64,000 bases of DNA from Candidatus Thorarchaeota archaeon. Its GTDB lineage: Archaea > Asgardarchaeota > Thorarchaeia > Thorarchaeales > Thorarchaeaceae. Of this stretch, positions 1-64,000 are shown piece by piece (positions within the stretch are counted from its first letter, which is position 1; the number at the start of each line of letters is the position of its first letter). Below the pieces are notes generated by a model. That model saw only the letters and a list, made by a program, of their open reading frames with translations. It did no database searches and had not been told where the DNA came from. The translations under genes and the position numbers were made by a program. The DNA lies in NCBI GenBank assembly GCA_029855935.1, contig JAGSHN010000023.1, positions 12,157 through 76,156 on the forward strand, given 5' to 3'.

Positions 1-3000
1 ACCGCCAAGCGTGGTGTCGTTGGCGCTCTGGGTTGGGAAGTTCGAGGACCAGGTCGTTCCGACGACGTAGATGTTGCCGCTACCGTCCAACTCGACATCA
101 TTGGCCTCGTCCGAGTGCGCAAGGTCGGAAGACAGACCATTGCCGCCCAGATACGTCGAGAAGATCAGACCGTTGCCCGTGGAGTTGAATTTCGTCACAA
201 AGGCGTCACTGTAGCCGCCTGACGTGCTCTGGTAGGCGTTTACAACGGGAATCGTGTTCGTGACACCCACAATGACCGCCTGCCCTGAGGTGTCCACTGC
301 GATAGCGTGGCCCTCAGTAGTGTCGTTGCCAAAGTACGTGGAGTAGATCAGACCGTTGCCGTTGGAGTTCAGCTTCAGCACGAAGGCATCGGGCGTGCCG
401 CTTCCAGAGCCGGAGTAGGTCGAGTCATAGGCGTTCACGGTCGGAAAGTCACTTGAGTAGGTCAGTCCGGTGGCATAGACGTTGCCATCGCTGTCTACAA
501 AGATGCCACGTCCGATATCGTCCCCGCTACCACCCACATAGGTGCTCCACACCACTGATGATGTGCGCGGGTCCAACTTGGTCACGAATACATCGAGTCC
601 GCCATTGTGTGTAGTGTCGTACGCGTCCACAGGAAAGCCATTGCCCTGGGTGGAGCCGACGACGTAGGCATAACCGTACAGATCTACTGCAATGTCATAG
701 CCTGAGTCACTGCTACCACCCCCCAGATAGGTGCTGAAGAGGAGGCCAAAGTCGACACGCACTCCGAACGCAAACACAGAGGCGGTCTCATGACCTGCTG
801 CGTCGCTGGCATAGACGTAGAGATAGGCCCATCCCTCTGCGAATGGTATTCGCGTCTCATAGGGCGACGTCCAAGAACTGTTCGAACTCTGTGTGGACCA
901 CCGATAGTAGGCGCTCGTCAGATGTGCGTCAGAGACTGAGACTTGGACGAGAGTCCCGGAATACTGAACCGTTCCATTCGTGGGCGATGTCAGACTGACA
1001 GCGGGCGGCGTGTCATCGCAGGTGAATGTGTAGCTTGTTGACGCCCAGTTGCCGGCAGTGTCATTGGCATAGACATAGAGCGTGTGTGGGCCATCGCCCG
1101 ACATCATAAAGACGTTGTAGGGAGCGTATAGTGTGGAGTTTCCGTTGGAGTCCCAGTGATAGAGCGCCGTGTCAACGGCGACATTGTCCGTGATTGTGAG
1201 GTTGATCACAGTCCCGGATTTCAGAATGCTGCCGTCGGGTGGGGAGATCAGCTGAATGGTCGGCGCCTGTGTGTCGTTATAGAGATGCAGAACGTAGCCT
1301 TCCCAGCTACCGCCAGGTGTCGATTGGAAGCCGTCGACAATGGGCAGGTCGTCGGATGTTGTCTGGAACGTCGCAGTGATGTTGCCCGAACTGTCAACAT
1401 CCAGCCCGACGACGTAGTCGTCGTAACTCCCACCGTAGTATGTGCTGAACAGCAGTGACTGGCCGTCGGAGGAGAAGCGGGTGATGACACCATCAGGACT
1501 GCCCTGTAGACTCATCAGCTCCTCACTGAGGGGATAGTCAGACGATGAAGAGTATCCCACGACCACAGGCTCCGTGCCAAAGGCCAGATCAATGTCATAC
1601 ATAATCTCGTCGCCCGAGCCGCCGATATATGATGAGTAGGAGAGGGAGCCTCCACCAGAGGCGACCTTTGCTACAAATCCGTCCCGCGAACCCCCGAGCG
1701 AGGAGTCGTATGCATTGACAACGGGGAAGTCCGATGACTCAGTATATCCGGTGACGTAGGCTGCACCCGCGGAGTCTACCACGATGGCTTTGACGTGGTC
1801 ATCGTAGCCTCCTCCGACATACGATGAGTAGACGTATCCGGAGAAGTCAGACTTGATCTCAGTGACGAATCCCTCATCCCATGACGAACTCGTAGACGAG
1901 TCAAAGGCATTGAGGAGTGGAAAGTCGGTCGACAGAGTACGGCCTCCAACGTAGATGTTTCCACTGCTGTCAACATCCAGACAGTAGCCATTGTCCTCAT
2001 TTGATCCGCCAAGATAGGTGGAGAAGACAAGGCCATTGCCTGTGCTGTTGAATACCGTCACAAAGGCATCACGTGATCCGTTCAAGGTGCTATCAATAGC
2101 GTTCTTCAGGTCAAAGTCAGAAGAGGCCGTTTCGCCAGTGACGAACATTCGGCCAGTACTCCCAAGACGAATTCCCGTTGCCCAGTCGTCGCCGCTGCCG
2201 CCGAGATAGGTCGAGAACAGGATTGATGAGCCGTTGCTACTGAGCTTCACAACGACAACATCACTGCCGCCATCAAGACCTGCCTGATAGGGACTAGCTG
2301 TCGGAAAATCAGTGCTTGTTGACGAGCCGACCACGTAGACATTGCCACTGGAGTCGACAGTGATTGGTGAACCGACAGTAGCCACGTACTCGTTGCTGGA
2401 GCCTCCGATGGCCGTGCTGAACACGAGCTGGCCGTCGTATGTGAGCATTGTGACGACTATGTCCGACTGACTCACAGTCGAGTCATACGCGTTCTTGAAA
2501 GGAAAGTCGGTGGAGTACGTGTAGCCCACCGCGTATATCCCGTCACTGGTGACGACTACGTCATTGATGTAGTCATTGGCGCTACCGCCGAGGTACGTGC
2601 TCATAGTCACAACCAGCGGATCAATCACAAGAGGCTTGTGAGGGTCGTAGTCACCCACGGCAAATCCGTACGAGTCGGCCGCAAGCTGGACAAAGTGGCT
2701 CTCGATGACGGTGGAGCCCTGCTGAACGAGCAGGCCTGACTCGCCATATGTGGGGACACCATCGCTCTCAAAGAGTATCTCATCGCCCCTGATGAGCGGA
2801 TGCCCCTGACTTACCACGACCTCAATCTGAGTTGGGTCAGCACCAGGCCGGACATAGAACTCGCTCTTCAATCCGCGGTCCGTCATATAGTAGTAGAGAT
2901 CGATACCATCGTAGATATTCCGATACACTATCTGGTCGAACGTGGGGATATCGGTGTACTGACGACTGCCAATGAAATAGTTGACACGATGCATCTTCTG

Positions 3001-3378
3001 ACTCAGGCCCTCCGGCAGGGCTAGGTTGGCACCACGGAACGACAACATCGTTGAGAACCTTCGTCCACTGTCGTCCATCCATACCAGCCGCACTGCCGAC
3101 GGCAAGAATGCCACGCTGGCAGCCCGTCCCTCCAGATAATAGTAGATGTTGTCATCCGAGACCTGACCGATGTTCCTCACGAATCCACCGAATGGCAGAT
3201 TGCCACCCTTGACCGACCGGACCACATCGGTCCTGACGGTGGGGCGCATCGGCATTGAGTCGACCGAGGCCGACAGGTCAGGACTAGATTCCGCAGCCGC
3301 AACACTCGCGGCTGGTGCTATTGCCATACTCGCACATAGCACGATGACCATGAAGAGCAGAAAGAATCTGCGCAACAT
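1..3378 (-). CDS. Secreted SBBP beta-propeller repeat / Ig-like domain surface protein. It is partial: the ORF runs off the window at position 1.
   Basis: A continuous minus-strand frame has no stops from the ATG at 3376-3378 down to position 1; I checked triplets across 1-180 and 3301-3378. The N-terminus MLRRFFLLFMVIVLCASMAIAPAASVAAAES is signal-peptide-like. Repeated units of the form FSTYLGGSxxD...VDSSGNIYVTG...SSDFP match the SBBP beta-propeller repeat. There are many NxT/S sequons. Confidence 0.75.
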   Translation of the reverse strand, partial: MLRRFFLLFMVIVLCASMAIAPAASVAAAESSPDLSASVDSMPMRPTVRTDVVRSVKGGNLPFGGFVRNIGQVSDDNIYYYLEGRAASVAFLPSAVRLVWMDDSGRRFSTMLSFRGANLALPEGLSQKMHRVNYFIGSRQYTDIPTFDQIVYRNIYDGIDLYYYMTDRGLKSEFYVRPGADPTQIEVVVSQGHPLIRGDEILFESDGVPTYGESGLLVQQGSTVIESHFVQLAADSYGFAVGDYDPHKPLVIDPLVVTMSTYLGGSANDYINDVVVTSDGIYAVGYTYSTDFPFKNAYDSTVSQSDIVVTMLTYDGQLVFSTAIGGSSNEYVATVGSPITVDSSGNVYVVGSSTSTDFPTASPYQAGLDGGSDVVVVKLSSNGSSILFSTYLGGSGDDWATGIRLGSTGRMFVTGETASSDFDLKNAIDSTLNGSRDAFVTVFNSTGNGLVFSTYLGGSNEDNGYCLDVDSSGNIYVGGRTLSTDFPLLNAFDSSTSSSWDEGFVTEIKSDFSGYVYSSYVGGGYDDHVKAIVVDSAGAAYVTGYTESSDFPVVNAYDSSLGGSRDGFVAKVASGGGSLSYSSYIGGSGDEIMYDIDLAFGTEPVVVGYSSSSDYPLSEELMSLQGSPDGVITRFSSDGQSLLFSTYYGGSYDDYVVGLDVDSSGNITATFQTTSDDLPIVDGFQSTPGGSWEGYVLHLYNDTQAPTIQLISPPDGSILKSGTVINLTITDNVAVDTALYHWDSNGNSTLYAPYNVFMMSGDGPHTLYVYANDTAGNWASTSYTFTCDDTPPAVSLTSPTNGTVQYSGTLVQVSVSDAHLTSAYYRWSTQSSNSSWTSPYETRIPFAEGWAYLYVYASDAAGHETASVFAFGVRVDFGLLFSTYLGGGSSDSGYDIAVDLYGYAYVVGSTQGNGFPVDAYDTTHNGGLDVFVTKLDPRTSSVVWSTYVGGSGDDIGRGIFVDSDGNVYATGLTYSSDFPTVNAYDSTYSGSGSGTPDAFVLKLNSNGNGLIYSTYFGNDTTEGHAIAVDTSGQAVIVGVTNTIPVVNAYQSTSGGYSDAFVTKFNSTGNGLIFSTYLGGNGLSSDLAHSDEANDVELDGSGNIYVVGTTWSSNFPTQSANDTTLGG

Positions 3379-3563
3379 TTTCCAGCACTCTTCCTAGGTG
3401 GTGAAAAACTAGGAACGTGAGTGGTTTCGGCATCTAATAAGAGTTAGTTGTAGCAGCACTGGGACCGTTTGCGCGGTGCACTGGTCAAAGACAATCATCG
3501 CAATGCGTAGACATCGGAGAACGACTTATTGCGAAGAGGGTCGATTGCCGGGCTAGGGGTCTG

Positions 3564-4448
3564 TTGGTGTCTGAGGAGAAAAGGCTCGACTACTTCTGCG
3601 GCGAGTGGGGTCCGTGCTGGGGGTTGATTGCGGCCCTGCTCTTTCTGTACCTGGTGACACCGGGAGTGATGACCCTCATACTGGGACTCTCGGTGCTCCT
3701 CTCGATCGTCTACCAATTCTATGGGGCGCTCGGCCTGATGGATCTCACCTTGAGAATGACGGGCCTAGAGAGAGTGACAGCGCGCACAGTGCTTCTGATC
3801 TGGTCAGTAGTCTGCCTCCTACCCCTCCTCGCACCATTGCTCACGACTCCTGAAGGAACGACGGGGCAGTCGATACTTGCGGACCCAGTCATCGGACTGA
3901 TCATAGACGCGATGCGGCTGGTGCTTGCAGCTGTACGGGCGGCGGCATTCCTCTACGGCGTTGGCTGCGTTGTAGCAATCAGCGCGGGCCTCGCAATACA
4001 CAGGCTGGTGGTAGGCGTTCTGGGCGAAGACCTTGCTCAGGGAACCAAGGCGTTCCTGTTGACATGCGCCGGCTACTTCATCCTGATGGAATTCTTGGCG
4101 CTGCGGACCACCGCACTCCTTGTCGCAGGAGTACTCACACCCACCGTCGATGACATCATCGGCTCGGTCTGCGGCATCAGCCTGCTTCGAATCGTATGGG
4201 TCTGCTCCGCCGGACTCGCCCTAGGGCTCAGGGTGCGGATGGAGAACAGGCCGCTACCGGGCGAGGAGAGCATCAAGGCTATTCCATGGATTGTGCGTGC
4301 AGTGCTGGCAGCGGTTCTTGGTCTTCTGGTTGTTGTCAGCCTGAATATGGTGATGACGCTCCAACTCACAGCAGTCCTCATTCTCTTGTGGCTCCTAGTG
4401 ATATTCTACATCTACTTCCTGAATCCGGAGGATGACGAACAGGACTGA
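3564..4448 (+). CDS. Multi-pass integral membrane protein of unknown function.
   Basis: 294-aa ORF whose length is dominated by hydrophobic helices (LIAALLFLYLVTPGVMTLILGLSVLLSIV..., ...LILLWLLVIFYIYFL). The start is TTG/GTG at 3564/3567, so the true start is uncertain. Confidence 0.5.
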   Translation: MVSEEKRLDYFCGEWGPCWGLIAALLFLYLVTPGVMTLILGLSVLLSIVYQFYGALGLMDLTLRMTGLERVTARTVLLIWSVVCLLPLLAPLLTTPEGTTGQSILADPVIGLIIDAMRLVLAAVRAAAFLYGVGCVVAISAGLAIHRLVVGVLGEDLAQGTKAFLLTCAGYFILMEFLALRTTALLVAGVLTPTVDDIIGSVCGISLLRIVWVCSAGLALGLRVRMENRPLPGEESIKAIPWIVRAVLAAVLGLLVVVSLNMVMTLQLTAVLILLWLLVIFYIYFLNPEDDEQD

Positions 4449-4466
4449 CCGACAGTGTGCGGGCAC

Positions 4467-5378
4467 TCAGACTCTTCGCTCGGTGCGGGTCAGCTGGAAT
4501 CGGCAGGTCTTGTCCCCGCGCGCTCTGCATGCAGTCTCCTTGACCTCTACGCTGGGGTTCCCGATGGCACCCTCGATGAACCCGAGGAAGAAGTAACATA
4601 GCGGCTCGTCTGCGGTGATGCCCCGACACTCAGGACATATCGGGATGTCGAAGAATTCCCTGTCCCTGTCATACCTGCACACAGAGATCTCGTTCAGCAG
4701 TCTCAGCGTGTCCTCGGGGGTCACCACGAAATCACCAAGGCGGTCGACCGCCACGTGAGATCCAAGGTATCTACCAAGCGTCTGCGCCACAAGATGCTGG
4801 ACATCTGTCGCCTCTCCAAAGTAGAGAGGCAGTCTTCTGATGGCCGCGATGGTCCCCTCCGGGAAGCTCTTCGTCATATCTGTGCCGAGATTGGTTATCA
4901 TATAGATGTAGTGCAGTGGGACGAACTCGGGCAGAAAGTCCAGTACTCGCGGGAACTGCCTCTCGATCTGCTCCATCTGCTCGTACAGGTTTATGACGGT
5001 GAGGCGGAACGGACGGAAGAGGTCAGGGCGAACAAAGATGTCCTCATCGCGTATCACATCACCGAACTCCTGAAAGAACTCGTATTCCACCTGCCTGACA
5101 AGATAGTTGGCAAAGCGTTCGCTGTCGGTGTCGTTTGTGTAGGCGACAAAGATCACGGGGTCACGAAACGAGTACACAAGCAGTCCGTCCTCGACCGAGA
5201 TGGACCTGAGCTCTCTGTGGCCCAGTTGCTGAATCAGAGTGTTCACTGCGCTGATGAACCCGCCAAAGAGCTCATCAAATGACGGGATGCTCGACATGGA
5301 GCTGCCAGACAGCCCCACCGTCAGCAGCGGAATGCCGTCCCTGTGAATTATGTAGACCACTCCAATGTTCCGTTCCAT
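4467..5378 (-). CDS. V4R (4-vinyl reductase-like) domain protein, a putative small-molecule-binding or regulatory protein.
   Basis: The C-terminus CPECRG...CYFFLGFIEGAIGNPSVEVKETACRARGDKTCRFQL fits the V4R pattern (G-rich helix followed by V.E..C.A.G...C.F). The N-terminal half is unassigned, possibly roadblock-like. It is co-oriented with two small membrane-protein genes immediately upstream. Confidence 0.5.
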   Translation of the reverse strand: MERNIGVVYIIHRDGIPLLTVGLSGSSMSSIPSFDELFGGFISAVNTLIQQLGHRELRSISVEDGLLVYSFRDPVIFVAYTNDTDSERFANYLVRQVEYEFFQEFGDVIRDEDIFVRPDLFRPFRLTVINLYEQMEQIERQFPRVLDFLPEFVPLHYIYMITNLGTDMTKSFPEGTIAAIRRLPLYFGEATDVQHLVAQTLGRYLGSHVAVDRLGDFVVTPEDTLRLLNEISVCRYDRDREFFDIPICPECRGITADEPLCYFFLGFIEGAIGNPSVEVKETACRARGDKTCRFQLTRTERRV

Positions 5379-5765
5379 CTAATCTTCTCCAAAGAGCCGT
5401 TCTGAGAACCTGTAGAACCGCTCGAATGCGAACACCAAGATGAATATGGCGATGAGGAACAGCCCGAGTCTGAGAGGTTTCCACACCTCATTGTAGAAGC
5501 TGCTCGGTGTGAACCAGAACCACTCGTCATAGGCGTCCATTGCCGTGCTGATCATTCCGAGTATCGCAAAGAGTATCAGCGGATAGAATGTGCTTCTCCG
5601 CTCCAGCACTGGATAGCGCCGCGCCGCGTGAATGATCACAAGCAGGAGGATCACGAACATCACGGCCGTTCCCACATCGAGAAATGCCTTCAGAATCTGA
5701 AGAGGATCAGTCGGCGGTCGAAACTCCACGGTCACTCCCTGCATCATCGCCATCACACCCCCCAC
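5379..5765 (-). CDS. Small membrane protein (about 3 TM).
   Basis: 128 aa. Its stop abuts the start codon of the 4467-5378 gene (5378/5379). It has hydrophobic segments VGTAVMFVILLLVIIH, FYPLILFAILGMISTA and LGLFLIAIFILVFAF. Confidence 0.5.
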   Translation of the reverse strand: MGGVMAMMQGVTVEFRPPTDPLQILKAFLDVGTAVMFVILLLVIIHAARRYPVLERRSTFYPLILFAILGMISTAMDAYDEWFWFTPSSFYNEVWKPLRLGLFLIAIFILVFAFERFYRFSERLFGED

Positions 5766-6118
5766 TCCCCGGCACCCATCTCCGCTATCTGATAGATGCC
5801 TACCGCAAAGAGAAGCAGGCCCAACACGAAGGTCGTACCGTCGGCAAGATTCAGAAGATTCACCGTGAAGTCGTCAAGCTGCAACGTGTCAAGGACATCG
5901 AAGACACCGTGGGCAACCAAGAAGACAAGTCCCAGCACTATCAGCTGCCATCCTCCGTCCGCCAGACGCGCGTGCCTGCGGCCCACGAACACCGCAACAA
6001 TGGTGGCAAGGACCAGGCCCGCGACTATGACTATCTCTGACGATATCAAGGGGATGTCGTTGGGGTCGAGTAGCACAGTCTGCATTTCAACACCATCACA
6101 CGGGTGCGCATTCCACAC
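5753..6118 (-). CDS. Small membrane protein (about 3 TM).
   Basis: 121 aa. It overlaps the downstream gene by 13 nt. Hydrophobic helices are IVIVAGLVLATIVAVFVG, LIVLGLVFLVAHGVF and FVLGLLLFAVGIYQI. Confidence 0.45.
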   Translation of the reverse strand: MWNAHPCDGVEMQTVLLDPNDIPLISSEIVIVAGLVLATIVAVFVGRRHARLADGGWQLIVLGLVFLVAHGVFDVLDTLQLDDFTVNLLNLADGTTFVLGLLLFAVGIYQIAEMGAGEWGV

Positions 6119-6715
6119 AATAAACTACTCGGTAGTGAACAAAGGCCTCAGAGTGTAGGAATAAACGAACGGAGAAACACGCTCGAACCACATTGCACCT
6201 TGAGATCCACCCTGTCTGTAGGATCGTCCAGCCCTCCGGTCCATCAGCCGAATGGTATTCCAACGGGGTGCGCCGCCGTGACGAGCAGAGACAGGAGGAA
6301 GTTGTGCGATGTCGTCTAGCGTGTCCGGAACGTAGGTCCGGCAGGTGTATTCGACCCTGTCGTTCGTGATCGACAAGAGGTTTCCGTTCCGCACCTATGT
6401 CCAAACACCCGCGATGCGCCGCACATCGGCCACTGTCAATACGATGACCGCACCACGCGCCCTCGTTCCATGCGTCGTACCCAGCAGCACGTTCTCCACA
6501 GTCTTGATGAGGGCAGGCTGCAGCGACTGGATCTTCTCACGGCCGACTGATTGGTCCCCGGAGGTAGAACGTACAACTATGCACCACGCAGCAGGGTGGC
6601 ACTCTGTTCTTGGCGTAAAGTCCCGCACTCTCGTGCCAACAATCGATCTCGTGGAGTAACAGATAAATTGAGGCCACAAATGACCGCCTCAAGCAACATC
6701 AAGGAGACTAGTCCA

Positions 6716-9187
6716 ATGACCCACCACCACAGACTACATGTACGGAGACTCGTCATCTTGACGCTGCTTGTGACTATACTCTCCTCGTTCCTTGTGACAA
6801 CAAGACTCAGTACAGACCCGTCGCCATTGACGGTTGACCCGACCAATACCCCAACCCGGCGGGACGCCCGTGCGACTCAGGCGATTCCAGCCATCTCGTC
6901 GGCCTATGCCACACAAGACAGCATTCTTGAACCTCGTGAGGAATGGTCGATTGACAGTGCGAGGCAATGGTACTGGCCCGTTGTTCACGACCTGAATGGA
7001 GATGGCAACGTGGAGCTCGTCGTAGAGACTAGTGACGGCATTCTATGTGCCAATGCCAAGAGCGGGTCAACAATCTGGACATTTGACTTTGCGAGTAGCG
7101 GTGAGATCTTGAGCAGCGACATTGCAATGGCAGATGCCAACGGAGACGGCACCAGTGACGTGATTGTTGCAATCACGGATCAGCCGCAGGACAAGGACAG
7201 ACTGGTATGTATTAATGGCGGAACAGGTGAACTGCTCTGGCAGAAGCAGAACGGCGATCAAATCACATTGGTCGCGGCCTACGACATCATGGGCGATGCA
7301 GACTACGAACTCCTGGTAGGATCCGGGAACCTCTCGTGTCTTGACGTGTCAGACGGCTCAGTGCTATGGACGGCACTCAGCGGTGTGTGGTTGTACGGTA
7401 ATCCCGTGATCAGCGATTTCAACGGCGACGGTTGGACCGAGATATATGTCCCAACCGAGAACAATCTCTACTGTCTCGGATATGACGGCTCGGTGAAGTG
7501 GAGTGCTTCCGGTGGGGGCCATGTTCCGCAGGGTGTCTTTCTTGCCGACGGTGATGAGGATGGTGAACCTGAACTCTATATGTTGTCCGATGAGATTGAG
7601 GTCCGTAGACCCAGTAGCGGCGCACTGGTCTGGAGTATCGACTGTGAGGCCTCAGCAATTGTTCCCGGAGACGTGGATGGAGACGGCCATCTGGAGGTCA
7701 TCGCCTCGTCGAGCAAGACTGTCTATTGCTACAACCTCGACGACAGAGGTTCTCTTCTCTGGTCAAGAAGGCTAACGAACAAGGCCTCAGTACCCACAAT
7801 CGTGGATGTGGATGGCGATGGCGATCTGGATGTCGTGGTGGCCGAGTCTGATGGAAGCCACGTTCGTGCCCTTGATGGCAGGTCGGGTGAGGTGCTGTGG
7901 GACCTGAATGACTACTTTGGAATTCCACGCTCCGTTGTAGTTGCCCCCCGCGGTCCCAGTGAGAACGAGGACTACTTCTACCTTCTGGCCCCAACGTCGT
8001 CAGACGGACTCGTCTGTCTGAATCCTGCAACATATGGCAGGCGTGTCTTCTGGCAGAATCCGGGTGGTGTGTTTGATTGTCTTCCACTCAGAGACACGAG
8101 CGCTATTGATGCAGATGGCGACATGATGTCGGCACGTAGCGAGGTGACATATGGCACTGACCTTCTCGATGCCGACACAGACGATGACGGGCTGCCAGAT
8201 GGTTGGGAGGTCTCGAACCAACTTGACCCCCTGAATGCAAGCGATGCTGGGGACGACCCGGACGGGGACGGACTCGCCAACATCTTTGAGTACGGCAACT
8301 GCACGGACCCCACTGACCCCGACACAGACAACGACGGAATGCCGGATGGCTGGGAACTCAGCAACCGCCTTGATCCACTTAACGCAGAAGACGCGAACGA
8401 TGACAACGATGAGGACGAACTCACGAACCTTGAGGAGTACCAGCTAGGTACCAACCCCCACTCCTGGGACACAGACGGAGACCTCATGTCAGACAGCTGG
8501 GAGGTTGCAAACAATCTCAATCCTCTGGTCGACGACAGTACGGACGATCCCGACAATGATGGCGCGACCAACGGGGATGAGTACATTGCAGGTACGGACC
8601 CGCACGATAGCGACACGGATGACGATGGTCTCCTTGATGGCTGGGAGATGCAGTACGTCGGTCTGGACCCGCTTCAGCCCGGACAGGGTGATGAGGACTC
8701 GGACTCTGACGGCCTGACGAACCTACAGGAGCAAGACGCGGGAACGAATCCGAACAGACCAGACACCGACAACGACCACTGTCCGGATGGCTGGGAGATT
8801 GCCCACGACCTTGATCCACTCGACCCTGACGACGGCGCTGAGGACACGGACTCAGACGGCCTGATCAATTCGCTCGAATACGACTATGGCACTGACCCGA
8901 GGGACGCCGACACCGACGGCGACACAATGCCTGATGGTTGGGAGGTCCAGTTTGGCCTAGACCCCACTGACCCCACAGTCGGCGATGCGGATGGTGATAT
9001 GCTTGACGACAGTCAGGAGTTCGCTCTCGGCTCCTTGCCCAACTGTTCAGACACTGACGGCGATTTCGCTCCTGACGGTCTCGAGGCTATGATCTCTCTA
9101 TCGCCCACCAACCCCAATGACTTCAGAATCGTCATGGGCATACTCGTTGTCGTAATGATTGGAGTTGTGTGGAAGAGAAGGCGGTGA
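6716..9187 (+). CDS. Giant cell-surface protein with an N-terminal signal anchor, a PQQ/FG-GAP-like beta-propeller, tandem thrombospondin type-3-like Ca-binding repeats and a C-terminal TM anchor.
   Basis: The ORF is open from 6551, but the likely start is the ATG at 6716 (MTHHHRLHVRRLVILTLLVTILSSFLV). Propeller repeats include DLNGDGNVELVVETSDGILCANAKSGSTIW. D-x-D-x-DG repeats such as DTDDDGLPDGWE and DTDNDGMPDGWE span about 8.10-9.09 kb. The C-terminus is FRIVMGILVVVMIGVVWKRRR. Confidence 0.8.
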   Translation: MTHHHRLHVRRLVILTLLVTILSSFLVTTRLSTDPSPLTVDPTNTPTRRDARATQAIPAISSAYATQDSILEPREEWSIDSARQWYWPVVHDLNGDGNVELVVETSDGILCANAKSGSTIWTFDFASSGEILSSDIAMADANGDGTSDVIVAITDQPQDKDRLVCINGGTGELLWQKQNGDQITLVAAYDIMGDADYELLVGSGNLSCLDVSDGSVLWTALSGVWLYGNPVISDFNGDGWTEIYVPTENNLYCLGYDGSVKWSASGGGHVPQGVFLADGDEDGEPELYMLSDEIEVRRPSSGALVWSIDCEASAIVPGDVDGDGHLEVIASSSKTVYCYNLDDRGSLLWSRRLTNKASVPTIVDVDGDGDLDVVVAESDGSHVRALDGRSGEVLWDLNDYFGIPRSVVVAPRGPSENEDYFYLLAPTSSDGLVCLNPATYGRRVFWQNPGGVFDCLPLRDTSAIDADGDMMSARSEVTYGTDLLDADTDDDGLPDGWEVSNQLDPLNASDAGDDPDGDGLANIFEYGNCTDPTDPDTDNDGMPDGWELSNRLDPLNAEDANDDNDEDELTNLEEYQLGTNPHSWDTDGDLMSDSWEVANNLNPLVDDSTDDPDNDGATNGDEYIAGTDPHDSDTDDDGLLDGWEMQYVGLDPLQPGQGDEDSDSDGLTNLQEQDAGTNPNRPDTDNDHCPDGWEIAHDLDPLDPDDGAEDTDSDGLINSLEYDYGTDPRDADTDGDTMPDGWEVQFGLDPTDPTVGDADGDMLDDSQEFALGSLPNCSDTDGDFAPDGLEAMISLSPTNPNDFRIVMGILVVVMIGVVWKRRR
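8100..9090 (+). repeat. In-frame array of about 12 thrombospondin type-3-like DxDxDG calcium-binding repeats inside the surface-protein gene.
   Basis: Recurrent D(T/A/P)D(x)DG(L/M)PDGWE and DP(L/T)N motifs. The antisense ORFs 7698-8616 and 8517-8868 are low-complexity artefacts of this array. Confidence 0.65.
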
Positions 9188-9651
9188 CAGTACTCGGCAC
9201 TCGTGCAGTTCACTAGCCCCACGACGGGTAGACCGGCAACAAGGTCAGGTCGGAACACAACATACAGACCTCAGACCGGATCTCGGGTCGAAGTACGGAC
9301 TGCCGACAAGCATATGTCGCTCCAGATGGGTCGCTCGTGCCTCCGTTGGCTGAAGCAAGTGGGCCAGTGGCGCAGATGATGCAGCCACCGTAGGGAGGAG
9401 AGGTCTCCCCCGCCCAACCTAGTTCCGTTATGCCCCGTTCTCAGCGGACGACGCCAGCAGATGACACCTGCTCCAACGCGCCACTCGGGACACAGGAACA
9501 TGCTCCTGGGAGGCGTTATGAACGGCAGGCCGGGAGAGGGGCTATCCACCGGCGTCATCCGGCCGAACTACTCACGCAGCGTCGTCCCGGCTCTGTATAT
9601 AAGGGGAACATGGGACGACGCCGAGGGTTCCAGAGTTTACTTCCCGCGGAC

Positions 9652-11124
9652 TCAGGCACCAAGACTGAGGATATCATTGGTGAGGAAGCTGTCGCGCAGG
9701 GAGAGGAGTCTGTCAACGATGAGCCCATTCTCGGTGTTGACCCGGAAAGACAGCGCGGATGAGGTCCTACGACTCTGCAGATAGAGTATCAGTCTCAGAT
9801 TTCGGAGTGTCTCCAGAGTGGGTCCGGGGACGGGGTAGAGATCCGACCTCCTTACCCGCTCATATCGGCGCCGTGTACTCGCCACAAGATTCGAGGCCCC
9901 TCTCTCAATCTGGTTGGCCGTCCTAGCTCCCAGCAGCTCGTCGGCAATCCGATATCTCTGTGGGTCCATCTCCACAAGATAGTCATCACGAAGAAAGGCA
10001 AGCGCGAGGTAGTCGAGAACTGTGAGCATGGGGCCACCTATCTCAAGTTTGGCGGTATCAGAATGCCCCTGCCTGAAGTATGACGTTATCGCTCCCCGGA
10101 GATCTGGCGCCACATCAGCAAGGACAAGCACTTCTCTGACAGACAGCGACTGAACAAAATCACGCACCTCTCTCTTGAGCTTCTTGAATCTCTCCAGCAG
10201 GCGTAGCCGATTGGCCACCTCAGAGTAGACGTGTCTCTGGTACGATGAGGCAAGCGCATTCTCGTAGAAGTCTACCCGCACAGAATACTTGAGAGGATTG
10301 AGCGAATAATAGAGGGACTGAAGGAGATCACGGACCTTCACCATAGACGAGTCCCCACTGGTGCGGAGAAGATTCCAGATGGCAGGAATGGAGTTCCTGT
10401 GAGCAAAGGCTAGTAAGGCCGCGTCAGTGACCCGTCTCTCAAACTCTCGGGATATATGGGGTCGTATGACTATGCTCATAGTGTGCAGCCCCGGGAAGGA
10501 CACCTCAATCTTTGAGAACGGCTCAGCCCCGGCCGCCACCTTGGTTCGATGGGCAAACACTTCGACTCTCTCGGTGGGAGAGAACCTCCGGCCTACTCTC
10601 AGACGCCCGACGAACAACAGTTTCTCAATGGATCGCTTGACCAGTCGAAGACGGGAGTTGAACTCACTATGCAGAGTTCCCAGCCAAGACTCATCCACCA
10701 GATACGGACCATTCGGAGAGATCTGGAGTCGGTACTCTGCGAAGAGGGAAGGATAGAGACGAACAGACCACACCAGATCAAAGTGCTCTGCGCCGACGGT
10801 GTCGTGTTGGATCTTCTTGGCCACGAGCGGCATCGGCATTCTATATGAGACATAGTAGTCATCACATATGACTCGGTAGTGAAGAGATCTGCACAGGTTT
10901 CGCCCTCGGAGAGGCCACCTCAGCCTCCCGACGCCGTGTACGAATAGTCGCTCGTCGAGTCTGGCCGTGCCTCGAAGCACCCCTTCAAACTTCCTCCACA
11001 GTCGTTCCCGCCATCCGAGAAACGACAGCTCAGGCCGGAGACGTTCTCGCTCAAGGACCATCTCAGGCAATGCGATTGAGGCTGAGAGTACTACCCTCTG
11101 TCGATCCCTAGGGTCCAAAGTCAT
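9652..11124 (-). CDS. Hypothetical protein (490 aa), no recognisable domain.
   Basis: Long ORF with ordinary amino-acid composition. Its start overlaps the stop of the upstream 11108-12640 gene by 17 nt on the same strand, so the two are probably co-expressed. Confidence 0.55.
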   Translation of the reverse strand: MTLDPRDRQRVVLSASIALPEMVLERERLRPELSFLGWRERLWRKFEGVLRGTARLDERLFVHGVGRLRWPLRGRNLCRSLHYRVICDDYYVSYRMPMPLVAKKIQHDTVGAEHFDLVWSVRLYPSLFAEYRLQISPNGPYLVDESWLGTLHSEFNSRLRLVKRSIEKLLFVGRLRVGRRFSPTERVEVFAHRTKVAAGAEPFSKIEVSFPGLHTMSIVIRPHISREFERRVTDAALLAFAHRNSIPAIWNLLRTSGDSSMVKVRDLLQSLYYSLNPLKYSVRVDFYENALASSYQRHVYSEVANRLRLLERFKKLKREVRDFVQSLSVREVLVLADVAPDLRGAITSYFRQGHSDTAKLEIGGPMLTVLDYLALAFLRDDYLVEMDPQRYRIADELLGARTANQIERGASNLVASTRRRYERVRRSDLYPVPGPTLETLRNLRLILYLQSRRTSSALSFRVNTENGLIVDRLLSLRDSFLTNDILSLGA

Positions 11125-12640
11125 CTGTCATCACACGCCACTTTCCCTCGTCTGCATCCCAACGGGAAACGGGCAGCTTCCATCCGAAGAGATGATAGCT
11201 TCCGTGATAGCTGAGCAGGCAGTCTTCTTCCTGAAACTTCATTCGCACGTCCTCAAATATCCATCTGGCATATTGGGCCGGGACCTTGGCGATGACCGTG
11301 CTGAGGCCGTTCGTTGCTCTCTGACAGTAGAGCTCAGGCAGGAAGGAGAGAGCCCGACAGATGCGCCGATAGAGTGAGACGTCGCTGTTGTGAATGACGA
11401 GGAAGAGCGAACCGGGAGCGTAGACGGTGGTAGCAACCACCCTCTCCCACAGGATACCCCTTGAGCGTAGGTCGGCCACGATTCCCAACACGGTATTATA
11501 CTTCCGGCCGACCTTCCGCCTTATGTCCCTCACCGAGGTCAGACCTTTGTTCAGGATGGCATCGATGACGGCCAGATAGCTCTCGTCCAGCACGAAGCCC
11601 TCAAGGTCGAGCTGGCGTCCAGTCAACTGCACAGGCGGCGGGTTCTCGAACGCGTCCTGTAGTCTCCTATGGAATGTCTCAAAGACCGCCCACTGCGAAC
11701 CGTCAAACAGGTCATAGTCGATATTCGCCCAGCATAGGCTCTCGTCCCGCTCCCCCGCGGTGACTCTCACGACCCCCGGTGCGTCGGCAAGGCTCTCAAG
11801 CCACATCCTGCCCTCTCTGAACGGTGACCACCAGCGCGGTACAACTATGTTCACAAGGGCAAAGCTCTCCCCGGTTGATGTCCGAAGGACGTTGTAGAGC
11901 CAGGGATTCTGTTTCCCTAGATATGGAGGCAGGCGCGTCGAGTGATCCTCAAGCTCAAGAGCCATTATGACCGTCTTCAGCCCGATGCCCGCATACGAGA
12001 CAGTCGGTATCGTCCACAGGACTCCCCGCCGTCGGAGGTTGTTCAGTACTCTTGAGACATAGCCCTTGGAGGTCCCGAGCCGAGCCGCAAGCCTCTGCGG
12101 CGAGACTGTCTGGTACGCGAGTGCGGTGCGAAATACCAGAAGGGTGCTCTGGGATAGTGTCGGAACGCGCTCAGACCGGAACTCAAACAGGTCTTGAATG
12201 AACAGTTCCCTGAAGGCAGGCCCAGCCTCCTCAATTCGCCTCTGATACATCTCGCGCATCCTGTCGAACGCATCTCGAAATCCAAGGAGAGAACGATATA
12301 CGAATGGTGGGCGATAGACGCGGCCATCGCCGTAGTCGCGTTCGCGAGAGGTCGCGGCCCACAGCTCCTCCCACCGACCAAGATCGCACTCGGGAAGTGC
12401 AAGCAACTCGGACAGCATCTGCTCAGTCCGGAAGCACACAAGATCCCACGCAATGGTTCCCGGATACGCGCCCATCTCACGGGCGAGCTCACCTGCGGCC
12501 TCGGCGACCGCCTGAATCTCTAGCCGCTTCTCGGGCCAGATGTCGACAAGCGAGCTCACCATATCCTCAATGGCCATACGTTTGAACGGGGCCCCCGCAC
12601 GAATCGGAATTCCCGTCCTTGGTTCGTCGCCAGCGGGCAT
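11108..12640 (-). CDS. Protein with two winged-helix DNA-binding modules, a putative transcriptional regulator or DNA-binding factor.
   Basis: Two MarR/TrmB-like wHTH stretches: LSQSTLLVFRTALAYQTVSPQRLAARLGTSKGYVSRVLNNLRRRGVLW and YLAVIDAILNKGLTSVRDIRRKVGRKYNTVLGIVADLRSRGILW. Each is followed by an alpha/beta region. 510 aa. Confidence 0.6.
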   Translation of the reverse strand: MPAGDEPRTGIPIRAGAPFKRMAIEDMVSSLVDIWPEKRLEIQAVAEAAGELAREMGAYPGTIAWDLVCFRTEQMLSELLALPECDLGRWEELWAATSRERDYGDGRVYRPPFVYRSLLGFRDAFDRMREMYQRRIEEAGPAFRELFIQDLFEFRSERVPTLSQSTLLVFRTALAYQTVSPQRLAARLGTSKGYVSRVLNNLRRRGVLWTIPTVSYAGIGLKTVIMALELEDHSTRLPPYLGKQNPWLYNVLRTSTGESFALVNIVVPRWWSPFREGRMWLESLADAPGVVRVTAGERDESLCWANIDYDLFDGSQWAVFETFHRRLQDAFENPPPVQLTGRQLDLEGFVLDESYLAVIDAILNKGLTSVRDIRRKVGRKYNTVLGIVADLRSRGILWERVVATTVYAPGSLFLVIHNSDVSLYRRICRALSFLPELYCQRATNGLSTVIAKVPAQYARWIFEDVRMKFQEEDCLLSYHGSYHLFGWKLPVSRWDADEGKWRVMTDDFGP

Positions 12641-12877
12641 TTTCCTGTTCGTATTGTGGAAGGAGGGGCCTATTACATCTTCTGATTCTCGACGGACTAG
12701 CTAATCGAATTCCCGGGCCAGTGGTTGTCGGGCGACATTGGTCGTCCACAACAGAACGGAGGTGAATGGAGTGAATCCAGGAGATCCTTGGCCAATTCCT
12801 CCGTGGCGCCCGGCGTAAGAACCGGCGTTGGCGGAGCGTCGAGGGACAGCACCCCGGCTGGCCCCGACATCTCTCTC

Positions 12878-12890
12878 TTTTTTTTTTTTC
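12878..12890 (+). terminator. T12 tract, possibly an archaeal poly-T terminator. It lies in a GC-rich ORF-free island.
   Basis: ctctctctTTTTTTTTTTTTctgag sits in the 12.64-13.15 kb intergenic island. Archaeal RNA polymerase terminates on oligo-T. No annotated + strand gene lies upstream, so it would have to terminate an unannotated RNA. Confidence 0.25.
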
Positions 12891-13659
12891 TGAGTCTCGG
12901 CGCAGGCGGAGACCAAGGTGGTGCCGAGGAGGCCCAGTTGAACCAGGCCTCTGCCCCCAGACATCCGGCTGCCCGGCCGCGGGGTTGATGCCCGCAGGGT
13001 CGCCAGACATGACAGGGGCAACACCATCTACCTAGTCTCCGCGCGCGTATTTCAGTATTGCGAGAACACCGATCCGAGGCCCTCCCTGCACCTCTTGCAA
13101 GTATGAATTGAGAATCGCCCTCAGTACGGCGGACGGAGAGTCCTAGGTGACCGGACCACTATGTCCGATCAAGTATCATCATCCCATTCGTGACCGTTAC
13201 CAGATCAACACGTGGGATAGTTGGACTATTGCGACCGATGTAAGCAAGACCTTCGACAATCAAATTGGTACTGATGAAGCGACTCACATAGTCTCTGCAG
13301 GATGGGCAGCAGTTTTCGCAGCAATCGGAGCATCTATTGGAAACCTGATCGAGCCAGGCGGAGGAGCGGTATTTGGTGCCTTTTCTGGACGGCGTACTTT
13401 GTGGTCTACTTGGCTGTGCAACTCAAGCCCAGCTCTATGATGAGGAGGGATGCATTTGGTGGTGTTGGGGCAAGGCATTTAGTGATTGGTTTTCTGCAAC
13501 GCATGGTGGTTGGTACTTTGGCCACAGTATGGATTGCCAATTGCTGCTGCAGCATTTCTCGCGACGGACTACTTACAAATTGGTGACTGCACATCTATTG
13601 ACGCACCAAGGTCGGGAAATCCATAGTAAGATCAGAAGAAGAACTGGAGTCGGGATCAA

Positions 13660-14079
13660 ATGGGTGTCAAAGAAAAGACAAAGATCATCTACATTCTGAT
13701 GGGCAGGGTCTTCATGTTGATCGCTCTGGCATTGGAGATTGTCGTCTTTCTACTGCAGAGCACTCCGGACCATTCTACGGGATTCTGGGTGCCATATGTC
13801 ATTTCTGTGCTAATTGACACGGGATGCATCACTTTGGCAAGTGAATGCATATCTCGACATGGTCCTATCGACTCAAGAACTATTCTAGTTGTTCTAGCTG
13901 CATCCCTAACATTCGCGATTTTTGTGTTTCACTTTTCTAATGAGCTTCATGCGGTATTTTATCCCAGAACAATTCTTCCCGGTCTCCTGATGATTAATAG
14001 TGGAGGAGTCTTTCTGTTTGGAATAGGTTTGCTTATTTCTGGTAGAAGCTACGGAGAACGTATCTCAACAACCGCATAG
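13660..14079 (+). CDS. Small membrane protein (about 4 TM).
   Basis: 139 aa in a low-GC tract. Hydrophobic helices are VFMLIALALEIVVFLLQ, YVISVLIDTGCITLA, ILVVLAASLTFAIFVFHF and GGVFLFGIGLLISG. Confidence 0.4.
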   Translation: MGVKEKTKIIYILMGRVFMLIALALEIVVFLLQSTPDHSTGFWVPYVISVLIDTGCITLASECISRHGPIDSRTILVVLAASLTFAIFVFHFSNELHAVFYPRTILPGLLMINSGGVFLFGIGLLISGRSYGERISTTA

Positions 14080-14308
14080 AACCTAAAGCCGATGTTGCAC
14101 AAGGGGGAAGATCAGCCCAGATGGTAGTTGATGCTGTGGCCACAGCTTGGAATGGTGATTGATGTCTGCGGAACTACTAGCTATAGGTAGCCTGCGAATC
14201 GGCAACAACAGATTTGATGCCCTCGTGCTATGAATCCCTAAGCGAAATCGGAGCGCTAGATTGATGGTTATTGGAGCACGATTCTATCGATAGGATACTT
14301 TACAGCTG

Positions 14309-14794
14309 GTGCTCGTACTTCCTGCAGAGTTGGGACAGAGAACTCGTAGAGCAATGGTGGATGTGATGAACAAGAGAAGTATCAGTTTCTCCAGCAATGG
14401 TCGAAGGATTCTCTTGTGGACGGGACTGGTTTCTCTAGCACTTGTGGCAGCTGTGCATTGGTACATATCTACACTTCGGACCTCTGGTATTGGGTTTGGG
14501 ACCATCTGCATTGTCTTGATACTTTCACTAGGTTGGTCCGTCTTTCTTCCATTGGCACACGTCTCGAATAGGGAAGATGTTACCAGATTGGCACTGGCCC
14601 TTATCCTGATCGGAACAATCTTCATGGTGGGGGGACTCTGGTCTCATAGCGCTCTGGAGATCTATCTGGCGCCCTACGACCTGCTGGCGACTTTTCTTGT
14701 CCTTGACAGTATGTTTGTGGTCCTCTCTGGTGTTCTCTTGCTTGAATTCAGGCACGGGAGAGATCATCTACTAGATAAGGAACAATGCTGCTGA
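14309..14794 (+). CDS. Small membrane protein (about 4 TM), similar in architecture to the 13660-14079 gene.
   Basis: 161 aa. The start is uncertain (internal MVDVMNKR/MNKR). Helices are LLWTGLVSLALVAAVHWYI, FGTICIVLILSLGWSVFL, LALALILIGTIFMVGGL and LATFLVLDSMFVVLSGVLLL. Confidence 0.4.
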   Translation: MLVLPAELGQRTRRAMVDVMNKRSISFSSNGRRILLWTGLVSLALVAAVHWYISTLRTSGIGFGTICIVLILSLGWSVFLPLAHVSNREDVTRLALALILIGTIFMVGGLWSHSALEIYLAPYDLLATFLVLDSMFVVLSGVLLLEFRHGRDHLLDKEQCC

Positions 14795-15250
14795 GACAAA
14801 GGTTCCGAGGGATAGAGCCCATCGACCACTCCGAAGCGGCTGTCAGTGAGAGAGTCTACCCCGACTATGACGGCTACTTTGGCAAGATGGAGCAGTAGCA
14901 TTTTGCAGTGGAGATTCAGTCAAGCGGCACCGAGGAGGGAGACGTCCTGACAATCACCGTCTTCTTCGAGGACCACCGAGTGCTGAGCAGATCCTCTACG
15001 GACGTGATGCTAACAATCTGAGAGCACACTTGGATCTTCGAGAAACAGGCCTGCCGTGTCACAATCTACCCCAAGAGTTCAGTTAGTGTAGACTCCTCAT
15101 TGATTGGCGATGCAGGGCTATAGGTGTCAGTGTCGGGCGACATCGGTCGTTCATTATTGGCCACAGGCGAGCGGAGAGAATTCAGGCAGTTCTTAGCCTA
15201 GGCCTCTGGCGTCTGGTGTCGAATCTAGCATTGGCGAAACAAAGGACGGC

Positions 15251-15547
15251 GTGCCGGCCTCTGTGATGGCTGATGACCTTTGTTCAATCACAGGGACCTC
15301 GGGGCATAGTCTAGCTTGGGTTCTTCCCATCAGAATTGTTGTGGCGACCACGACTACAATCAAGAAGGACGCAAATGAAGTGCTCCGGACTCTGGAAGGT
15401 GACAAGGACTGGGATAGATTCCTCAAAGAACTTGCGGAGAGCTATTTGACAACAAGAAGAGAGAGAACGAGGGAGAAGTTGAAGGGGCCTTTGGCTGGGG
15501 AATTTGAAGACGTAAGGGTGAAGAGGTGGACGAAGGAGTATTGGTAG
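15251..15547 (+). CDS. Possible small hypothetical protein.
   Basis: The C-terminal 60 aa (KKDANEVLRTLEGDKDWDRFLKELAESYLTTRRERTREKLKGPLAGEFEDVRVKRWTKEYW) look like a genuine helical protein. The N-terminus and start are uncertain. It is convergent with the MNT-HEPN gene. Confidence 0.25.
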   Translation: MPASVMADDLCSITGTSGHSLAWVLPIRIVVATTTTIKKDANEVLRTLEGDKDWDRFLKELAESYLTTRRERTREKLKGPLAGEFEDVRVKRWTKEYW

Positions 15548-15583
15548 ATACTGATGTCTTGACAGACAACACGGCCGCGAGAC

Positions 15584-16447
15584 TCACCCTTCATTCATGT
15601 CTGCAAGATCAATGACTGCATTCACGAATCTCGATATGTCATCGAGTTCCTCATCGATGAGCTTGAACACAAGGGCATTGTCAATCCTCGAATACAGGTG
15701 CACAAGCCTGTGACGAAAGCGAACCATCGACATCATTCTTCGTGCCAAGTCCTCGTCAATCAGTCCTCTGTCGCGAAGAATCTGAAAGATATCAACATAG
15801 CTTGTTGGTCTGCCCAGCTTCCTTGCTGACACCAAGTGGCCCGCCATATCGATGCACGACTCTATTGCGAGATGAAGAGCTCGCTCTGCCATCAACCGGG
15901 TCTCCAGTGAGGCGAAGTACGCATTCAAACCCCCCTCCCTGACGCGCGTGAGTACGTCCAGTGCCTGCTCTGTGATGGAGATTCCTGAAACCAGCATATC
16001 TGGATCAATCATCCTTCGCAGCCGCCCAGCAAAGCGTCGGACCATATGCCTATCGTACATCATCCAGATGCGCTGCATCTCATCATACTCGTCCCACGTA
16101 CGACGCTCGAATTCTGCTCTCAACATAGGATCCCGGTCAAGAAAGAGGATGCCACGTCTCACGACGTTGTTTCTGAGCGCCACGTCGGCGTGGTTCAGAC
16201 ACACGACGTCAATCCGCGAAGAGCCGAGGGCCTCTGATATGCGGATTGTGAGTTCCCTTGTCATCTGCAGGCAGACATCTGGAGAAGAGTCGTTCAGGAG
16301 AATGGCGACGTCTATGTCACTCATCGGTGTTGCTTCGCCGGACGCAACCGACCCGAACAGATAGGCCGCCGTCACTCTCTCCTCGCGCCCAAGCACCCTC
16401 TTGATAACAGCGAGTATCCATTCTACCTCCGATAGCATCACTAGCAA
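15584..16447 (-). CDS. Fused nucleotidyltransferase (MNT)-HEPN (HepT-like) protein.
   Basis: The N-terminus LFGSVASGEATPMSDIDVAIL is a pol-beta-type NTase motif (GS...DxD). The C-terminus RFRHRLVHLY matches the HEPN Rx4-6H...Y motif. It is a single 287-aa ORF. Confidence 0.8.
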   Translation of the reverse strand: MLVMLSEVEWILAVIKRVLGREERVTAAYLFGSVASGEATPMSDIDVAILLNDSSPDVCLQMTRELTIRISEALGSSRIDVVCLNHADVALRNNVVRRGILFLDRDPMLRAEFERRTWDEYDEMQRIWMMYDRHMVRRFAGRLRRMIDPDMLVSGISITEQALDVLTRVREGGLNAYFASLETRLMAERALHLAIESCIDMAGHLVSARKLGRPTSYVDIFQILRDRGLIDEDLARRMMSMVRFRHRLVHLYSRIDNALVFKLIDEELDDISRFVNAVIDLADMNEG

Positions 16448-17069
16448 GCGATATCACGGGCGCATCCCCTTTTCGCCTTTGCGATGGACAGAGAACGGAC
16501 AGCTCCGGAAACAAGCGCCACAGGGCTCTAGTCTATCGTTCTAGTGTCGCACTACTTCCAAGAAACTAGGTCATAGTCTGACGCGTATCTCAGGGGGATG
16601 CAACCGTTGGATGGAAGCGGAGATCCTGCCCCCGAGGAGCCCCCGCGGAAAAGCACTTCACGCTGGATGGGAAACACGCCCGGCCCTAGAGAGTTCTCTG
16701 AAGAAGCGTACGAGAAAGGATACAAGCTTTCTGTTTACCCAGCTGACTCTACATGGGAGTACAAGAGGTACGTCCACCGTGTCGGAACCGACTATGTGGC
16801 GTTGCCCGACAGACCCGATGGAACAAAGTCGTCATTTCTTTTGGGATGACTTCGCATGTCAAGATATGCAGTGCTTTTCGCACGGGTACTTGCAGCAACC
16901 CGGCCCATATCCTAGAAGTCCCGAGTGTGTAGACTGCATTGCACGCTGTGCAATGCTTAACTTCCACGACCCCCGTCCGAAGATGATGTCGTGCGCAGCT
17001 GTCGTGGAGGTACGAACTACTGGTATCCCCCTCACATCTCTCGGGCCCGTCGAGGTGAACAAAGGGGAG

Positions 17070-18221
17070 TCACTCACTACGGTGTCGCAGCAGGGCGTTC
17101 ATCTGCTTCTGCGTCAGCTTCCCAAAGTATGTCAATCGGGTTCCTGTGAGGTGCCTGTACTCCTTCGGGGTGACAGGGTGCGAGAAGTGCCTCAGGTCCT
17201 CGATAAAGACTAGGGCCACCTCTACTGGTGTGCCCTCAGTAACCCGTTTCTTCCGACGGCCCTTCTTGCCCCCGAGCCCACGCACCCAGTCCGAAACAAG
17301 TTTGTACACCTCGTCCTGAGTCATCCCCTCAATCTGGAACAGAGTCTTTGCATGCTGCTTCCAGAGGCCCTCAAAGTCGCCGTTCTTGATACCGTCCACT
17401 TGGGCATAGGCAGCCACTCCCTCTCGGTGAGTCCAGAAGAACATGTGCCAGTCAGCGTAGGACGACGGAGTTTCGATAGGGCCCGGTGCAAACACTCCCT
17501 TGAGTCCTTGTTCATGGTATTCCAGTTGCCTGTTCGATACTTGGAGCACCAGTGCCCGGATCGTCTTCTGCAGCCTCTTATAGCGCTCCTCAAATAGACG
17601 CCCCATTCGGTCACGAATTCTTCCGTCCGGGCGTTGGTTCTGACATTCAGCTAGCACGTCTCTAACGAAGGGCACCAAGGCCCCCGCGGCGTGCATTTCT
17701 CTGACCTTTTGCTCCGTGATGGGGTCAACGTTCTCTTCCTCTGCGGCCATGTCAGCCTCTTCCATAGCAGACTCTTCGACCTCCCATACTACTTCTGCTA
17801 TGGCGACGGTGTCGATGGCCTGTTTCAATTGACGGGGCAGGTATAGCCGAAAGGGCTCTGTCCTTGCCACTGTAACACGTTTCGTCACCGACACGAGCGT
17901 GTCATGGCCGACGTCTCTGTTTCTGACCTCATCCTCGCTGACATAGTGTATCAGGCGCTTCGTGGAGTGCATTGGCCTCCCATCGCCTATCTTCGCACGA
18001 ACCGTGGGGGTATCGTCGAGGACATCAGGGTCGAAGACCTCTTCCAATTGGTGCCCAATACCCTCTATCAATGGATCCCAAGTTTCTCTTGCGAACCTAC
18101 GCATCCTCCACCGATGAACCGGATAGGATAAGACACGATGAGCATCGAACTCGAAACATCCCGCAACTATCGTGAGAATGACCAATACCGCTGCTATGAG
18201 AAGTCCTATCTCTCCCCCCAT
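17070..18221 (-). CDS. N-terminally membrane-anchored hypothetical protein.
   Basis: 383 aa. The N-terminus IGLLIAAVLVILTIVAGCF is one TM helix. The remainder is soluble with no recognised motif. Confidence 0.55.
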   Translation of the reverse strand: MGGEIGLLIAAVLVILTIVAGCFEFDAHRVLSYPVHRWRMRRFARETWDPLIEGIGHQLEEVFDPDVLDDTPTVRAKIGDGRPMHSTKRLIHYVSEDEVRNRDVGHDTLVSVTKRVTVARTEPFRLYLPRQLKQAIDTVAIAEVVWEVEESAMEEADMAAEEENVDPITEQKVREMHAAGALVPFVRDVLAECQNQRPDGRIRDRMGRLFEERYKRLQKTIRALVLQVSNRQLEYHEQGLKGVFAPGPIETPSSYADWHMFFWTHREGVAAYAQVDGIKNGDFEGLWKQHAKTLFQIEGMTQDEVYKLVSDWVRGLGGKKGRRKKRVTEGTPVEVALVFIEDLRHFSHPVTPKEYRHLTGTRLTYFGKLTQKQMNALLRHRSE

Positions 18222-18251
18222 CTGGTAGTCCTCCCGACGCGGCGACTACGA

Positions 18252-18629
18252 CTAGATGGGGTCTGCAGTCCTGTCTAGGGCCCGTTCCTCGACTTCGGCA
18301 ATATATCGGCTCAGGCACACGGGCTTCCGACAGATCAAATCGATGTCACCCGTTGACTCGTCCTCCGCAATCGTCCCTAGGTTCGCGAATGTCACTGGAC
18401 TGCGGCATATCACGCACTGAAGGCCTCCTGACCTAAAGAGCTCCCAGAGACCTCTCCTCTTGAGGAGGCCCTCCACATCATAGGAGTCTGCAGGGTGTAT
18501 CCCGTATCTCTCTCGGAGGTACATGGCCCCACGTACCGCGCCCGTTGCTGTCACAATTGAGCCAACGATAATCAGGAGTGCGCTCCACAATGTCCGACAA
18601 CCCCGTTCTTCTCTCTTTCTCTGGCGCAT
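18252..18629 (-). CDS. Small membrane-anchored hypothetical protein.
   Basis: 125 aa with a TM helix at LWSALLIIVGSIVTATGAV. It lies directly upstream of, and co-oriented with, the 17070-18221 gene. Confidence 0.4.
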   Translation of the reverse strand: MRQRKREERGCRTLWSALLIIVGSIVTATGAVRGAMYLRERYGIHPADSYDVEGLLKRRGLWELFRSGGLQCVICRSPVTFANLGTIAEDESTGDIDLICRKPVCLSRYIAEVEERALDRTADPI

Positions 18630-19389
18630 GACTGGATCTTGTGCGGCTGATTACTTCGACTATCCGGCATTCTGGGATTTAAGTCGTTCTGGTGCGGCAT
18701 CATCTTCAATGCAGACGCCTCTTGCACCAGTGCTGGGTACCTCCGCAATGCCACACTTGAGAATCGTGATGCATAGCCAGTAGTCTTGGAGCCCGCTGAC
18801 TATATGACATATCAATCACGACTCTCCCGGGGGCGTTGTTGTCGGACGTCTACCCAGTGCGTAAGGTAGCGGCCTCGGCCCGGCAGACGACACAGGTCTC
18901 GCCCTGTTCTTTCAACTTGTGGCGAGCTGCCCATCTTCTTTGCGGCCATTCGTCTTGACGAGTGAGGACCACTTCTTGAACACTATGATTGGAGCCCTCC
19001 TGACTCAGCTAGTCGGTGCGCTATGGCTCAGTCTACTTGGAGACTCATTGTCCCGCGATGCGACTATTTTCACAGTGGCTAGTGGGCCTGTTCTGCCTGC
19101 CAGATTGGCCTACATAGCAAACTGTGCCTCAAAGATGAGTGAACGGTACGAACTATCGGCATACATCTAAGCCAGGGATAGCAGAAACTAATGTGATGTA
19201 GGCACTCCCTCTTCACCTTTGCGCTGAACTGAGAACCCTGCCAGAAACAGACGGTTCAGTGTTCGATTCGAACATTGCGGTGTCGTGCTGCTACGAGTTT
19301 CGCGAGAGATTGCAAAAACGGTAGTGTGACTATTGCCCTTGAGCTCTCTTAGAACATCTTCTTATCCGAATTCTGTTTCCTGCAGAGCT

Positions 19390-20661
19390 ATGGGGAAACG
19401 GGATATCAAGAGAGCGACCACAGAATGGCGCAACAAGAGGTTCGAGGGCATCAGACGCGACATTCCCTATCATCTCATAGAGGAGATCACGACCTTGGTC
19501 GGACCGCGGCGGGCCGGGAAGACGTACTTCATGCTCCAGATCTCAAATGACCTCTTGCGTAAGTTCGGAAAGGAAGATATGGTGTATGTGGACTTTGAGG
19601 ACCCTCTGTGTCGAGTGAGCTATCCTGAGTTTCTTGACGTACTCGATGATCTCATTCCCCATCGTGGTGTCCTGTTCCTTGATGAGATACAGTCAATCGA
19701 TGACTGGCCCTCCTGGTTGCGGGGACTACACAATATGCGTCGCTTTCACATCTTCGTGTCCGGTTCGAGTTCAAGACTATTGAGCCGTGAGATCGCTACC
19801 AGTCTGCGGGGACGTAGCATCACAAGGGTGGTCTTCCCGTTCAGCCCCGGTGAGATACTCCATCACGAGGGGGCGACCGGACGACGTGCACTCGCAGCCC
19901 TTCACCGGTACCTTGAGTGGGGAGGCTTCCCACGTGTCTATCTCTCCTCGGACTCTCCGAACAGGAAAGATCTGCTGGAGTCGTATGTGGATGCCATCTT
20001 CTTCCGGGATGTGGTTGAGCGCCACCGAGTTCGTGACATCGAAGGGGCGCGCATATTCCGAAACCTGGTAATGAAGAATCTTGCCCAGATATTCTCGGTC
20101 ACAAAGGCAGCAAGATTTCTCAAGAGCATAGGTATCAGCAAGAGCAAGAAGACACTCATGGAACTGCTTGAGCTGTTCCAAGAGGCCTTCCTCATCTTCG
20201 CCCTGCCGCGCTACTCAAGATCCGCTAGGGGGATTCTCCAGATGCCCAAGAAGGTCTATCCCGTCGATGTTGGTCTGTTTCAGCCCTTCACCAGTTTTGG
20301 GGAATCCATGACTCGAAGACTGGAGTCCGTCGTTGCGATACATCTCTACAAGCAACACCTCCGCACCGGACGCCGAATATACTACTGGCAAGACCACCGG
20401 CAGAACGAGGTGGACTTCGTTGTTGAGAGCCGCAAGGGCATCGAGGAACTCATCCAGGTCTCCTATGACGTGAGTGATGAGAGGACCAGAGAGCGAGAAG
20501 AACGCTCGCTGATCAAGGCCTCAAGGGAACTCGGCTGCAAGAACCTCACGGTTGTCACTTGGGACCACACGGACACATCCGAGAGGGACGGTAGAACAAT
20601 ACAGTTCATCAGGCTTCTCGACTGGATAGTTGCGACGAAAGGCCCCAATCCGGATGCCTGA
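19390..20661 (+). CDS. AAA+ ATPase of the DUF4143 family (COG1373-like).
   Basis: Walker A is GPRRAGKTY. Walker B is in the VLFLDEIQ region. The C-terminal module YYWQDHRQNEVDFVVE is restriction-endonuclease-like and typical of DUF4143. The ORF is open from 19333, and the ATG at 19390 (MGKRDIKR) is the likely start. Confidence 0.85.
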   Translation: MGKRDIKRATTEWRNKRFEGIRRDIPYHLIEEITTLVGPRRAGKTYFMLQISNDLLRKFGKEDMVYVDFEDPLCRVSYPEFLDVLDDLIPHRGVLFLDEIQSIDDWPSWLRGLHNMRRFHIFVSGSSSRLLSREIATSLRGRSITRVVFPFSPGEILHHEGATGRRALAALHRYLEWGGFPRVYLSSDSPNRKDLLESYVDAIFFRDVVERHRVRDIEGARIFRNLVMKNLAQIFSVTKAARFLKSIGISKSKKTLMELLELFQEAFLIFALPRYSRSARGILQMPKKVYPVDVGLFQPFTSFGESMTRRLESVVAIHLYKQHLRTGRRIYYWQDHRQNEVDFVVESRKGIEELIQVSYDVSDERTREREERSLIKASRELGCKNLTVVTWDHTDTSERDGRTIQFIRLLDWIVATKGPNPDA

Positions 20662-22426
20662 GGAGTCCGTCATATTTGCCAGATCGCACTCACCCAGGCG
20701 TTCGCCTTCTCAACCCGTCCGCCCTGTAGCAAAAGCGATCCGGACAGCACTATCACAGGCGCCACACCTTGCCTACCGACCTACCACCACCGAGTTGACG
20801 ATTTTTCGAAAAGCCGATGTCCCGAGGGTCTTTGATTTTCAATCATTCTATTTTTTCTTCATTTCATTTCCTAAAGTGAATCTACTACAAATCTTCCGCT
20901 GCTCGGTCCTCTGCCTACCATTCCACGGCCCTCTCTTATTGTCCCTCTTTTCACAAACGTCTATTCCAGTTATGGCTCCCTAAGTGCCCCTTGGTGAGAT
21001 GCACCATGCGATCAGCTGACCTCTGTCACCAGCGAGAGAGTCAAATCTGCGGCATACCCACATACCGTGTTATAGGGTCTGCGAGATCAGAAAGTGGTGA
21101 AATAAGGGGGATTGACCTCGCCCGAAGCTAGCAGTACACACATCGCGAGTATGGAAGAGCGCGTGTCCCCCAGACTCGCCCCCCATCCATATTCAAGAAC
21201 CGAATACAGACAAATGGATTCCATCTACTCAGAACAGGAAAAATCTAATGCGACCGTAATATGATAGATTCGGGCCACGCTATGTGACGTATGACGCAAA
21301 TACAAGTTCCTCGAATGCCGCAACTGTATGGGGACCATGAGGCAAGTCTATCAATCTACGGTTTCATAAAATACTGTATTAAGGAAGGTGTGCGGGAAAA
21401 CTGTTGTCGAAAAATCGAAAGGATGTGAGTGATAGAATGATCATCAAGTAGCAAGGAATGGACCATAGACAAGTGAATAGCAACCGTAACGTGTGAGAGT
21501 ACACTTTCTCACTAGTGATAATCGAACGCCTGAAATACGCATTGAGAAGATGCGTATAGCCACGGGCTCGGTGAAATTTCCGAGGCCTAGGGAGGAACGG
21601 GAAATAGACTATGACTAGACGTGGCACACGACTTAGCATCGGCGATCAGAAACCAAAGAAATCCATATGGAAGTCTATTGTGACGAAATCATAGGAAGTA
21701 AGGACAAAGGAACTTGGGGCGAATGGATATATCCAGGAGCGCTACTTGTACCGGTTGACATAAGAAAAACGCTGTTACAAGAATTGCTGAATCGGCGATG
21801 TATGTGATTCAAATCGTGGAATCGTACCGAGGAATCATGTCCTCACAAATGTGGATATTCTCCCTGACCATTCATCAGTTGTCATAGATACAATCTATCA
21901 CGACAGGGGTAGTCAACAATCACACAAACACTTTCCATGGCATACTCCACAAAAGTTGGATAATTTCGAAATTGGAATATTGGTTACAACAAAGAAGATA
22001 TAGTACTTGTTGACTCGGATCATTGAAAATACAACGTCGGTGACATAGAAGATTTGCATGAACAATCTCAATTCATCCAATTTGTTGATTTAGTCCTTGG
22101 TTCCGGTGATACCTGTTTGCTTGCCTTATCTACTCGACGAGAAAAACCGAACTCGCTCAGATAATTTTGCCGTTGCTACAGGAAATGATGAGAGCCCCTA
22201 GAGATAAACACAGCAGATTTCACTATTATGGCCGACAACAAATACAATTCATCCCAAAAGGACAATATCAAGCAACTGAAAATGAGTGGGTTCAGACAAC
22301 AATTGATGGGAACATTAGTGAAAAACAACCTTCCCAAAGTCAATTCTACTCAAATCGGCCAATTCTACTGAAAGCAGACGTGAAACAACATCCTCCCGAC
22401 TTCTTGAGTAAAGAATAGTCACATAC

Positions 22427-23110
22427 TCATCGTGGTGTAATTACGCAGAATATACTCGACCTGTCAACTTCTACAATGCTGACATCGGCGTCAAGATCAC
22501 GAGTCAGCGAGCGAAACATTGCAGGCGTCACGGTTGTAGCAACAAAACCATCTCTACACACAATCGTACCATTAGAGGTCCGCGTGTGGTCGATCTCCCC
22601 CAGCAGTCCCTCTTCTGACTGTCGCTCAAACCATTCGAGTCGATGTTCCCAGAACTCGTCGGAATAGCTTGAGAACAAGACGGTCCCGCCGGATCGCGTG
22701 ACTCGCACAGCCTCCTTGATGAGTCGTTGCCGACAGACTCCAAAGGCAGAGATCCCGTTCTGGATACAGGCAGTAATGTCAAAACATCCGTCTGGAAACG
22801 CAAGAGAGAGCGCGTCCATTGCGGCAACATCACAAGCGGGGGTGTGAATCGTTGGAACGTACCGTCTTGCAAGTTCGAGGCTCGGCAGAGAAATGTCGAT
22901 ACCTACGACTCTTGCATGGGATTGAACAAGTTCTGCAAGCACACGACCATAGCCGCAGCCAAGTTCGAGGATCGTGTCACCAGAACGTACGTACGACTTG
23001 ACGTGGTTAATCTCACTCTGAAGGTATCGTTGCACCCGTGGAGAGGCGATCTCATAGCAACGCCTGAGTCTTGCTCCCGACAGATTATCGACATAGTATT
23101 CTCCGCTCAA
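22427..23110 (-). CDS. Class I SAM-dependent methyltransferase.
   Basis: Motif I is ILELGCGYGRV and motif II is VVGIDIS. The size (227 aa) fits a small-molecule or RNA methyltransferase. No DPPY/NPPW DNA-methyltransferase motif is present. Confidence 0.85.
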   Translation of the reverse strand: MSGEYYVDNLSGARLRRCYEIASPRVQRYLQSEINHVKSYVRSGDTILELGCGYGRVLAELVQSHARVVGIDISLPSLELARRYVPTIHTPACDVAAMDALSLAFPDGCFDITACIQNGISAFGVCRQRLIKEAVRVTRSGGTVLFSSYSDEFWEHRLEWFERQSEEGLLGEIDHTRTSNGTIVCRDGFVATTVTPAMFRSLTRDLDADVSIVEVDRSSIFCVITPR

Positions 23111-23738
23111 TAGGCCTGCACCTCATTGATCATAATCTTATGTCATCAACTAAAAACTATGTGAAGCCATATTTGCGTCGCCAAGACACATCAGGAGCGA
23201 ATCGAGTTGTCCTGCAGGGCTTGAATGAAAGTCCATATCAGATCAATACCGGAAGCAGTCTGTGCTCTTTCAGCGTCACTCGCCATCACGTGTGTGTTAG
23301 AAACGATCCTGCAGATTGGTGGATGTATTTGGTAGAAAAGGCAGGAGTTCGTGTCTGTAAGTCGCAGGATAGAGCACCAGGTACCTCAAATGTCGCGTAC
23401 TCGTTTCAACACTCTTCGAGTCAGTAGGTAGAGCAAGCCCAATGAGCACATACACTCGGAAATCTGCATAGAGGTCAATCTTCGCAACTCTGCCAACTTG
23501 AAGAAAGCCGTTGAAACGACAGTCTCAAACACCCACATAACAATGTCAATCAAAACAGAATGGGGGATGTCTATGGTAGACACTGGATAACATAGGATGA
23601 TGTAGCTAACTTAATCCCTTCGGCCCTCCTTTGAAAGACGTGCAATACTACAGCCGTGGTGCTCCTGACCTGGTCACTTCGACGTATGTATGGCTTTAGA
23701 CCAATGGGCCTAAGGGAATTCCTACCTGCCAAGTAACA

Positions 23739-24854
23739 CTATCCTCCAACACCTACGCGTCTGCGCCCGAGATATTCATCGCAGTTTCCTTGTTCGCATT
23801 CAGAGTGTTGTTGACAACTGAGCAATTGATTCTGCTGCTCTTGCGACCTGTACTCAATTTGCCAACGATCCTGCTCGAACTTGAGAAATGTCAGCACATC
23901 TATGACTTCTGGTCTGTCGGAAGGTTCTTCAAACAAGCCCACAACAACATAGCCTATAACCTTCCTGAGCACGCATTCTACTCTGTGTATGCTAACTCCT
24001 TCTAGTTTGACCGCCTTGATTATGCGTATTGCGAATTCAGCAAGCAACCGAACCAACCTTCTTGAGGAGCCTTCTTGGCGACCACGGTCAAACGACATTC
24101 TGCCGTCAGAAATACACTCTACTGCCATTCTGTGTGAACGGTTGTCCGAACCGATCTCTGTGGAATGGTGCAACATTCTTTCATCGACTGAAGAACATAG
24201 GTCGTGCTGCCAGCCACATTCAACAATCGAGGATTTGCTGGGCACGGTCAGCTGTCTGATATCACTTTCGGAAGAGTGTCTAGACTTGTTCCCAATGGAA
24301 ACGCCTACCATCGCAGCGCTTCTACAGTCATCAGCTGGAGGAGGAATCTCGCCAGCATCGTCTATCCACTGGGCAAGAAAGACCAGCAACAAGACAAGAG
24401 CTACTGCAACCCTCAGAGCCGTTTCGCCGCCTTCTTGTTGCATTCGCCATAGAAACTCATTGGTCAAGGCGACTATCTCGTCCTTCGACGGAATATGCCC
24501 GATCTGACATGCCTCCACCGCGTCCGCAGCCAATCGAGCTAGCGAGCTTTGATTCATTGAACGAAGAAATTCCACTACGTCTTGGGGGGTGCGGAGGGTC
24601 GGCACCGTGTCAACGGTGTCCGGGGAGAAAAAGAAATGTTGAATAAGACCACTGTCAGGTTGGCAACCTTCATCCAGCAGATGCAATATGTGTGTAGCAA
24701 TGCGACGCACTTGTTCCGGACGCATACCCTTGAGCGGGATGGGAAAGTTCTGTGGATGCACCTCTCTCAGGAGTTGCTCGGCTATTTCAAAGACAGCCAT
24801 CGCCTCAGAAGAAATCTCTGGTAGAGAGCTTGTTTCGTCCTTGAATATACTCAC
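23739..24854 (-). CDS. Hypothetical protein (371 aa).
   Basis: It is the longest ORF in the region, with helical segments and protein-like composition (e.g. LVRLLAEFAIRIIKAVKLEGVSIHRVECVLRKVIGYVVVGLFEEPSD). No domain recognised. The opposite-strand ORFs look less protein-like. Confidence 0.45.
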   Translation of the reverse strand: MSIFKDETSSLPEISSEAMAVFEIAEQLLREVHPQNFPIPLKGMRPEQVRRIATHILHLLDEGCQPDSGLIQHFFFSPDTVDTVPTLRTPQDVVEFLRSMNQSSLARLAADAVEACQIGHIPSKDEIVALTNEFLWRMQQEGGETALRVAVALVLLLVFLAQWIDDAGEIPPPADDCRSAAMVGVSIGNKSRHSSESDIRQLTVPSKSSIVECGWQHDLCSSVDERMLHHSTEIGSDNRSHRMAVECISDGRMSFDRGRQEGSSRRLVRLLAEFAIRIIKAVKLEGVSIHRVECVLRKVIGYVVVGLFEEPSDRPEVIDVLTFLKFEQDRWQIEYRSQEQQNQLLSCQQHSECEQGNCDEYLGRRRVGVGG

Positions 24855-25661
24855 TAGGAACTACTCCTCTGTCTTTTACTACTATCCTCATAATGGCTGA
24901 ACTATATATACCCCGTCAGGAGCAGAGCAGAAGATCTATGCTCATTCATCTGGGGCCTCGGGGGGAGATTGCTACTGTATTTGGCTGTTCATCTCTTCAT
25001 ATCACGCTCGGGGCAATGACTTGATTTGTGCGCGTATTCATTATCGGCTCTGGCAATTGAGAGTTCGTACTGTCTGCGCATACGCCTCTGCAATGCCCTA
25101 CGATGAGAACATAGCGACAATTTTCATCTCAAGTCGACGGATGAATCTCTTATAGAAAGGAGGCTAATTCCCCCAGATTGGGGCAACTCGAGCCTTGACT
25201 CCTTGATAGCTAGCTACTAGATAGCCCAACAAGAGTCCGGAGGCGTGGGACTATATCCCTCATCCTATGTTCATCTCCGCTGACCGAATGTATGACACCG
25301 TGGACCTCAAATCGCCATCCGCGCTCGCCCAGCGGGATGGCCCAGCACAGCTCTTCAGAATATGAGATCGACAAGCCAGAGACGAATGACTATCTCAAGT
25401 TGAGCCTCCAAGGGCTATGCTCTTCTGATGCTGACCGAACAGAATCGTGACCATATCCACAAGAGGACAAGAGCTAATGAGCCTTGCAGTCCAATCTCTC
25501 AGCCTTGATAGTCACAATGGTAGTAGTGGCTCTTGAAGGCGCGTGAATGTTACCAGTTCGTCGAGAGGAGTAGGCCAAATATCTTGTTCGGACGTGTCTT
25601 CGAACGAGTACCCGTGAGGAAAGAAGAGAGAATACGCAAAGAGGAACAATCCATTGCGGCC

Positions 25662-26258
25662 CTAGGAGTTGCGGGAAGATCTCAACAGACTCACTGACTC
25701 AAGCACCTTTCTAATCCATTGCTTCGAGTACTTTTGTTTGAGTGCTGCTACTATGTCAACAATCGTGTCAAAGTCGCGTTCGTTGAACACTCTCTTCACA
25801 AACAGCGCTGTGGCAATCACTGACAGCTGTGTTGCGGTATATGATCCAAACTCCTCGACTAGCGTATCAATCACCTTCATTTCATTTTCGGCTAGGAAAC
25901 TAGCGAGCTCGGCTTCTCTCTTAGGAGAAATGAAATACCCCTTGTCAGAGTCCCACAAGATCCTAAGCCATCCCATTGCCTGAGCCAAGTTGGTAAAACT
26001 TGTCACCTTCGGAGAGTATGGTCCGTAGTGATACAGCGAATACCCAAGGTCCGTGCCGCCCTTCGCATCAAACAAGTACATTAGTTTCTGGATTTTTGTT
26101 CTCCCTATTTGCTTGTCAGGATGTCTTGCATATAATTTCCTTACGAGATAGTAGACCAGAGCAGGACCCTTTAGCAGACTCTTCATCTCTTCACAGACCT
26201 CCAGTATCCCTTGCTCGTTCCAGATCAGACGCATTGACATAGATTCTCGTCTTTGCAT
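25662..26258 (-). CDS. Panacea-domain (DUF4065/SocA-like) protein.
   Basis: TKIQKLMYLFDAKGGTDLGYSLYHYGPYSPKV matches the Panacea core (KLQKLLY...GPYSP). The start is uncertain (M at 26258 or 26240). It overlaps the 3' end of the upstream HD gene by 50-68 nt. Confidence 0.65.
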   Translation of the reverse strand: MQRRESMSMRLIWNEQGILEVCEEMKSLLKGPALVYYLVRKLYARHPDKQIGRTKIQKLMYLFDAKGGTDLGYSLYHYGPYSPKVTSFTNLAQAMGWLRILWDSDKGYFISPKREAELASFLAENEMKVIDTLVEEFGSYTATQLSVIATALFVKRVFNERDFDTIVDIVAALKQKYSKQWIRKVLESVSLLRSSRNS

Positions 26259-27447
26259 ATTTGCCTTGTAGTGCTTCCACTATGGGGGAATACGTTGAGA
26301 GAGGATAAATACGCCCCTCTTCTTTCTGAATGACCTGAATCTCTTCATTCTCAAGCCCATACCAAGTATTCATCTCTCTAAGACTATCCTCCCAGTACCA
26401 TATTCCGTTTGCGGAGAGCTTTGACTTCAGCCTGCTCAGCCTATCCTGTTCTTCTGATTGTATGCAAAGACCCCTTGTTTCATATAGAACTCGGGGGTGG
26501 TCTCTATTAATGATTCTTGTTAGTTCATCTTGCGCCTCTTGTCTCATGAGCTCCCACGCTGAGTAGTCATCAATCATCAGGAAGTCTTGGATGTCCTTTG
26601 GCGATGGAAGTTGGACTATTGCTTGTTTCAGTGCCTGTTGAAGAAGGTAGTCATATGCTCGTCGAGTTTTGTGACAATACACTTGGGTGAACATATGGTA
26701 CCTAGAAATAAGCAATGACTCCGCAATGTGCCATCCACCCTTCCTTACGCCAAGAACAACATCGCCGGTCTCAGGATCGACACCAAGTCCAAGAGTAACA
26801 ACTAGTCGCTCCAAGTCATAGATGCCATACTTGACTCCTGCGTGCAGAGAGTCTCTCAGGAGGTAGTCACATCGGTCGGCATCAAGCTGACTTGATATCA
26901 GAACCTTCCAAAATAGTCTTCCCTTGAGCCTCTTGGGGTTCCCGATTATCAAGTCTGCTATTTCTTCAGATTGGATTCCGTAGTTCTGGTTCAAGGGATG
27001 GTCTTCGATGACTTGCTTCAGTGGTCCATTGATGATTGAGACAGTATAGTCTTCGTGCTTATACTGCCTTCCAGTGGTCGGATTCGTTTGCATCAGTTCC
27101 TCGGACGCGTGAGAGAATGGCGGATGCCCCAGATCGTGAAGAAGCCCAGCAAGACGAACAATCTGGCGGTCCCTCTTGAAGCCAGCCTCCTCGTAGTCTA
27201 GATTGTCCCGAAGTATTCTCCTATTTTCTTCGTTTCCTATAATCGAGTCATACATTCGCGTTATCAGACGCATGACCCCGAGTGAATGTTCAAACCTAGT
27301 ATGAGTTGCACCAGGATACACCATGTCCGTCAGACCAAGCTGGCGTATTCTCCTAAGTCGCTGAATAGATGGGTGTGCTATGATCTCCTTTTCCCACTCA
27401 TTGAACTTCACGAAGCCGTATACTGGGTCTCGAACCTCGAACTTCAT
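26191..27447 (-). CDS. HD-domain phosphohydrolase, dGTPase/SAMHD1-like dNTP triphosphohydrolase family (COG1078).
   Basis: HTRFEHSLGV...LLHDLGHPPFSH...DADRCDYLLRDS are the canonical HD motifs of this family. The ORF is open to 27507, but the family consensus begins at MKFEVRDPVYGFV (27447). Confidence 0.85.
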   Translation of the reverse strand: MKFEVRDPVYGFVKFNEWEKEIIAHPSIQRLRRIRQLGLTDMVYPGATHTRFEHSLGVMRLITRMYDSIIGNEENRRILRDNLDYEEAGFKRDRQIVRLAGLLHDLGHPPFSHASEELMQTNPTTGRQYKHEDYTVSIINGPLKQVIEDHPLNQNYGIQSEEIADLIIGNPKRLKGRLFWKVLISSQLDADRCDYLLRDSLHAGVKYGIYDLERLVVTLGLGVDPETGDVVLGVRKGGWHIAESLLISRYHMFTQVYCHKTRRAYDYLLQQALKQAIVQLPSPKDIQDFLMIDDYSAWELMRQEAQDELTRIINRDHPRVLYETRGLCIQSEEQDRLSRLKSKLSANGIWYWEDSLREMNTWYGLENEEIQVIQKEEGRIYPLSTYSPIVEALQGKYAKTRIYVNASDLERARDTGGL

Positions 27448-28669
27448 CACGATATCCACACCCCAGCGCCACACTTCTTCACGTTGCGATATGTGCCCCG
27501 ATTGCAATACGGAATAAATGAGGATGAAATTCCAGACAAACAGAGAACAAGATCAGAATCACTTCTTGAGCCCTGACGTTCGCAAGATGGTCGTATTCCA
27601 ATCCAATTCCAAAACGTGAAACTCACAGGTGATGTATGGCCCTCTCTTTTGGCAGCCCGTTCGGCTACGCCAGTTCGTACGAGCACCGTATTCTTCGTGA
27701 TTGACGTCATGGTCACTGTTCGCATACTCCCCAAGATTCGTTGTCAGCCCACTTTCCCGCTCGAATGAGCAGAATACAGGGTACGAACACCATATGAATA
27801 CTTGTGCGATCCTGGCAGCCAGTTGAGGGAATCCGCAACTCTTCTATTTCAATCCACTGTCAAGAAAACGGCTGGGGCTACAATGACACGGTCCCGACCA
27901 CGAACCGCAGTCAAGCCCTCCATTGCCTGAGGGCCTAATAGTGACTCCGAAATTGATGCTGCGCACAACAAGATGACTGACCAAACAATCTCCCAGAGGG
28001 GGTATCGTTGCCTGTGGTCCGAGGAGCAAAGTTGCTATCACAACGAAAGCTCAGTGTGGCTGTAGCTGAGCTACTCAACCCGATCTACCTTACGAATCGT
28101 ATGCACACGGGCATTGCCATATCCTTCCTAGACCGAGCGTTCCGCCTAGCAGATTTCGGTAGCGGGTCGAAGTACCTCTCGGCTACTCCAAGCGTATCGG
28201 GGAGCAAACGTGCATAACCACCGGACTTCGTTCATTCCTGTTCAAGCGCAGCAATGGTGTCATCGTCAAACTCTTTGACATCATCGGAGAACCCAAGAAG
28301 GCTGCAAGCCTAGCGCTCCCAGCTTCCACAACGTGTTTCTTCCTGCTTGAGCCAACCGTTCACGTAGGCAGTTCAATTATTGACGAGAGTAAGCAACAGC
28401 ACCGCCTGCCCACAGGTCAACAGAGTTGAAAAGTAGCTGGATAGCAAAGACATCCGAGCGCTTTGATAGGCTCAGCCCACATAGGGGCTTGAGAAGAATG
28501 CCCGTATTGCCAGAAATCACCAAGCCCCTGGGAATTGGATAGACACAGACGCTCGACTGCTAGCCAAGTCACATCAACTGCAAGACAGCCAAGGAATGGG
28601 TGAAGGCGCAGGTAGAACTATGGGAGTTTTGTCACCATAGGCGAGACATCAGAAACAAACGTTGATTGT

Positions 28670-29149
28670 CTAGCCAATCAACGTGAATCCGTCAAAGATA
28701 CTGCAGCCGCAAGGTACTATCCGCAAAGGGAAACTAGGCGTTCCCAGAATCCTCTTTACCAGAGACAAGTTATTCGCAACAAAATCGCATATGTTCTGTG
28801 GGAGAACCAATATGTGACGGTAGTTGGGATTTCTCACGCCCATGCAGTCCAGCAACCCACCAAGAAATCCTTCAGTTTCCTTGAACTTGCTATCAAGACT
28901 GCGGATGGCTTCAGAAAAGGTTGATTCCTCAGCAATGTTCTTGAGTTCCACCAGGAATGCGGTGCATTTGTCATCCTCGAACATAACGTAGACTACATCG
29001 CAATGGGCCAAGTGCATTCTCCCAAGTTCCGCGTACTTCTCGAAGTTGAGAACCAGAAAGGGCAGACCGCCCTTGAGGATGATTTTGCAGTCATTCTCTT
29101 CATACTCGGCTTCCATTCTCGGCCCATTCGTCGTCCCCGGCACGTTCAT
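28670..29149 (-). CDS. Small protein with a PD-(D/E)xK-like nuclease motif, the putative partner of the upstream ATPase.
   Basis: HCDVVYVMFEDDKCTAFLVELKN contains D-hydrophobic-strand ... E-L-K. It is 159 aa, and its start overlaps the stop of the 29100-30833 ATPase. Confidence 0.4.
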   Translation of the reverse strand: MNVPGTTNGPRMEAEYEENDCKIILKGGLPFLVLNFEKYAELGRMHLAHCDVVYVMFEDDKCTAFLVELKNIAEESTFSEAIRSLDSKFKETEGFLGGLLDCMGVRNPNYRHILVLPQNICDFVANNLSLVKRILGTPSFPLRIVPCGCSIFDGFTLIG

Positions 29150-30833
29150 CGTCTCCTAAGCCTAGCGCCCACTCCAGCAGAATATCTATGACATCCGTCA
29201 GACTGGGAATGTGCTTTGTTAGCTCATCTGCGGGAACTTCTGATACTTCAACTCCTTCCTTCTCAGGCTTGTAGTAGTAGAACCGGATGTCAAGATCCCC
29301 TGCTCGCGCAGCGTATTCTGACAGAAGCTCAAGAGGACCGCCCTCAACAGGCACCCTCTGCATCTCCAGGAGCCTCTCTATCAGCTCACGGATCTTCTCG
29401 CTGCTGGGTCGGTGTATCTTTATGTATGCTAGGATAAGAACGATGAGGTCACTGTGGGTACTGAAAACCACTTGGTGCTCGTACTTGCTTGCAAGCGCCG
29501 CCAGAGTCAACCCCATCAGCAATTGAGCGGCATAGTGTAGTTGAGCCTCGGGCTCCTCTATGATGATCCTTGATCTTGGACGCGTCGAGAGAACTGGCAA
29601 CAGAATTCCCGCAACTTCTCCGGCCAGGGCCGAGGCCGAGTTCATTGGCACGGCGCACGCACCCGTGGAATAGAATAGACCCTTCGCCCTTTCGTAGGTA
29701 AGTCTGCCTTGAAGAACCGGAAGAAATAGCTCAATTGCTTCCTTGTCGTAGGAACCGTCGGCAATCTTGGATCTGCCCAGGCTCAGCCACGATATGTAGG
29801 AATGCAGAACGACATCTGACTCATACAGTGTGCTGTAGCCACGTCTGTCTCTTCGAATCGGTTCTTGCGAGAGGAGTTCTAGCTGGTTGATGACGAGGCT
29901 TCGTCCGAATGGAATGAAACGTACTTCCTCTAGACCGTATGACTCAGCATACGCAGCCCTGAGCGGTTGACATATTGACTCGTCTACGAATTCCAGAAGC
30001 ACGTCATCCAGCCACAATTGGATACGGTGGGGAAGGAAGGAACCTAGGACATAGCCAGGCCTGCTGGCCCTCTGGAGAATCTGACTGACTGTGGCCTCCG
30101 GACTCTTTGCCGACGAAGCAATCTTCTTCAGTTCGTCCAGCACGTTCTTCGAGAAGACCCTCTCAACCGCCCTACTGCTGGCCCTCATCGAGAATCTGAG
30201 CTCCAAAGCAATTGCAACTACTCCTTCGGGTTTCAGGTCAAATGAAACGTTCGCTTGACAGATCGTATTCCTCCTCAGGTCACCAAATTTCTCAGCATAA
30301 CTACGTGGCTCCGTAGAACTCTCAGCAATCAAGTCAAGGAACTCCGGCATTGATACCGAACTATCCAGTTTCGAGTCATCTCTCACCAAGACGATATCCC
30401 GATAGAAGTCTAGATTGGGCCGCAGCAAACTATCGACAGGAATGACGCCAGAGGCCTCTATGGTAAAGTTGAGAGTGCCATCTTCGGAGCGCCAGCGAAC
30501 GTTTTCCGCACCAGTCTGTTCTCTGAAAACCTCAGCGAGATTCGGTACTTGACTCTCTAAGCCTTCAAGGCCCAACGCGTACAACGCTACCAGCGCGTAC
30601 AAAGCCCTCAGCGAGTTTCGCAGATTCAGAGGCGGATAGTCCACATCATACGTACTTAGTAGGTTACGGAACTCAAACTCGCGTGCGTGCTCATCGAGCA
30701 TTAGAGTCGAAGCATACAAGGCTCTGAGGGTATACGACTTCCCCGTATTAGGCGGCCCGAACACGACAGTTATGTCGCCAATCTCTATATCCGCCGATCG
30801 TATCGGGCCCAAGTTCTCTATGTGGAATCCCAC
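29100..30833 (-). CDS. AAA_21/ABC-type (OLD/RecF-like) ATPase.
   Basis: Walker A is VFGPPNTGKSY. The C-terminal RIIIEEPEAQLHYAAQ...VVFSTHS carries the Walker B/D-loop and H-loop typical of AAA_21 ATPases of defence systems. Confidence 0.8.
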   Translation of the reverse strand: MGFHIENLGPIRSADIEIGDITVVFGPPNTGKSYTLRALYASTLMLDEHAREFEFRNLLSTYDVDYPPLNLRNSLRALYALVALYALGLEGLESQVPNLAEVFREQTGAENVRWRSEDGTLNFTIEASGVIPVDSLLRPNLDFYRDIVLVRDDSKLDSSVSMPEFLDLIAESSTEPRSYAEKFGDLRRNTICQANVSFDLKPEGVVAIALELRFSMRASSRAVERVFSKNVLDELKKIASSAKSPEATVSQILQRASRPGYVLGSFLPHRIQLWLDDVLLEFVDESICQPLRAAYAESYGLEEVRFIPFGRSLVINQLELLSQEPIRRDRRGYSTLYESDVVLHSYISWLSLGRSKIADGSYDKEAIELFLPVLQGRLTYERAKGLFYSTGACAVPMNSASALAGEVAGILLPVLSTRPRSRIIIEEPEAQLHYAAQLLMGLTLAALASKYEHQVVFSTHSDLIVLILAYIKIHRPSSEKIRELIERLLEMQRVPVEGGPLELLSEYAARAGDLDIRFYYYKPEKEGVEVSEVPADELTKHIPSLTDVIDILLEWALGLGDDERAGDDEWAENGSRV

Positions 30834-31646
30834 GGGGAGCTCCCTCGGTGGGGACGTGCTCGTTCTCCGAACAATAAGGCTTTCGATAGAGGGCTGCAGG
30901 AGACTATGTCACGAGCGGACTGGGCGGCACGTAAGAAACCGGTTTTCTCATTAGAACGGCATTCCCGAAGACCAAGGCATCGCACGCCCCTGAGCCGCCC
31001 CTTTGCTTAGCTACATTGTCACGAAAATGCAAACTCTGTGCACAGATGTGCAACGAGAGAGCAAGCGTCGACACATCAGGTACAGCAGTATGAGGGCCAG
31101 ACAGTTGACCAACGCCAGTGCGGGCCACGTCCTCAAGAGAAAAGATACTCAAACTCATTGAACGGACACACTTGACGGTCTACATCTAGAACGTGAAAGT
31201 GCCCGCGGCTGCCACCGGGTACACGCGGTAGAAGTGGAAGAGTAGTCAAACTCCGGGACCAATTCCAAATGTGACAGTTCAACAGCAAGCGCGCCTGCAA
31301 ACACAAGGTGAAAGACATAGTCATCGCTCGGAGAAGATCTCTCCCCGTACGATGTGCAGCTCCAGAATCTGCCCTATTCTACGACTCTTCAGGCATTCGT
31401 TCCGTCTTCTCGTGGCGGGGATAGACGCAGGACCTGATTGTACCAACAAGCACGGGCGGAGACCCCGACTCGACCCGGTCACGAGTACAGCGTTAGAAAC
31501 AGCCTTGGTCGAAGAATCGACTATGGCATTGGAACTCCATCATCAAATCAGCCCGCTAAATTCAGGTTTCCGCTGTCCCTGGAGTGCTCTTCTCCAAAGA
31601 AACGACTCGCTGTTGGCCAGCCATCGGGTTTCGCAGACGCCTGTCA

Positions 31647-32312
31647 CTAACCCAGAGATCTCCGAAGAAGGACCCTATTCAGACCTCTTTTTCCTCTCTT
31701 TTTCCTGATTGAGGAGCGCTTGACTACCTTCCACTTGCCTAGGTCGAAAAACAACACGTCTATCCGGTGTCCATCCTTTTGTCGGTCGTCTAGTTGTTGC
31801 ACGTCATCTATCGCTTTCTCCAAGGGATTCTGATCTCGTCCCCCTCTAGAAGTTGGGACCAAAAGAATGACCTCTATCAGGTGACGGTAGCTCAACTTGT
31901 TCTTGAATTCCACCAGCTTCTCAAAGTCCTCTCCATAGCCTCTCGGGTTTGTTGTTAACTTGAACTCCACCACTGCAAGATTCAGTTGATCTTTTCCCTT
32001 GACGTGGATGATGAAGTCCGGTATTCGTCCAGTATCGAAAATGTGTTGGTAACCTTTGTTCACTTCTCCCTGCACAATAGCACCGCCAAAATCCACAACT
32101 CGCTGTTCAATCAGACACCGGAGCTGATGGTAGAACTCGTATGCGATAGGGCGTTCAAGGAATTTCAACTCTGCAGCACTATTCTGCCCTTTAGTAGACG
32201 ATATCTGCTGATAGTCATAGTGAGATAGTTGACAATACTCTTGGTCCATTCTTTCAAGCGCACAGCAAACAGCATCAAGAACACCCGAACACTTGGCTTC
32301 AACTTTGTCCAT
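31647..32312 (-). CDS. Standalone PD-(D/E)xK-family nuclease-like protein.
   Basis: RIPDFIIHVKGKDQLNLAVVEFKL contains (P)D-hydrophobic strand ... E-x-K. The tail RKKRGKRGLNRVLLRR is basic. 221 aa. Confidence 0.5.
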   Translation of the reverse strand: MDKVEAKCSGVLDAVCCALERMDQEYCQLSHYDYQQISSTKGQNSAAELKFLERPIAYEFYHQLRCLIEQRVVDFGGAIVQGEVNKGYQHIFDTGRIPDFIIHVKGKDQLNLAVVEFKLTTNPRGYGEDFEKLVEFKNKLSYRHLIEVILLVPTSRGGRDQNPLEKAIDDVQQLDDRQKDGHRIDVLFFDLGKWKVVKRSSIRKKRGKRGLNRVLLRRSLG

Positions 32313-32858
32313 TCATGTCCACCTACCTGTCCCGTTTCAAACCCGTAGCAATCAGATTGCTAATTGCGGGGTTTGCTCGCTCAAATATGAAACCTAGCTA
32401 GTCTGATATTATGACCAGAAAGACGGCCGCCGCCCGTATTTCAATCTGTCGGCTACACAGCAGTTGCCGAGGTGGTTCTCAGGGGAACATCGTGCAAGTT
32501 CAAACAAGCTCGCAGAATGCTTCCCAAGATGCGGTTTCAGAAAGAGCATCACAAGACGGACGGACGACAAGATACCAGCTGAAACATTGTGTCATTTCGG
32601 ACTTGCTGGCCAACCGACATAGGCCGAAGCAAAAGGGGCCCGAAAGAACGACTCATCGTTCCGATGGAAGGCGACGAAGTGAATTCGGAGCAACCGTTGG
32701 GAAACTATGTTCAATGCGCGACAAGCTGTGCCCCTTGAAGCAGTTTGAAACCTATTGACCGCCTACAGGCACCACTCCGGAAGAGCCTACCATCGAAGGA
32801 CAAATAATATCAGGCAGAGCAACGTCACAATGCTTGCTCAGTAGGAGGGCTGCATGCA

Positions 32859-34778
32859 GTGAAACTCAAATCAGTCCACGTGAAGCACTTTCGATGCATC
32901 CGGGACCAGACCCTGAATTGCGAGGACCTCACAATACTCGTTGGTCCGAACGGCTCTGGAAAGTCTTCCTTTCTCAGGGCCCTCGACCTGTTCTATTCCA
33001 CTTCGCCAAGTTATGCACAGGATGACTTCTACGGCCGAGACACGGACACACCCATAACGATCACGGTCACATTCTCGGAGCTGGACGATGACGAGCTAGA
33101 GCTATACAAGAGATACGTGCACAACAACGAGCTATCCATAACTCGAAAACTGGAATGGCCTCCCAGGAGAGGCTCGGCGAAATACCACGGGCTTCACAAA
33201 TGCAATCCCGACTTTGATGGATTTCGTAGGGCAAGTGGGTCGGATCTGCGCCGCGAGTACAATGCGCTACGTCAGGGCAAATATAGAGAACTCCCTCCGT
33301 ACTCCAACAAGGATGCTGCTGAAGGAGCGCTCAAGGATTGGGAGGATAGGAATCCGGACAGATGTGAGATTAGGGAGGACGATGGCCAGTTCTTCGGATA
33401 TACCGCAGTAGGCAAGTGGGTCCTGGAGAAAGGAACACGATTCTTTCTTGTGCCGGCCGTGAGGGACGCAGCCCTTGACGCTAGAGAAGGCAAAGGAAGT
33501 CCGTTCTCGGAGATAATGGACATAGTCGTGAGAAGTACTCTGAAAGATGCCCCCAGCTGGCAAGATCTTCAGAATCTCGTAAGAGAAGAGTATCGCAAGG
33601 TAATTGGTCCCATCCGGGAGGAGAAGCTGGAACAGATAAAATCCGAACTGATGGAGATTCTGCAGACATACGTGCCAAGCGGGAGCGTAGAGATAGACTG
33701 GGACGTTGAAACAGATCCGGAGATTCCAGCACCAAGAGCTACCGTAAGGCTTGCAGAAGACGAGTTCTATTCTCCTGCGGAGCTTTGCGGTCACGGCCTA
33801 CAGAGGGCACTGACCCTGGCGATGCTCCAGCTCCTTGCCAGAATTCGTACTCGGCTCGGATCAGACGAAACGCCGAACGAACCAACCTTCATCATCGCAA
33901 TTGAAGAGCCTGAGGCATATCAGCATCCCAACAGGCAGCGCCATCTGGCAAGAGTCCTCGTCGATCTTGCAGAAAATGGGCTTCCTGGTGCTGCTGAGAG
34001 AATCCAGATTATCTGTACAACACACTCGCCTCTATTCGTAGATATGGCAAACTGCCACAGAGTTCGCAAGCTGAGAAAGATCAAGACACAGACCAACGCA
34101 CCTCCCGAAACAGTGGTTGTTTCGACCAATCTTGACACTCTGGCCCGTGAGTTAGAGCAGATTGACGGCAAGGCTCAGGGAACGTATAGTGAGAAATCAG
34201 TATTGTCGCGGCTGAGAGCAGTGATGACCCCTCAATTGAACGAGGGATTCTTTGCTGATGTAGTGGTCCTCGTGGAGGGAGAAACTGATCGGGCGGCTAT
34301 CCTTGCAGTGGCAAGGATGCTGGGTCACGATCTTGAGGCATTGGGCATATCTGTGCTCCCGTGCTCAGGGAAAGGGAGCCTAGTCGGTCCTGCCGTTGTC
34401 TTCAGGAGTCTCGACATACCAATATACCTTGTCTGGGATGCCGACACGCAGTCCGGGGGCTCCGGACAGGACGATCCTCACAACAGAAAGCTCTTCCGCC
34501 TGATGACTGGCACAGCCAATGGCTCCCCGGGCACAATTGCTTCGACGTATGCCTGTCTGCAAACCAACCTTGAGGAAACCATTAGGACGGAGATTGGTGG
34601 TGACGTATTCGATCCCATAGTGGAGCGGTGGCGCAAGGAGCACGGAATGAAGAGAAACGCCGCAGTCAAGCGAGCTGCTGCAATTGAGGAGATTCTCAAT
34701 CAGGCCGCACAACAGGGAAGAAGATGCCAGACAATCGAGGAGATTGTCACACAGATAGTCAAGCTTGTTGAACAATAG
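32859..34778 (+). CDS. OLD-family ATP-dependent endonuclease (AAA_21 ATPase + Toprim).
   Basis: GTG start. Walker A is VGPNGSGKSSFLRALD. IIAIEEPEAYQHP is the Walker B/D-loop, followed by TTHSP. The C-terminal Toprim is DVVVLVEGETDRAAILAVAR ... YLVWDADTQSGG (E + DxD). Confidence 0.85.
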   Translation: MKLKSVHVKHFRCIRDQTLNCEDLTILVGPNGSGKSSFLRALDLFYSTSPSYAQDDFYGRDTDTPITITVTFSELDDDELELYKRYVHNNELSITRKLEWPPRRGSAKYHGLHKCNPDFDGFRRASGSDLRREYNALRQGKYRELPPYSNKDAAEGALKDWEDRNPDRCEIREDDGQFFGYTAVGKWVLEKGTRFFLVPAVRDAALDAREGKGSPFSEIMDIVVRSTLKDAPSWQDLQNLVREEYRKVIGPIREEKLEQIKSELMEILQTYVPSGSVEIDWDVETDPEIPAPRATVRLAEDEFYSPAELCGHGLQRALTLAMLQLLARIRTRLGSDETPNEPTFIIAIEEPEAYQHPNRQRHLARVLVDLAENGLPGAAERIQIICTTHSPLFVDMANCHRVRKLRKIKTQTNAPPETVVVSTNLDTLARELEQIDGKAQGTYSEKSVLSRLRAVMTPQLNEGFFADVVVLVEGETDRAAILAVARMLGHDLEALGISVLPCSGKGSLVGPAVVFRSLDIPIYLVWDADTQSGGSGQDDPHNRKLFRLMTGTANGSPGTIASTYACLQTNLEETIRTEIGGDVFDPIVERWRKEHGMKRNAAVKRAAAIEEILNQAAQQGRRCQTIEEIVTQIVKLVEQ

Positions 34779-34976
34779 GTTCGTCTAGTCACGCCAAGAT
34801 GCGAAGTCCTTTCGACTACGACTCTCAGAAACCTCAGAGTATGTCCGGATAGACAGTACCTCTCTCGTATGCCGAGAGGTTCCCAGCGGTGACAATCCGC
34901 CGACGATGGACGCGACACGGGCAATAGCCCCGAGATTCCCATAGACGTAGGACAGGCTATGTGCCAAAACCTCTAA

Positions 34977-36065
34977 ATGCCCCTTGGGCACACAATCGTT
35001 GAGGGGTCATCTCTGAGGGTACTCCACACGTCGGATCTCCATCTCAGTGCGGGCAACCCGCGCACACTCGAAGCCCTCGAACACATTCTAGATGTGGCAA
35101 GGCAAGAGAACGCAGATATCGTCACCATTGCTGGTGATATGTTTGACTCTGCCAGAGATGCAAACGAACTGCGGCCACAGCTAAGAGATCTGCTATCCGA
35201 AAACGGCTTTGAGATCCTTGTCCTCCCCGGGAACCACGACGCCACGGCCTTTACCCAGAATACATTCTACGGCAATGATGTGTTCCCGCTGATCGATAAG
35301 CCTGTTACTGTCAGAGAATATGAAGACCTCCTCATCGCGGGCGTGCCATTCCGCGAGAGGCTGGACGATGATGTAGCACTCCGAATTCGAGAAGTTTCGG
35401 ACTTCACAGGCACGAAGATCCTCTTGCTGCACTGCACCCTCGATATCGGCCTCGGGAGCGGTGGCTTCGGCGAAGAAGAGGCGATTCGCTACATGCCTGT
35501 GTCTTCAGCCAAGCTGGCCGGGCTCGGTTTCGACTACATCCTGGCTGGCCATTTTCACTCTTCGCTGCACGAACAGAAGCTTGCAAGCGGAGGACTGTTC
35601 GTCTACCCGGGGTCACCAGTCTCTCTGACAAGGAAGGAGCGAGGGCGGCGATCCGCCTATCTCATTGACACTGAGAGCAAGAAGACGCAGGCCATAGAGC
35701 TCTCTACGTTCTACTGTGATGAGCTCGAGGTCACAATCTCGCCGGGTACAGAGAAGGCGTGGGTCGAACAAATCGAACAATGGGCCAAGCATCACAAAGG
35801 AAAGAACTGTGACGTCAGGGTCATCGCGAAGGGGTTCACCGAGATGCCAGAGGCTGAGCTGAAACAACAGATTGAGGCTGCAGCCGGGGGAATTCACGTT
35901 GACTTTCGCGTCCGTGGCATTGAGAACATCCTCCGATACCCCATATATCAGAGATTCAAGCAGCGACTTCTTAATGATGATGGGATCGACGACAAGGAGA
36001 GGGTAGATATGATGATGCTCACGGTCGTGTCTCGACTGGCGGAAGAGGGGGAGCTTGACCTATGA
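34977..36065 (+). CDS. Calcineurin-like metallophosphoesterase, SbcD/Mre11-like nuclease.
   Basis: The phosphoesterase motifs are present in order: LHTSDLHL, AGDMFD, GNHD, LLLHCTL, GHFH. 362 aa. Confidence 0.85.
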   Translation: MPLGHTIVEGSSLRVLHTSDLHLSAGNPRTLEALEHILDVARQENADIVTIAGDMFDSARDANELRPQLRDLLSENGFEILVLPGNHDATAFTQNTFYGNDVFPLIDKPVTVREYEDLLIAGVPFRERLDDDVALRIREVSDFTGTKILLLHCTLDIGLGSGGFGEEEAIRYMPVSSAKLAGLGFDYILAGHFHSSLHEQKLASGGLFVYPGSPVSLTRKERGRRSAYLIDTESKKTQAIELSTFYCDELEVTISPGTEKAWVEQIEQWAKHHKGKNCDVRVIAKGFTEMPEAELKQQIEAAAGGIHVDFRVRGIENILRYPIYQRFKQRLLNDDGIDDKERVDMMMLTVVSRLAEEGELDL

Positions 36066-38065
36066 GGTTGAAAGAGCTCAACATCATCCGATATGGACCC
36101 GTGAGGGACCGCAGGCTCACGTTTGAGGAGAGCGTCAATCTCATCTACGGCCCGAACGAGTCCGGCAAGACACTCTCAATAGATGCCCTGATCAAGCTCC
36201 TCCTTGGACGGGAGAGAATCCAGAGATGGGACATCGACCGTGTCGAGTCAAAGCCCAACGGGTACGCAATCATAGAGATTGGGGGCGAAGAAATAGAGCT
36301 CACCGGCTCCAAGTCATTGATTGACGTAATCGAGATGGATGACACCGAACTTGCAGTAGACGACCTGAGAAACGTGTTCATCATTCGAGACTCGGACCTT
36401 CGAACTCACGATTCCCCCAGGTATTTCGAAACGCTTGTGGATCGGGTATCGGGAGCACGACTTGCGGAGATCGAGAAGATAATAGAAGAACTCGAGAGAG
36501 AGGGACGCATAACACCGAAAGGTCAACTCACGGATCGTCAAGACACGGGAAAGCTCGCAACTCGTGTCCGAGATGCCCGCAAACTGTTGAACGCGATTGA
36601 GGAGTTTTTCCAAAGACCGGAAACGCATGAATATGAGGAATTGGAATGGGAGTTTGTCAGGAAAAAGACCCGACTAGAAATCTTGAAACAACACTGGGAG
36701 CGACTTGAGCAAGCCAAAGAGCTGTACGAAGCTGTTGAGATTCGAAACAGTATCAGTGTCATTGAGGGACTCTTGAAGGAACGACAGCGATACGACAGGA
36801 GCCAAATCAGCAATCTAAGGACAAAGGCAGAACAGGCTAGGGCTGAGTGTGAGTTCATTGAGGCGAGCAAAGAAAAGATTGAATTCTTGTCCAGAACGGT
36901 ACTCGTCTTTGCATTTCTGTCGATGATTGCCCTGGTTCTGGCAGTGCTTGTGAATCCGTTGGCTCTAGCAGGTCTAGTTGTGTTCGCAGTCCTGACAACG
37001 CTTCACGTGGGAAGAATTCTGTCAATCAAGGACGACGAAGCCAAGTTTAGGTCCAAGGCTCACACTCTTCTGATGGAGGCTAGGGCTGTTGGTATCAAAT
37101 GCGATGACGTGGATGCACTATGCGAGAAACTCCGAAGCGTCTTGGACCGCGCGGACGAGGTCCATAACAAACTGATAGGACATTGGTCGGTCTTGGCAGA
37201 CAAGTTCAACTTGCCAATGGATGCAAACCCCGAGGACCATCTCCCTTCGATAAGAAACGATATCGAAATGAGACTCATGGCACACAAAGGTATTGATGCT
37301 GACAACTTCGATTCAGAAGAGTACGAGAGAGTTAGGCAAGAAATGCGCGAACTCGGCGAAGAGATTGAGGGATATGAGAAGAAACTTGAGTACTACCGGG
37401 ATAAGCTTCAGGAATTTGAGCGCACAACGAACCATGTACTAAGAGCTGATTTTTCCGGCAGTGATGGGGGCTTGGAAATAGGCTCTCTTGAAGCACTGAG
37501 GGCAGCTCGGTCGAAACTAGAAGAGTTCATAGATCGGGTCGAGACCCGTGCCGATACCGCTAGAGAGGCAATCAAGATACTCAAGGAGGTGCGCAATGAA
37601 GAGAGAAGCTCAATAGGCAATCTCTTCAAACCCGATGGACCTGCAACCCGCACCTTCGCAAGAATCACGAAGGGGGCGTATTCGGAGGTGCTGGTGAACA
37701 GGGACGGGTCAGCAATCCACGTCCGTCGGGCCGGAGGAGAGCTCATTCCCCTTGAGAAGCTGAGCAGGGGAGCAACCGACCAGCTCTATCTGTCAGTACG
37801 GATTACGCTTGCGAAAGAGATTCTGGGAGAAGAGCCGGGGTTCTTCGTCATGGATGATCCCTTCTTGGCCTCAGATATGGGTAGGCTACGTGAGCAGGTA
37901 AGCATATTGAAGGAGCTGGCCCAAGAGGGATGGCAGATCATCTACTTCACCTCCAAGGAGGAAGTGGTGACCGCGTTCAGGGAGATGGTGGGCGTTAAAG
38001 CGAAGTCATTGAATACGCTTCAGGGCCTGATACCGCCAGAGGAAGTTTCCCAAGCGGAGCCGTGA
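36062..38065 (+). CDS. SbcC/Rad50/SMC-like ATPase with a central hydrophobic hairpin.
   Basis: The start overlaps the upstream stop by 4 nt (ATGA). Walker A is YGPNESGKT. A long charged coiled-coil follows. The C-terminal LSRGATDQLYLSVRITLA is signature-motif-like, and FFVMDDPF is Walker B. Residues around 275-320 (LVFAFLSMIALVLAVLVNPLALAGLVVFAVLTTLHV) form two predicted TM helices where a Rad50 zinc hook would normally sit. Confidence 0.8.
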   Translation: MRLKELNIIRYGPVRDRRLTFEESVNLIYGPNESGKTLSIDALIKLLLGRERIQRWDIDRVESKPNGYAIIEIGGEEIELTGSKSLIDVIEMDDTELAVDDLRNVFIIRDSDLRTHDSPRYFETLVDRVSGARLAEIEKIIEELEREGRITPKGQLTDRQDTGKLATRVRDARKLLNAIEEFFQRPETHEYEELEWEFVRKKTRLEILKQHWERLEQAKELYEAVEIRNSISVIEGLLKERQRYDRSQISNLRTKAEQARAECEFIEASKEKIEFLSRTVLVFAFLSMIALVLAVLVNPLALAGLVVFAVLTTLHVGRILSIKDDEAKFRSKAHTLLMEARAVGIKCDDVDALCEKLRSVLDRADEVHNKLIGHWSVLADKFNLPMDANPEDHLPSIRNDIEMRLMAHKGIDADNFDSEEYERVRQEMRELGEEIEGYEKKLEYYRDKLQEFERTTNHVLRADFSGSDGGLEIGSLEALRAARSKLEEFIDRVETRADTAREAIKILKEVRNEERSSIGNLFKPDGPATRTFARITKGAYSEVLVNRDGSAIHVRRAGGELIPLEKLSRGATDQLYLSVRITLAKEILGEEPGFFVMDDPFLASDMGRLREQVSILKELAQEGWQIIYFTSKEEVVTAFREMVGVKAKSLNTLQGLIPPEEVSQAEP

Positions 38066-38249
38066 CATCTCGGCAATGCGATGCGAAGCGAAGGGGCTGT
38101 GCCGAACAAGGCTGCAGAGCGTTCAGCCAGTAGGCGAATGAAAGCAGTCCAATACCTGGGCCTGCCCGAATGCGTGTCCGGTAAGGCGGAACAGGGGCTA
38201 GCACAAGTTCCAGTCAGCGCTGACGCGTCGCCTGAACCAAACGCTCCCA

Positions 38250-39008
38250 CTACTCGTATATCTCCGAGATACTCGCAATCTCTCTCATCAGAAGCGTGAT
38301 CTCGTCTAATAGCTCTTCACCCTCGTCGGGGTCCTGGGTCCGTATGAGCTTGTCCTCATACATCCGGATAAGTCGCACCAGCTTCCTGTATCGCGGTAGA
38401 GGGAACTGTTCGGGGATCTCACCGAAGATGTAGCCCCGTTGTGGGGACAGATGTTCCTCGGCCGCTATATTTGCAATTTGAGTGATGGGAACCCAGATCT
38501 CCGCCAGAGTCCCGTCGTCATCTTCACTCGCCTTAAAGTAGGCCCCAATCTCGACGTCGTACTCGCCAAGGGTGCCTCGCAGTATGCTATCTGCGCGGAC
38601 GTATCTCCATCCTCTTGCCCGTTTCTTCTTTCGGAGGGCAACAACTATCTCAACCTCACCGTCCTCACGGTTTTCGCGAATGTACTCGCGGTCATCCTCA
38701 CTGAGGCGGCAGGTCGGCGGTATTCCCCCAAAGTCGGTGTGAGAATGAAACTCGCCGACTATGAAGTCCCAAGACAGAAACGCCAAGACCTCCTCAATAC
38801 GGGCATATCTGCGGAAATTCGGCTCCACTGATGTGTATCGTCGCTCGGAGGACTGGAGAGCCACAACTGAGTTGACCACAACTTTGCCCGCCGAACCGAA
38901 GATGTCGCCCATCAATACACCTGTACATTCGCGCTTGTAGACCTCAATCGCATACCCGAGCATCTGTGCAAAGGCAGGTGCCCGGACGAAGACTGTTTCA
39001 ATCTCCAA
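38250..39008 (-). CDS. JAB/MPN (JAMM) domain metalloprotease-like protein with a C-terminal extension.
   Basis: EVYKRECTGVLMG followed by GEFHSHTDFGGIPPTCRLSEDD matches the E...HxH...S..D JAMM pattern with slightly longer spacing. 252 aa. Confidence 0.55.
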   Translation of the reverse strand: MEIETVFVRAPAFAQMLGYAIEVYKRECTGVLMGDIFGSAGKVVVNSVVALQSSERRYTSVEPNFRRYARIEEVLAFLSWDFIVGEFHSHTDFGGIPPTCRLSEDDREYIRENREDGEVEIVVALRKKKRARGWRYVRADSILRGTLGEYDVEIGAYFKASEDDDGTLAEIWVPITQIANIAAEEHLSPQRGYIFGEIPEQFPLPRYRKLVRLIRMYEDKLIRTQDPDEGEELLDEITLLMREIASISEIYE

Positions 39009-39531
39009 TAGGTACTTTCACCCTGTTCCCTTTCCACGGAGTTCTTGTTTCCCCGCACTAAAGACTTGCGCTGGGTATTTGACAAGCTGCTCCAAGGTCC
39101 CTAAGCAATGTGGCCCAATCTCAAACGCCAAACCAGACTCTCGGAGGGTGCTCGGTCATTTGTTTCAGTGATCGACCCCAAGAGTGTGAACAGGCCGGCA
39201 CTGAGGATGACTGGAGAACTGCGTGATGTATACTCAGTGAGGCAGGTTAGGCGCCAAGCCTCTCTCGATAGGCCAAGAGTGGCGACAAGCTTGGCGGGTC
39301 AGATGTGATTTCGGGCAGGCTGAATCTGCCAGTACACTAGCCTGGGCAGGAAGAAACTGAGCATCGGGGCAATGAAGGCGCTGGTACACCCGGAGCTTAC
39401 ACAGTCCCTTGGCGGCGTCCCCTCTGAACAGGCATTCATCGGGCTTTCAGCGGCATATGAGCACAGCATCCGCGTGACGACTCGTCGAACTGCGCTGAGA
39501 GAGAACTGGCATCGCCCCTTGAGGAGAATCA

Positions 39532-40059
39532 TCACAAGAATTTTCTCACGAAGTACCTGAAAGATTCACTTCTACGTTGTGCAAGCGAGGGGTCGAATCT
39601 CTCGATGATTCTATTCATAAATACCGAACGCGGTATCGACTGCGGTATTATGATATTGAACCACTGTTTTGTGACACGTGGCGGAATCGCGAGCCTCCTG
39701 ACACCAGCAATCTGCCGAAGAATTTCTCTCTCAATTCCCGCGACATACCACGCCTCTATCTCGGGTATGACAACTACTATGCGCTGCTCGTCCCCAATCC
39801 CATATCGTCCGGCTATTTGGTTTCTCAGTGCCGTCACACAGGGATAGCGATCCAGATCCCGAACAAGGACATACTCAGTACTCTTCCGTTCCAAGGTATG
39901 AATGAATTTCCGAATTTTCCTTTTCTCCATCTGAGCGTACTTGACGATTTGAACACGATCATAGTGTTTCTCAAGACGTGAACAAAGGATTCTCCTGAAG
40001 AAGCGTTCGTCGTCATCCCCTTCGACGAAGACATAGAAAGACGACATTTCTTTCGACAC
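39532..40059 (-). CDS. Small Toprim-like (DUF4276/RloB-like) protein, partner of the upstream AAA_21 ATPase.
   Basis: The N-terminus FYVFVEGDDDERFFRRIL resembles the hhhVEGxTE start of DUF4276/RloB-type Toprim proteins. Its start is 2 nt after the ATPase stop. 175 aa. Confidence 0.5.
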   Translation of the reverse strand: MSKEMSSFYVFVEGDDDERFFRRILCSRLEKHYDRVQIVKYAQMEKRKIRKFIHTLERKSTEYVLVRDLDRYPCVTALRNQIAGRYGIGDEQRIVVVIPEIEAWYVAGIEREILRQIAGVRRLAIPPRVTKQWFNIIIPQSIPRSVFMNRIIERFDPSLAQRRSESFRYFVRKFL

Positions 40060-40061
40060 CG

Positions 40062-41360
40062 CTACTGCAGAATGCCCTGCACGAATAGGTCATCCACACC
40101 GAGATCGTTCTCCAGAAACGCCATTACCTCCTCGTCATTTCTTGGACGCGTGACCTGCGAATATCCATCCTCGTCCCGCGTAACAAGGAGAAGGTTATCA
40201 ATACCAGCGTGCTTGACCACTTCGGGGTTGTGCGTTGTAATTATCACCTGTTTGTTCATTCGGCTCGAGACCTCTTTCATCATATTCACAATCTTCGAGA
40301 TGAGTAGAGGGTGAATGTTTCGCTCGGGCTCCTCTATGATAACGAGAGGGTTCTTTTCGAAATACAATGCGATTACCAACGTTGTGACATTCACCGTACC
40401 ATCTGAGATCAGAAAGGCTGGCAGGAACCGTTTCTGTGAATAGATCTCTCTGATGCTGGCGAGAAGCGATTTGTCCGGAAGTCTCTCTACCGTGAAGTCC
40501 TCTACGAGTGGCAGGACATCCTTCACTAATGACGAGATCAGGTCCCGGTCTCGCTTATTATCCAAGATGCGCTTCAGAATCAGGGGCAGATTGCTACCGT
40601 CTGGCTCAAGCTCGGTCTTGCCAGTGACGGGAGTTGCACGTTTCATAAGTCGCGGATCAAAATCGTAGATAGAGATGTTACGCAGATAGTGTGCCAAGCT
40701 CGAATAGAACGGTGAAAGAAGGACTGGATCTTCAATGGAGAGTCTTCGTGGGCGCGGACGGGCAGCATATCTCATATCTCGCGCTAGAGACAGGTAGAAG
40801 AAGCGTTCTATGCGTGTGTCCGAGAGGGAATCAGACATTTCCATCGTCACTCTGCGACCATCATTGATAGTAGTGATAGTGCCTTTGCGAACTTCTCCAC
40901 GGAGCGCATCACCACCGTTCGGCCGGCGAGTCCCGTATTCACACACTGCCGTGAGTTTGTCCGACACTCCCGAGTAGTCCAGTTTGCGTTTGTAGAACCT
41001 GATTGAGAGTTCGTAATCGTACCGACTGACGGAGAGATAGGCATCTCGAGATATCCGCAAGATGTCTCTTGCTTCGAGTGAGAGTTGGATGGACAGGTCA
41101 CGCAAAGAACCTATGGCAAGATTGCGTAAGTAGGCCACTCCACCTTGCATCGAAATAGCGTTCTCCAACCCCATCGTGGTGATATCCTTGAGGAACCGGA
41201 ACAGGGCGATAAGATTGGATTTTCCTGAGGCGTTCGGTCCGACTATCACGTTGAAGTCGCCCAACTCAATCTCCGTTTCATTGAAGGTCCTGAAATTGCT
41301 CACCCTTATTCTTCGGATCCTCGTTGTGTCCTTCGGTCGCATAGGTTGGGAACCTCCCAA
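40062..41360 (-). CDS. AAA_21/ABC-type ATPase.
   Basis: Walker A is VGPNASGKSNLIALF. The C-terminus LVIIEEPERNIHPLLISKIV...VIITTHNPEVV carries Walker B, Q/H-loop features. Confidence 0.8.
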   Translation of the reverse strand: MGGSQPMRPKDTTRIRRIRVSNFRTFNETEIELGDFNVIVGPNASGKSNLIALFRFLKDITTMGLENAISMQGGVAYLRNLAIGSLRDLSIQLSLEARDILRISRDAYLSVSRYDYELSIRFYKRKLDYSGVSDKLTAVCEYGTRRPNGGDALRGEVRKGTITTINDGRRVTMEMSDSLSDTRIERFFYLSLARDMRYAARPRPRRLSIEDPVLLSPFYSSLAHYLRNISIYDFDPRLMKRATPVTGKTELEPDGSNLPLILKRILDNKRDRDLISSLVKDVLPLVEDFTVERLPDKSLLASIREIYSQKRFLPAFLISDGTVNVTTLVIALYFEKNPLVIIEEPERNIHPLLISKIVNMMKEVSSRMNKQVIITTHNPEVVKHAGIDNLLLVTRDEDGYSQVTRPRNDEEVMAFLENDLGVDDLFVQGILQ

Positions 41361-41811
41361 CTTGTTTCGGAGAATTTGGCGCGTGTTGAGGTACTATCTC
41401 GGGAACGTATAAGGATTTGGAATGAACTGCTGGCTGAACTGCGGAGCTGGTTCGCCAGTCCTATGGATGCTTCGAACTGGCCTGTGCTTGCGCCAGCGAA
41501 TCGGGGAAACGCCCTCCAAGACAACGCCCACCCTGTAGCGTGCTGTCGTTTCTCAGTTTCTGAGAGTTGGCTCCTTCGAATTCTTGTCCTCTACTACCTC
41601 CAGCAATGTGATGTGCTACTGTCTATGGTGTCGACTCCGCTGGCATGCGCCAACACTCGCGGGAGAGGGCTTGTCCGGCGGAAACAGAGGATGCCCCAGG
41701 GGATTGTCCTGTTGGAACAGCAGCTGCGCTGGGCTCAGCTCTCAAATGATTCTAGAGTCGGCAGCCGATAGGCATATGCTGCCCGTTGGTGGAAGATAGC
41801 ACTCGAGGAGC

Positions 41812-42825
41812 TTGAAGTATACAGCCGAAGACGAGGAGAGGAATCGCACCTACTATGTCGCGTTGAACAAATCGCGCAATGATCTATTCCACCCGTACAA
41901 CAACAAGGGCGGAGGCACACTGGAGTGGGACAACGATTTCAGGGACAGGGTTCGCGAGGCCAAGGCCTTGCGGAGGACCAATGGATTGATTGAAGAGTTG
42001 GATTCGCCACCCAAGGCCCGGAAGTCGCTACCCACAAGGTCATTGAGGGTGATATACCGTCGGGACCCTGTCTTGGAGTCGATCGCGAGCAGATTCCTGC
42101 CCCGAGTCATCGATGCCACTCATATCTACGGTCTTCTGTTGTGTCCGCGCCGACACCAGTACGGTACACTGATGGGCGCAGCCGGGATGAAGTGCGACGA
42201 GGTTGAACGCAGCGAGTTCTCGCCGGCCTTCGGCTCTGTCCTACACAGTATGATCGCAGAGTTTGACTATGCCACGGGCTCCACTGAGAGCGCTCTCACC
42301 GTGCTCCATCAGGCTGAGTTCCTCACCGGCCCCGACAAGAAGAGGCTCCAGAATGCGATCACCTCGTACTCGGAGTTCACAGAAGAGATAGGTCTGAGGT
42401 CATCAGAGGGAGATCGAGTGTTGTCAGAGAGGGAGATCTACGGAACCATAGATGTGGACGGGCAAGTCATCGAGCTCCGCGGGGTCATCGACATAGCAGT
42501 TGTCCGATCCGACGGTAAGATCGACGTCTACGACGTCAAGACCAACTATCTGCCCCCTAGTGGCACTTCTGAAGAGAGGCTCAAGCGTGAGTTCCTGCGG
42601 AAACACCACGAACGTCAGCTCCTGACATACAAGTCAATGCTCGAACAACAGGGACACACTGTTGAAGGTGTCTACGTTGTGGCTGTATCAAAGAAGAGTG
42701 CAACCCAAGTCAAGTGGAACCTAGTTCAAGTTGACGATGCAGACTGGTCATTGCAAGAACTTTGTGAGATGCTGCCGATAACGGTCGAAGAAGAGGGACT
42801 CAGAAAGACTGAGAACAAGTACTGA
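41812..42825 (+). CDS. RecB-family PD-(D/E)xK nuclease-like protein.
   Basis: GVIDIAVVRSDGKIDVYDVKTNY contains D...D-x-K. The downstream QLLTYKSML resembles the RecB-family QxxxY motif. The N-terminal 200 aa are unassigned. Confidence 0.5.
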   Translation: MKYTAEDEERNRTYYVALNKSRNDLFHPYNNKGGGTLEWDNDFRDRVREAKALRRTNGLIEELDSPPKARKSLPTRSLRVIYRRDPVLESIASRFLPRVIDATHIYGLLLCPRRHQYGTLMGAAGMKCDEVERSEFSPAFGSVLHSMIAEFDYATGSTESALTVLHQAEFLTGPDKKRLQNAITSYSEFTEEIGLRSSEGDRVLSEREIYGTIDVDGQVIELRGVIDIAVVRSDGKIDVYDVKTNYLPPSGTSEERLKREFLRKHHERQLLTYKSMLEQQGHTVEGVYVVAVSKKSATQVKWNLVQVDDADWSLQELCEMLPITVEEEGLRKTENKY

Positions 42826-43318
42826 AGGATCTGTGAGTTCAGAGGAATGTGCAACTAGGCGGAACAACGTCACCAAGACTGACGCTCTCGCTGACTCTCT
42901 CGACGACCATAGTATCTGCAACATTTCGCCAGCCTGGCCTCTCTACGAGCAGGCCGCCTTTCCCAGTGGGGTGCGGTTTTGAAGAGTCGAAACGGCGTGT
43001 TCCTCCCCAGAATAGGAGGAGGTTCCACGGAGAGACCAATGGGACGCGCAGTAGATATGTGGCCATAGTCACGCGGCCTCGTTTGATGCTCCAACGGAGG
43101 CAGAAGGCTGCACAGCCCCCTCGCAGGCTTGCATCTGGCTGCACCAGTATCGCGTTATGTCGACATCGGGTACAGATTGGCTTGCTATGCCACATCGCCC
43201 GGTAGAGTTACGGTAACGGTTCTCCCTGACAGCTAGCTCGAATCGGCCGAGCGAGGCCCTAAAATAGCATGATGTTTCAGTATCGTCATGTCGGCAAAGT
43301 ACAGAGGGGTTTGAGATT

Positions 43319-43762
43319 ATGGAACACTACACGGTACTGTGGAGAGGGCCCTTCACGTATGATGAGGTCATTGAGGAGGAGGGCTACGACGACGATGAGG
43401 ACCTCTATGCCATCGCACACATACCACCAAGACGTGGTCCAAGAACGCTCTACGTGGGACATTCGTTCCGCCAGTATGTTGCGGACAGGTTGAAACAGCA
43501 GCCAGCGATCGATGCCATCTACGAGAAATATGGTGAGAGATCGGTTCGGTACTATCTTGGAAGAATCAAACTGAAACCTGGACAGCGCAGATCTGAGAAG
43601 CGTGTTGCAGATATCGAGGCTGCAATAATCTGCAACCACGGCGACGAATTGGAGTTCAACTATGTGAATACTGTAACGTACTCGGGTCGGGACCTCTCAG
43701 TATCTCACAGGGGGTCGGTACCACCGCGCCTTAGGGACTTCAAGACCAGCGACTGGGACTGA
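43319..43762 (+). CDS. Possible GIY-YIG-like small nuclease (weak).
   Basis: DLYAIAH-x12-LYVGHS has GIY...YIG-like spacing, followed by a conserved-looking R (RQYVADR), E and N (ICNHGDELEFNY). 147 aa. The call rests on pattern only. Confidence 0.3.
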   Translation: MEHYTVLWRGPFTYDEVIEEEGYDDDEDLYAIAHIPPRRGPRTLYVGHSFRQYVADRLKQQPAIDAIYEKYGERSVRYYLGRIKLKPGQRRSEKRVADIEAAIICNHGDELEFNYVNTVTYSGRDLSVSHRGSVPPRLRDFKTSDWD

Positions 43763-43832
43763 GGTGTGCAGTGGTGGCAATGCCGACGCCATCTCCATCC
43801 ACGCCAAGGCCAGAACAAGAGATTAATACGGA

Positions 43833-45233
43833 GTGAAAGAACCTGCGAAACGAATGAGATCTTCTATGCGCAGGGCTGCCTGTATCTCATTGGTCCTGGT
43901 TGTAGTCGTGGCATGGTACGGCGTCGTGATTCTTGGGGAGTACGATTCCAACATCACAGAGACGACTTCTGACCTCAAGTTGCCCGCCCCAGTGATTACA
44001 ATGTTCAAGAACGACAAGAGGTACGCACTGTTAGTGTCGTGGGATGATGGTGTGAATGATATGGACTTCTCGTTCCTCGAAGACGAACTGGGCATCAAAC
44101 ACACCTCTTTCGTCGTGACTAGCAGAATAGCCGACAAGAAGTTCTGGGGCCTGGACATAATGTTCAGGGGCCACGATATCCAGTCTCACACAAGAGAGCA
44201 CAAGGCAACCGGTCTCGCCAACCTCTCCTACTGTGAATATCTGATCTCCCGGAGCATAGTCGACATCGAACGCACTTATGGATTCACGCCGATAGTCCTA
44301 GCATATCCGTACGGTTCAACAAATGCCATTACCAGTGAGATCGCACTGAGATATGTCGACGTGGCGCGTGGTACGATACCGGAGGGGATTCTCAGACTGG
44401 GAACGTGGCCCATAAAGCACAGGGGCAACGCAAGACATTCCACCTTCGACCTCAACGGCCTCAGTTCGGAGAATATGGACAGACTAGCGGAGAGGTTCTA
44501 CGAGATGACCAAGCTTGAGGGCAATCGCGCATTCAAGATCTACGGCCATACCGACCTAGCCACATTCAACCTGACCGAACGCGCTATGCTGTTTGATGAG
44601 CTGAAGAAGATCGCATTCCGAAACGACACGTGGTACGCCTCGTGGGGCGAGGCAATCGCATACGACATCCTGAGGACGAACACCACGATAGAGGATTTCT
44701 CATACGATGATAGCGAAGTGATGTTCAGAACGGTGACGAGCGCGAACGTCACCAGATACCCAGTTCAACTGACATACAGGGTGGAGATTCCAAAAGAGTG
44801 GGATTCGATAGTAGTCTACGATGACGGCAGAATCAGCAGCGACTTCACCCTGACCAATGGAACCCTGCTAATCAATTCAAAGCCAAGAAACCAGACAATA
44901 AGAATAGTGAGAACTCAAGACACTATGATTGACACCGAAGGGCCTGTGATAGGGGGAGTGACCATAGCAACGGGCACTGAGGGCCTGTTGATCACATTCG
45001 AGGTCACCGACGTCCTGGGCTTCGTCACCGACGTGAACATGACTGTCTCGGTTGGAAACAATACTTTCTTCTTCAATAGGATCGTGAACCCGATCTTCTG
45101 GGACAATAGCACGTACGGCCGGGCAATCTTCGCAGACGATATTCAGTCATCCGACGGGATTGACATAACGATCTGCGCCCAGGACAGCAGTGGAAATCTG
45201 TCTTCTCTCTCCTATCAATACCAAGGATGCTAA
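43833..45233 (+). CDS. Membrane-anchored polysaccharide deacetylase (NodB/CE4 family) with a C-terminal beta-rich extension.
   Basis: N-terminal TM CISLVLVVVVAWYGVVILG. The CE4 motifs are LLVSWDDGVND and GHDIQSHTREH. There are many NxT/S sequons. Confidence 0.75.
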   Translation: MKEPAKRMRSSMRRAACISLVLVVVVAWYGVVILGEYDSNITETTSDLKLPAPVITMFKNDKRYALLVSWDDGVNDMDFSFLEDELGIKHTSFVVTSRIADKKFWGLDIMFRGHDIQSHTREHKATGLANLSYCEYLISRSIVDIERTYGFTPIVLAYPYGSTNAITSEIALRYVDVARGTIPEGILRLGTWPIKHRGNARHSTFDLNGLSSENMDRLAERFYEMTKLEGNRAFKIYGHTDLATFNLTERAMLFDELKKIAFRNDTWYASWGEAIAYDILRTNTTIEDFSYDDSEVMFRTVTSANVTRYPVQLTYRVEIPKEWDSIVVYDDGRISSDFTLTNGTLLINSKPRNQTIRIVRTQDTMIDTEGPVIGGVTIATGTEGLLITFEVTDVLGFVTDVNMTVSVGNNTFFFNRIVNPIFWDNSTYGRAIFADDIQSSDGIDITICAQDSSGNLSSLSYQYQGC

Positions 45234-45911
45234 TTGACCAAAGAAACCGCCTAAGAGGTCACGTCCGTCATCCCAGACGTAACGGACTCTCCACGACCAT
45301 AATGGACAAACGTGACCTAGGTCACCGTGTGGATGTGACAGGAAGGCCGACGGGCTGCCGACAAGAAGCGCAACGCAGATACCGTGTTGGTTCTTTCTAT
45401 AGACAGGCTGGCCTCAATGTGGAGTCATCCCTGGGAAAATCCACTACTGTGAGCTATCGAAAGGATTCCGTCGGAGAAAGATCCCATTCTCACAATCAGT
45501 TTCTATGTCTCCCCTATGGCTTGAACACACCGCATAGATTTAGGGAACAGGCAAGACCAAAGTGGATCCCGCGTTTGACCTCAAAGGAAAACGTATCGTC
45601 CCAGGTTGAACTTCATCCCAATTCACCAGATTGCAGAGACCAAGAGTTCTCTCTGATCGCACGTCGTTCTTCCCAGTTTTCCTGGCTCGACCACCTGCCC
45701 ACGTCAGATCCTCACAACCCACCTTCAGGAGCAGCCCTATTTCTGTTCCAATTGGACAGGCTACGTTGACGTTGCGGGGTACCCGAGCATATTTCACCAT
45801 TCCACCGAGGTTTATTTTTATGCACGAGTCAACGTGTTGCAGGCGGGAATCGGCTAGTCTGCTTGGTCTGTAGCAATCCCAAAGAACAACTCGCGTATTG
45901 AGGCGATCACC

Positions 45912-47690
45912 ATGAGCGAGTCACTAAACTCACGTTTCCTGCGCATCCAGCACATCCTAGAACGGGTTCACGAAGGCGACTACGTCCTTCCGGAGTTCCA
46001 GAGGAGCTTCGTATGGTCGAACTCCGACATCAAGGATCTTCTCGTTTCATGTCTGAACGGGTATTTCATTGGGACGTTCCTCCTTCTTAGGGGTGATGCG
46101 GCAAAGAGCTTTAAGACACGGTATTTCGAGGGAGTTCCCGAGGCCAATCCGCAAATCCCACGAGAGCCAGATGACAGGACTGTCGATCGAATTGTCTTGG
46201 ACGGGCAACAAAGGATAACTGCGGCATACTATGCCCTCTATGCGCCACCTGGTATCACACCCAAAGGGGCGTCATATCCCAGACGCTATCTCCTGAGGAT
46301 TGAGAACTGTCACGTCGGCGACATCGACTGGGAGGATCTCATAGAAGACTGGTCCGAGAACGAGAGCAGTCGAAAAGTCCCTCACTCGTCAGGTGCAGCT
46401 AGACTTAGAGAACTCATTCAGAAACATGATTTTGTCAACCTTCTGAACGATTCAGAGTTCCGCAAATACCTCTTCGAGAATCATCTTCTGCCGTTCGCGG
46501 TTCTGAAATCAGACTCAGATTTCTCAAGGTGGTTGGACGATTACGCGGACTACCTTGAGGAGAAGGGCATAGAAAAGGCTCAGGTGAGAGAACGGAAACA
46601 AGCCCTCCGAGAAAGACTGAAAAACGTGCTGAATTTCCAAGTTGCGGTTCTAGAGTTGGAGGAGAGGGACCTCGTCAAAGTCGTCGACCTCTTTGAGCGA
46701 ATCAACCGAACAGGTGTTGCTCTCTCTGTGTTTGCACTAGCTACCGCAGTCTACATGAAGGGAGGAGTAAACCTCCGCAGACTGTGGAGGGAGTTCTATG
46801 CAGCATCTCCTACAATTCAGCAGTTCTGTCAAGAGGATGATGAAACATATCCCAAATACGTTCTCCAAGTGATGGCTCTTCTCCAAGGCAAGGAGGTCAA
46901 GAAGAAAGTCCTGATTGACTCCAGACAGTTGAGTGTTACATCTGACCGATGGTCACAAGCCACGGAACTGCTCGAAAAGGCGCTCGACCGTGCAACAAGC
47001 ACGAGAAACGGTTATGGAGCAATCAAGTCAAATCTCCTACCTTATCGGTCGGCAATTGTCACTCTCGCTGCTCTTCTGGCCAAGTGCGGAACTGCTAGTG
47101 ACTTTGACAAGCTGGACGCTTGGTACTGGAGTTCCGTCTTCACAGCAAGGTATGCTGGGGCCAGCGAAACAGCGATCAAGCAAGACTATGACCAAGTATG
47201 TCGATGGCTGAAGGATGGTACCCAAGAACCAAGTGTTGTCACTGAAGCGGCGAATCGTGTTTCGAGTCACAAGCTCGAGAACATCAGAACTGGCGGTACC
47301 TACAAAGCCATACTTTGCCTCATCTCATTGGCTGGTGCAAAGGACTTCCTAACCGGACAGAGTCCCGAGCTAGGCTTGCTCAATGACCATCATATCTTTC
47401 CGAAATCATTGTATCGAGATAGACGCTCAGTTGATTCAATACTCAACCGGACACTCATTACCGACACGACAAATAGAGATATCTCGAATAAACGCCCGTC
47501 CGAGTATGTTCGGGAGATCATAAAGGCTCTTGGCGGGGAGGAGGACGATGCGAGAGATATGCTGAAGAGTCATCTGATAGACGATGAATGTTTCGAGGCA
47601 ATGAAACAAGATGACTATTCGCGCTTTATGGCCCGCCGGGCTGAGCTGATTCGTAGTGAGATGATTCGTCGAATCCGGTACGGGTCTTGA
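45912..47690 (+). CDS. GmrSD-family type IV (modification-dependent) restriction endonuclease, DUF262 + DUF1524.
   Basis: The N-terminal DUF262/ParB-like motifs are YVLPEFQRSFVW and DGQQRITA. The C-terminal DUF1524 His-Me finger is LNDHHIFPKS...NRTLITDTTNRDISNK. Confidence 0.85.
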   Translation: MSESLNSRFLRIQHILERVHEGDYVLPEFQRSFVWSNSDIKDLLVSCLNGYFIGTFLLLRGDAAKSFKTRYFEGVPEANPQIPREPDDRTVDRIVLDGQQRITAAYYALYAPPGITPKGASYPRRYLLRIENCHVGDIDWEDLIEDWSENESSRKVPHSSGAARLRELIQKHDFVNLLNDSEFRKYLFENHLLPFAVLKSDSDFSRWLDDYADYLEEKGIEKAQVRERKQALRERLKNVLNFQVAVLELEERDLVKVVDLFERINRTGVALSVFALATAVYMKGGVNLRRLWREFYAASPTIQQFCQEDDETYPKYVLQVMALLQGKEVKKKVLIDSRQLSVTSDRWSQATELLEKALDRATSTRNGYGAIKSNLLPYRSAIVTLAALLAKCGTASDFDKLDAWYWSSVFTARYAGASETAIKQDYDQVCRWLKDGTQEPSVVTEAANRVSSHKLENIRTGGTYKAILCLISLAGAKDFLTGQSPELGLLNDHHIFPKSLYRDRRSVDSILNRTLITDTTNRDISNKRPSEYVREIIKALGGEEDDARDMLKSHLIDDECFEAMKQDDYSRFMARRAELIRSEMIRRIRYGS

Positions 47691-48222
47691 CATTGCGGTT
47701 CTCGTGGTTGGTCGGTGGCACGATGGTCGTTCTAGGCAGTTCGCTGCCCAATCCACTTCGCTGACAGATAGCTCGGGCCGTGGTCTTCGTGTGCAAGTCG
47801 AGGTTGCAGACTGCCTTCGTCGGCGCCGATGACTTCGACCGTACAGTAGAGATGCTGTCGCAGATTGTAATCTCAGACGGTGGGGGGAGATCCAAGGTCC
47901 CCTACGATGAAACGCCGCCTAGGCGGTCTCTTCATCTCCGGCTGGTGGGCTATCACACGTGATTCTCGGCGAAGGATGCTCACAGGGTTTGGTCGGTCGA
48001 GGTCTCAATGGCCGATCACGAGAGTATGACCAGGCTGGCGTTGATGAAGCGGGTCGAGAGAACTGTGTGATATGCACTCAGTGGGGCAAGTTGAGAGCCA
48101 GACCTCTCTGGACAACTCACCGTTTCGCCGGGCGTCACCCTGAACGTCGTCACGGCCGGTTCCCTGAGAACGGTGTCGACAGATGCAGTGACCTCGATGG
48201 CATTGCTCTCTTCCGGGCCGAT

Positions 48223-49506
48223 TCATAGAGACGGGTTGGGCCGTCTATAACGATTCGTGATCTCTGGAACAAGGACTTGCCATCCGACTAGATGACCTGA
48301 ACTCTCAGACTCCAGCAGATCATCAAGTGCAAGATGCAGCGCACTGGTCGACGGAAGATTCGCCTCGTTCTCCGGATGGAGCCTCGAGCGGATGAAGTAC
48401 TTCACTGCGGAGTCTGAGAAGGTTGTTGGGTACGTCTCGTTGCTGAACTCTATCCGGAGATGAGGACGAGAGTCCGAGGTATAGACCTCATATATCCCGT
48501 AGATTGTCTGTGGGAAGTTGGGATCGAATCTCGTGAAGCGGAGCCGGATCCTGTGAGGGGTGACAGAGGTGTCTATGTCATACTCAGCCTCCCACGTCTC
48601 GGATCCACCACTAGCCGTTCGCTGGTAGTAGACGGCGTGTTGAACTCTCCCAAAGTATTGTGTGTCTGCGTGGATGAAGGTGAGAATCTCAGGAGGACCG
48701 CCGGCGTCCCACAGGCCGCTGTAGACCCACACTCCTGCAATGTCGTCCTCACCCTCCCGCACAGGAAAGACCGGGTTGACAAGTCGGTGTTCCGCCTTGC
48801 TCATACGGGGGACATCTATTCCGTCCAGGAAAGGTTGTAGCATACTGTCGTTGAAGATCTGTTCGACCTGCAACCTCTCTGACTCGCTGAGATAGGAGAA
48901 GGGCGGAACGAAGCTACCCTCGGTCTCAGGGTCTGTTGAGAACCAGGGGAACATAGGCCCAGTCTTGTTGTTGAAGTCGACAAGCCCCCAGTCGACCATC
49001 GAATACGATGCGTACGACCTCGAATACCCGATGACCTGCCCCTTTGTCACATAGTCGTCCTTCGCGACGAGCAACTGGCCAAGGTGGTCAAACCAGCTTG
49101 CCATTGTGTAGTTGTGGAATATCACGATCCTGATATCGTCGCTCCCCACGTATTCGACGCTCTCAACCACACCGTCATCGGGAGCATAGACGGGACTCGT
49201 GTCATGAAACTTGAACGCAGTGTGGTCGAATCCCTCTGGGTGACCGCCACCATGATAGCCCCACGTACCAATTGGACCCAATTCAGGAGAGTCCGTGGCC
49301 AGACTGTCGAGATCCACGGGGAGCGATATGCTGGCAGTCCTATTGAGTCGGGGGTCGCTGAGGAGTCCGTGTTCAGACCCATCCTCGTCCTCCGAGGGGG
49401 ACTCGTTCTCAAGATGGCCAATCATGAACGCGACCGATCCCAGGGCAATCGCGAGAACTACGATCAAAGCCAGAATCTTGGCCCTTGTGGAGTGCATAGG
49501 GAACAC
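48223..49506 (-). CDS. Secreted or membrane-anchored M23 (LytM)-like peptidase domain protein.
   Basis: Signal anchor KILALIVVLAIALGSVAFMIG. Then YHGGGHPEGFDH ... PDDGVVESVEY ... FDHLGQLLVAKDDYVTKGQVIGYS has M23-like organisation. The HxH is not canonical, so the domain may be degenerate. Confidence 0.5.
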   Translation of the reverse strand: MFPMHSTRAKILALIVVLAIALGSVAFMIGHLENESPSEDEDGSEHGLLSDPRLNRTASISLPVDLDSLATDSPELGPIGTWGYHGGGHPEGFDHTAFKFHDTSPVYAPDDGVVESVEYVGSDDIRIVIFHNYTMASWFDHLGQLLVAKDDYVTKGQVIGYSRSYASYSMVDWGLVDFNNKTGPMFPWFSTDPETEGSFVPPFSYLSESERLQVEQIFNDSMLQPFLDGIDVPRMSKAEHRLVNPVFPVREGEDDIAGVWVYSGLWDAGGPPEILTFIHADTQYFGRVQHAVYYQRTASGGSETWEAEYDIDTSVTPHRIRLRFTRFDPNFPQTIYGIYEVYTSDSRPHLRIEFSNETYPTTFSDSAVKYFIRSRLHPENEANLPSTSALHLALDDLLESESSGHLVGWQVLVPEITNRYRRPNPSL

Positions 49507-50195
49507 CTCGACGAATGGACTTGTCAGGTCAGTCCTCCAATTCCGGAGCGATTCTCGAGCTTCAATCGTGAGGCGAAACGCCTGCGCGGCGAGTACTAGT
49601 CCAGCCAGGGAATTTATGCATTACTTGATTCAATTCATCCCTCGGGTCAAGTCTCTGGAATCTCGAGTCTCCAGTCGACGGGACACTGAATGGTGTGAGA
49701 TCTGGCCGGCTTGAGAGGGACGATGAGGAACTTGAGAGAGCACAGGGGCTCTGTTCAAGACTTGGCCACTGGGTCAAGAAGCTCGAGCAGGACCACTCAC
49801 AAGACATCGCCCCTTCTCCCGTTTCGAGACACCTCAGTACCTTGCCACAGCGAGCCTTCAACAAGAAACAAAAGAACAGGAGACAAATCAACAACTCGGA
49901 TAGGTACGGGCTCAATACGAGAGTGCGTGAGTACCAGCGTCATCATTGAAGGGTGTAGCGGCTATTGCGGGAAAGTGAAACGGGGGTCCTGATGGACAAG
50001 CATGGCCCTCGGGCCGATGCCAGCGGATCAGAAGGACACGATGCTAGGCGACAGCTCCTCCGTTCCTCCGGACACAGCCAGGTGCCACGACGACGCTCCC
50101 CAACCGTGAAGAGCGCCGTGGGATGGGAGCCAGAGGAATACTCCGATTCTTCCGCACCTGGGGCGCGTCAAATTGCCACCCGGTCCCCTATACTC

Positions 50196-52439
50196 GTGAC
50201 AGCCGTCTCGAGGTCCTCGGTGACGCCTCTGTTCGTGCTTCTGCTCCTGCTTGGAGGCACGCTCAGACTTCCCGTCTCGTCGGTTCCCCTATCCCTGTCT
50301 CATCCATCATCCGTCCCGTCCCCGCCCTTTCCTGTCCCGTCGTCAGATGTGAGCGGCCACTATCTTGATGGACCTGTGCAGGCGGTACGTGACAGGACGC
50401 GCCTTGCAGTTCCTGTCACCACGTCTCTGAGGTTGTACCCCTCATCACAGACTCAACTCGACATTGCAGAGCCGCTCGTCTGGTCCACACTCTTGGGCAC
50501 TCCCGAACACGAGTGGTGCGGTGACATTGCACTATTCTCCAACGGGTCAATAGTGGTATCGGGATCGACTATGGGCGTTGACTTTCCGGACCCTGAGGCA
50601 CCAGACATATATCGGGACCCAATTGGCTTCGTTGTGTCGTTCTCGCGCCCGTGCGAGCCACCGATGCGCTCGTGGCTCATCGGCAACGAAGATTCGTACA
50701 GCTATAATGACTGCATGGCCGTCGACGAGCACGGACGGATCTTCGTCGCTGGGTACGTCTGGGGTCAGAATTTTCCGCGGGTGAATGCCAACGAGACATG
50801 GCTGCCGGGCACAAATGACAACGTATACGTCGTGGTCTACTCGCCCGATGGACAGATGTTATTCTCGACGCTCATTGGTGGTTCGGGCTACGACTACCCC
50901 TACTCAATCGTGCTGGGTCCTGATGGCATTCTGTACGTGGTGGGTAGCACCAGCTCAGTGGACTTCCCCGTGACGAGTACTCACTGGGGCTATCGCGCTG
51001 GCCCCTCTGACGTCTTTGTCATGGCCATCGACTGTCTGAACGACCGACTGGTCTTCTCACGATGTCTTGGTGGTGAGGGGCGCGACTCCGGCAAGGCGGT
51101 GACGATGGACGCAGATGGGGCAATATGGGTGACAGGCTGGACCGATTCCGAGTTCTTCGAGAGCACGCTCGACGGATGGGGGTCGTGCGGCGGCACAGAC
51201 GTCTTCGTTGCCCGGCTGGACAGATCAGGAGTGCTTGATGGCCTTCTCGTGCTGGGCGGTGGCGGAGAGGAGAACGCCCTCGGCATCGCAGTCACCGATG
51301 ACAATAGTGTGATCATTGCCGGATGGAGCAACTCGACAGACCTGCCTGCCCCGGTTGATGATGCCGAAGAGGAGCCGCCCATCAATCAGGGCGGCCACGA
51401 TGTACTCTTACTCAGGATGGGCATGTCAGAAGAGGATGCTGAAACCACCCTCGACAGGGCTGTGGAGGTAAGGCAGGTGGTCCTGATTGGTGGTTCTGAT
51501 GACGACTATGCGTCAGCCATTGCTCTTGGCCAGGACGGGAGTGTGTACATTGCTGGCTGGTCCGACTCTGAGGACTTTCCAGTGGCCGGGACCTTCACCC
51601 TTCCTCATACACATTCGAGTCACAGCGACTGTCTGGTGATGAAGATGTCTCCGGACCTGAGTCGGGTGCTCTACGCGTCCTGTCTTGGAGGTCCCTACCC
51701 CGATGAGGCGTACTCGCTGGTGGTGAACGGCACCGGGACGGTCTTTGTTGCAGGCACTGGACTTGATGGGATGCCGTTACGCGGTGCCTTTGACAACACG
51801 ACTGGTTTCCGGGATGATGTCGTAGTGTTTGCACTTCTTGATCACGCAGATGGTGACGCGGACGACCTCATCGATCACTTCGAGTACTTGTACGGTACCA
51901 GCCCTTCTCTGAACGACACGGACGGCGATGGTCTGACCGACAGATACGAGTTGGAGATGGGACTCGACCCACTAAATCCAGACTGTGACAATGACGGCCT
52001 TGACGACGGGACGGAGGTTCGTGCAGGACTGAATCCACTGGATGGACGCGATGCGGGACTGGACCTCGACGGCGACGGACTGACCACGGCAGAGGAGATT
52101 GCGCTTGGTCTGAATCCCCTGAACTGGGACACAGACGGTGACGGGTTTGGCGATGGCTGGGAGGTGGCACGCGGATACGACCCGCGCGATCGGAACGTGC
52201 CGCTCGCAGAGGCGATTGAGGGATGGGCCGAATCGGCGGTGGCAATGAGTGGTGGACCCATTGTGCTGGCGGTCCTGTCGACCGTGTTGCCACTGGTCAT
52301 TGCGGTGGTGGTACTGCGTCGCAGAGAGATGATGCAACGAAGGGCACTGGAGAAGGCGAAAAAGAGAGAACGAGAGGTCTTGCACGAACTCGTATCCGGA
52401 GAGATAGACGATGAAGGCAGCACGCAGCCATGGGACTGA
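50196..52439 (+). CDS. Giant cell-surface protein with SBBP beta-propeller repeats, TSP3-like Ca-binding repeats and a C-terminal TM anchor plus basic/charged tail.
   Basis: The ORF is open from 49965, but the upstream 77 codons are R/S-rich and non-protein-like. The GTG at 50196 gives MTAVSRSSVTPLFVLLLLLGGTL, a signal peptide. SBBP-like units include LFSTLIGGSGYDYPYSIVLGPDGILYVVGSTSSVDFP. TSP3 repeats span 51.84-52.19 kb. The C-terminus is IVLAVLSTVLPLVIAVVVLRRRE followed by a charged tail. Confidence 0.75.
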   Translation: MTAVSRSSVTPLFVLLLLLGGTLRLPVSSVPLSLSHPSSVPSPPFPVPSSDVSGHYLDGPVQAVRDRTRLAVPVTTSLRLYPSSQTQLDIAEPLVWSTLLGTPEHEWCGDIALFSNGSIVVSGSTMGVDFPDPEAPDIYRDPIGFVVSFSRPCEPPMRSWLIGNEDSYSYNDCMAVDEHGRIFVAGYVWGQNFPRVNANETWLPGTNDNVYVVVYSPDGQMLFSTLIGGSGYDYPYSIVLGPDGILYVVGSTSSVDFPVTSTHWGYRAGPSDVFVMAIDCLNDRLVFSRCLGGEGRDSGKAVTMDADGAIWVTGWTDSEFFESTLDGWGSCGGTDVFVARLDRSGVLDGLLVLGGGGEENALGIAVTDDNSVIIAGWSNSTDLPAPVDDAEEEPPINQGGHDVLLLRMGMSEEDAETTLDRAVEVRQVVLIGGSDDDYASAIALGQDGSVYIAGWSDSEDFPVAGTFTLPHTHSSHSDCLVMKMSPDLSRVLYASCLGGPYPDEAYSLVVNGTGTVFVAGTGLDGMPLRGAFDNTTGFRDDVVVFALLDHADGDADDLIDHFEYLYGTSPSLNDTDGDGLTDRYELEMGLDPLNPDCDNDGLDDGTEVRAGLNPLDGRDAGLDLDGDGLTTAEEIALGLNPLNWDTDGDGFGDGWEVARGYDPRDRNVPLAEAIEGWAESAVAMSGGPIVLAVLSTVLPLVIAVVVLRRREMMQRRALEKAKKREREVLHELVSGEIDDEGSTQPWD
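51840..52190 (+). repeat. TSP3-like DxDxDG repeat array inside the 50196-52439 gene.
   Basis: DTDGDGLTDRYE, DCDNDGLDDGTE, DLDGDGLTTAEE and DTDGDGFGDGWE. Confidence 0.6.
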
Positions 52440-52502
52440 CGCGCAGTCAGCCGTGGGACAGACGCGTATGTGACTGTCGACTCCGAATCTGCCACGACAG
52501 TC

Positions 52503-54809
52503 TCAAGAGTCCAGTAGAGTCTGGTCCTCACTCTTTGGGTCTTGTGGAGATTCTGTCTGAGGATGGTGTGATGACGGAGGTAGTGACCGCGTCCTCGCTC
52601 GTGGGCGCACTCTGTCACGGAACCCGTAAGTCAGTGCTATTATTGCGATACTGGTCACACCCAGACTGACAAGTATTGGGGAGACGTAGAGCACGCTCTC
52701 TATGAGGGGGAGTGTGGAGTTCACAGGGTCGAAACCGTTGGCAACCTCCCAACCATCAGGAATACCATCACCATCGCTGTCGAGTGCACGCGGTGAGGTC
52801 CCCGTCAGGTATTCTCCGAGATTCGACAACGCGTCACCATCTGGGTCAGCCTCTGCGTCATCGACAAATGGACTGAGATTGAACTGAATCTCCCAGGCAT
52901 CGGGGAGCCCGTCATTGTCCGTGTCTCTGCTGGTTGGACTGGTCCCGTAGACTTCGACTTCCTCATAGTCACTGAGGCCATCCTCATCGGTGTCGTTGCT
53001 TGTCGGACTGGTCCCGTAGACCTCAACTTCGTCATAGTCGCTGAGACCGTCGTGGTCCGTATCATTGCAGATTGGACTGGTCCCGTATACCTCCACCTCA
53101 TCATAGTCGCGGAGCCCATCGTCATCAGAGTCCCTGCTCCACGGGTCTGAGCCTATTGCATACTCCTCTGTATTTGACAGGCCGTCAGCATCACTGTCCT
53201 GAGCCGCATCTGCCGGGTCCAGAGGATTCAGGGCGTTGGAGATCTCCCATCCGTCCGGAAGACCGTCGCCATCCGTGTCCGGCTCTCGGGGATTCGTCGA
53301 GCTGACAAACTCCTGGTAGTCTGAGGCACCATCGTTGTCGGTGTCTCTGACTCGCGGGTCACTTCCCGCCGTCAGTTCATACGTATCGGTCAGACCGTCA
53401 CCATCGTGATCTGTCCAGTTGCCCACCGTCCCAGAACCTCCTCTCTCTCCTATCCACGGCCATACGTACGCATACTGATTGACACGGCTGACACCGAGAC
53501 AGAGAACATCGTTCCCCGAGCCGACCACAATCTCCTGATTACCATCATCATCAAGGTCTGTGACCAGCGGTGACGAGAAGGCCGTGCAATTGATGGGGAT
53601 GGACCATTTCTCAGCGCCATTTCGAGCCTCACATGCGTAGAGTATGTCTTCTCCGAGGCCTCTGCTGGTTCCCACGACAACATCAAGTCGGCCGTCAAGG
53701 TCTATGTCCGCAACCGCCGGAGCGGCCTGGAGATTGCGGTCAAGATCACGGCCCCATCTCAGGGTCCCATCAAGTGCGTCCATGCAATAGAGTGTGCCGT
53801 AATATTCCGGGACAAGGACCTCATATGCTCCATTCCCGTCAACATCCACAACGACCGGCGACCCCTCTGTGTAGGGAAAGGTCCCGAGCAGGGTCTTCTC
53901 CCCCGTGTCCCCCTCCAGTCGATACAACTGTCCCGCAAGCGTTATGACGAAGATCTCAGTTATTCCATCTCCGTCGATGTCGACAAGGCTCGGATTCGTC
54001 CAGATGACAGAGTTCCCCCCTCTCAGCTCGGTTGCCCATTCGACCCGCCCCGACCGCAGGTCAAAGCTACGTATCAGGTCTTCATTCGACCCGATGACCC
54101 CCTCCAGCTCACCGTCCCCGTCAATATCGGCCACTCCCGCCGAGCTGCAGATGGGGTACGGCGTGCTGTAGTTCCACCGTAATGTTCCAGTTGCCCCGTT
54201 GAGACAGATGATCCCCTCCTCTGCACCAAAGAGGACTACCTTCTTGCGAGAGGTACCAAGCTGTGCAACTGCAGGAGAGGCATAGATACCTGGGAACAGC
54301 CCATTGCCACTCAGTGTCTGATATCTCCAAACCAGTTCTCCCGTCTGACCATCCAGACAATAGAGCGCTCCGACTCGGGCTCCAATCAATACTTCGACCC
54401 TCCCGTCACCTGTGACATCCGCTACCGTCGGCATCGTGCTCACCCCTCCGGAGTACACGGGCCTCTCGGTTGTGAAGTTCCACAGGAGTGAGCCGTTGGC
54501 GGACAGCACGTACAGATTTCGGTCCCCGCTTCCTATCAGTACCTCAAGGTGGCCATCTCCATTGACATCCGCAGCCATTGGGGGATGCCAGAAATGGCCT
54601 CTCGAAGAGAATCGCCATCTCTCAATCGGCGGAGGGCCGCTCCCGGTTCCTGCGACCCTATGTATCGCATAGGTAGATGATGGTATTGAGACCGAGTCGT
54701 GATGGTATGTCCGGACGGCAAGGCCTGCTCCCGTAGGCACCACTAGGATAGAACACACTATGAGTACGAGGCCCCCTCTGGTCAGCATATCGTGACAGCC
54801 TTTCCTCAT
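52503..54809 (-). CDS. Giant cell-surface protein with a PQQ/FG-GAP-like beta-propeller, TSP3-like repeats and a C-terminal TM anchor. It is a paralogue of the 6716-9187 gene.
   Basis: Signal peptide MRKGCHDMLTRGGLVLIVCSILVVP. Propeller units include ADVNGDGHLEVLIGSGDRNLYVLSANGSLLW and LYCLDGQTGELVW. TSP3 repeats (DHDGDGLTDTYE ... DSDGDGIPDGWE) lie at about 52.72-53.44 kb. The C-terminal TM is ILVSLGVTSIAIIALTYGF followed by an R-rich tail. Confidence 0.8.
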   Translation of the reverse strand: MRKGCHDMLTRGGLVLIVCSILVVPTGAGLAVRTYHHDSVSIPSSTYAIHRVAGTGSGPPPIERWRFSSRGHFWHPPMAADVNGDGHLEVLIGSGDRNLYVLSANGSLLWNFTTERPVYSGGVSTMPTVADVTGDGRVEVLIGARVGALYCLDGQTGELVWRYQTLSGNGLFPGIYASPAVAQLGTSRKKVVLFGAEEGIICLNGATGTLRWNYSTPYPICSSAGVADIDGDGELEGVIGSNEDLIRSFDLRSGRVEWATELRGGNSVIWTNPSLVDIDGDGITEIFVITLAGQLYRLEGDTGEKTLLGTFPYTEGSPVVVDVDGNGAYEVLVPEYYGTLYCMDALDGTLRWGRDLDRNLQAAPAVADIDLDGRLDVVVGTSRGLGEDILYACEARNGAEKWSIPINCTAFSSPLVTDLDDDGNQEIVVGSGNDVLCLGVSRVNQYAYVWPWIGERGGSGTVGNWTDHDGDGLTDTYELTAGSDPRVRDTDNDGASDYQEFVSSTNPREPDTDGDGLPDGWEISNALNPLDPADAAQDSDADGLSNTEEYAIGSDPWSRDSDDDGLRDYDEVEVYGTSPICNDTDHDGLSDYDEVEVYGTSPTSNDTDEDGLSDYEEVEVYGTSPTSRDTDNDGLPDAWEIQFNLSPFVDDAEADPDGDALSNLGEYLTGTSPRALDSDGDGIPDGWEVANGFDPVNSTLPLIESVLYVSPILVSLGVTSIAIIALTYGFRDRVRPRARTRSLPPSSHHPQTESPQDPKSEDQTLLDS
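52720..53440 (-). repeat. TSP3-like DxDxDG repeat array inside the 52503-54809 gene.
   Basis: At least 9 D-x-D-x-DG-x-(P)D units, with near-identical copies DTDxDGLSDYDEVEVYGTSP repeated three times. Confidence 0.6.
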
Positions 54810-54944
54810 CTCCAGACCCCAGCACCTTCATATTGTGTCATTCTGACCATATCCAGATTCCAGTCCCACTCTCAATAAACAAGCGCTTTTCCTTAAGTCT
54901 TTCCTGCGAAATATTGTTGTTGCAGTCTTTGAACCGAAAAAAAA

Positions 54945-54958
54945 AATATGCGTGCAGT
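54945..54958 (+). promoter_or_regulatory. A-rich/TATA-like element upstream of the S8 protease gene, a possible archaeal promoter.
   Basis: aaaaaaaaaatatg lies 32-45 nt upstream of the GTG start at 54990, in the divergent intergenic region shared with the 52503-54809 gene. The call is by position and AT content only. Confidence 0.25.
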
Positions 54959-54989
54959 GACGAGTAACTACCCGTAGGGGTGTGTCATA

Positions 54990-56528
54990 GTGAGCCGTAC
55001 GACCACCATTGACGGGAGCGAGAAACTCGGGAGAAAGCGAATAGCCACGCTAGTGATACTGTTCGTCATTGTTTCCCTGATCGGCATTCCTGCCGCAGCC
55101 AACACGGGACCCCTGTCCGTGAATACTACCAATCTGAGCTGTGACAACTCATTCCTTGTCGCACCTCCGGGTGAATCAGGTGGTGGTTCCGATTGGCAAC
55201 CATTCCTAGAGGACACTCAGACAAAGAGTTGGATGGAGATTGACAGACTTCATAGTCTTGGATGGGATGGAGATGGCATCACCATTGCCATCATTGACAG
55301 CGGGCTCTATCCGCATAGCTACTTCACAAACGATCTGCACACTCAGTTGGTACAATACGTTTGCGTCAATGATGACTATAGTCTATCAAAGACAACCAGC
55401 TGGTCCAGTCCGCTTCTGCAAGATCACGTCGGTCACGGAACAGAGATGGCTGGTGTTGCATTGCAGTTTGCCCCCAAGGCAAGACTTGTATTCTATGCCA
55501 CGGTGAGGTATCAAGAGGGCAAGGGCTGGAGGCTTGATTGGGACAAAGTGAATAGGTCACTTGCAGACCTTGACGCGAACTATGCCACATATGGAGTCAA
55601 TGTGCTCTCTATGAGTATTGGCAATTCTAAAGTTCCCCAGAGAAACTACGAACTAGCTATGTCAATACAAACGTATCTCAGCTCACTTGCCTCTAAGGGG
55701 GTCACAATCTTCATCTCAAGTGGCAACGACTATGATAAGCCTGTGTCCTGGCCTGCAAGAATTGCCCCCGATTTCGATGGGATATTCAGTGTTGGAGCTG
55801 TCTTCGATCAGGAATATCAGAACTACGGTAAGGACTTCGATAAACCGGGAAGGCCAAGACACGCAGGTCAGATATGGTTTGAAGAAAAGAAGAAGGGATC
55901 TACGAAATGGAAAGGGACTTCTCACCGCGATGGTCTTGAGATCATGGCGTCCGGAGTCGACATTATGACGACCACAAATGAGAACGGGGGCAACTACCAC
56001 TGTACTGGGACCAGTCCGGCCGCGCCTATGGCTGCGGGTTGCCTTGCCTGTCTTCTCGAACTCTGGCACAGCATAGAGGGCTTTGCAACAATCCCTGAGG
56101 ACTTCATAGAGGGTATAATTGAGAACACGGCGGAATATCGTTTTGCCAGCGACCCTCATCTCTATGGCTATGGAATAGTCTCCCCCTACGACTGCAGAAT
56201 CTATCCGCTCTCAGTCGCTGCCTCTTCCGTACATACCGGGTACCTGCTCACCAGCTATGATGCCGAATTCTATGGCCACGGTTTTTCAGTCTATCTGGAA
56301 TGGTGGGAGAGAAACGGCCGGACCTGGGTCAAGCACAGCGATCTGGTCTATATGACTAGCTATGGCGATTGGGACCCAGTTCATGCGCAAAACAGTATCC
56401 ATCCGGCCTTCTATGAAGGATACTATGCGACTATCAAATGGAGATACAAGATGAGTGTGTTTGGCCTATCGATGACTCTCTACACATCGTGGCACACAGA
56501 TACGGTTCCCGGTGGATACCCCGAGTAG
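54990..56528 (+). CDS. Subtilisin-like serine protease (peptidase S8) with an N-terminal signal anchor.
   Basis: GTG start. Signal anchor IATLVILFVIVSLIGIPAAA. The catalytic triad contexts are GITIAIIDSG (Asp), HGTEMAG (His) and GTSPAAPMAAG (Ser). Confidence 0.85.
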   Translation: MSRTTTIDGSEKLGRKRIATLVILFVIVSLIGIPAAANTGPLSVNTTNLSCDNSFLVAPPGESGGGSDWQPFLEDTQTKSWMEIDRLHSLGWDGDGITIAIIDSGLYPHSYFTNDLHTQLVQYVCVNDDYSLSKTTSWSSPLLQDHVGHGTEMAGVALQFAPKARLVFYATVRYQEGKGWRLDWDKVNRSLADLDANYATYGVNVLSMSIGNSKVPQRNYELAMSIQTYLSSLASKGVTIFISSGNDYDKPVSWPARIAPDFDGIFSVGAVFDQEYQNYGKDFDKPGRPRHAGQIWFEEKKKGSTKWKGTSHRDGLEIMASGVDIMTTTNENGGNYHCTGTSPAAPMAAGCLACLLELWHSIEGFATIPEDFIEGIIENTAEYRFASDPHLYGYGIVSPYDCRIYPLSVAASSVHTGYLLTSYDAEFYGHGFSVYLEWWERNGRTWVKHSDLVYMTSYGDWDPVHAQNSIHPAFYEGYYATIKWRYKMSVFGLSMTLYTSWHTDTVPGGYPE

Positions 56529-57147
56529 ACAGACTCCACTATTCGCGTTTACATCTCTTGGAGATCTCGCCCATCAACCAGTCCCCTGCCCTTCTGGGCA
56601 ACCTGCACCAAGATACCCGATGGCTGCTGCACTCAAGGGTTCTAAGCGGCAGGGAGAGATTCAGGCTACTTGGGCTGCATCTCCCTCCAGGCCAGCAGCG
56701 ACTATCTAGGGTCTGGAAGTCAATCCCTGCTTCCTGTGACGCGTTGGAGCAACAGGAGGAAGATATGTTCCTCGGCGGGTATGAGATGGCCTGTGCCCAC
56801 TCGGGAGACGAATTGACCTTCTTCAGTGTAGACTTGGATGGCCTTTGATCAGCGACCAGTGGGACCCCTCCGACGCAGATCGTAGGACTCGGACCAATCA
56901 CAATCTCAAGGCCCTTGGTCAAAATGGGCGGCAAGAAGGCCCAGCCCGAGTTCCCAAGGGACTTGGACATCCTTATGTGGACCTACACTGAGGATGACCT
57001 GATAGCGGTTGTTGATCGGACAGGTGTGAACGACACGGCGTCTTTCAACATACAATCACACAATCTAGACATACAGACAAGTGGGTCGTTCACGGACCCC
57101 CGACTACTCGGTCACATCTTGGGGCGACTAGTCCCAATTCGAAAGGT

Positions 57148-57540
57148 CTACTCAAGGTCTCCAACACGTGCCGTGAACTCGTCAATACTTGTCTGAACAG
57201 GAAGTATCAATATACCAAATTCGTCTGAAACACTAGATAGCCGCTTGAAATGAAAGTCATCCGCCAAGAATACTCCACAATTGCAATCTATGGCAGTGGC
57301 AAGATGTAGTGCATCAGATGCATACAGATTATACTGTGTGATGAACAGACGAGTCGAACCAATCAATCTATTGCCTATTTCATGCACAACGAGGTGCCTC
57401 CTGATCATAAGCCGATTCCATTGTATCTCGATGAACTCGAGAAGTGAGGCCCCTTCATCTTGCGTCAGTTCGCGCTGATTCACTCGTTTTTGAACTGCAC
57501 GTGTCAGTTCCAGTATGCTCCACGAAGATGTCTGACACAA
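57148..57540 (-). CDS. PIN-domain (VapC-like) protein with a possibly non-canonical or degraded N-terminus.
   Basis: The C-terminal YNLYASDALHLATAIDCNCGVFLADD is a classic PIN (VapC) motif. The frame stays open back to the stop of the upstream RHH gene, but TTG at 57540 is the only usable start. No clear N-terminal hhLDT acidic motif is present. Confidence 0.5.
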   Translation of the reverse strand: MCQTSSWSILELTRAVQKRVNQRELTQDEGASLLEFIEIQWNRLMIRRHLVVHEIGNRLIGSTRLFITQYNLYASDALHLATAIDCNCGVFLADDFHFKRLSSVSDEFGILILPVQTSIDEFTARVGDLE

Positions 57541-57618
57541 TAGACTGTCAGTGGTCAGACAGAATTCGACAAGGTTCTCACTAGGCTCGCCATTACGAGA
57601 TCCCAGAGGGCTGAGGCT

Positions 57619-57867
57619 TCAAGGCATACTGGAGTCCTCTTCATCATAAATCTCCTCAAGACCTCTCGTGCGCTCCTTTTTCTGGGAGAAGTAGGCACGG
57701 ACTTCGTCAAAGCTCTTCCACGGCAAAGACTTGACCCTGTCTTCCAACATCAGTTCACGAATTCCTGCCTTTAGTGCCTCACTTATCGATGAGAACCGCC
57801 CCTCTGCAATCAGTCGTTCCAAGAATTCACGTTCTTCTCTCGTGAGGCGTACAGACGCAACCGTCAT
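57619..57867 (-). CDS. Ribbon-helix-helix (CopG/ParD-like) antitoxin.
   Basis: SVRLTREEREFLERLIAEGRFSSISEALKAGIREL is an RHH fold signature. It is 82 aa and lies directly upstream of the PIN gene in the same frame. Confidence 0.6.
   Translation of the reverse strand: MTVASVRLTREEREFLERLIAEGRFSSISEALKAGIRELMLEDRVKSLPWKSFDEVRAYFSQKKERTRGLEEIYDEEDSSMP

Positions 57868-64000: not shown

Follow-up and report, generated by a model that had tools for sequence, protein, structure and literature searches.

A chromosomal defence island with long non-coding spacers in an uncultivated Thorarchaeota archaeon

We analysed a 64,000-nucleotide stretch of DNA (the window) from a Candidatus Thorarchaeota archaeon. 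The earlier note had described a cluster of mostly nuclease-centred modules, on both strands, at 25.6-47.7 kb, and this is confirmed by the Pfam, PADLOC, PDB, and structure results on which the module identities are based. The genes in this region, preceded by two features to its left, are:

15584..16447, minus strand: fused MNT-HepT (nucleotidyltransferase plus HEPN), a toxin-antitoxin-type gene (HepT-like 2e-27, Polbeta 3e-18)
23612..23683, minus strand: relic of a prokaryotic Argonaute (pAgo) gene, PIWI domain, with an in-frame stop (match to the pAgo of a related island, L013)
25662..26240, minus strand: Panacea-like (PanA-like) partner of the HD protein, 192 aa (SocA_Panacea; C-terminal region of PADLOC DarG)
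26191..27447, minus strand: HD dNTP triphosphohydrolase-like protein of the SAMHD1/EF1143 (YdhJ, COG1078) type, 418 aa (Pfam HD and HD_assoc_2)
28670..29149, minus strand: D..ExK (PD-(D/E)xK-like) partner of the AAA_15 ATPase, 159 aa (D50...E67-x-K69 motif)
29100..30833, minus strand: ABC-type AAA_15/AAA_21 ATPase, 577 aa, the first gene of a two-gene cassette (Pfam AAA_15 2e-13)
31647..32312, minus strand: standalone PD-(D/E)xK-family protein, 221 aa (P97-D98...E115-x-K117 motif)
32859..34778, plus strand: OLD-family nuclease (ABC ATPase plus TOPRIM), class-1-like, standalone (AAA_15 2e-40, OLD-like_TOPRIM 1e-16, PADLOC Old 1e-54)
34977..36065, plus strand: calcineurin-like phosphoesterase (SbcD/YhaO-like nuclease), 362 aa (Metallophos 4e-16)
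36062..38065, plus strand: SbcC/YhaN-like SMC-type ATPase with a central transmembrane hairpin, 667 aa (AAA_27, AAA_23, SMC_N)
38250..39008, minus strand: JAB/JAMM metalloprotease-like protein, 252 aa (Prok-JAB 25.5 bits, cut-off 25; PADLOC JAB 1e-4)
39532..40047, minus strand: HEC-01B, DUF4276/TOPRIM-like, of the PADLOC HEC-01 pair (HEC-01B 3e-8; weak DUF3226, DUF4276, and OLD-TOPRIM)
40062..41342, minus strand: HEC-01A ATPase of the same pair (HEC-01A 4e-50 over the full profile, Pfam AAA_21 5e-29)
41812..42825, plus strand: RecB/Cas4-like PD-(D/E)xK nuclease, 337 aa (PDDEXK_1 7e-13, 49.5 bits; PADLOC Cas4 2e-6)
43319..43762, plus strand: small GIY-YIG nuclease, 147 aa (structure)
43866..45233, plus strand: signal-anchored polysaccharide-deacetylase-like surface protein (Polysacc_deac_1 3e-9)
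45912..47690, plus strand: GmrSD/DUF262-family type IV restriction-like enzyme, 592 aa (GmrSD_N 91.8 bits)

Within 22 kb lie at least 11 genes of nuclease or defence type, a density far above any background. PADLOC, a check that the earlier note had proposed, gave three full-level matches (Old, HEC-01, and HEC-05/PDC-M55C). Most modules of the previous inventory were located, including a "possible" GIY-YIG nuclease that the structure confirms, but only one of two claimed standalone small PD-(D/E)xK genes. The deacetylase-like protein, which is predicted to be secreted and signal-anchored (hydrophobic N-terminal anchor at aa 1-28), has no PADLOC match and is not a defence gene. The left boundary at 25.6 kb is arbitrary: because of the MNT-HepT gene, the cluster of toxin-antitoxin and defence-type genes reaches further left and begins at ~15.6 kb.

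The HD protein's nearest solved structures are 2hek (8e-48), EF1143 (2o6i, 2e-38), and SAMHD1 (1e-19). The HD gene and the gene for its Panacea-like partner overlap by 50 nt, and a homologous partner (37-51% identity) lies directly downstream of the HD gene in 5 of 5 contexts (the window and four others). The partner also matches the C-terminal region of PADLOC's DarG at 1e-10. In the PanAT dataset, HD/YdhJ-type proteins appear as putative toxins ("T34"), as yet untested, with PanA as their partner, and the toxin gene is followed by the antitoxin gene with a -4 overlap (Kurata et al. 2022, PMC8832971). The arrangement here is similar, with an HD (YdhJ/COG1078, SAMHD1-like) gene and then an overlapping Panacea-like gene, but the SocA_Panacea score (24.4 bits) is just below the Pfam cut-off of 25.7 bits. 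Also unlike PanAT, the best 120 of the HD protein's more than 6,600 homologues are all 51-67% identical to it, and those named by organism, which include MAG proteins, span archaea and bacteria. The pair is conserved across both domains, and elsewhere it also lies among ribosomal and translation genes, a setting compatible both with a regulated dNTPase of housekeeping function and with a putative toxin. So, both genes of the module described earlier are present as a conserved unit, but it is not certain to be a defence system, because the pair also occurs in housekeeping neighbourhoods. The Panacea-like partner presumably restrains the SAMHD1-type dNTPase.

The AAA_15 ATPase and its D..ExK partner form a rare pair, which is the most novel piece of the island. 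As in Septu PtuAB, PARIS AriAB, AbiL, PD-T4-4, and PADLOC's PDC-M56, the gene for a small nuclease-like protein comes after that for an AAA_15/AAA_21 ABC-type ATPase and overlaps it. Unlike in those systems, the resemblance of the ATPase (PDC-M56A, PD-T4-4_A, and AriA at 1e-15 to 1e-16) is limited to the ends with the P-loop and signature motifs. The partner matches nothing in Pfam or PADLOC. In a 5.8-billion-sequence database, a word-indexed search found just two homologues at E <= 0.001, both of which adjoin the same ATPase, and D50, E67, and K69 are invariant in four sequences. The two genes are kept together in 3 of 3 contexts (window included). Since the partner has no PADLOC or Pfam model and only those two homologues, we place the pair outside any named system.

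The 221-aa PD-(D/E)xK protein has 23 homologues in which the motif is invariant. Its structural model (pLDDT 82) has restriction-endonuclease-fold nucleases as its top Foldseek matches, none of them significant (E >= 0.1). The neighbours of one homologue, in a different defence context, include PRTase-CE, HEPN, and TIR-LRR genes. The OLD protein resembles P2 Old and other class 1 OLD proteins in its N-terminal ABC ATPase, its C-terminal TOPRIM, and its strong PADLOC match, and in having no partner helicase (we looked for an adjacent helicase gene in the window and found none). It differs in that its host is archaeal and in that it adjoins the SbcCD-like pair in two related islands; a distant relative of that pair is without OLD.

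In the SbcCD-like pair, the two genes overlap by 4 nt. The SMC-type ATPase always follows the phosphoesterase (3 of 3 contexts, window included), which is 86% identical in amino acids to its counterpart in L013 and 44% identical to the one at another locus, L022. In SbcCD/Mre11-Rad50 and in Bacillus YhaO-YhaN (SbcF-SbcE), a gene for a calcineurin-like phosphoesterase likewise overlaps one for an SMC-like ATPase with N- and C-terminal head halves. In Pfam, the ATPase matches AAA_27, the YhaN family, best. In contrast to SbcCD/Mre11-Rad50, the middle of the coiled coil has a transmembrane hairpin (hydrophobic, aa 273-323, kept in L013 and L022), and inspection of the sequence revealed no CxxC zinc hook; the protein is also shorter than SbcC/Rad50. 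This pair, too, is not certain to be a defence system, because the conserved unit is also found in housekeeping neighbourhoods.

Of the remaining modules, the JAB-like protein has the motif residues E27, H88-x-H90, and S103-x-x-D106. The HEC-01 components are on one strand, 14 nt apart, and in the expected order. HEC-01 (Hma-embedded candidate 01, an ABC-type ATPase with a DUF4276-like protein) is itself a computational candidate only, and here the match of the B component is modest and there is no Hma helicase context. The type IV restriction-like enzyme shares a strong GmrSD_N (DUF262) match with the DUF262-DUF1524 enzymes GmrSD, BrxU, and SspE, but Pfam's model for the C-terminal DUF1524 was not detected at E <= 0.01. 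PADLOC's PDC-M55C (1e-30, aa 189-582) and HEC-05 (3e-29) align with its C-terminal half, which carries a His-Me-finger-like motif, DHHIFP.

Between the modules are long spacers, some of which contain a conserved leader or a repeat:

27448..28669: spacer, 1222 nt, the longest
30834..31646: spacer, 813 nt
30834..31140, minus strand: conserved non-coding leader of the ATPase cassette (72-79% nucleotide identity to the upstream region of the L013 ATPase)
32313..32858: spacer, 546 nt
39009..39531: spacer, 523 nt
39162..39268, plus strand: ~110-nt spacer repeat, copy 1 (70% identity to copy 2 over 111 nt, E 1e-6)
41343..41811: spacer, 469 nt
42826..43318: spacer, 493 nt
45234..45911: spacer, 678 nt
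47691..48222: spacer, 532 nt
48002..48112, plus strand: ~110-nt spacer repeat, copy 2

That the spacers are abnormally long and non-coding, as previously claimed, is borne out by codon usage, coding fraction, and intergenic lengths. They are not free of ORFs: most contain ORFs of 64-180 aa, six of which were called as genes by the gene caller. The codon-usage scores of the gap ORFs range from -0.12 to +0.07, while accepted genes mostly score 0.16-0.30 (the weakest, 0.09), and 103 spurious ORFs inside real genes have a mean of -0.10 and a 95th percentile of 0.10. Because the gap ORFs cannot be distinguished from spurious ORFs, we consider the spacers to be non-coding. The coding fraction is 0.76 in the region versus 0.92 in the flanking surface-protein blocks, and the median intergenic length is 508 nt versus 180 nt. 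Coding density is also low elsewhere in the window, with fractions of 0.43 (12.6-25.6 kb) and 0.79 (56.5-64 kb).

Could the gaps harbour genes for functional non-coding RNAs or for small proteins that annotation missed, belonging to the defence systems (antitoxin RNAs, guide-like RNAs, or regulators, for example)? The conserved leader (~300 nt of the 30.8-31.6 kb gap), the repeat, and the six called ORFs might suggest so, but overall we think this is unlikely. The leader, which aligns to L013 with two insertions of ~66 nt, has no RNA-fold signal (z-score 0.09). Of the small ORFs, only the one at 30904-31158 could be compared; it is not conserved in L013, which has ATT in place of ATG and a frameshift from a 7-nt indel. 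The 35-nt core of the repeat is found at two sites only and in 0 of 100 shuffles, but its fold z-scores are 0.0 to 0.6 (both copies, both strands) and the copies fold differently; a 26-nt core pattern had no match in metagenome or viral collections. No gap matched Rfam at the gathering score, and the only match at E <= 1, to RT-19 RNA (E 0.14, 27 bits, cut-off 78 bits), was at chance level. Small RNAs, which the earlier note thought the gaps might hide, are not supported. Among 125 stop-free segments from all gaps, there were 11 Pfam matches at E <= 0.1 (about 12 are expected by chance) and two weak PADLOC matches. Other than the leader, the gaps were not conserved in any fetched locus. In particular, the 1222-nt spacer has dense stops in all six frames, matches nothing in Pfam, PADLOC, or Rfam, and shows no conservation when compared with the DNA upstream of other HD genes or with that downstream of the L013 cassette.

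The same sequence is also present in MAG GCA_027031745.1, and the contig of the one relative found in the genome collection ends inside the M23 peptidase gene. Comparison with relatives had been proposed as a check, and a related island was compared. L013 belongs to a different MAG (GCA_027031765.1), and its island and the window have exactly two cassettes in common: the ATPase with its small partner (79% nucleotide identity) and the phosphoesterase with its SMC-type ATPase (76%). Their relative orientation and spacing differ, and the similarity ends at the cassette ends. The neighbours also differ, with RAMPs and an intact pAgo in L013 and the HD/Panacea genes, the PD-(D/E)xK gene, and OLD in the window. 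Amino-acid identity to L013 varies by gene (86%, 75% for the AAA_15 ATPase, and 58-67%).

This comparison also uncovered relics. The PIWI relic, just outside the region (2 kb to the left), matches residues 577-600 of the intact pAgo with 81% nucleotide identity over 70 nt and 62% amino-acid identity over 24 aa, and L013 has a frameshifted OLD C-terminus (aa 566-638) upstream of its phosphoesterase gene. The relics are reciprocal, with a pAgo fragment in the window and an OLD fragment in L013. So, the suggestion that the gaps contain decayed genes has indirect support from these two relics, but no remnant is recognisable in the 27.5-28.7 kb gap to which it referred. More broadly, a search for relics in the gaps within 25.6-47.7 kb (Pfam, PADLOC, and about nine fetched loci) found none, but such searches have low power both ways: a Pfam scan of the upstream gaps missed even the known PIWI relic.

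The region is a genuine but fairly ordinary chromosomal defence island. Our preferred explanation, which covers the locus and the gaps jointly and which we give a probability of roughly 70%, is that it is a patchwork of anti-virus gene cassettes separated by long spacers that hold neither hidden genes nor structured RNAs. The island would have been assembled from self-contained cassettes of one or two genes, each of which most likely acts on its own and is predicted from its sequence to act against viruses. OLD would be a TOPRIM nuclease powered by ATP; the GmrSD-type enzyme would cleave modified DNA; in HEC-01 and the AAA_15/D..ExK pair, an ABC-ATPase sensor or motor might license a small nuclease; the SbcCD/YhaON-like pair may process ends while anchored in the membrane; and the standalone PD-(D/E)xK, RecB/Cas4-like, and GIY-YIG proteins would be separate nuclease cassettes. 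We infer that the cassettes turn over by recombination, and that the spacers are leftovers of their repeated insertion, replacement, and deletion: cassette-specific leaders or promoters, along with the remains of lost genes, most of them decayed past recognition.

The concept of defence islands in bacteria and archaea was reportedly introduced by Makarova, Wolf, Snir, and Koonin in 2011. Like known islands, this one is densely packed with mutually unrelated modules (restriction-like, ATPase-nuclease, and toxin-antitoxin) that lie on both strands, and related islands vary cassette by cassette. It differs in its lack of visible mobility genes and in its unusually long, non-coding spacers (24% of the region, median ~500 nt).

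Alternatively, an integrated mobile element (a plasmid, provirus, or ICE-like element spanning the 22 kb or 13-50 kb) might have brought in the defence genes as one block, with the gaps being its regulatory DNA. We think this is improbable. The GC content is 47-53% at 13-50 kb, as compared to 55-58% in the adjoining surface-protein genes, and the breaks of the Logan assembly (SRR13622960) at ~18.5 and 41.1 kb are a hint that strains differ between those points. But GC is equally low at 55-64 kb (ABC-transporter genes), so it is the high-GC surface-protein genes, and not the island, that stand out in composition. Neither GC nor tetranucleotide composition, the kind of check that the earlier note had proposed, delimits an island. 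No integrase or transposase had been seen, and indeed there is no such Pfam family in the called genes from 7 to ~62 kb. Relaxase, replication, and virion families are not on record for any called gene, and we found no tRNA. A scan for repeats found no flanking direct repeat of over 34 nt at 74% identity, none that brackets the region, and none that is att-like. The differing identities to L013 and the rearranged order also argue against a single block and for the patchwork.

Least probable is that the locus is unremarkable, with low coding density and scattered nucleases throughout the genome, or is a mosaic-assembly artefact: the coding fraction is low elsewhere in the window, the sequence is MAG-derived, and the Logan contigs break within the region, but the adjacent blocks are at 0.92, the defence-type genes and PADLOC matches are concentrated in 22 kb, and three assemblies match at 99.98-100% identity between 25 and 57.7 kb, every gap included. 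Because these assemblies agree, the gaps are not assembly errors.

Between 25.6 and 47.7 kb, the window probably contains (we would say about 70%) a chromosomal predicted defence island that was built and remodelled cassette by cassette, with spacers that consist of leaders and of gene remnants, most of them unrecognisable. (By cassettes we mean self-contained units of one or two genes, and by spacers or gaps, the long ORF-poor stretches between genes.) As expected for a defence island, the genes are clustered: a stretch of 22 kb includes Old, HEC-01, a GmrSD-type enzyme, and five or more other modules of nuclease or ATPase-nuclease type. The features of the region are as follows, where L013 is a locus from the metagenome-assembled genome (MAG) GCA_027031765.1 with a related island.

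25662-26240, minus strand: Panacea-like partner of the HD protein, overlapping the HD gene and downstream of it (PADLOC, DarG C-terminal region, 1e-10)
26191-27447, minus strand: homologue of SAMHD1/EF1143-type dNTPases, with Pfam domains HD and HD_assoc_2 (PDB 2hek, 8e-48; 2o6i, 2e-38; SAMHD1, 1e-19)
28670-29149, minus strand: 159-aa partner of the AAA_15 ATPase, overlapping the ATPase gene; D50...E67-x-K69 is invariant in its four known sequences
29100-30833, minus strand: AAA_15/AAA_21 ABC-type ATPase, 577 aa
30834-31140, minus strand: about 300 nt of non-coding leader ahead of the AAA_15 ATPase gene, 72-79% identical to L013
31647-32312, minus strand: PD...ExK-motif protein, 221 aa, from a small family (23 homologues)
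32859-34778, plus strand: OLD nuclease (AAA_15, 2e-40; OLD-like_TOPRIM, 1e-16; PADLOC Old, 1e-54)
34977-36065, plus strand: Metallophos nuclease (Pfam, 4e-16)
36062-38065, plus strand: SMC-like ATPase (best Pfam match AAA_27, the YhaN family; also AAA_23 and SMC_N)
38250-39008, minus strand: Prok-JAB protein, borderline (25.5 bits vs. a cut-off of 25), whose metal site looks intact
39532-40047, minus strand: match to PADLOC HEC-01B (3e-8)
40062-41342, minus strand: match to PADLOC HEC-01A (4e-50)
41812-42825, plus strand: PDDEXK_1 protein, Cas4-like
43319-43762, plus strand: GIY-YIG nuclease, with both the motif set GIY...YIG...R...E...N and the GIY-YIG fold
43866-45233, plus strand: signal-anchored surface protein, polysaccharide-deacetylase-like, not defence
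45912-47690, plus strand: GmrSD-type enzyme (GmrSD_N, DUF262, 91.8 bits vs. a cut-off of 33.2)

Searches against Pfam, PADLOC, the PDB, and structures agree with nearly all of the identities that the earlier note had proposed for these modules, with two corrections. We located a single small gene where the note had two standalone PD-(D/E)xK nucleases, and the gene at 43866-45233 (plus strand) encodes the deacetylase-like protein, which does not belong to defence. For the small PD...ExK protein, 22 sequences all keep P97-D98 and E115-x-K117. The top Foldseek matches to its model (pLDDT 82) are restriction-endonuclease-fold proteins, namely PaqCI, Hef, Exo5, Vsr, and Shedu, but none of these is significant (E of 0.1-0.9, with none at or below 0.001). 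By inspection, the Prok-JAB protein has the JAB/JAMM metal site E...HxH...SxxD (E27, H88, H90, S103, and D106), and the GIY-YIG family (about 47 clusters) retains Y30, Y45, G47, R57, E100, and N114. The C-terminus of the GmrSD-type enzyme has no Pfam DUF1524 match at E ≤ 0.01; PADLOC's PDC-M55C aligns to aa 189-582 (1e-30), and a DHHIFP motif is visible in the C-terminal half.

Like class 1 OLD proteins, the OLD nuclease combines an ABC ATPase and a TOPRIM domain in one protein. Gabija and other class 2 systems have a UvrD-like helicase partner, but there is no helicase gene beside this OLD: its neighbours are the divergent PD-(D/E)xK gene and the Metallophos gene, which is 199 nt downstream. 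As in the PADLOC candidate pair HEC-01 (the ATPase HEC-01A and the DUF4276/TOPRIM-like HEC-01B), the A and B genes are adjacent and on the same strand, with 14 nt between them. All of these types were known before: defence islands, OLD, GmrSD, HEC-01, PanAT-type pairs, and ATPase-nuclease pairs. The region leaves current concepts unchanged, and its value lies in cataloguing rather than surprise: it is a well-documented archaeal example, from an uncultivated member of a poorly sampled lineage.

The spacers are long. Once ORFs that score like the null are dropped, they are 1222, 813, 546, 523, 469, 493, 678, and 532 nt. The coding fraction of the region is 0.76 (0.84 if all called ORFs are retained), vs. 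0.92 in the adjoining surface-protein blocks, and the median intergenic length is 508 nt vs. 180 nt. A mechanical ORF list has ORFs of 64-180 aa in most of the gaps, and a public gene caller took six of these. We scored them with a codon-usage log-likelihood that was trained on 23 confident genes from the window. Most real genes fall between 0.16 and 0.30 per codon (the lowest, at 0.09, is a methyltransferase at 22427-23110), while 103 spurious ORFs nested within real genes average -0.10 ± 0.13 (95th percentile 0.10). Those in the gaps, at -0.12 to +0.07, score like the spurious ones. Because of these scores and the spacer lengths, the earlier list of gaps was essentially right, although it overlooked a gap at 39.0-39.5 kb.

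Might the gaps encode functional RNAs or small proteins? The earlier note suggested hidden small RNAs, and two gaps do share a repeat of about 110 nt (39162-39268 and 48002-48112, both on the plus strand, 70% identity), whose core was found in 0 of 100 shuffles. Other results argue that functional RNAs or small proteins are unlikely, and for the small RNAs in particular the searches give no encouragement. Rfam gave no match at gathering score anywhere in the window, and the sole match at E ≤ 1 has 27 bits (the cut-off is 78). Folds of the repeat have z-scores of 0.0 to 0.6, its two copies fold differently, and there is no terminal structure. The repeat has no further copy in the window, and its 26-nt core pattern has no match in metagenome and viral collections. 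Substitutions between the copies are weakly three-periodic; since this is not significant, a relic of a duplicated small gene is just a guess as to its origin. As for proteins, 125 stop-free segments of at least 38 aa from all of the island's gaps gave 11 Pfam matches at E ≤ 0.1, about as many as the 12 or so expected by chance. A PADLOC scan of the same segments gave two weak matches, and 97 stop-free segments from the gaps at 12.6-25 kb and 56.5-57.1 kb matched Pfam at chance level only, although the known 24-aa PIWI relic described below also escapes Pfam. Looking for AT-rich boxes ahead of the first genes told us nothing useful.

The comparison with L013 suggests another origin for the spacers. 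The L013 island has the ATPase and a homologue of its 159-aa partner, RAMP genes, an AAA_15 gene, the Metallophos and SMC pair, and an intact pAgo. Its ATPase cassette is 79% identical in nucleotides to the window's, with similarity breaking off within the small gene, at its 3' end, and the Metallophos + SMC cassette is 76% identical, upstream spacer included. The window has the two cassettes in divergent orientation with 4 kb between them; in L013 they converge across 1 kb and are surrounded by other genes. Content thus varies as it should in a defence island: two cassettes are rearranged, their neighbours are different, and there are reciprocal relics, as follows.

23612-23683, minus strand: pAgo PIWI fragment of about 70 nt, matching residues 577-600 of the intact L013 pAgo at 62% identity, with an in-frame stop
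L013 12803-13017: frameshifted C-terminal remnant of OLD, residues 566-638 (73 residues), between the Metallophos and pAgo genes

In the window, the place equivalent to the L013 remnant, upstream of Metallophos, is occupied by an intact OLD gene. These relics are direct evidence, from sequence comparison, that such islands lose genes, of which short relics persist in the spacers. More broadly, this comparison, with a single related island, documents cassette-by-cassette turnover directly at the sequence level. Using tblastn with all ORFs of nine fetched loci against the gaps, we found nothing beyond the leader shared with L013, the pAgo relic, and the spacer between OLD and Metallophos. The earlier note's idea of decayed genes is supported only indirectly, by the relics at 23612-23683 and in L013, while no recognisable remnant was detected in the gaps between 25.6 and 47.7 kb. 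We also considered whether a 371-aa ORF (23739-24854) might be a decayed pAgo, but it has no similarity to the L013 pAgo, and the 24-aa relic is in a different frame. (This ORF lies just upstream of the relic; its codon usage is weak, at 0.054, and it has no match in Pfam, NCBIfam, or PADLOC.)

If we are right that the island is remodelled continually, one cassette at a time, then the long spacers would consist partly of cassette leaders and partly of what lost genes have left behind, mostly degraded past recognition. Such turnover could make islands unusually gene-poor, so hidden genes or RNAs are not needed.

The region could instead have arrived in one piece as an integrated element, which we consider improbable. 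Such an element should have an integrase, recombinase, or transposase along with an attachment site or a tRNA target. No integrase or transposase had been noticed before, and indeed the mobility families are absent on record for the called genes from 7 kb to about 62 kb. There is no tRNA, and a repeat scan found no direct repeats bracketing the region. At first sight, composition might favour a single acquisition, as the GC content is 47-53% at 13-50 kb vs. 55-58% in the surface-protein genes, but the transporter genes (about 55-64 kb) are equally low, so composition delimits no acquired block, and we rejected it as a way to delimit the island. Toxin-antitoxin or defence-type genes begin well to the left, with the pAgo relic at 23.6 kb and these two genes:

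15584-16447, minus strand: fused MNT-HepT (nucleotidyltransferase + HEPN)
19333-20661: AAA_14/DUF4143 ATPase

The stretch at 12641-25661 is even more gene-poor than the island: its coding fraction is 0.43, two of its gaps measure 1765 and 2551 nt, and its stop-free segments yielded no Pfam match above chance level. The gaps are very improbable as a genome-wide property or an assembly artefact, given the denser coding in the adjoining surface-protein blocks and given that every gap from 25 to 57.7 kb is seen in independent assemblies: contig JALVPO010000016.1 of the MAG GCA_027031745.1 is 99.98% identical to the window (2-5 mismatches per 21 kb), Logan contigs from run SRR13622960 are 99.98-100% identical, a third assembly has the same proteins on a 135.5-kb contig, and the window has no Ns. 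Logan contigs from this run end at about 18,530 and 41,130 in the window, while the MAG contigs continue through both places; these ends may reflect strain heterogeneity within the island.

The most novel part of the island is the rare cassette of the AAA_15 ATPase and the 159-aa protein, together with the conserved leader. In a word-indexed search, a collection of 5.8 billion sequences yielded only two homologues of the 159-aa protein at E ≤ 0.001. Both sit behind the same ATPase, and the cassette is seen only in three loci, all from uncultivated organisms. The ATPase matches PD-T4-4/PDC-M56 (1e-15 to 1e-16), with the match confined to terminal ATPase motifs, and the pair fails to fit these systems on the effector side, as the 159-aa protein has no PADLOC match (nor any in Pfam). 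Relative to the window, the leader in L013 has two insertions of about 66 nt. A small ORF called inside the leader is not conserved in L013, and as an RNA the leader lacks structural support (fold z-score of 0.09). Its conservation shows that part of this spacer is cassette-specific leader. Tentatively, the ATPase, the D..ExK protein, and the leader of about 300 nt might form an undescribed two-gene anti-virus system, although we consider this rather doubtful. If it were so, the reciprocal relics of pAgo and OLD would, more broadly, be a record of defence systems being swapped in place without mobile-element machinery. As a very rare pair of an ATPase and a small predicted nuclease, it is worth testing. 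The 159-aa gene has its stop codon within a near-perfect palindrome of 26 nt (28659-28684), which may be a transcription stop signal.

The Metallophos and SMC-like pair resembles SbcCD/Mre11-Rad50 in that a calcineurin-like nuclease and an SMC-like ATPase are encoded together, with a 4-nt overlap. Unlike those systems, the ATPase has no CxxC zinc hook anywhere in its sequence; at the apex (aa 273-323), it has a conserved two-helix hydrophobic or transmembrane hairpin instead. This hairpin implies a predicted membrane-anchored SMC-like nuclease complex, which is a second unit worth testing. The pair is kept in L013 and, as a distant version (44% and 33% identity), in the fetched locus L022, where it adjoins a DNA methyltransferase and SurE and where OLD is absent. 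OLD is therefore not an obligate partner, which rules out OLD, Metallophos, and SMC as a single three-gene system. In L013, the SMC orthologue appears to be split into two genes, and the split coincides with X residues in the translation, which suggests a run of Ns in that contig.

The SAMHD1-type dNTPase and its Panacea-like partner form a widespread pair and are also candidates for testing. The partner's Panacea (DUF4065) domain scores 24.4 bits (E = 6e-5), just under the Pfam cut-off of 25.7, and the match in its L009 homologue is likewise flagged as weak. The HD protein has over 6,600 homologues, with identities of 51-67% for the best 120; where an organism is named for these, both archaea and bacteria are represented. 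The closest homologue is in a MAG with a neighbouring accession number, which contains an archaeal 16S fragment. In five of the five contexts examined, window included, the partner is directly 3' of the HD gene, either overlapping it or within about 10 nt. The partner is homologous in each of the four other contexts (172-190 aa, 37-51% identity), which come from fetched loci:

L009: hydrogenase genes alongside
L011, 5959-12365 (another archaeal MAG): between the methyltransferase and ResIII/endonuclease genes of a type III restriction-modification operon
L012: bacterial housekeeping genes around
L016 (Methanomassiliicoccaceae): adjoins rpS6e and aIF2-gamma

This conserved bicistronic arrangement resembles PanAT. 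Kurata et al. 2022 (PMC8832971) include HD/YdhJ-type proteins, marked "notest", as putative toxin partners of Panacea antitoxins; there the toxin gene comes first and the antitoxin gene follows with a -4 overlap. The pair is therefore an already-known prediction. It may be a toxin-antitoxin or defence module or else a regulated dNTPase; both are compatible with the data, and because the pair is present in stable housekeeping neighbourhoods, we keep the regulatory reading alongside the other.

The right end of the island is GmrSD, and from 48.2 kb there are secreted or surface proteins (M23 peptidase, beta-propeller/TSP3, subtilase). A synteny look-up in a genome collection gave a single relative, the archaeon isolate Dive96_bin2.169, whose contig stops inside the M23 gene; the two M23 peptidases are 65% identical. 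To either side of the island there are large surface-protein genes that are paralogous. The beta-propeller/TSP3 gene contains three 69-nt (23-codon) repeats in tandem (52918-53126), and its paralogue at 8.1-8.9 kb has related ones. Three well-supported genes at 9652-12640 and 17070-18221 (minus strand), encoding 383-490 aa, have no Pfam or NCBIfam match, aside from one faint match to MarR_2. At 58674-59109 (plus strand), MNT stands as a gene of its own, and the HepT gene behind it is truncated to 49 aa.

Follow-up and report, generated by a model that had tools for sequence, protein, structure and literature searches.

Genes A and B, which overlap on the minus strand of an Asgard archaeal contig, probably constitute a self-contained two-gene antiviral cassette of the class that combines an ABC-ATPase sensor with a nuclease effector. 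Gene A (29100..30833, minus strand, GTG start) encodes a 577-aa OLD/Septu-type ABC ATPase (AAA_15/AAA_21), and gene B (28670..29116, minus strand) encodes a 148-aa partner that is modelled with high confidence as having the PD-(D/E)xK, that is, restriction-endonuclease, fold. (Coordinates are those of the window, the entire stretch of 64,000 nucleotides that was analysed.) The pairing of an ABC ATPase with a PD-(D/E)xK nuclease is not a new architecture, because HEC-02, PD-T4-4, WonAB and 'OLD-ABC ATPase + novel REase' have already been described and in part validated; what is new is the archaeal family alone. An earlier note on this DNA, which named HNH, Toprim/DUF4435 and RloB proteins as the known partners of such ATPases and suggested that a PD-(D/E)xK partner might be a different variant, was right in so far as the archaeal family is new and incomplete in that it omitted the PD-(D/E)xK pairs already described.

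The extent of the overlap between the two genes, to which the earlier note had also drawn attention, depends on the start that is chosen for gene B. Read from its first ATG (28670-29149), gene B would specify 159 residues, the length proposed originally, and would overlap gene A, whose stop codon is at 29100-29102, by 50 nt. Gene calls for the related loci L001, L002, L003 and L004 have a 17-nt overlap, and because this is the arrangement in the closest homologues (L001 and L004), gene B probably starts at ATG 29116 instead of 29149; the overlap then occupies 29100..29116 on the minus strand, and the longer protein is 11 residues in excess. (Numbering below refers to the 148-aa protein; in the 159-aa numbering, D40 is D51 and E57-L-K59 is E68-L-K70.) That gene B overlaps gene A suggests translational coupling. 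A Shine-Dalgarno-like GAGGGAG precedes the GTG start of gene A, and the ~87 nt ahead of that gene (30834..30920, minus strand), which a related cassette has in common, are probably the promoter and 5' leader. By blastn, 79% similarity to L001 is confined to 28786-30920 and ends at both edges of the cassette, which is inherited as a unit to this extent. A search among the neighbours of the family loci for a third conserved gene yielded none, the flanks varying from locus to locus, and an Rfam search near the pair returned only a sub-threshold RT-19 match (25311-25410, E 0.055, 27 bits for a gathering threshold of 78) that is treated as chance.

The product of gene A is an OLD-type ABC ATPase. 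Its Pfam scores of 50.9 bits for AAA_15 and 29.9 bits for AAA_21 exceed the respective gathering cut-offs of 32.1 and 27, so that the profile search recommended in the earlier note upholds the assignment made there on the basis of the GPPNTGKSY and IIIEEPEAQLH motifs, both of which are intact. The Walker A/P-loop GPPNTGKSY (30732..30758, minus strand; residues 26-34) has G26, N29, G31 and K32 invariant among 36 ATPase homologues. The same holds for E427, P428, E429 and Q431 of the Walker B/D-loop segment RIIIEEPEAQLH (29535..29570, minus strand; residues 422-433, with IIIEEPEAQLH at 423-433), and for S458, T459 and S461 of the H-loop STHSD (29448..29462, minus strand; residues 458-462), in which H460 and D462 are kept in at least 90% of the 36. 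The protein has an ABC-type head fold with N-terminal beta-hairpin strands that is nearest to PtuA/retron ATPases, to the heads of SMC/Rad50 and to AriA; its C-terminal region, in the AF2 model, is made up of helices and a beta-hairpin.

The head is interrupted by an insert (29934..30692, minus strand; residues ~48-300) composed of helices and a beta-rich domain, for which the AF2 model places strands at 111-132, 155-158 and 177-217 with helices on either side. No Pfam or PADLOC model covers the insert. No other part of the ATPase varies as much (mean pairwise identity of 13-18% vs 59-61% in the head), most of the insert is absent in part of the family (L033-L041; L050), and this variable segment of ~250 aa is a candidate sensor region.

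Gene B is assigned to the restriction-endonuclease fold on the strength of a structure predicted from an alignment (A4) assembled from database proteins. The predicted active site, as judged from conservation, would comprise E26, D40, E57-x-K59 and K77. D40 (codon 28997..28999, minus strand; in H38-C39-D40, just ahead of a beta strand) is invariant in 59/59 members and sits at the start of strand 41-47 of the predicted structure; E57-L58-K59, the (D/E)xK motif (28940..28948, minus strand), lies at the end of strand 50-58, with E57 in all 59 members and K59 in 57 of them; E26, at the start of helix 25-31, is found in 53/59. The 'D...ELK' motif that had been picked out in the small protein as nuclease-like is not due to chance, since every member has D40 and E57 and nearly every one K59, and the proposal of a PD-(D/E)xK partner gains from the modelled fold and the conserved catalytic motif alike. 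Three cysteines (C10, C39 and C136) are conserved in the partner family, C39 adjoining the catalytic Asp40, and position 138, which would supply a fourth, is variable. A Cas4/AddB-type Fe-S nuclease needs four cysteines (one N-terminal, and a C-terminal CX2CX5C), compared with three at other spacing in this protein, which also has no match to Cas4 or PDDEXK_1 in Pfam and PADLOC, and gene B is not placed in that group. Pfam, PADLOC, NCBIfam and PHROGs provide no family assignment for the small ORF, whose sole PHROGs match (E 0.029) is to a PHROG without known function. Sequence matches of the partner profile in the PDB, to protein A (E 0.12) and an ice-binding protein, are spurious and of low complexity.

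The best fold matches of the gene B model are restriction and nicking endonucleases and the nuclease domains of the Upx and Hna defence proteins. This, together with the finding that no methyltransferase is conserved beside the pair, speaks for an NTP-dependent restriction enzyme lacking a cognate methylase (McrBC-/type IV-like), in which the complex would cut modified or foreign DNA directly and without abortive infection. Such an enzyme is nevertheless very unlikely, in that no DNA-recognition domain is identified in either protein (Pfam, ATPase model) and those relatives for which there are data arrest growth or inhibit translation (WonAB, PMC12137116). Direct restriction is in any event a sub-mechanism of the antiviral cassette and not a true alternative to it.

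The two genes are conserved as a pair. The earlier note had proposed looking for their co-occurrence in other genomes: a homologous small ORF lies directly 3' of the ATPase gene, on the same strand, in 31/31 family loci that have enough downstream sequence to judge. These loci span Asgard, Bathyarchaeia, Archaeoglobi, Thermococci, Thermoprotei and Thermoplasmata (and three loci absent from HMM training are detected all the same). The identity matrices of A and B are correlated (r = 0.93), a value that 0/5000 permutations reach, and dN/dS of 0.23 (gene A) and 0.21 (gene B) relative to a 75%/60%-identical relative implies purifying selection on both genes. A word-indexed homologue search retrieved only three, and then five, relatives of the partner; the partner family was recovered by way of the genomic neighbours of ATPase homologues and by exhaustive HMM search, and amounts to 62 cluster representatives among 1.84 billion proteins. 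The ATPase has 56 homologues among 5.8 billion clusters, and a scan of viral contigs with the ATPase alignment brought up no relatives. By these sequence searches the family is restricted to archaea, rare and uncatalogued.

The rarity and patchiness of the family count against another reading of the pair, in which an SMC/Rad50/RecF-like ATPase and an Hjc/NucS-like structure-specific endonuclease would act on host DNA in repair or recombination. The ATPase model shows no sign of a coiled-coil insertion like that of SMC/Rad50, the nearest sequence relatives of the ATPase are defence ATPases, and the variable flanks of the pair hold no conserved repair genes. An SbcCD-like block lies nearby, at a position relative to the pair that shifts between the two genomes compared. 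A role in repair is accordingly judged highly improbable.

The 64-kb window, densely packed with defence genes, is a defence island, in which the neighbours of the pair include an OLD nuclease, a HEC-01 pair, GmrSD and a Cas4-like nuclease, as well as an HD-domain protein beside a SocA_Panacea-domain ORF; at a related locus, type III CRISPR and pAgo lie near the pair. Several well-known systems built on related ATPases can be set against genes A and B. In PARIS (AriA + AriB) and OLD/Gabija, the role of effector falls to a Toprim/DUF4435 domain that is separate in some cases and fused in others. The gene B protein matches neither Toprim nor DUF4435 and is modelled as a restriction-endonuclease fold, which sets the pair apart from PARIS, AbiL and HEC-01; the 577-aa ATPase has no OLD-like_TOPRIM match, whereas the neighbouring 639-aa OLD protein has one, and this separates it from OLD and GajA of Gabija. 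The absence of Toprim from the pair is trustworthy, because the OLD-Toprim protein and the HEC-01 ATPase + Toprim pair of the same window are recognised full-length (the HEC-01 pair at 4e-50). Septu differs in that its partner, PtuB, is an HNH nuclease, and PtuA of Septu or of retron-associated PtuAB aligns with only ~240-268 of the 577 ATPase residues.

Profile links that are weak but concordant between A and B point to the pair being an archaeal relative of the bacterial HEC-02 and PD-T4-4 systems, and perhaps of WonAB. All 36 ATPases match PD-T4-4_A, PDC-M47A and PDC-M56A, and 35 of the 36 match HEC-02A; members of the partner family have weak matches to HEC-02B, PD-T4-4_B, PDC-M47B, NERD, PDDEXK_9 and DUF2726. 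HEC-02 consists of an ABC ATPase (HEC-02A) and a NERD-like protein (HEC-02B), and phage defence by HEC-02 depends on the catalytic residues as well as on both genes (Payne et al., bioRxiv 10.1101/2024.01.29.577857). As in the archaeal pair, the ATPase gene comes first and the small nuclease gene second, with the start of the latter overlapping the stop of the former. HEC-02B (169 aa) and the 148-aa partner have a common signature, D...hhE-h-K...K-x-x-x-T, and hhalign of the partner profile A4 with three HEC-02B sequences brings D/ExK/K into register (E57-L-K59 with IEVK of HEC-02B), albeit at a probability of only 49.5% (E 1.7e-4). Scanning of 59 partner relatives gave 12 weak matches of members to models, distributed over six HEC-02B models (best 1.5e-4), and NERD is matched by 3/27 partner-family members (best 9.5e-4); the partner protein of the window itself has no HEC-02B or NERD match at E <= 1. 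HEC-02A, at 342 aa, is much shorter than the 577-aa ATPase, which carries the ~250-aa insert and extends further at its C-terminus, and the likeness between them is confined to head motifs: the best E among the 35 matching ATPases is 4e-14, and the match of the window ATPase (2e-9) relates residues 3-56 to positions 5-59 of a 338-position profile, which is not full-length membership. The examples of HEC-02 that were compared are bacterial (Dickeya, Pseudanabaena, Paracoccus), in contrast to the archaeal family described here, and the C10/C39/C136 triad is not conserved in HEC-02B.

PD-T4-4 is described as a PD-(D/E)xK nuclease together with a P-loop/ABC NTPase accessory protein that forms higher-order complexes (Vassallo et al. 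2022). Of the PADLOC families, PD-T4-4_A attains the lowest E-value with the 36 ATPases (6.7e-23). Its matches extend over no more than the initial ~47 residues or the Walker B stretch; the window ATPase is matched at 7.5e-16 over residues 1-47 only. Five partner-family members match PD-T4-4_B weakly (best 1.3e-3), and the partner protein of the window gives no match to that model. PD-T4-4 is a bacterial system (E. coli), and the pair is archaeal. WonAB (AWB73975.1, AWB73976.1), which is likened to the pair by published description only, resembles it in gene order and nuclease class: the first gene specifies an OLD-type ABC ATPase and the second a small PD-(D/E)xK nuclease of variant type (Adams et al. 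2025, PMC12137116), and the catalytic lysine comes early in both nucleases (K71 of WonB, K59 here). Phage defence by WonAB requires both genes and the catalytic residues, and involves an ATPase-dependent nuclease activity that brings about abortive infection via translation arrest; most of the homologues reported for it come from Gram-negative bacteria, archaea being unmentioned (PMC12137116). An 'OLD-ABC ATPase + novel REase' operon is attributed there to Krishnan et al. 2020.

It is likely, by analogy with these systems, that the ATPase serves as a sensor controlling a nuclease effector that is directed against viruses. The conserved ATPase head would dimerise around ATP, and the fast-evolving insert of ~250 residues is likely to form the surface at which a cue of infection is detected. 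The nuclease would be held by the ATPase and depend on it, most likely through the C-terminal extension, as modelled for WonAB. Upon a trigger, the binding or hydrolysis of ATP would permit the nuclease to cleave a nucleic-acid substrate, which could be DNA of the virus or of the cell or, as has been proposed for WonAB, a tRNA or rRNA. Virus replication would be halted, possibly by way of growth arrest. A more particular proposal is that the pair represents an archaea-specific immunity lineage in which the insert is a new sensor of archaeal viruses and the cysteine triad a metal site or redox switch that gates the nuclease, both features being absent in bacterial counterparts. This is tentative and rather doubtful; if true, it would make the pair an uncharacterised innate-immunity module of Asgard archaea, with a regulatory principle undescribed for HEC-02, PD-T4-4 or WonAB.

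Catalogued defence systems are mostly bacterial, and archaeal immunity, that of Asgard above all, is poorly charted. The models of PADLOC v2, Pfam and NCBIfam miss the nuclease and recognise the ATPase only at generic motifs, making the pair invisible to them in a defence census. Genes A and B extend the ABC-ATPase + PD-(D/E)xK class to six archaeal lineages, a gain that is incremental because the architecture and likely logic were already known; the compact nuclease and the variable insert are usable for studying how such ATPases sense infection.

The tight, overlapping two-gene operon and its cassette-like inheritance are also compatible with a toxin-antitoxin (TA) or addiction module, in which the nuclease would be a toxin that the ATPase merely neutralises or sequesters, and the cassette would stabilise the genomic island without sensing virus. 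The Pfam text for AAA_21 ('putative AbiEii toxin, Type IV TA system') fits this interpretation, as do TA-like elements near the pair, such as the SocA_Panacea-domain ORF, and WonB on its own is toxic on overproduction (PMC12137116). On the other hand, the toxicity of WonAB needs an active WonA ATPase, simple sequestration having been ruled out by its authors (PMC12137116), and an antitoxin would not need to be a 577-aa ATPase whose catalytic motifs are invariant and whose insert evolves fast. An addiction module is thus considered unlikely. The difference between a TA module and abortive-infection defence is, it should be said, partly semantic.

Gene A (29100-30833, minus strand, GTG start) encodes a 577-aa ABC ATPase, and gene B, its small downstream partner, encodes 148 aa when read from the ATG at 29116 (28670-29116, minus strand), overlapping gene A by 17 nt. 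The earlier note, which located both ORFs correctly, gave the partner 159 aa. That is indeed its length from the first ATG (29149), which produces a 50-nt overlap with the gene A stop, but the gene calls of the closest relatives (L001-L004) give the 17-nt overlap, and start 29116 with its 148-aa numbering is therefore used here. Relative to the nearest relative (75% identity for the ATPase, 60% for the partner), dN/dS is 0.23 for gene A and 0.21 for gene B; both are thus real, constrained genes. The observation of an ATPase paired with a nuclease-like protein is confirmed and its interpretation supported. The architecture, ABC ATPase plus PD-(D/E)xK protein, is already known; what is new is the family, which is rare, confined to archaea, set apart by its insert and a cysteine triad, and missed by the models of PADLOC v2, Pfam and NCBIfam.

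Homologues of gene A number 56 among 5.8 billion clusters. A scan in which each species was represented by one genome turned up 41 loci, with all strong ATPase matches archaeal: Promethearchaeota (Asgard), Bathyarchaeota, Archaeoglobales, Thermococcus, Thermoprotei/Desulfurococcales and Thermoplasmata. The partner was sought at each locus as a same-strand ORF starting about -90 to +200 nt from the ATPase stop, and a candidate of 150-210 aa lies downstream in nearly all 41; phmmer with the window's gene B alone recognised 20 of these (E < 1e-3), and 29 were recognised after three HMM iterations, at convergence. In a six-frame HMM table the partner directly follows the ATPase in 31 of the 31 family loci with at least 500 nt of downstream sequence (three of them, L009, L018 and L029, lying outside the HMM training set), so that the co-occurrence on which the proposed two-gene module rests is borne out. 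Six of the remaining loci run out at a contig edge, and the partner is absent at four weak, motif-only ATPase matches, one of them bacterial. Pairwise identities among the ATPases track those among the partners (matrix correlation r = 0.93, a value reached in none of 5000 permutations). DNA similarity to the closest relative (L001, a Promethearchaeota MAG; 79%) starts 87 nt upstream of gene A and stops inside gene B, the flanks being unrelated. Flanks vary by locus generally, and comparison of neighbours across loci found no third gene recurring beside the pair.

When three divergent partner relatives were looked up, two were preceded by an AAA_15 ATPase. For the third, a partner-family homologue on a 1.9-kb JGI contig (P0101, E 3.3e-7; L048, 1186-1716), the preceding gene is not an ABC ATPase but a 170-aa ORF that matches Pfam NAD_synthase (PP-loop) and overlaps the homologue by 20 nt; no ATPase-family signal is found in the six frames of that contig, which could represent a different pairing or be fragmentary. 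At three Thermoplasmata-type loci (L019, 2293-2610; L025, 3072-3389; L027, 5669-5944) a conserved same-strand ORF of ~90-105 aa abuts the ATPase start; it may be a third component peculiar to that lineage, or else an N-terminal extension.

Gene B belongs to a genuine, though rare, family. Of 1.84 billion cluster representatives searched exhaustively with an HMM, 62 are relatives (E <= 1e-3); nearly all measure 104-206 aa, and a few are shorter fragments. Gene B itself matches no curated family in Pfam, PADLOC, NCBIfam or PHROG, and a search of PDB sequences with its profile returns only noise. An alignment of 59 members has D40 and E57 throughout, K59 and K77 each in 57 and E26 in 53; H38 (48/59), C39 (50/59) and C136 (52/59) are also conserved, as is C10 in every sequence covering that column. 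A confident AlphaFold2 model built on this alignment (pLDDT 94.4, pTM 0.89) has E26 opening a helix, D40 opening a strand and E57-x-K59 closing the strand that follows. This predicted layout is the classical PD-(D/E)xK one, in support of the nuclease fold that had been suspected from a short motif. Foldseek ranks the PD-(D/E)xK/restriction-endonuclease class first, with an E value of only 0.019, and the model is therefore taken to be a divergent version of that fold.

In gene A, the motifs GPPNTGKSY (residues 26-34), RIIIEEPEAQLH (422-433) and STHSD (458-462) are recognisable, and Pfam gathering scores are exceeded for AAA_15 (50.9 bits vs 32.1) and AAA_21 (29.9 vs 27). Models of Pfam, PADLOC, NCBIfam and PHROG cover only residues 1-56 and 407-468; the ~350 residues between match none of them. 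A 36-homologue profile finds a single match among PDB sequences, the OLD-family nuclease 6p74, over the Walker B to H-loop region. Only ~240-268 of the 577 residues align, the remainder being a C-terminal extension and, following the P-loop helix, an insert (residues ~48-300) of helices and a beta-rich domain; no relative of that domain was identified. Across the family, mean identity is 59-61% in the head and only 13-18% in the insert. Most of the ~250-aa insert is missing from short-form ATPases (~428-495 aa; L033-L041 and L050, mostly Thermoproteota/Desulfurococcales), which are still directly followed by a member of the partner family.

The partners that the earlier note listed for such ATPases (HNH, Toprim/DUF4435, RloB) are an incomplete set, since pairs with PD-(D/E)xK proteins have been described: HEC-02, an ABC ATPase with a NERD protein in which defence needs both genes (bioRxiv 10.1101/2024.01.29.577857); PD-T4-4, classed as a PD-(D/E)xK nuclease-NTPase system (bioRxiv 10.1101/2025.07.10.664194); and the bacterial WonAB, an ABC ATPase with a PD-(D/E)xK nuclease (PMC12137116). 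An 'OLD-ABC ATPase + novel REase' operon is of the same pairing class, as far as it is described by way of PMC12137116. Among 36 gene A family members, all match the PADLOC models PD-T4-4_A (best 6.7e-23), PDC-M47A and PDC-M56A, and 35 match HEC-02A. In the partner family, weak matches recur to six HEC-02B models (12 member-model matches, best 1.5e-4), PD-T4-4_B (5), PDC-M29B, PDC-M47B and Pfam NERD, PDDEXK_9 and DUF2726. The profile matches of both families point concordantly to the HEC-02/PD-T4-4/WonAB group. When a HEC-02B set (a 169-aa Dickeya sequence from the preprint's supplementary table and two plasmid homologues that each follow an ATPase) was compared with the partner profile, hhalign gave 49.5% probability (E 1.7e-4) and placed HCDvvYv/aMDvvYi, VELK/IEVK and KfxxT/KlrnT (partner/HEC-02B) in register. 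Gene B is thus probably a remote homologue of the NERD-like HEC-02B group, a relationship short of proven membership. The pair belongs to none of the Septu, PARIS and Gabija/OLD families, whose defining effector (HNH or Toprim) it lacks.

All three cysteines of the C10/C39/C136 triad are present in 44 of 59 gene B members, with C39 adjoining the predicted catalytic Asp40. The three HEC-02B sequences have no equivalent of the triad, which, with three cysteines, also departs from the four-cysteine pattern of Cas4. A structural zinc site, a disulfide and a redox/metal switch are possible roles.

WonAB requires its nuclease lysine and its ATPase motifs, and the nuclease is toxic only with an active ATPase; defence is a lysis-independent abortive infection through translation arrest, in which DNA stays intact (PMC12137116). 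A mechanism for the archaeal pair, modelled as a whole on WonAB, would have the gene B nuclease held by a gene A ATPase dimer whose variable insert senses an infection cue, with ATP-driven head engagement licensing cleavage; candidate substrates would be DNA, or tRNA/rRNA. Since the two reading frames overlap, their translation may be coupled and the stoichiometry of the products fixed.

The surroundings of the pair are a defence island. On one side, a 438-aa HD + HD_assoc_2 protein with weak dGTPase-like matches overlaps a 198-aa SocA_Panacea/DarG C-terminal-like ORF (25662-27507, minus strand), which may make another defence or toxin-antitoxin-type pair. On the other, a plus-strand block (32859-38065) starts with a full-length, 639-aa OLD-family nuclease (AAA_15 + OLD-like_TOPRIM; PADLOC Old 1.3e-54), followed by an SbcD/Mre11-like phosphoesterase (34977-36065) and, overlapping it by 4 nt, a 667-aa SMC/Rad50-like ATPase (36062-38065). 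The SbcCD-like block is, with a 70-nt match, the only other window-similar stretch on the L001 contig, where it lies on the opposite side of the pair, with 76% DNA identity and its ATPase gene called as two ORFs. Beyond lie a prokaryotic JAB protein (38250-39008, minus strand); a HEC-01 pair (39532-41360, minus strand), a candidate system of ABC ATPase + Toprim/DUF4276 type, made up of a 432-aa AAA_21/AAA_15 ATPase (40062-41360; HEC-01A 4e-50, full length) and a 175-aa ORF (39532-40059; HEC-01B 3e-8); a PDDEXK_1/Cas4-like nuclease (41812-42825, plus strand); and a GmrSD_N protein (45912-47690, plus strand) matching HEC-05/BrxU-like and PDC-M55C models.

The pair is immediately preceded on its own strand by a 221-aa ORF (31647-32312, minus strand), which has a weak PADLOC PD-Lambda-3_A match (1.3e-4) and no Pfam or NCBIfam match, and is not conserved beside the pair in other loci. 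The cassette flanks (27508-28669, 1.16 kb; 30834-31646, 0.8 kb) are unusually long and free of convincing ORFs; they match no Rfam family, and their conservation with L001 is confined to ~87 nt upstream of gene A (30834-30920). The L001 cassette is itself flanked by a type III CRISPR-like RAMP cluster (1-7495) that includes another AAA_15 ATPase and, on the other side, by a Piwi-domain (pAgo) gene (15294-17387).

Follow-up and report, generated by a model that had tools for sequence, protein, structure and literature searches.

An OLD-family nuclease beside an SbcEF/YhaON-like gene pair in an archaeal defence island: probable neighbouring modules, possible partners

Introduction

Does an OLD-family nuclease gene lying directly upstream of an Mre11/Rad50-like gene pair form a single system with it, or do two modules share a neighbourhood? 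The question is raised by a locus within a 64,000-nucleotide stretch of DNA (the window; GCA_029855935.1, JAGSHN010000023.1:12157-76156) from a Promethearchaeota (Asgard) MAG. The original prediction, made from the sequence alone, proposed either a new OLD class or an SbcCD/YhaON-like anti-plasmid module lying beside an OLD gene by chance. Our analysis leads us to favour, with modest confidence, two separable modules lying side by side and perhaps acting synergistically.

Organization and setting of the locus

Three co-oriented genes occupy the plus strand at the predicted coordinates, and their ORF positions match. They encode an OLD-family nuclease (32,859–34,778; 639 aa, GTG start), a metallophosphoesterase with an Mre11/SbcD fold and SbcF/YhaO-like character (34,977–36,065; 362 aa), and a Rad50/SbcC-like ABC ATPase whose coiled coil is short and which resembles SbcE/YhaN (36,062–38,065; 667 aa). 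The 198-bp spacer between the first two (34,779–34,976) and the 4-bp overlap in which the phosphoesterase stop and ATPase start share ATGA were both found as described. HMM searches with Pfam and PADLOC uphold the identities of all three products.

The triad is located inside a variable defence island, a setting predicted at the outset and borne out by Pfam and PADLOC scans of the neighbouring genes. The region is low in GC, at 0.47–0.54 across ~20–48 kb of the window, with flanks at 0.55–0.59. The island is strongly rearranged, and a split ATPase and small Toprim-like gene pair lies on the opposite strand at 39,532–41,360.

The OLD nuclease

The first gene product has the arrangement of the OLD family, an N-terminal ABC ATPase with Walker A/B, signature and H-loop followed by a C-terminal Toprim with Glu/DxD. 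It is full length, as predicted, with every catalytic motif intact. The ATPase part (aa 1–395; 32,859–34,043, plus strand) matches Pfam AAA_15 (2e-40, aa 1–394) and AAA_21 (6e-22), and the Toprim part (aa 464–532; 34,248–34,454, plus strand) matches OLD-like_TOPRIM (1e-16, aa 464–529). In a 26-sequence family alignment the invariant residues include Walker A K35, Walker B E350-P351-E352, G311-H312-G313 and H-loop H389 in the ATPase, and E473, D477 and D527xD529 in the Toprim. The best PADLOC model is Old (1e-54), and the closest solved structure is the Thermus scotoductus class 1 OLD (6p74, 3e-28). If it works like the class 1 OLDs already characterised, the ABC ATPase would sense aberrant nucleic-acid structures and free the Toprim nuclease, whose target may be DNA or tRNA.

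Placement in the other described classes was considered and rejected. Class 2 (Gabija GajA) is defined in the literature by a GajB gene immediately downstream; here the downstream genes encode a metallophosphoesterase and a Rad50-like ATPase instead, and in PADLOC the Old model outperforms the GajA models by 25 orders of magnitude. The retron-associated class 3 is not matched either, with no RT domain in any ORF of at least 80 aa scanned from 28 to 43 kb and no Rfam ncRNA match anywhere in the window. Class 4 (PARIS AriA/AriB) is ruled out by the presence of ATPase and Toprim in a single 639-aa ORF. Class 5 (Cran1) is defined by occurrence in Sulfolobales, vertical inheritance and an operon that includes a conserved membrane protein gene (PMC12796447); the source here is Promethearchaeota, not Sulfolobales, and the neighbourhood differs. 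Eleven OLD clades are uncharacterised in that study.

Class 1 is marked by a stand-alone gene without a fixed partner, in variable surroundings. Close relatives of the window OLD are standalone: one, 82% identical, lies beside a methyltransferase, a second (54%) adjoins a radical-SAM gene, and a third (50%) sits among housekeeping genes. Yet the subfamily, which is large, mostly uncultured, and both archaeal and bacterial, shows recurrent KTSC, restriction-modification (R-M)-like and Mre11/Rad50-like (MR-like) neighbours. A KTSC gene lies beside OLD in 23 of 80 subfamily loci, DUF1156/SNF2 genes in 12 of the 80 and type III R-M genes in 6–7. We regard the window OLD as class-1-like and promiscuous in its neighbours.

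The phosphoesterase and ATPase pair

The phosphoesterase matches Pfam Metallophos (4e-16). It carries all five of the predicted Mre11/SbcD motifs, which vary little or not at all among 30 homologues (H17/D20/H22, G53-D54, G85-N86-D88, H152 and G191-H192-H194). From its AF2 model (pLDDT 90.7) the protein is predicted to have an Mre11 fold comprising nuclease and capping domains, and the best 50 Foldseek PDB matches listed are all Mre11/SbcD (E down to 3e-16, ~320–350 columns). Pfam did not detect an SbcD_C domain. In NCBIfam, TIGR00619 gives 51.5 bits (cut-off 77.65), and the SbcD/Mre11 equivalog models give 17–49 bits (cut-offs 434.6–750).

The claim of a 667-aa SMC-like ATPase likewise holds. 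The protein contains AAA_27 (1e-11; 45.4 bits, cut-off 22) and AAA_23 (3e-9) domains, its top PDB match is Rad50 both by fold and by profile (8e-14), and in its AF2 model an antiparallel coiled coil interrupts the ABC head. Walker A (GPNESGKT, aa 30–37), signature (LSRGATDQL, aa 567–575) and Walker B (FFVMDDPF, aa 594–601) motifs are present, and FTSK stands in place of the H-loop His. PF13514 occurs in most database homologues, one of which JGI labels YhaN. Curated NCBIfam Rad50 models score 35–43 bits against cut-offs of 700–1087. A Lamassu assignment was also considered and rejected: likeness to LmuB is confined to the head region (aa 1–112), and LmuA/LmuC-like neighbours were not detected with Pfam or PADLOC.

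At the center of the ATPase lies a hydrophobic hairpin (36,878–37,027, plus strand; aa ~273–322) with an N-P-L-A turn at aa 297–300, bordered in the AF2 model by helices 246–296 and 301–342. The hairpin is found in all 68 full-length homologues and a CxxC zinc hook in none of them, nor in the window ATPase, a combination that matches B. subtilis SbcE/YhaN and not housekeeping Mre11-Rad50. SbcE likewise lacks CxxC and has a conserved proline in its hydrophobic central domain (PMC2811018). We predict that the hairpin replaces the zinc hook at the coiled-coil apex as a membrane anchor or hydrophobic dimerisation element, so that the complex would probably be membrane-tethered or dimerised via the hairpin. 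The two subunits, translationally coupled and of the SbcEF/YhaON type, would clamp and trim DNA ends or hairpins, judging from fold and family.

Elsewhere the two genes travel together. Of loci from 80 species, 78 have the ATPase gene directly after the phosphoesterase gene, and in the other two the contig stops at that point. These loci span Asgard, Halobacteria, Bathyarchaeia, Hadarchaeota, Actinomycetota, Bacillota, Thermotogota and Patescibacteria, a patchy distribution over both domains at 32–45% identity, with the pair retained across eight Halosimplex species. Immediate neighbours are heterogeneous and mainly housekeeping genes. Among the 80 loci there is no third conserved gene (the biggest neighbour cluster is lineage-specific, extending over 9 loci), and few neighbours are repair-related: 4 loci have a methylpurine glycosylase and 3 have HerA-domain proteins. 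Across these loci the pair is a self-contained, widely spread two-gene unit of the little-studied SbcEF/YhaON type. None of our tests supports the anti-plasmid label in the original prediction, and the mostly housekeeping surroundings in other genomes do not favour it.

Those surroundings, with their few repair genes, and the retention in Halosimplex would be compatible with the pair being instead a housekeeping Mre11-Rad50 double-strand-break repair complex, with OLD as an unrelated insertion alongside. The Mre11 fold and Rad50-like head would also fit, and SbcEF of B. subtilis aids double-strand-break repair (PMC2811018). We regard this explanation as improbable, and the refuting case named with the original prediction did not arise. 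Mre11/Rad50/SbcCD equivalog scores in NCBIfam are 17–51 bits against cut-offs of 77–1087, in general 10–20 times under them, and the pair lacks the zinc hook, the H-loop His and a long coiled coil. It lies in a low-GC defence island, where Pfam scans of its neighbours in the window found no adjoining herA/nurA. Its patchy, divergent spread and the frameshift of the ATPase in a sister lineage are further points against a housekeeping role. Haloarchaea with the pair are generally known to possess a canonical mre11-rad50 as well.

The junction in sister genomes

Sister genomes conserve the spacer between OLD and the pair, in which lie a 7-bp inverted repeat (ACCTCTC...GAGAGGT, 34,858–34,880) and a conserved block, TGTGCCAAAACnnCTAAATG, immediately preceding the phosphoesterase start codon. 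One sister lineage (L002) retains the spacer with just the final 239 bp of OLD upstream of the phosphoesterase gene. A bacterial-type promoter/terminator scan, whose model is not applicable to archaea, returned no site within the spacer. We infer that the pair likely has its own promoter in these 198 bp. Phosphoesterase homologues begin ~12 codons further in, where the window sequence has a TTG (L13); if that start is used, the real gap may be about 234 bp.

Sister genomes have kept one module and lost the other. In L082 and L083 OLD is intact, and 167 bp from the 5' end are all that is left of the phosphoesterase gene beside it. Conversely, L002 has kept the pair, and its OLD stub is a stop-ridden 3' end; its ATPase is frameshifted at the identical point in three assemblies. 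L083 has in addition a second OLD-stub junction ~10 kb from its intact OLD on one contig, and both modules may coexist there if the pair follows this stub. The OLD-to-pair junction is ancestral in the lineage, as the OLD stub kept in both L002 and L083 shows, and is dispensable to either partner. Such truncations and the frameshift, in a highly rearranged island, might suggest that the triad is a decaying, functionless remnant, through assembly-level or true pseudogenisation. The window ORFs are all full length with catalytic motifs intact and the ATGA junction preserved, and we consider decay very unlikely.

OLD beside Mre11/Rad50-like pairs elsewhere

Neighbourhood conservation, the check proposed with the original prediction, gave a divided answer: the adjacency recurs in at least six further, unrelated archaeal and bacterial loci, always co-oriented, but the OLD-family HMM found a full OLD in 1 of 80 pair loci. 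OLD comes first in the window (gaps of 198 and −4 bp), in Paracoccus versutus pTAV4 (L170; gaps 33 and −4), in L146 (OLD, SbcD, SbcC; gaps 9 and 11) and in the metagenomic locus L102, where 1.8 kb separates OLD from the pair. The pair comes first in L010 (Bathyarchaeia), in L120 (SbcD, zinc-hook SbcC, OLD; gaps −4 and 49) and on a Roseibium plasmid (L169), where a PDC-S73-like gene follows OLD. Six of the seven are directly adjacent, with gaps of 9–381 bp. The pairs belong to three subtypes and stand on either side of OLD, a pattern suggestive of selected linkage. The OLDs concerned are scattered over the OLD tree, so the adjacency events are independent, and none of the seven has the KTSC partner. 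Both plasmid members of the OLD subfamily (2/2) sit beside an MR-like pair. Of 80 metagenomic OLD loci, whose flanks total 533 kb, 3 hold an MR-like pair, more than the ~0.2 expected from random placement at ~0.4 pairs per Mb, a density that is assumed, not measured; the Poisson p is ~0.001 at that density and rises to ~0.017 or ~0.09 if the density is 1 or 2 pairs per Mb, respectively.

These adjacencies raise the possibility of a facultative three-gene system, an undescribed "OLD + MR-like" context, in which the Mre11/Rad50-like complex would serve as a DNA-end/hairpin sensor-processor, either licensing OLD or restraining it by removing self DNA structures able to set it off, much as the GajB helicase is paired with GajA in Gabija. 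The independent co-oriented events, the missing KTSC partner of many relatives, and the stubs marking the junction as old speak for it. So does a reported genetic link in which SbcCD counteracts P2 OLD activation (2026 preprint, 10.64898/2026.07.10.737580). The association is, however, rare from either side: OLD accompanies 1 of 80 hairpin-type pairs and the L170-type pair in 1 of 112 plasmid records, and among roughly 92 OLD loci sampled, ~6% have an MR-like pair. OLDs of this subfamily lie as tightly, and more commonly, within R-M and DUF1156/SNF2 operons, so close insertion in the same orientation may be typical of the gene in general. Each module outlives loss of the other in sister genomes, and there is no conserved fusion or co-varying clade. 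We therefore hold a three-gene system to be possible but doubtful. The proposal of a new OLD class gains real support from the six additional loci, but a class is not established.

Two separable modules side by side remain our preferred reading, and the predicted alternative of an SbcCD/YhaON-like module chancing beside OLD fits most of the data: the pair forms an autonomous two-gene unit (78 of 80 loci) and has OLD in one, the closest OLD relatives are standalone, and sister genomes have dropped one module or the other. A functional partnership is possible. Cooperation, if any, would be optional; the MR-like complex might, for example, clear or make the DNA structures that trigger OLD.

Comparison with known systems

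Lamassu and Wadjet likewise place an SMC/Rad50-like head and coiled coil in a defence setting, and the window ATPase has a weak N-terminal likeness to LmuB (2e-10). It differs in its hydrophobic apex and in having an Mre11-type phosphoesterase as effector; LmuA, LmuC and JetABD-type genes were not detected among the neighbours in Pfam and PADLOC scans. With SbcCD/Mre11-Rad50 the pair shares the Mre11 nuclease and capping fold, the split ABC head, the nuclease-then-ATPase order and the stop/start overlap. It departs from them in lacking a zinc hook, in its replaced H-loop His and roughly half-length coiled coil, in a phosphoesterase without detected SbcD_C, and in scoring far below orthologue thresholds.

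The likeness to B. subtilis SbcEF (YhaN/YhaO), drawn by description, is closer. There too an sbcD-like gene lies directly upstream of an SMC/Rad50-like ATPase gene. The encoded ATPase begins with an AAA_27 (YhaN-type) domain, lacks CxxC and carries a conserved proline within its hydrophobic central region. The window proteins are shorter (ATPase 667 vs 963 aa, nuclease 362 vs 408 aa), and unlike SbcEF the pair is archaeal and sits in a defence island, where a yhaM-like neighbour was not detected.

The window OLD resembles the class 1 OLDs of P2 (Old), Thermus scotoductus and Vibrio cholerae in joining ABC ATPase and Toprim E/DxD in one polypeptide, in a variable neighbourhood, without a UvrD-type helicase, retron or split AriA/AriB. 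Members of its subfamily are longer (about 640–690 aa vs 528 aa for TsOLD) and often have an upstream KTSC mini-gene, absent in the window, or lie inside R-M-like operons. Its place in a defence island is unlike class 1 by a review definition under which class 1 OLDs are not near other defence genes. Gabija (GajA + GajB) similarly sets an OLD-type ATPase-Toprim protein beside a DNA-end-acting ATPase partner, which is a UvrD-like helicase rather than an Mre11/Rad50-like pair. Unlike the defining GajB, the MR-like partner is facultative, and Gabija offers a template for how an OLD and a partner could work together.

Identity of the OLD–phosphoesterase–ATPase locus

The closest relatives of the window are Promethearchaeota (Asgard) MAGs, and a match to it was found in contig JALVPO010000016.1 of GCA_027031745.1. 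Three co-oriented ORFs lie where they had been predicted, encoding an OLD protein (32859–34778, 639 aa), a phosphoesterase (34977–36065, 362 aa) and an ATPase (36062–38065, 667 aa), and both the 198-bp spacer between the first two genes and the ATGA overlap at the phosphoesterase/ATPase junction are as originally described. The second and third genes are translationally coupled.

An HMM check bore out the reading of the first gene as a complete OLD protein (Pfam AAA_15, 2e-40; OLD-like_TOPRIM, 1e-16). Against PADLOC models it scored 1e-54 with Old and 1e-29 with the best GajA model, the closest protein of solved structure is the Thermus scotoductus class 1 OLD, and the ATPase and Toprim catalytic residues are all invariant in a 26-member alignment. 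Because of its sequence, and because the locus has no helicase, retron or split architecture, we treat the protein as class-1-like. Class 1 is the least understood of the OLD classes, and 11 uncharacterised OLD clades have been reported (PMC12796447). The second gene carries the five phosphoesterase motifs attributed to it; the best 50 PDB matches listed for its AF2 model (pLDDT 90.7) were all Mre11/SbcD and spanned the nuclease and capping domains. No PADLOC model fits this phosphoesterase; in the comparison with known defence systems, the resemblance to LmuB and mad3 was confined to generic features of the head. The third gene encodes a split ABC head that is Rad50-like, together with a helical hairpin, as expected of the SMC/Rad50-like ATPase that was proposed. 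Taken singly, the components are new members of kinds already known.

A hook-less phosphoesterase–ATPase pair in archaea and bacteria

A family-alignment scan of one genome per species recovered 80 loci with a pair of this kind, at 31–86% identity, from Asgard archaea, Halobacteria, Bathyarchaeia, Hadarchaeota and Thermoplasmatota and from Actinomycetota, Bacillota, Thermotogota, Chloroflexota, Patescibacteria and further groups. The ATPase gene lies directly 3′ of the phosphoesterase gene in 78 of them, the remaining two being interrupted by a contig end. All-vs-all clustering of neighbours across the 80 loci, in search of a conserved third gene, gave only lineage-specific synteny. The JAB/MPN-domain gene downstream in the window (38250–39008, minus strand, convergent with the ATPase gene) was likewise rejected as a component, its single match in 81 loci being the window's own copy.

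All 68 full-length ATPases carry a central hydrophobic stretch of about 40–45 residues at the coiled-coil apex, which shows up as between one and four overlapping TM-like windows (two or more in most proteins), and none of the 68 has a CxxC zinc hook. In the AF2 model of the window ATPase, the turn N-P-L-A (aa 297–300) falls within this stretch. The H-loop histidine is the usual catalytic linchpin of Rad50-type ATPases; in the family alignment, that of P. furiosus Rad50 ('SHD') aligns to 'T-[A/S]-K', and the window protein reads FTSK at this position (aa 628–632). Its absence from the family suggests that ATP hydrolysis is slow or altered.

In Pfam the ATPase matches AAA_27 best, the YhaN-type N-terminus. 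In B. subtilis, SbcE/YhaN and SbcF/YhaO are described as having an sbcD-like gene upstream, no CxxC motif, and, in SbcE, a hydrophobic central domain that is conserved and includes a key proline (PMC2811018). Since its features match that description, we file the pair as SbcEF/YhaON-like, a likeness drawn from the published description of the Bacillus proteins. The 113 nearest neighbours of the pair are mixed, mainly housekeeping genes, which is what a housekeeping MR (Mre11/Rad50) complex might show; the pair scores far under the cut-offs of curated Mre11, Rad50 and SbcCD models, and we consider such a role very unlikely. A viral origin was also discarded: no IMG/VR contig carries the pair, for which PADLOC has no model either, and the OLD subfamily occurs on only two viral contigs, neither with an MR pair. 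To our knowledge, a hook-less Rad50 relative with a hydrophobic hairpin has so far been known only from one B. subtilis study. The survey indicates that this type is widespread in archaea, including Asgard lineages, a breadth that appears undescribed. What an Mre11/Rad50-like machine would do when tethered to the membrane is a question that follows from it.

The surrounding defence island

The triad does sit within a defence island with nuclease/ATPase modules on both sides, and the GC content of the island is below that of its flanks. Two further ABC-ATPase modules are among its contents. Upstream are a SocA/Panacea-domain protein overlapping an HD + HD_assoc_2 protein (25662–27507, minus strand) and a 577-aa AAA_15 ATPase (PD-T4-4_A/PDC-M56A-like) overlapping a 159-aa partner ORF (28670–30833, minus strand). 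The latter ATPase region (28786–30920) recurs beside the pair of sister genome L002 (8629–10476) at 79% nucleotide identity; island modules are thus shuffled between relatives. On the other side, beyond the JAB/MPN-domain protein and 1.5 kb from the triad, is a two-gene module (39532–41360, minus strand) of a 432-aa ABC ATPase (PADLOC HEC-01A, 4e-50; NCBIfam MAD3, 4e-40, under cut-off) and a 175-aa Toprim-like protein (DUF4276/DUF3226-like; HEC-01B, 3e-8), followed by a Cas4-like PD-(D/E)XK nuclease (41812–42825, plus strand) and a GmrSD_N protein (45912–47690, plus strand).

Recurrence of OLD beside Mre11/Rad50-like pairs

Whether the adjacency of OLD and the pair recurs depends on the side from which it is viewed. 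It is rare from the side of the pair, where OLD was found in one of 80 loci (L010, Bathyarchaeia), and recurs from the side of OLD, where six loci besides the window place an MR-like pair next to an OLD of the same subfamily. A family-HMM search for more distant OLDs near the pair returned only L010, the other matches being P-loop-only hits to other ABC ATPases. In L010 a hairpin-type pair precedes OLD. The metagenomic locus L102 and plasmid pTAV4 of Paracoccus versutus (L170) have AAA_27-type pairs (375–397 aa and 875–904 aa) with neither hairpin nor hook; in L170 OLD comes first and the pair second, the gaps being 33 and −4 bp. Canonical-size SbcD (with SbcD_C) and SbcC (with a CPxC hook) precede OLD in L120 and follow it in L146, with gaps of 9–49 bp, and in L169, a Roseibium plasmid, a pair of 423 and 1160 aa is followed by OLD and then a PDC-S73-like gene. 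Including the window, all seven loci are co-oriented and six of seven directly adjacent. The MR-linked OLDs are scattered over a neighbour-joining tree, and an OLD clade specialised for MR pairs was therefore rejected.

Across 533 kb of metagenomic OLD flanks, three MR-like pairs were found against ~0.2 expected at ~0.4 pairs per Mb, a density that was assumed and not measured (Poisson p ~0.001; ~0.017 at 1 pair per Mb and ~0.09 at 2). Both plasmid members of the OLD subfamily have an MR-like pair, although of 112 plasmid records with the L170-type pair, just one carries the OLD. This latter pair (L170:10080–13831; a 375-aa phosphoesterase and an 875-aa AAA_27-type ATPase, hook and hairpin absent) is common on alphaproteobacterial plasmids and chromids, including those of Rhizobium (66 records) and sphingomonads; 65 records are conjugative, and it is annotated merely as 'DNA repair exonuclease / AAA family ATPase'.

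PADLOC has no model that fits any OLD-adjacent MR-like pair, and the OLD papers text-searched for SbcC, SbcD and Rad50 make no mention of the association; this recurrent context appears undescribed. According to a 2026 preprint (10.64898/2026.07.10.737580), P2 OLD responds to DNA ends left unresolved and to ssDNA hairpins as triggers, SbcCD works against this activation, and OLD is potentiated when sbcD is deleted. This antagonism offers a plausible functional reason to co-encode the two. The linkage recurs with three pair subtypes, in both gene orders, with uniform co-orientation and in plasmid as well as archaeal cases, and its recurrence argues against pure chance. A genuine facultative partnership between OLD and MR-like complexes is a reading to be weighed, if a doubtful one.

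The junction within the lineage

In sister genomes L082 and L083, OLD (82% identical) and the spacer lead into a 167-bp 5′ remnant of the phosphoesterase gene, after which comes unrelated defence cargo. L002 contains the last 239 bp of OLD, riddled with stops, then the spacer and the pair (phosphoesterase 86% identical), with a frameshift in the ATPase gene at the same point in three assemblies. Each sister genome kept one module and truncated the other, indicating that OLD and the pair each persist without the other; the junction is old in the lineage but breakable. Some 10 kb downstream of its intact OLD, L083 has a second, diverged OLD 3′ stub. The two copies of the OLD-3′-end/spacer junction on this contig (5194–5802 and 15166–15411, 73% identity) flank ~9.4 kb of defence and toxin–antitoxin genes (N6_N4 methylase, Mrr_cat, PemK), which fits rearrangement of the island by recombination across this junction. 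The pair of the sister genome is bordered on one side by a Piwi-domain (prokaryotic Argonaute-like) gene and on the other by RAMP (Cas-like) genes accompanied by an ABC ATPase (L002:1259–3352, minus strand, and L172:11151–15117).

The spacer is about as conserved as coding sequence. Three diverged genomes keep a 7-bp inverted repeat, ACCTCTC-N9-GAGAGGT (window 34858–34880), and the block TGTGCCAAAACnnCTAA just 5′ of the ATG (34953–34976), and these may be regulatory elements. No Rfam match pointed to an RNA element, and a sigma-70/terminator scan, which is not applicable to archaea, gave no more than the shuffled expectation. The pair is probably transcribed from its own promoter in the spacer, since L002 retains just that region.

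The OLD subfamily and its usual neighbours

The OLD subfamily is large (2170 matches, most top ones ~45% identical and 640–690 aa), and was sampled through 80 metagenomic loci, seven individual homologue look-ups, two viral contigs and two plasmids. Its neighbourhood varies, the commonest companion being a ~70-aa KTSC-domain gene (PF13619, 6e-27) that lies ~10 bp upstream of OLD and co-oriented in 23/80 metagenomic loci and 3/4 look-ups (e.g., L086:4780–4992, among L085–L164; L174:6777–6989; L175:3147–3359; L176:6775–6996). KTSC–OLD looks like a conserved two-gene unit, a link not found in our literature search. KTSC was dismissed as an OLD partner in the triad, being absent from the window and from every MR-associated OLD locus.

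OLD is wedged into DUF1156-methylase/SNF2/DUF499 loci in 12 sampled cases, and in 6–7 it separates Mod (N6_N4_Mtase) from Res (ResIII) in type III restriction–modification (R-M) systems. With or without KTSC, it lies inside other defence operons (L095:5675–12495, L101:1419–17959 and 11 similar loci); non-R-M clusters bearing OLD include SNF2/NOV_C helicase, Schlafen-AlbA_2, DUF1156 methylase and DUF499 genes. The nearest relatives of the window OLD stand alone: the one at 82% identity precedes a methyltransferase, the one at 54% precedes a radical-SAM gene, and the one at 50% has housekeeping surroundings. Within its subclade, a radical-SAM gene lies downstream of OLD on the same strand at L136:10104–11192 and L165:9257–10288, a 190-aa ORF separating the two in L165.

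The partnership is weakened by the rarity of the association from either side, by the independent decay of OLD and the pair in sister genomes, and by the fact that OLD sits just as tightly in R-M-type operons. This asymmetry argues against an obligate system. We lean somewhat towards the two modules being separable. Optional synergy, or a habit of inserting into islands that both share, may favour their lying side by side; as mere neighbours they would make the locus an ordinary, tidy piece of a shuffling defence island. More tentatively, the OLD subfamily might enter a facultative, previously undescribed partnership with MR-like complexes, put together on several independent occasions in archaea and in bacteria. 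Hook-type SbcCD, a YhaON-like pair or the hydrophobic-hairpin type of the window could each serve as the partner.

Possible mechanism and comparison with known systems

The intact catalytic motifs, the folds, the hydrophobic apex of the ATPase, the coupling between the phosphoesterase and ATPase genes and the conservation of the spacer are all shown for the locus. We regard it as very unlikely to be non-functional. The pair would form an M2R2-type ATP-dependent clamp nuclease, and its coiled-coil tips may penetrate the membrane or use it to dimerise. Such anchoring would position the pair to act on DNA entering, or located at, the envelope; SbcE of B. subtilis is located at the poles of competent cells. 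The OLD protein is predicted to be a Toprim nuclease gated by ATP and responsive to abnormal nucleic-acid structures, and, more speculatively, the MR-like complex might feed it its trigger or starve it of it. Were the partnership real, the DNA ends or hairpins that activate OLD would be processed by its MR-like partner, which would hence tune or license the nuclease, and a repeatedly evolved linkage would give a direct genomic handle on the interplay recently proposed between OLD activation and SbcCD.

Membership of Lamassu, Wadjet or Gabija was rejected for the triad because their partner genes were not detected. A partnership, if true, would add a sixth genomic context class of OLD and provide a natural genomic counterpart of the SbcCD–P2 OLD antagonism reported in 2026. 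The neighbouring module at 39532–41360 is the same kind of split ATPase + Toprim pair as PARIS/AbiL, and the archaeal phosphoesterase–ATPase proteins are shorter by a third than B. subtilis SbcEF.

What the first reader, a model, noticed from the sequence alone, without database searches (positions are those of the whole stretch)
36880..37025. SbcC/Rad50-like ATPase carries a predicted transmembrane hairpin at the apex of its coiled coil instead of a zinc hook
The SMC-like protein has N-terminal Walker A and C-terminal signature/Walker B motifs, separated by a charged coiled-coil. In the middle there is no CxxC hook. Instead there are about 45 uninterrupted hydrophobic residues (LVFAFLSMIALVLAVLVNPLALAGLVVFAVLTTLHV, with a Pro-containing turn). 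These would form a two-helix membrane hairpin. That would tether a Rad50-like DNA-end ATPase, and its Mre11-like partner, to the membrane. This is unusual and fits surveillance of DNA entering the cell. Some Bacillus YhaN (SbcE)-like proteins are annotated similarly, so this may be the archaeal counterpart of a poorly characterised family.
Basis: seen in the sequence. Interest (0 to 1): 0.7.

Follow-up and report, generated by a model that had tools for sequence, protein, structure and literature searches.

The report
Membrane-anchored Rad50-like ATPase with Mre11-like partner
A Rad50/SbcC-like DNA-end ATPase in a probable Asgard archaeon has two predicted membrane-spanning helices at the tip of its coiled coil where Rad50 has a zinc hook; this is a conserved trait of the little-studied YhaN/SbcE family, so the gene is a new archaeal member of a known kind.

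Summary
ORF 36062-38065 (+, 667 aa) has Walker A, ABC signature and Walker B motifs and no CxxC. Residues 279-317 are 39 consecutive uncharged, very hydrophobic residues in a protein that is 34% charged. AlphaFold2 puts a helix-turn-helix at N298-P299, in the middle of the block. The block is a family trait: 149 of the 150 nearest 50%-identity cluster representatives have it at the same relative position. In 304 relatives the two arm lengths co-vary (r=0.96), which places the block at the apex of an antiparallel coiled coil.

An Mre11/SbcD-like nuclease gene (34977-36065) overlaps the ATPase start by 4 nt. The same nuclease lies directly upstream in all 66 genome loci with room to see it.

The clade aligns over its full length with AAA_27 proteins named YhaN (hhalign E 3e-50). 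Paenibacillus YhaN proteins carry the same central block. The 2010 SbcE paper described a hydrophobic, insoluble, proline-containing central domain but did not call it a membrane span.

I conclude it is a short-armed archaeal/bacterial clade of the YhaN/SbcE-YhaO/SbcF family. Membrane insertion and the biological role (repair, DNA uptake or defence) are inferred, not shown. The gene lies in a defence island here, but family-wide neighbours are mostly housekeeping.

The parts
34977..36065 (+). Mre11/SbcD-like metallophosphoesterase (362 aa), equivalent to YhaO/SbcF; its stop overlaps the ATPase start (ATGA)
   Evidence: Pfam Metallophos 3.6e-16. NCBIfam SbcD/Mre11 hits are below cutoffs. Catalytic residues D20, H22, G53-D54, G85-N86-H87-D88, H152 and G191-H192-x-H194 are invariant in 51 orthologs. 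The ortholog profile hits E. coli SbcD at 1.5e-17 and T. maritima Mre11 over its full length. An ortholog lies directly upstream in 66/66 genome loci with room.
36062..38065 (+). YhaN/SbcE-type SMC-like ABC ATPase (667 aa)
   Evidence: Pfam AAA_27 9.6e-12, AAA_23, AAA_15. PDB Rad50 head 8e-14. AF2 mean pLDDT 82. hhalign to AAA_27/YhaN proteins E 3e-50.
36149..36172 (+). Walker A, GPNESGKT (aa 30-37)
   Evidence: G30, N32, E33, G35, K36 and T37 are 91-100% conserved in 153 family sequences.
36554..36895 (+). Ascending (N-terminal) coiled-coil arm, aa 165-278
   Evidence: AF2 helices 165-184, 186-243 and 246-296. The segment is 42% charged. Heptad periodicity is significant only around aa 156-193.
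36896..36952 (+). Predicted transmembrane helix 1, aa 279-297 (TVLVFAFLSMIALVLAVLV)
   Evidence: KD 2.94; Hessa sum -3.95. Family charged fraction in the block is about 0-5% per column. Small-residue stripe at 283/290/294.
36953..36958 (+). Hairpin turn N298-P299
   Evidence: AF2 places non-helical residues at 297-300, between helices 246-296 and 301-342. Pro occupies this column in 48% of the family, and the preceding column is polar or charged. The SbcE paper notes a conserved Pro in the central domain (PMC2811018).
36959..37012 (+). Predicted transmembrane helix 2, aa 300-317 (LALAGLVVFAVLTTLHVG)
   Evidence: KD up to 2.6. Hessa 17-residue sum -0.14 and 15-residue sum -1.89.
37013..37624 (+). 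Descending (C-terminal) arm, aa 318-521. It starts with a K/R-rich juxtamembrane stretch and includes a conserved helical region (L378, and a Trp column at position 397 where the window has Ile)
   Evidence: AF2 helices 301-342, 350-381, 390-407, 418-459 and 476-521. Strong 3.5-residue periodicity at about 339-392, 411-466 and 470-533. Conservation.
37760..37783 (+). ABC signature motif LSRGATDQ (aa 567-574)
   Evidence: Aligns with LSGGERIA of P. furiosus Rad50. L567, S568, G570, D573 and Q574 are 94-100% conserved.
37841..37876 (+). Walker B (FFVMDD) and D-loop (ASD), aa 594-605. The second acidic residue is Asp, not Glu
   Evidence: Aligns with LLILDEPTPYLD of Rad50. D598, D599 and D605 are 97-99% conserved.
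37943..37963 (+). H-loop-equivalent segment YFTSKEE (aa 628-634), with Lys where Rad50 has His
   Evidence: Aligns with ILVSHDEE of Rad50. K632 is 98% conserved in the clade. Paenibacillus YhaN proteins keep FTCHxH.

Best explanation
Genes 34977-36065 and 36062-38065 encode a two-subunit Mre11/Rad50-type DNA-end nuclease complex of the YhaO/YhaN (SbcF/SbcE) family. The ATPase folds like Rad50: its N- and C-terminal halves form one ABC head, and two long helices form an antiparallel coiled coil. Where Rad50/SbcC has a CxxC zinc hook at the apex, this family has two ~19-residue hydrophobic helices joined by a 2-4 residue Asn/Arg-Pro turn.

Inferred, not shown: the two helices insert as an N-in/C-in transmembrane hairpin with the K/R-rich flanks in the cytoplasm. 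That would hold the ATPase-nuclease heads roughly 15-20 nm below the membrane. The hairpins of two protomers would pack in the bilayer through a conserved small-residue stripe, doing the dimerising and ring-closing job of the hook.

More speculative: the complex processes DNA ends that arise or arrive close to the membrane, such as incoming foreign or transforming DNA or membrane-proximal breaks. In this genome that role may be defence, given the island context.
For: Shown directly:
- Rad50-like head motifs, and homology to Rad50.
- No CxxC.
- A 39-residue uncharged block, beyond all 2000 shuffles. Its hydrophobicity is TM-grade while the rest of the protein is strongly unfavourable. It has no 3.5-residue amphipathic periodicity, unlike the arms.
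- AF2 places a helix-turn-helix at 296-301 (pLDDT 67-80 there, mean 82).
- In 153 relatives the block is 1.9% charged versus 35% elsewhere. Residue identity is lower in the block (0.30 vs 0.46), so hydrophobicity is conserved rather than sequence, as expected for lipid-facing helices. Pro sits at the turn in 48% and both flanks are K/R-rich.
- 149/150 nearest cluster representatives have the block at relative position 0.44-0.48, and 127 have two separable windows.
- The Walker A-to-block and block-to-signature distances co-vary (r=0.96, slope 0.87) over 234-724 residues in 304 relatives. Paired insertions occur on both sides of the block in the 770-aa subgroup.
- The nuclease partner has all Mre11 catalytic motifs invariant, matches T. 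maritima Mre11 over its full length, and lies directly upstream in 66/66 loci.
- Family link: AAA_27 is the top Pfam hit; hhalign to YhaN-named proteins gives E 3e-50 with blocks aligned; 117/120 Paenibacillus YhaN-type proteins have the block, and the one locus examined (P0224) has an upstream Metallophos gene.

From the literature: B. subtilis SbcE has a hydrophobic, Pro-containing central domain and no CxxC. It is insoluble in E. coli, interacts with SbcF, contributes to DSB repair and transformation, and gathers at the pole of competent cells in a ComK-dependent way (PMC2811018). SNIPE shows that membrane localisation of a nuclease can target injected phage DNA (PMC13190303).
Against: - No dedicated TM predictor (TMHMM/DeepTMHMM) was available, and the Hessa values came from memory.
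- TM2 is only marginally favourable as a 19-residue window (+1.5).
- I could not inspect AF2 coordinates, so arm pairing and hairpin geometry rest on secondary structure and length covariation.
- SbcE-YFP in B. subtilis forms mobile foci on nucleoids and moves between poles. That is not obviously what a fixed integral membrane protein would do, although the membrane-anchored complex could diffuse laterally.
- I found no experiment showing membrane association for any family member.
- About 30% of the wider AAA_27 family, mostly proteins over 1100 aa, lacks the block, so the anchor is dispensable for some relatives.
- Walker B is DD and the H-loop His is Lys in this clade, so ATPase kinetics may differ from Rad50.
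- A defence role is weakly supported: immediate neighbours in 71 loci are mostly housekeeping, and no plasmid or genuine phage copies were found.
Confidence: 0.7

Rival explanations
1. The hydrophobic block is not in a membrane. It forms a buried protein-protein core, for example a four-helix bundle that dimerises or oligomerises the coiled-coil tips in the cytoplasm, as a purely hook-like element.
For: The hook of Rad50 is a dimerisation element at the same position. Conserved small residues at 283/290/294 indicate helix-helix packing. SbcE-YFP foci are mobile and seen on nucleoids. TM2 is marginal on the Hessa scale.
Against: The block has 39 residues without a single charge, and the family-wide charged fraction is 1.9%. 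It shows no amphipathic periodicity, and its sequence is less conserved than the rest of the protein, whereas an interface core is normally more conserved. Each helix is about 19 residues, the length of a bilayer span. K/R residues cluster on both flanks. SbcE and its central domain are completely insoluble when expressed in E. coli.
Confidence: 0.1
2. The block anchors the protein to the membrane as a monotopic re-entrant wedge, like proline-knot hairpins, that dips into the cytoplasmic leaflet without crossing the bilayer.
For: The turn is only 2-4 residues and contains Pro. TM2 is less hydrophobic than TM1. There is no extracellular domain to suggest any need to cross.
Against: Each helix is about 19 residues, enough to span the bilayer. 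In 38% of family members the residue before the Pro is charged, often Arg. That is unfavourable in the bilayer core and suits a turn reaching the outer interface.
Confidence: 0.15
3. In this genome and its close relatives the pair is a dedicated anti-virus/anti-plasmid defence system, not a housekeeping repair complex. It degrades linear foreign DNA as the DNA enters.
For: The pair sits in a 19-48 kb low-GC island with OLD, HEC-01, GmrSD, HD, Panacea, JAB and Cas4-like genes. Its two closest relatives lie next to a pAgo gene. The clade is distributed patchily across distant phyla, and one copy is on a haloarchaeal plasmid. SNIPE is a precedent. SMC-like Lamassu and Wadjet are defence systems (Foldseek similarity).
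Against: The pair matches no PADLOC system beyond weak N-terminal P-loop hits. Among 112 immediate neighbours in 71 loci only about 10 are defence-like; the rest are metabolic or housekeeping genes. Bacterial relatives lie next to DNA glycosylase genes or core genes. The only studied member acts in repair and transformation. No copies were found in PLSDB plasmids.
Confidence: 0.3
4. The segment is an artefact: a frameshift, a chimeric assembly, or a fusion of two genes across a spurious hydrophobic linker.
For: The source is a metagenome-assembled genome. The closest relative, L007, has a scaffold gap at this very spot.
Against: The identical protein is found on independent contigs from NCBI and a Logan SRA assembly. 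The block is present in 149/150 cluster representatives and in cultured haloarchaea and Paenibacillus genomes. The ORF is continuous, and the head halves need each other to form an ABC ATPase.
Confidence: 0.01

Closest known systems
SbcE/SbcF (YhaN/YhaO) of Bacillus subtilis; Pfam AAA_27 'YhaN AAA domain', COG4717
   Same: - Nuclease gene immediately upstream of the SMC-like ATPase gene.
- AAA_27-type N-terminus, no CxxC, and a central hydrophobic domain with a conserved Pro between two heptad-repeat arms.
- Walker B is DD.
- Full-length profile homology to YhaN-named proteins, with the hydrophobic blocks aligned.
   Different: - The protein is much shorter (667 aa versus 963 aa as I recall for B. 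subtilis and 1065-1123 aa in Paenibacillus), so each arm is roughly half as long.
- The H-loop His is replaced by Lys in this clade.
- There is no conserved yhaM-like third gene.
- The host is archaeal and the gene lies in a defence island.
- I could not retrieve the B. subtilis protein itself for direct comparison.
Rad50-Mre11 / SbcC-SbcD
   Same: ABC ATPase head with Walker A, signature, Walker B and D-loop; an antiparallel coiled coil; and a partner phosphoesterase with all Mre11 motifs and full-length similarity to T. maritima Mre11.
   Different: - No zinc hook; a hydrophobic two-helix block sits at the apex instead.
- Walker B is DD rather than DE, and Lys replaces the H-loop His.
- Scores are far below the NCBIfam Rad50 cutoffs (42.8 vs 1087 bits).
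- The arms are short.
SNIPE membrane-bound anti-phage nuclease (PMC13190303)
   Same: This is a functional analogy only. A nuclease held constitutively at the cytoplasmic membrane can use location to act on DNA entering the cell.
   Different: No homology is claimed or tested. SNIPE is a single protein with a different architecture, it is not an ABC/SMC-like ATPase complex, and its membrane localisation and activity are experimentally shown.
SMC-like defence complexes (Lamassu LmuB, Wadjet JetC)
   Same: SMC-like ABC ATPases with coiled coils that sense DNA ends or topology and control a nuclease. They appear as structural neighbours in Foldseek, with weak PADLOC LmuB hits.
   Different: Those complexes are soluble, have different partner proteins (LmuA/LmuC, JetABD), and lack both an Mre11-like subunit and a TM hairpin. 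The PADLOC hits here cover only the N-terminal P-loop region.

Membership tests
YhaN/SbcE family (Pfam AAA_27, COG4717) | N-terminal AAA_27 domain above Pfam gathering score | tested here: met
   AAA_27 scores 45.4 bits against a cutoff of 22 and is the best Pfam hit, but it covers only model positions 1-52 of 206.
YhaN/SbcE family (Pfam AAA_27, COG4717) | Full-length homology to proteins annotated as YhaN | tested here: met
   hhalign of the window clade (A1) against 17 AAA_27 proteins, several named YhaN by JGI: probability 100%, E 3.3e-50, 685 aligned columns. BLASTP to a Paenibacillus 'YhaN' gives 37% identity over the C-terminal head (3e-11) and 24% over the N-terminus (1e-5).
YhaN/SbcE family (Pfam AAA_27, COG4717) | Central hydrophobic domain with conserved Pro in place of a CxxC hook (as described for SbcE) | tested here: met
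   Block at aa 279-317 with N298-P299; no CxxC. Pro is present in 48% of the clade. Described for SbcE in PMC2811018.
YhaN/SbcE family (Pfam AAA_27, COG4717) | SbcD/Mre11-like phosphoesterase gene (YhaO/SbcF) immediately upstream in the same operon | tested here: met
   Window gene 34977-36065 overlaps the ATPase start by 4 nt. Same arrangement in 66/66 genome loci and in Paenibacillus.
YhaN/SbcE family (Pfam AAA_27, COG4717) | Direct sequence comparison with B. subtilis SbcE itself | not tested
   The B. subtilis sequence was not returned by either homolog search, and the paper's supplement is not held.
YhaN/SbcE family (Pfam AAA_27, COG4717) | Function in DSB repair or transformation; physical complex with the nuclease | not testable with these tools
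   Known only from B. subtilis genetics, microscopy and yeast two-hybrid.
Canonical Rad50/SbcC | CxxC zinc hook at the coiled-coil apex | tested here: not met
   No CxxC in the protein. Only 3 of 150 relatives have any CxxC.
Canonical Rad50/SbcC | Rad50 equivalog model score | tested here: not met
   Best NCBIfam Rad50 models score 35-43 bits against cutoffs of 700-1087.
Canonical Rad50/SbcC | ABC head motifs: Walker A, signature, Walker B D-E, D-loop, H-loop His | tested here: inconclusive
   Walker A, signature and D-loop are present. Walker B is D-D, and the H-loop His aligns with Lys.
Canonical Rad50/SbcC | Mre11/SbcD partner with intact phosphoesterase motifs | tested here: met
Lamassu (LmuB) and other PADLOC ABC-ATPase defence families (GajA, AriA, PtuA, MAD3) | Full-length match to the system's ATPase model, plus its cognate partner genes | tested here: not met
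   PADLOC hits are weak (best 5e-11 mad3, 2e-10 LmuB). Most cover only the N-terminal P-loop region, and the mad3 hit spans the query but is weak. The partner is an Mre11-like phosphoesterase, not LmuA, GajB or AriB.

The most novel reading that the evidence does not exclude
The two membrane-inserted hairpins of a dimer close the Rad50-like ring against the bilayer. The only DNA that can enter the clamp is then DNA that emerges through the membrane between the anchors, such as viral injection, conjugation or uptake. Chromosomal DNA is excluded by topology. That would be a location- and topology-based way of telling foreign DNA from self, using an Mre11-Rad50 machine, and it would be conserved from Asgard archaea to Firmicutes.
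Probability: 0.12. Interest if true: 0.85.

Novelty: new member of a known kind. Interest (0 to 1): 0.5.

Why it matters
Rad50/SbcC complexes are textbook soluble DNA-end sensors, and their zinc hook is considered integral to how they work. A large family (845 50%-identity clusters at E<=1e-30) in both Archaea and Bacteria swaps the hook for what looks like a membrane hairpin. This implies a class of Mre11-Rad50-type machines that work at the membrane.

The family has one experimental paper, from 2010, which did not recognise a membrane anchor. The anchor would explain why that protein was insoluble, and may help explain its gathering at the DNA-uptake pole.

The short archaeal/haloarchaeal members could be tractable for localisation, topology and cryo-EM work. 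Such work could address two questions: what the hook actually does, and whether membrane position is used to single out incoming DNA.

Tried and rejected
- Foldseek against afdb50 was not available.
- I could not obtain B. subtilis YhaN. A profile search and a Paenibacillus-seeded search returned only other YhaN-named proteins, and the paper's supplement is not held.
- Literature searches for membrane-anchored SMC-like or Rad50 proteins and for COG4717/PF13514/SbcF returned nothing relevant or only noise.
- I looked for a conserved third gene by all-against-all clustering of neighbours in 71 loci and found none.
- I looked for a family-wide defence-island association. Neighbours are heterogeneous and mostly housekeeping.
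- The pAgo linkage holds only for the two closest relatives plus one other locus, and there is no Piwi gene in the window.
- tblastn against plasmids found nothing. Against phages it found only two unannotated Listeria 'phage' fragments with a weak C-terminal head match.
- There are no tRNA or Rfam features in the window.
- A single global heptad-periodicity test on the long N arm was not significant, and sliding windows gave only partial support there.
- I first thought the arms were asymmetric, based on AF2 helix boundaries. I rejected this after measuring motif-to-block distances of 241 and 249 residues.
Full report
**Observation**

The window encodes a 667-aa ORF at 36062-38065 (+). The longest run free of D/E/K/R is 39 residues (aa 279-317, nt 36896-37012), although 34% of the protein is charged. 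In 2000 shuffles the longest such run averaged 14 and never exceeded 33.

Kyte-Doolittle 19-residue means peak at 2.94. On the Hessa 2005 biological scale, whose values I recalled from memory, TM1 (279-297) sums to -3.95 kcal/mol and a 17-residue TM2 window (300-316) to -0.14. The best 19-residue window anywhere else is +12.8. The protein has three cysteines and no CxxC. The run is 39 residues rather than about 45.

**What the protein is**

Pfam's best hit is AAA_27, the YhaN AAA domain (9.6e-12), followed by AAA_23 and AAA_15. NCBIfam gives only sub-threshold Rad50 hits. PADLOC gives weak hits to many ABC-ATPase defence models, mostly confined to the N-terminal P-loop region.

A profile of 12 close homologues hits the Pyrococcus furiosus Rad50 head at 8e-14. 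In that alignment:
- LSRGATDQ aligns with the Rad50 signature LSGGE.
- FFVMDD aligns with Walker B LLILDE.
- ASD aligns with the D-loop.
- K632 aligns with the H-loop His.

AlphaFold2 on the 12-sequence alignment gave mean pLDDT 82. It predicts a long helix 246-296, a break at 297-300 (N298-P299), and a helix 301-342. The model therefore turns exactly in the middle of the hydrophobic block. Foldseek against the PDB ranks Rad50, Smc, JetC and LmuB chains first.

**The partner**

Gene 34977-36065 (+) ends inside the ATPase start codon (ATGA) and is a calcineurin-like phosphoesterase. In 51 orthologs the Mre11 motifs are invariant: DxH, GD, GNHD, H and GHxH. The profile hits E. coli SbcD at 1.5e-17 and matches Thermotoga Mre11 over its full length.

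**Is the block a family trait at the coiled-coil apex?**

A profile search of 1.84 billion cluster representatives found 845 proteins at E<=1e-30. Of the best 150, 149 have at least one window with KD>=1.6 and 127 have two, always at relative position 0.44-0.48. Only three have any CxxC.

In a 153-sequence alignment the block is 1.9% charged versus 35% elsewhere. Mean hydropathy is +1.96 versus -0.60. Residue identity is lower in the block (0.30 vs 0.46). Pro occupies the turn in 48% of sequences, a polar or Arg residue precedes it, and both flanks are rich in K/R. Small residues recur at positions 283, 290 and 294. The block shows no 3.5-residue periodicity, whereas several arm segments do.

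The ~770-aa subgroup carries matching insertions on both sides of the block. Across 304 family members the Walker A-to-block and block-to-signature distances co-vary with r=0.96 and slope 0.87 over 234-724 residues. In the window protein these distances are 241 and 249. Together these results place the block at the tip of an antiparallel coiled coil, where Rad50 has its hook. Relatedness among sequences inflates the correlation, but it holds across several length classes.

**Distribution and context**

The window matches NCBI assembly GCA_027031745.1, contig JALVPO010000016.1. The nearest genome hit is a Promethearchaeota MAG with the neighbouring accession prefix JALVPN. Its ATPase is 58% identical and its nuclease 86% identical. 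The source is therefore probably an Asgard archaeon, though I could not verify this.

The genome scan found 431 loci. They occur in Bathyarchaeia, Hadarchaeota, Thorarchaeota, Halobacteriales and Nanohaloarchaea, and in many bacterial phyla. One copy is on a Halorientalis plasmid. The nuclease ortholog lies directly upstream in all 66 loci with room to see it. No third gene is conserved.

Immediate neighbours are mostly metabolic or housekeeping genes, and about 10 of 112 are defence-like. Two bacterial loci lie next to DNA glycosylase genes or core genes.

In the window itself the pair sits in a lower-GC stretch containing:
- AAA_14/DUF4143, HD, Panacea and AAA_15/21 genes
- an OLD nuclease
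- JAB
- a HEC-01 pair
- a Cas4-like nuclease
- GmrSD

Its two closest relatives lie beside a ~700-aa pAgo. No copies were found in PLSDB, and there were no convincing phage copies.

**Relation to the known family**

hhalign of the window clade against 17 AAA_27 proteins, several named YhaN, gave probability 100%, E 3.3e-50 and 685 aligned columns, with the hydrophobic blocks aligned to each other. Paenibacillus proteins named YhaN have the central block in 117 of 120 cases. They share the DD Walker B but keep an H-loop His, and the one Paenibacillus locus examined has an upstream Metallophos gene overlapping by 4 nt. In the wider AAA_27 set 82 of 118 have the block. Most of those lacking it are longer than 1100 aa.

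The only experimental paper I found (PMC2811018) reports the following for B. subtilis SbcE/YhaN:
- It lacks CxxC.
- It has a unique central domain with a conserved proline and a hydrophobic first half.
- It is completely insoluble in E. coli.
- It interacts with the upstream nuclease YhaO/SbcF.
- It contributes to DSB repair and transformation.
- It accumulates at the competence pole in a ComK-dependent way.

That paper does not interpret the domain as a membrane span. I found no later work that does.

**Mechanism**

Shown by sequence and comparison:
- an Mre11/Rad50-type two-gene module
- no hook
- a conserved pair of ~19-residue uncharged helices at the coiled-coil apex

Inferred:
- The helices insert as an in-in transmembrane hairpin. 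A frequent Arg at the turn argues for a full span rather than a re-entrant wedge.
- The hairpin tethers the heads some 15-20 nm under the membrane.
- It may also dimerise in the bilayer, taking over the hook's role.

More speculative: the complex acts on DNA ends near the membrane. The SbcE pole localisation and the SNIPE precedent (PMC13190303) make action on incoming DNA plausible. The local defence-island and pAgo contexts fit a defence role in this lineage, but the family-wide neighbourhood does not demand one.

**Verdict**

The feature is a conserved property of a known, poorly characterised family rather than a one-off. I rate it a new (archaeal, short-armed, H-loop-Lys) member of a known kind and of moderate interest. 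The membrane anchoring of an Mre11-Rad50-type machine is under-appreciated and directly testable.

Noticed in passing
window 37841-37963 (aa 594-634): Non-canonical ATPase motifs are conserved across the clade. Walker B is hhhhDD instead of DE (98-99%). The Rad50 H-loop His aligns with Lys632 (98%). Paenibacillus YhaN proteins share DD but keep the His. The effect on ATP hydrolysis is unknown.
   Followed up: partly
L007 1259-3352 (-) and L003 583-2688 (-): The two closest relatives of the window pair lie next to a divergently oriented ~700-aa pAgo (Piwi; PADLOC pAgo 1e-188). The two pAgos are 59.5% identical. The window has no Piwi gene; an OLD nuclease occupies that position instead.
   Followed up: partly
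window ~19300-47700: Lower-GC stretch (0.47-0.54 vs 0.55-0.58 in the left flank; the right flank is mixed) packed with defence-type genes: AAA_14/DUF4143 (19333-20661), Panacea antitoxin-like (25662-26258), HD+HD_assoc (26191-27507), AAA_15/21 ATPase (29100-30833), OLD nuclease (32859-34778), JAB (38250-39008), PD-(D/E)XK/Cas4-like (41812-42825) and GmrSD_N (45912-47690).
   Followed up: partly
window 39532-41360 (-): Two-gene HEC-01-type candidate defence module. It comprises an AAA_21/AAA_15 ATPase (PADLOC HEC-01A 4e-50, also MAD3-like) followed by a small TOPRIM/DUF4276-like protein (HEC-01B 3e-8).
   Followed up: no
window 32859-34778 (+): A full-length OLD-family nuclease (AAA_15 plus OLD-like TOPRIM; PADLOC Old 1e-54) lies 198 nt upstream of the nuclease gene on the same strand. 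I did not test whether it is co-transcribed or functionally linked with the pair. It is not conserved next to the pair in other loci.
   Followed up: partly
window 37013-37312 (aa ~318-417): The membrane-proximal part of the descending arm contains a conserved helical region broken by loops in the AF2 model (343-349, 382-389, 408-417). L378 is near-invariant (99%), and one column (position 397) is Trp in 89% of the family where the window has Ile. It may be a juxtamembrane domain of unknown role.
   Followed up: no
window 36908-36943 (aa 283-294): TM1 carries a family-conserved stripe of small residues: Ser in 44% at position 283, Ser in 54% at 290, and Gly in 67% at 294. This suggests tight helix-helix packing within the hairpin or between protomers.
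   Followed up: no
L007 6031-6040: The closest genome relative has a 10-N scaffold gap exactly at the hairpin turn. This splits the ORF in two in that low-coverage MAG and is an assembly feature, not biology.
   Followed up: yes
phage records OR848501.1 and OR846780.1 (hits H1, H2): Two short, unannotated 'Listeria phage' records contain a weak match (26% identity) to the C-terminal head. They are possibly host YhaN-like DNA rather than phage genes.
   Followed up: no
window 6551-9187, 49965-52439, 52503-54809: Large predicted surface proteins with beta-propeller/FG-GAP and bacterial TSP3 repeats flank the island. An S8 subtilase (54990-56528) and an M23 peptidase (48223-49506) lie nearby.
   Followed up: no
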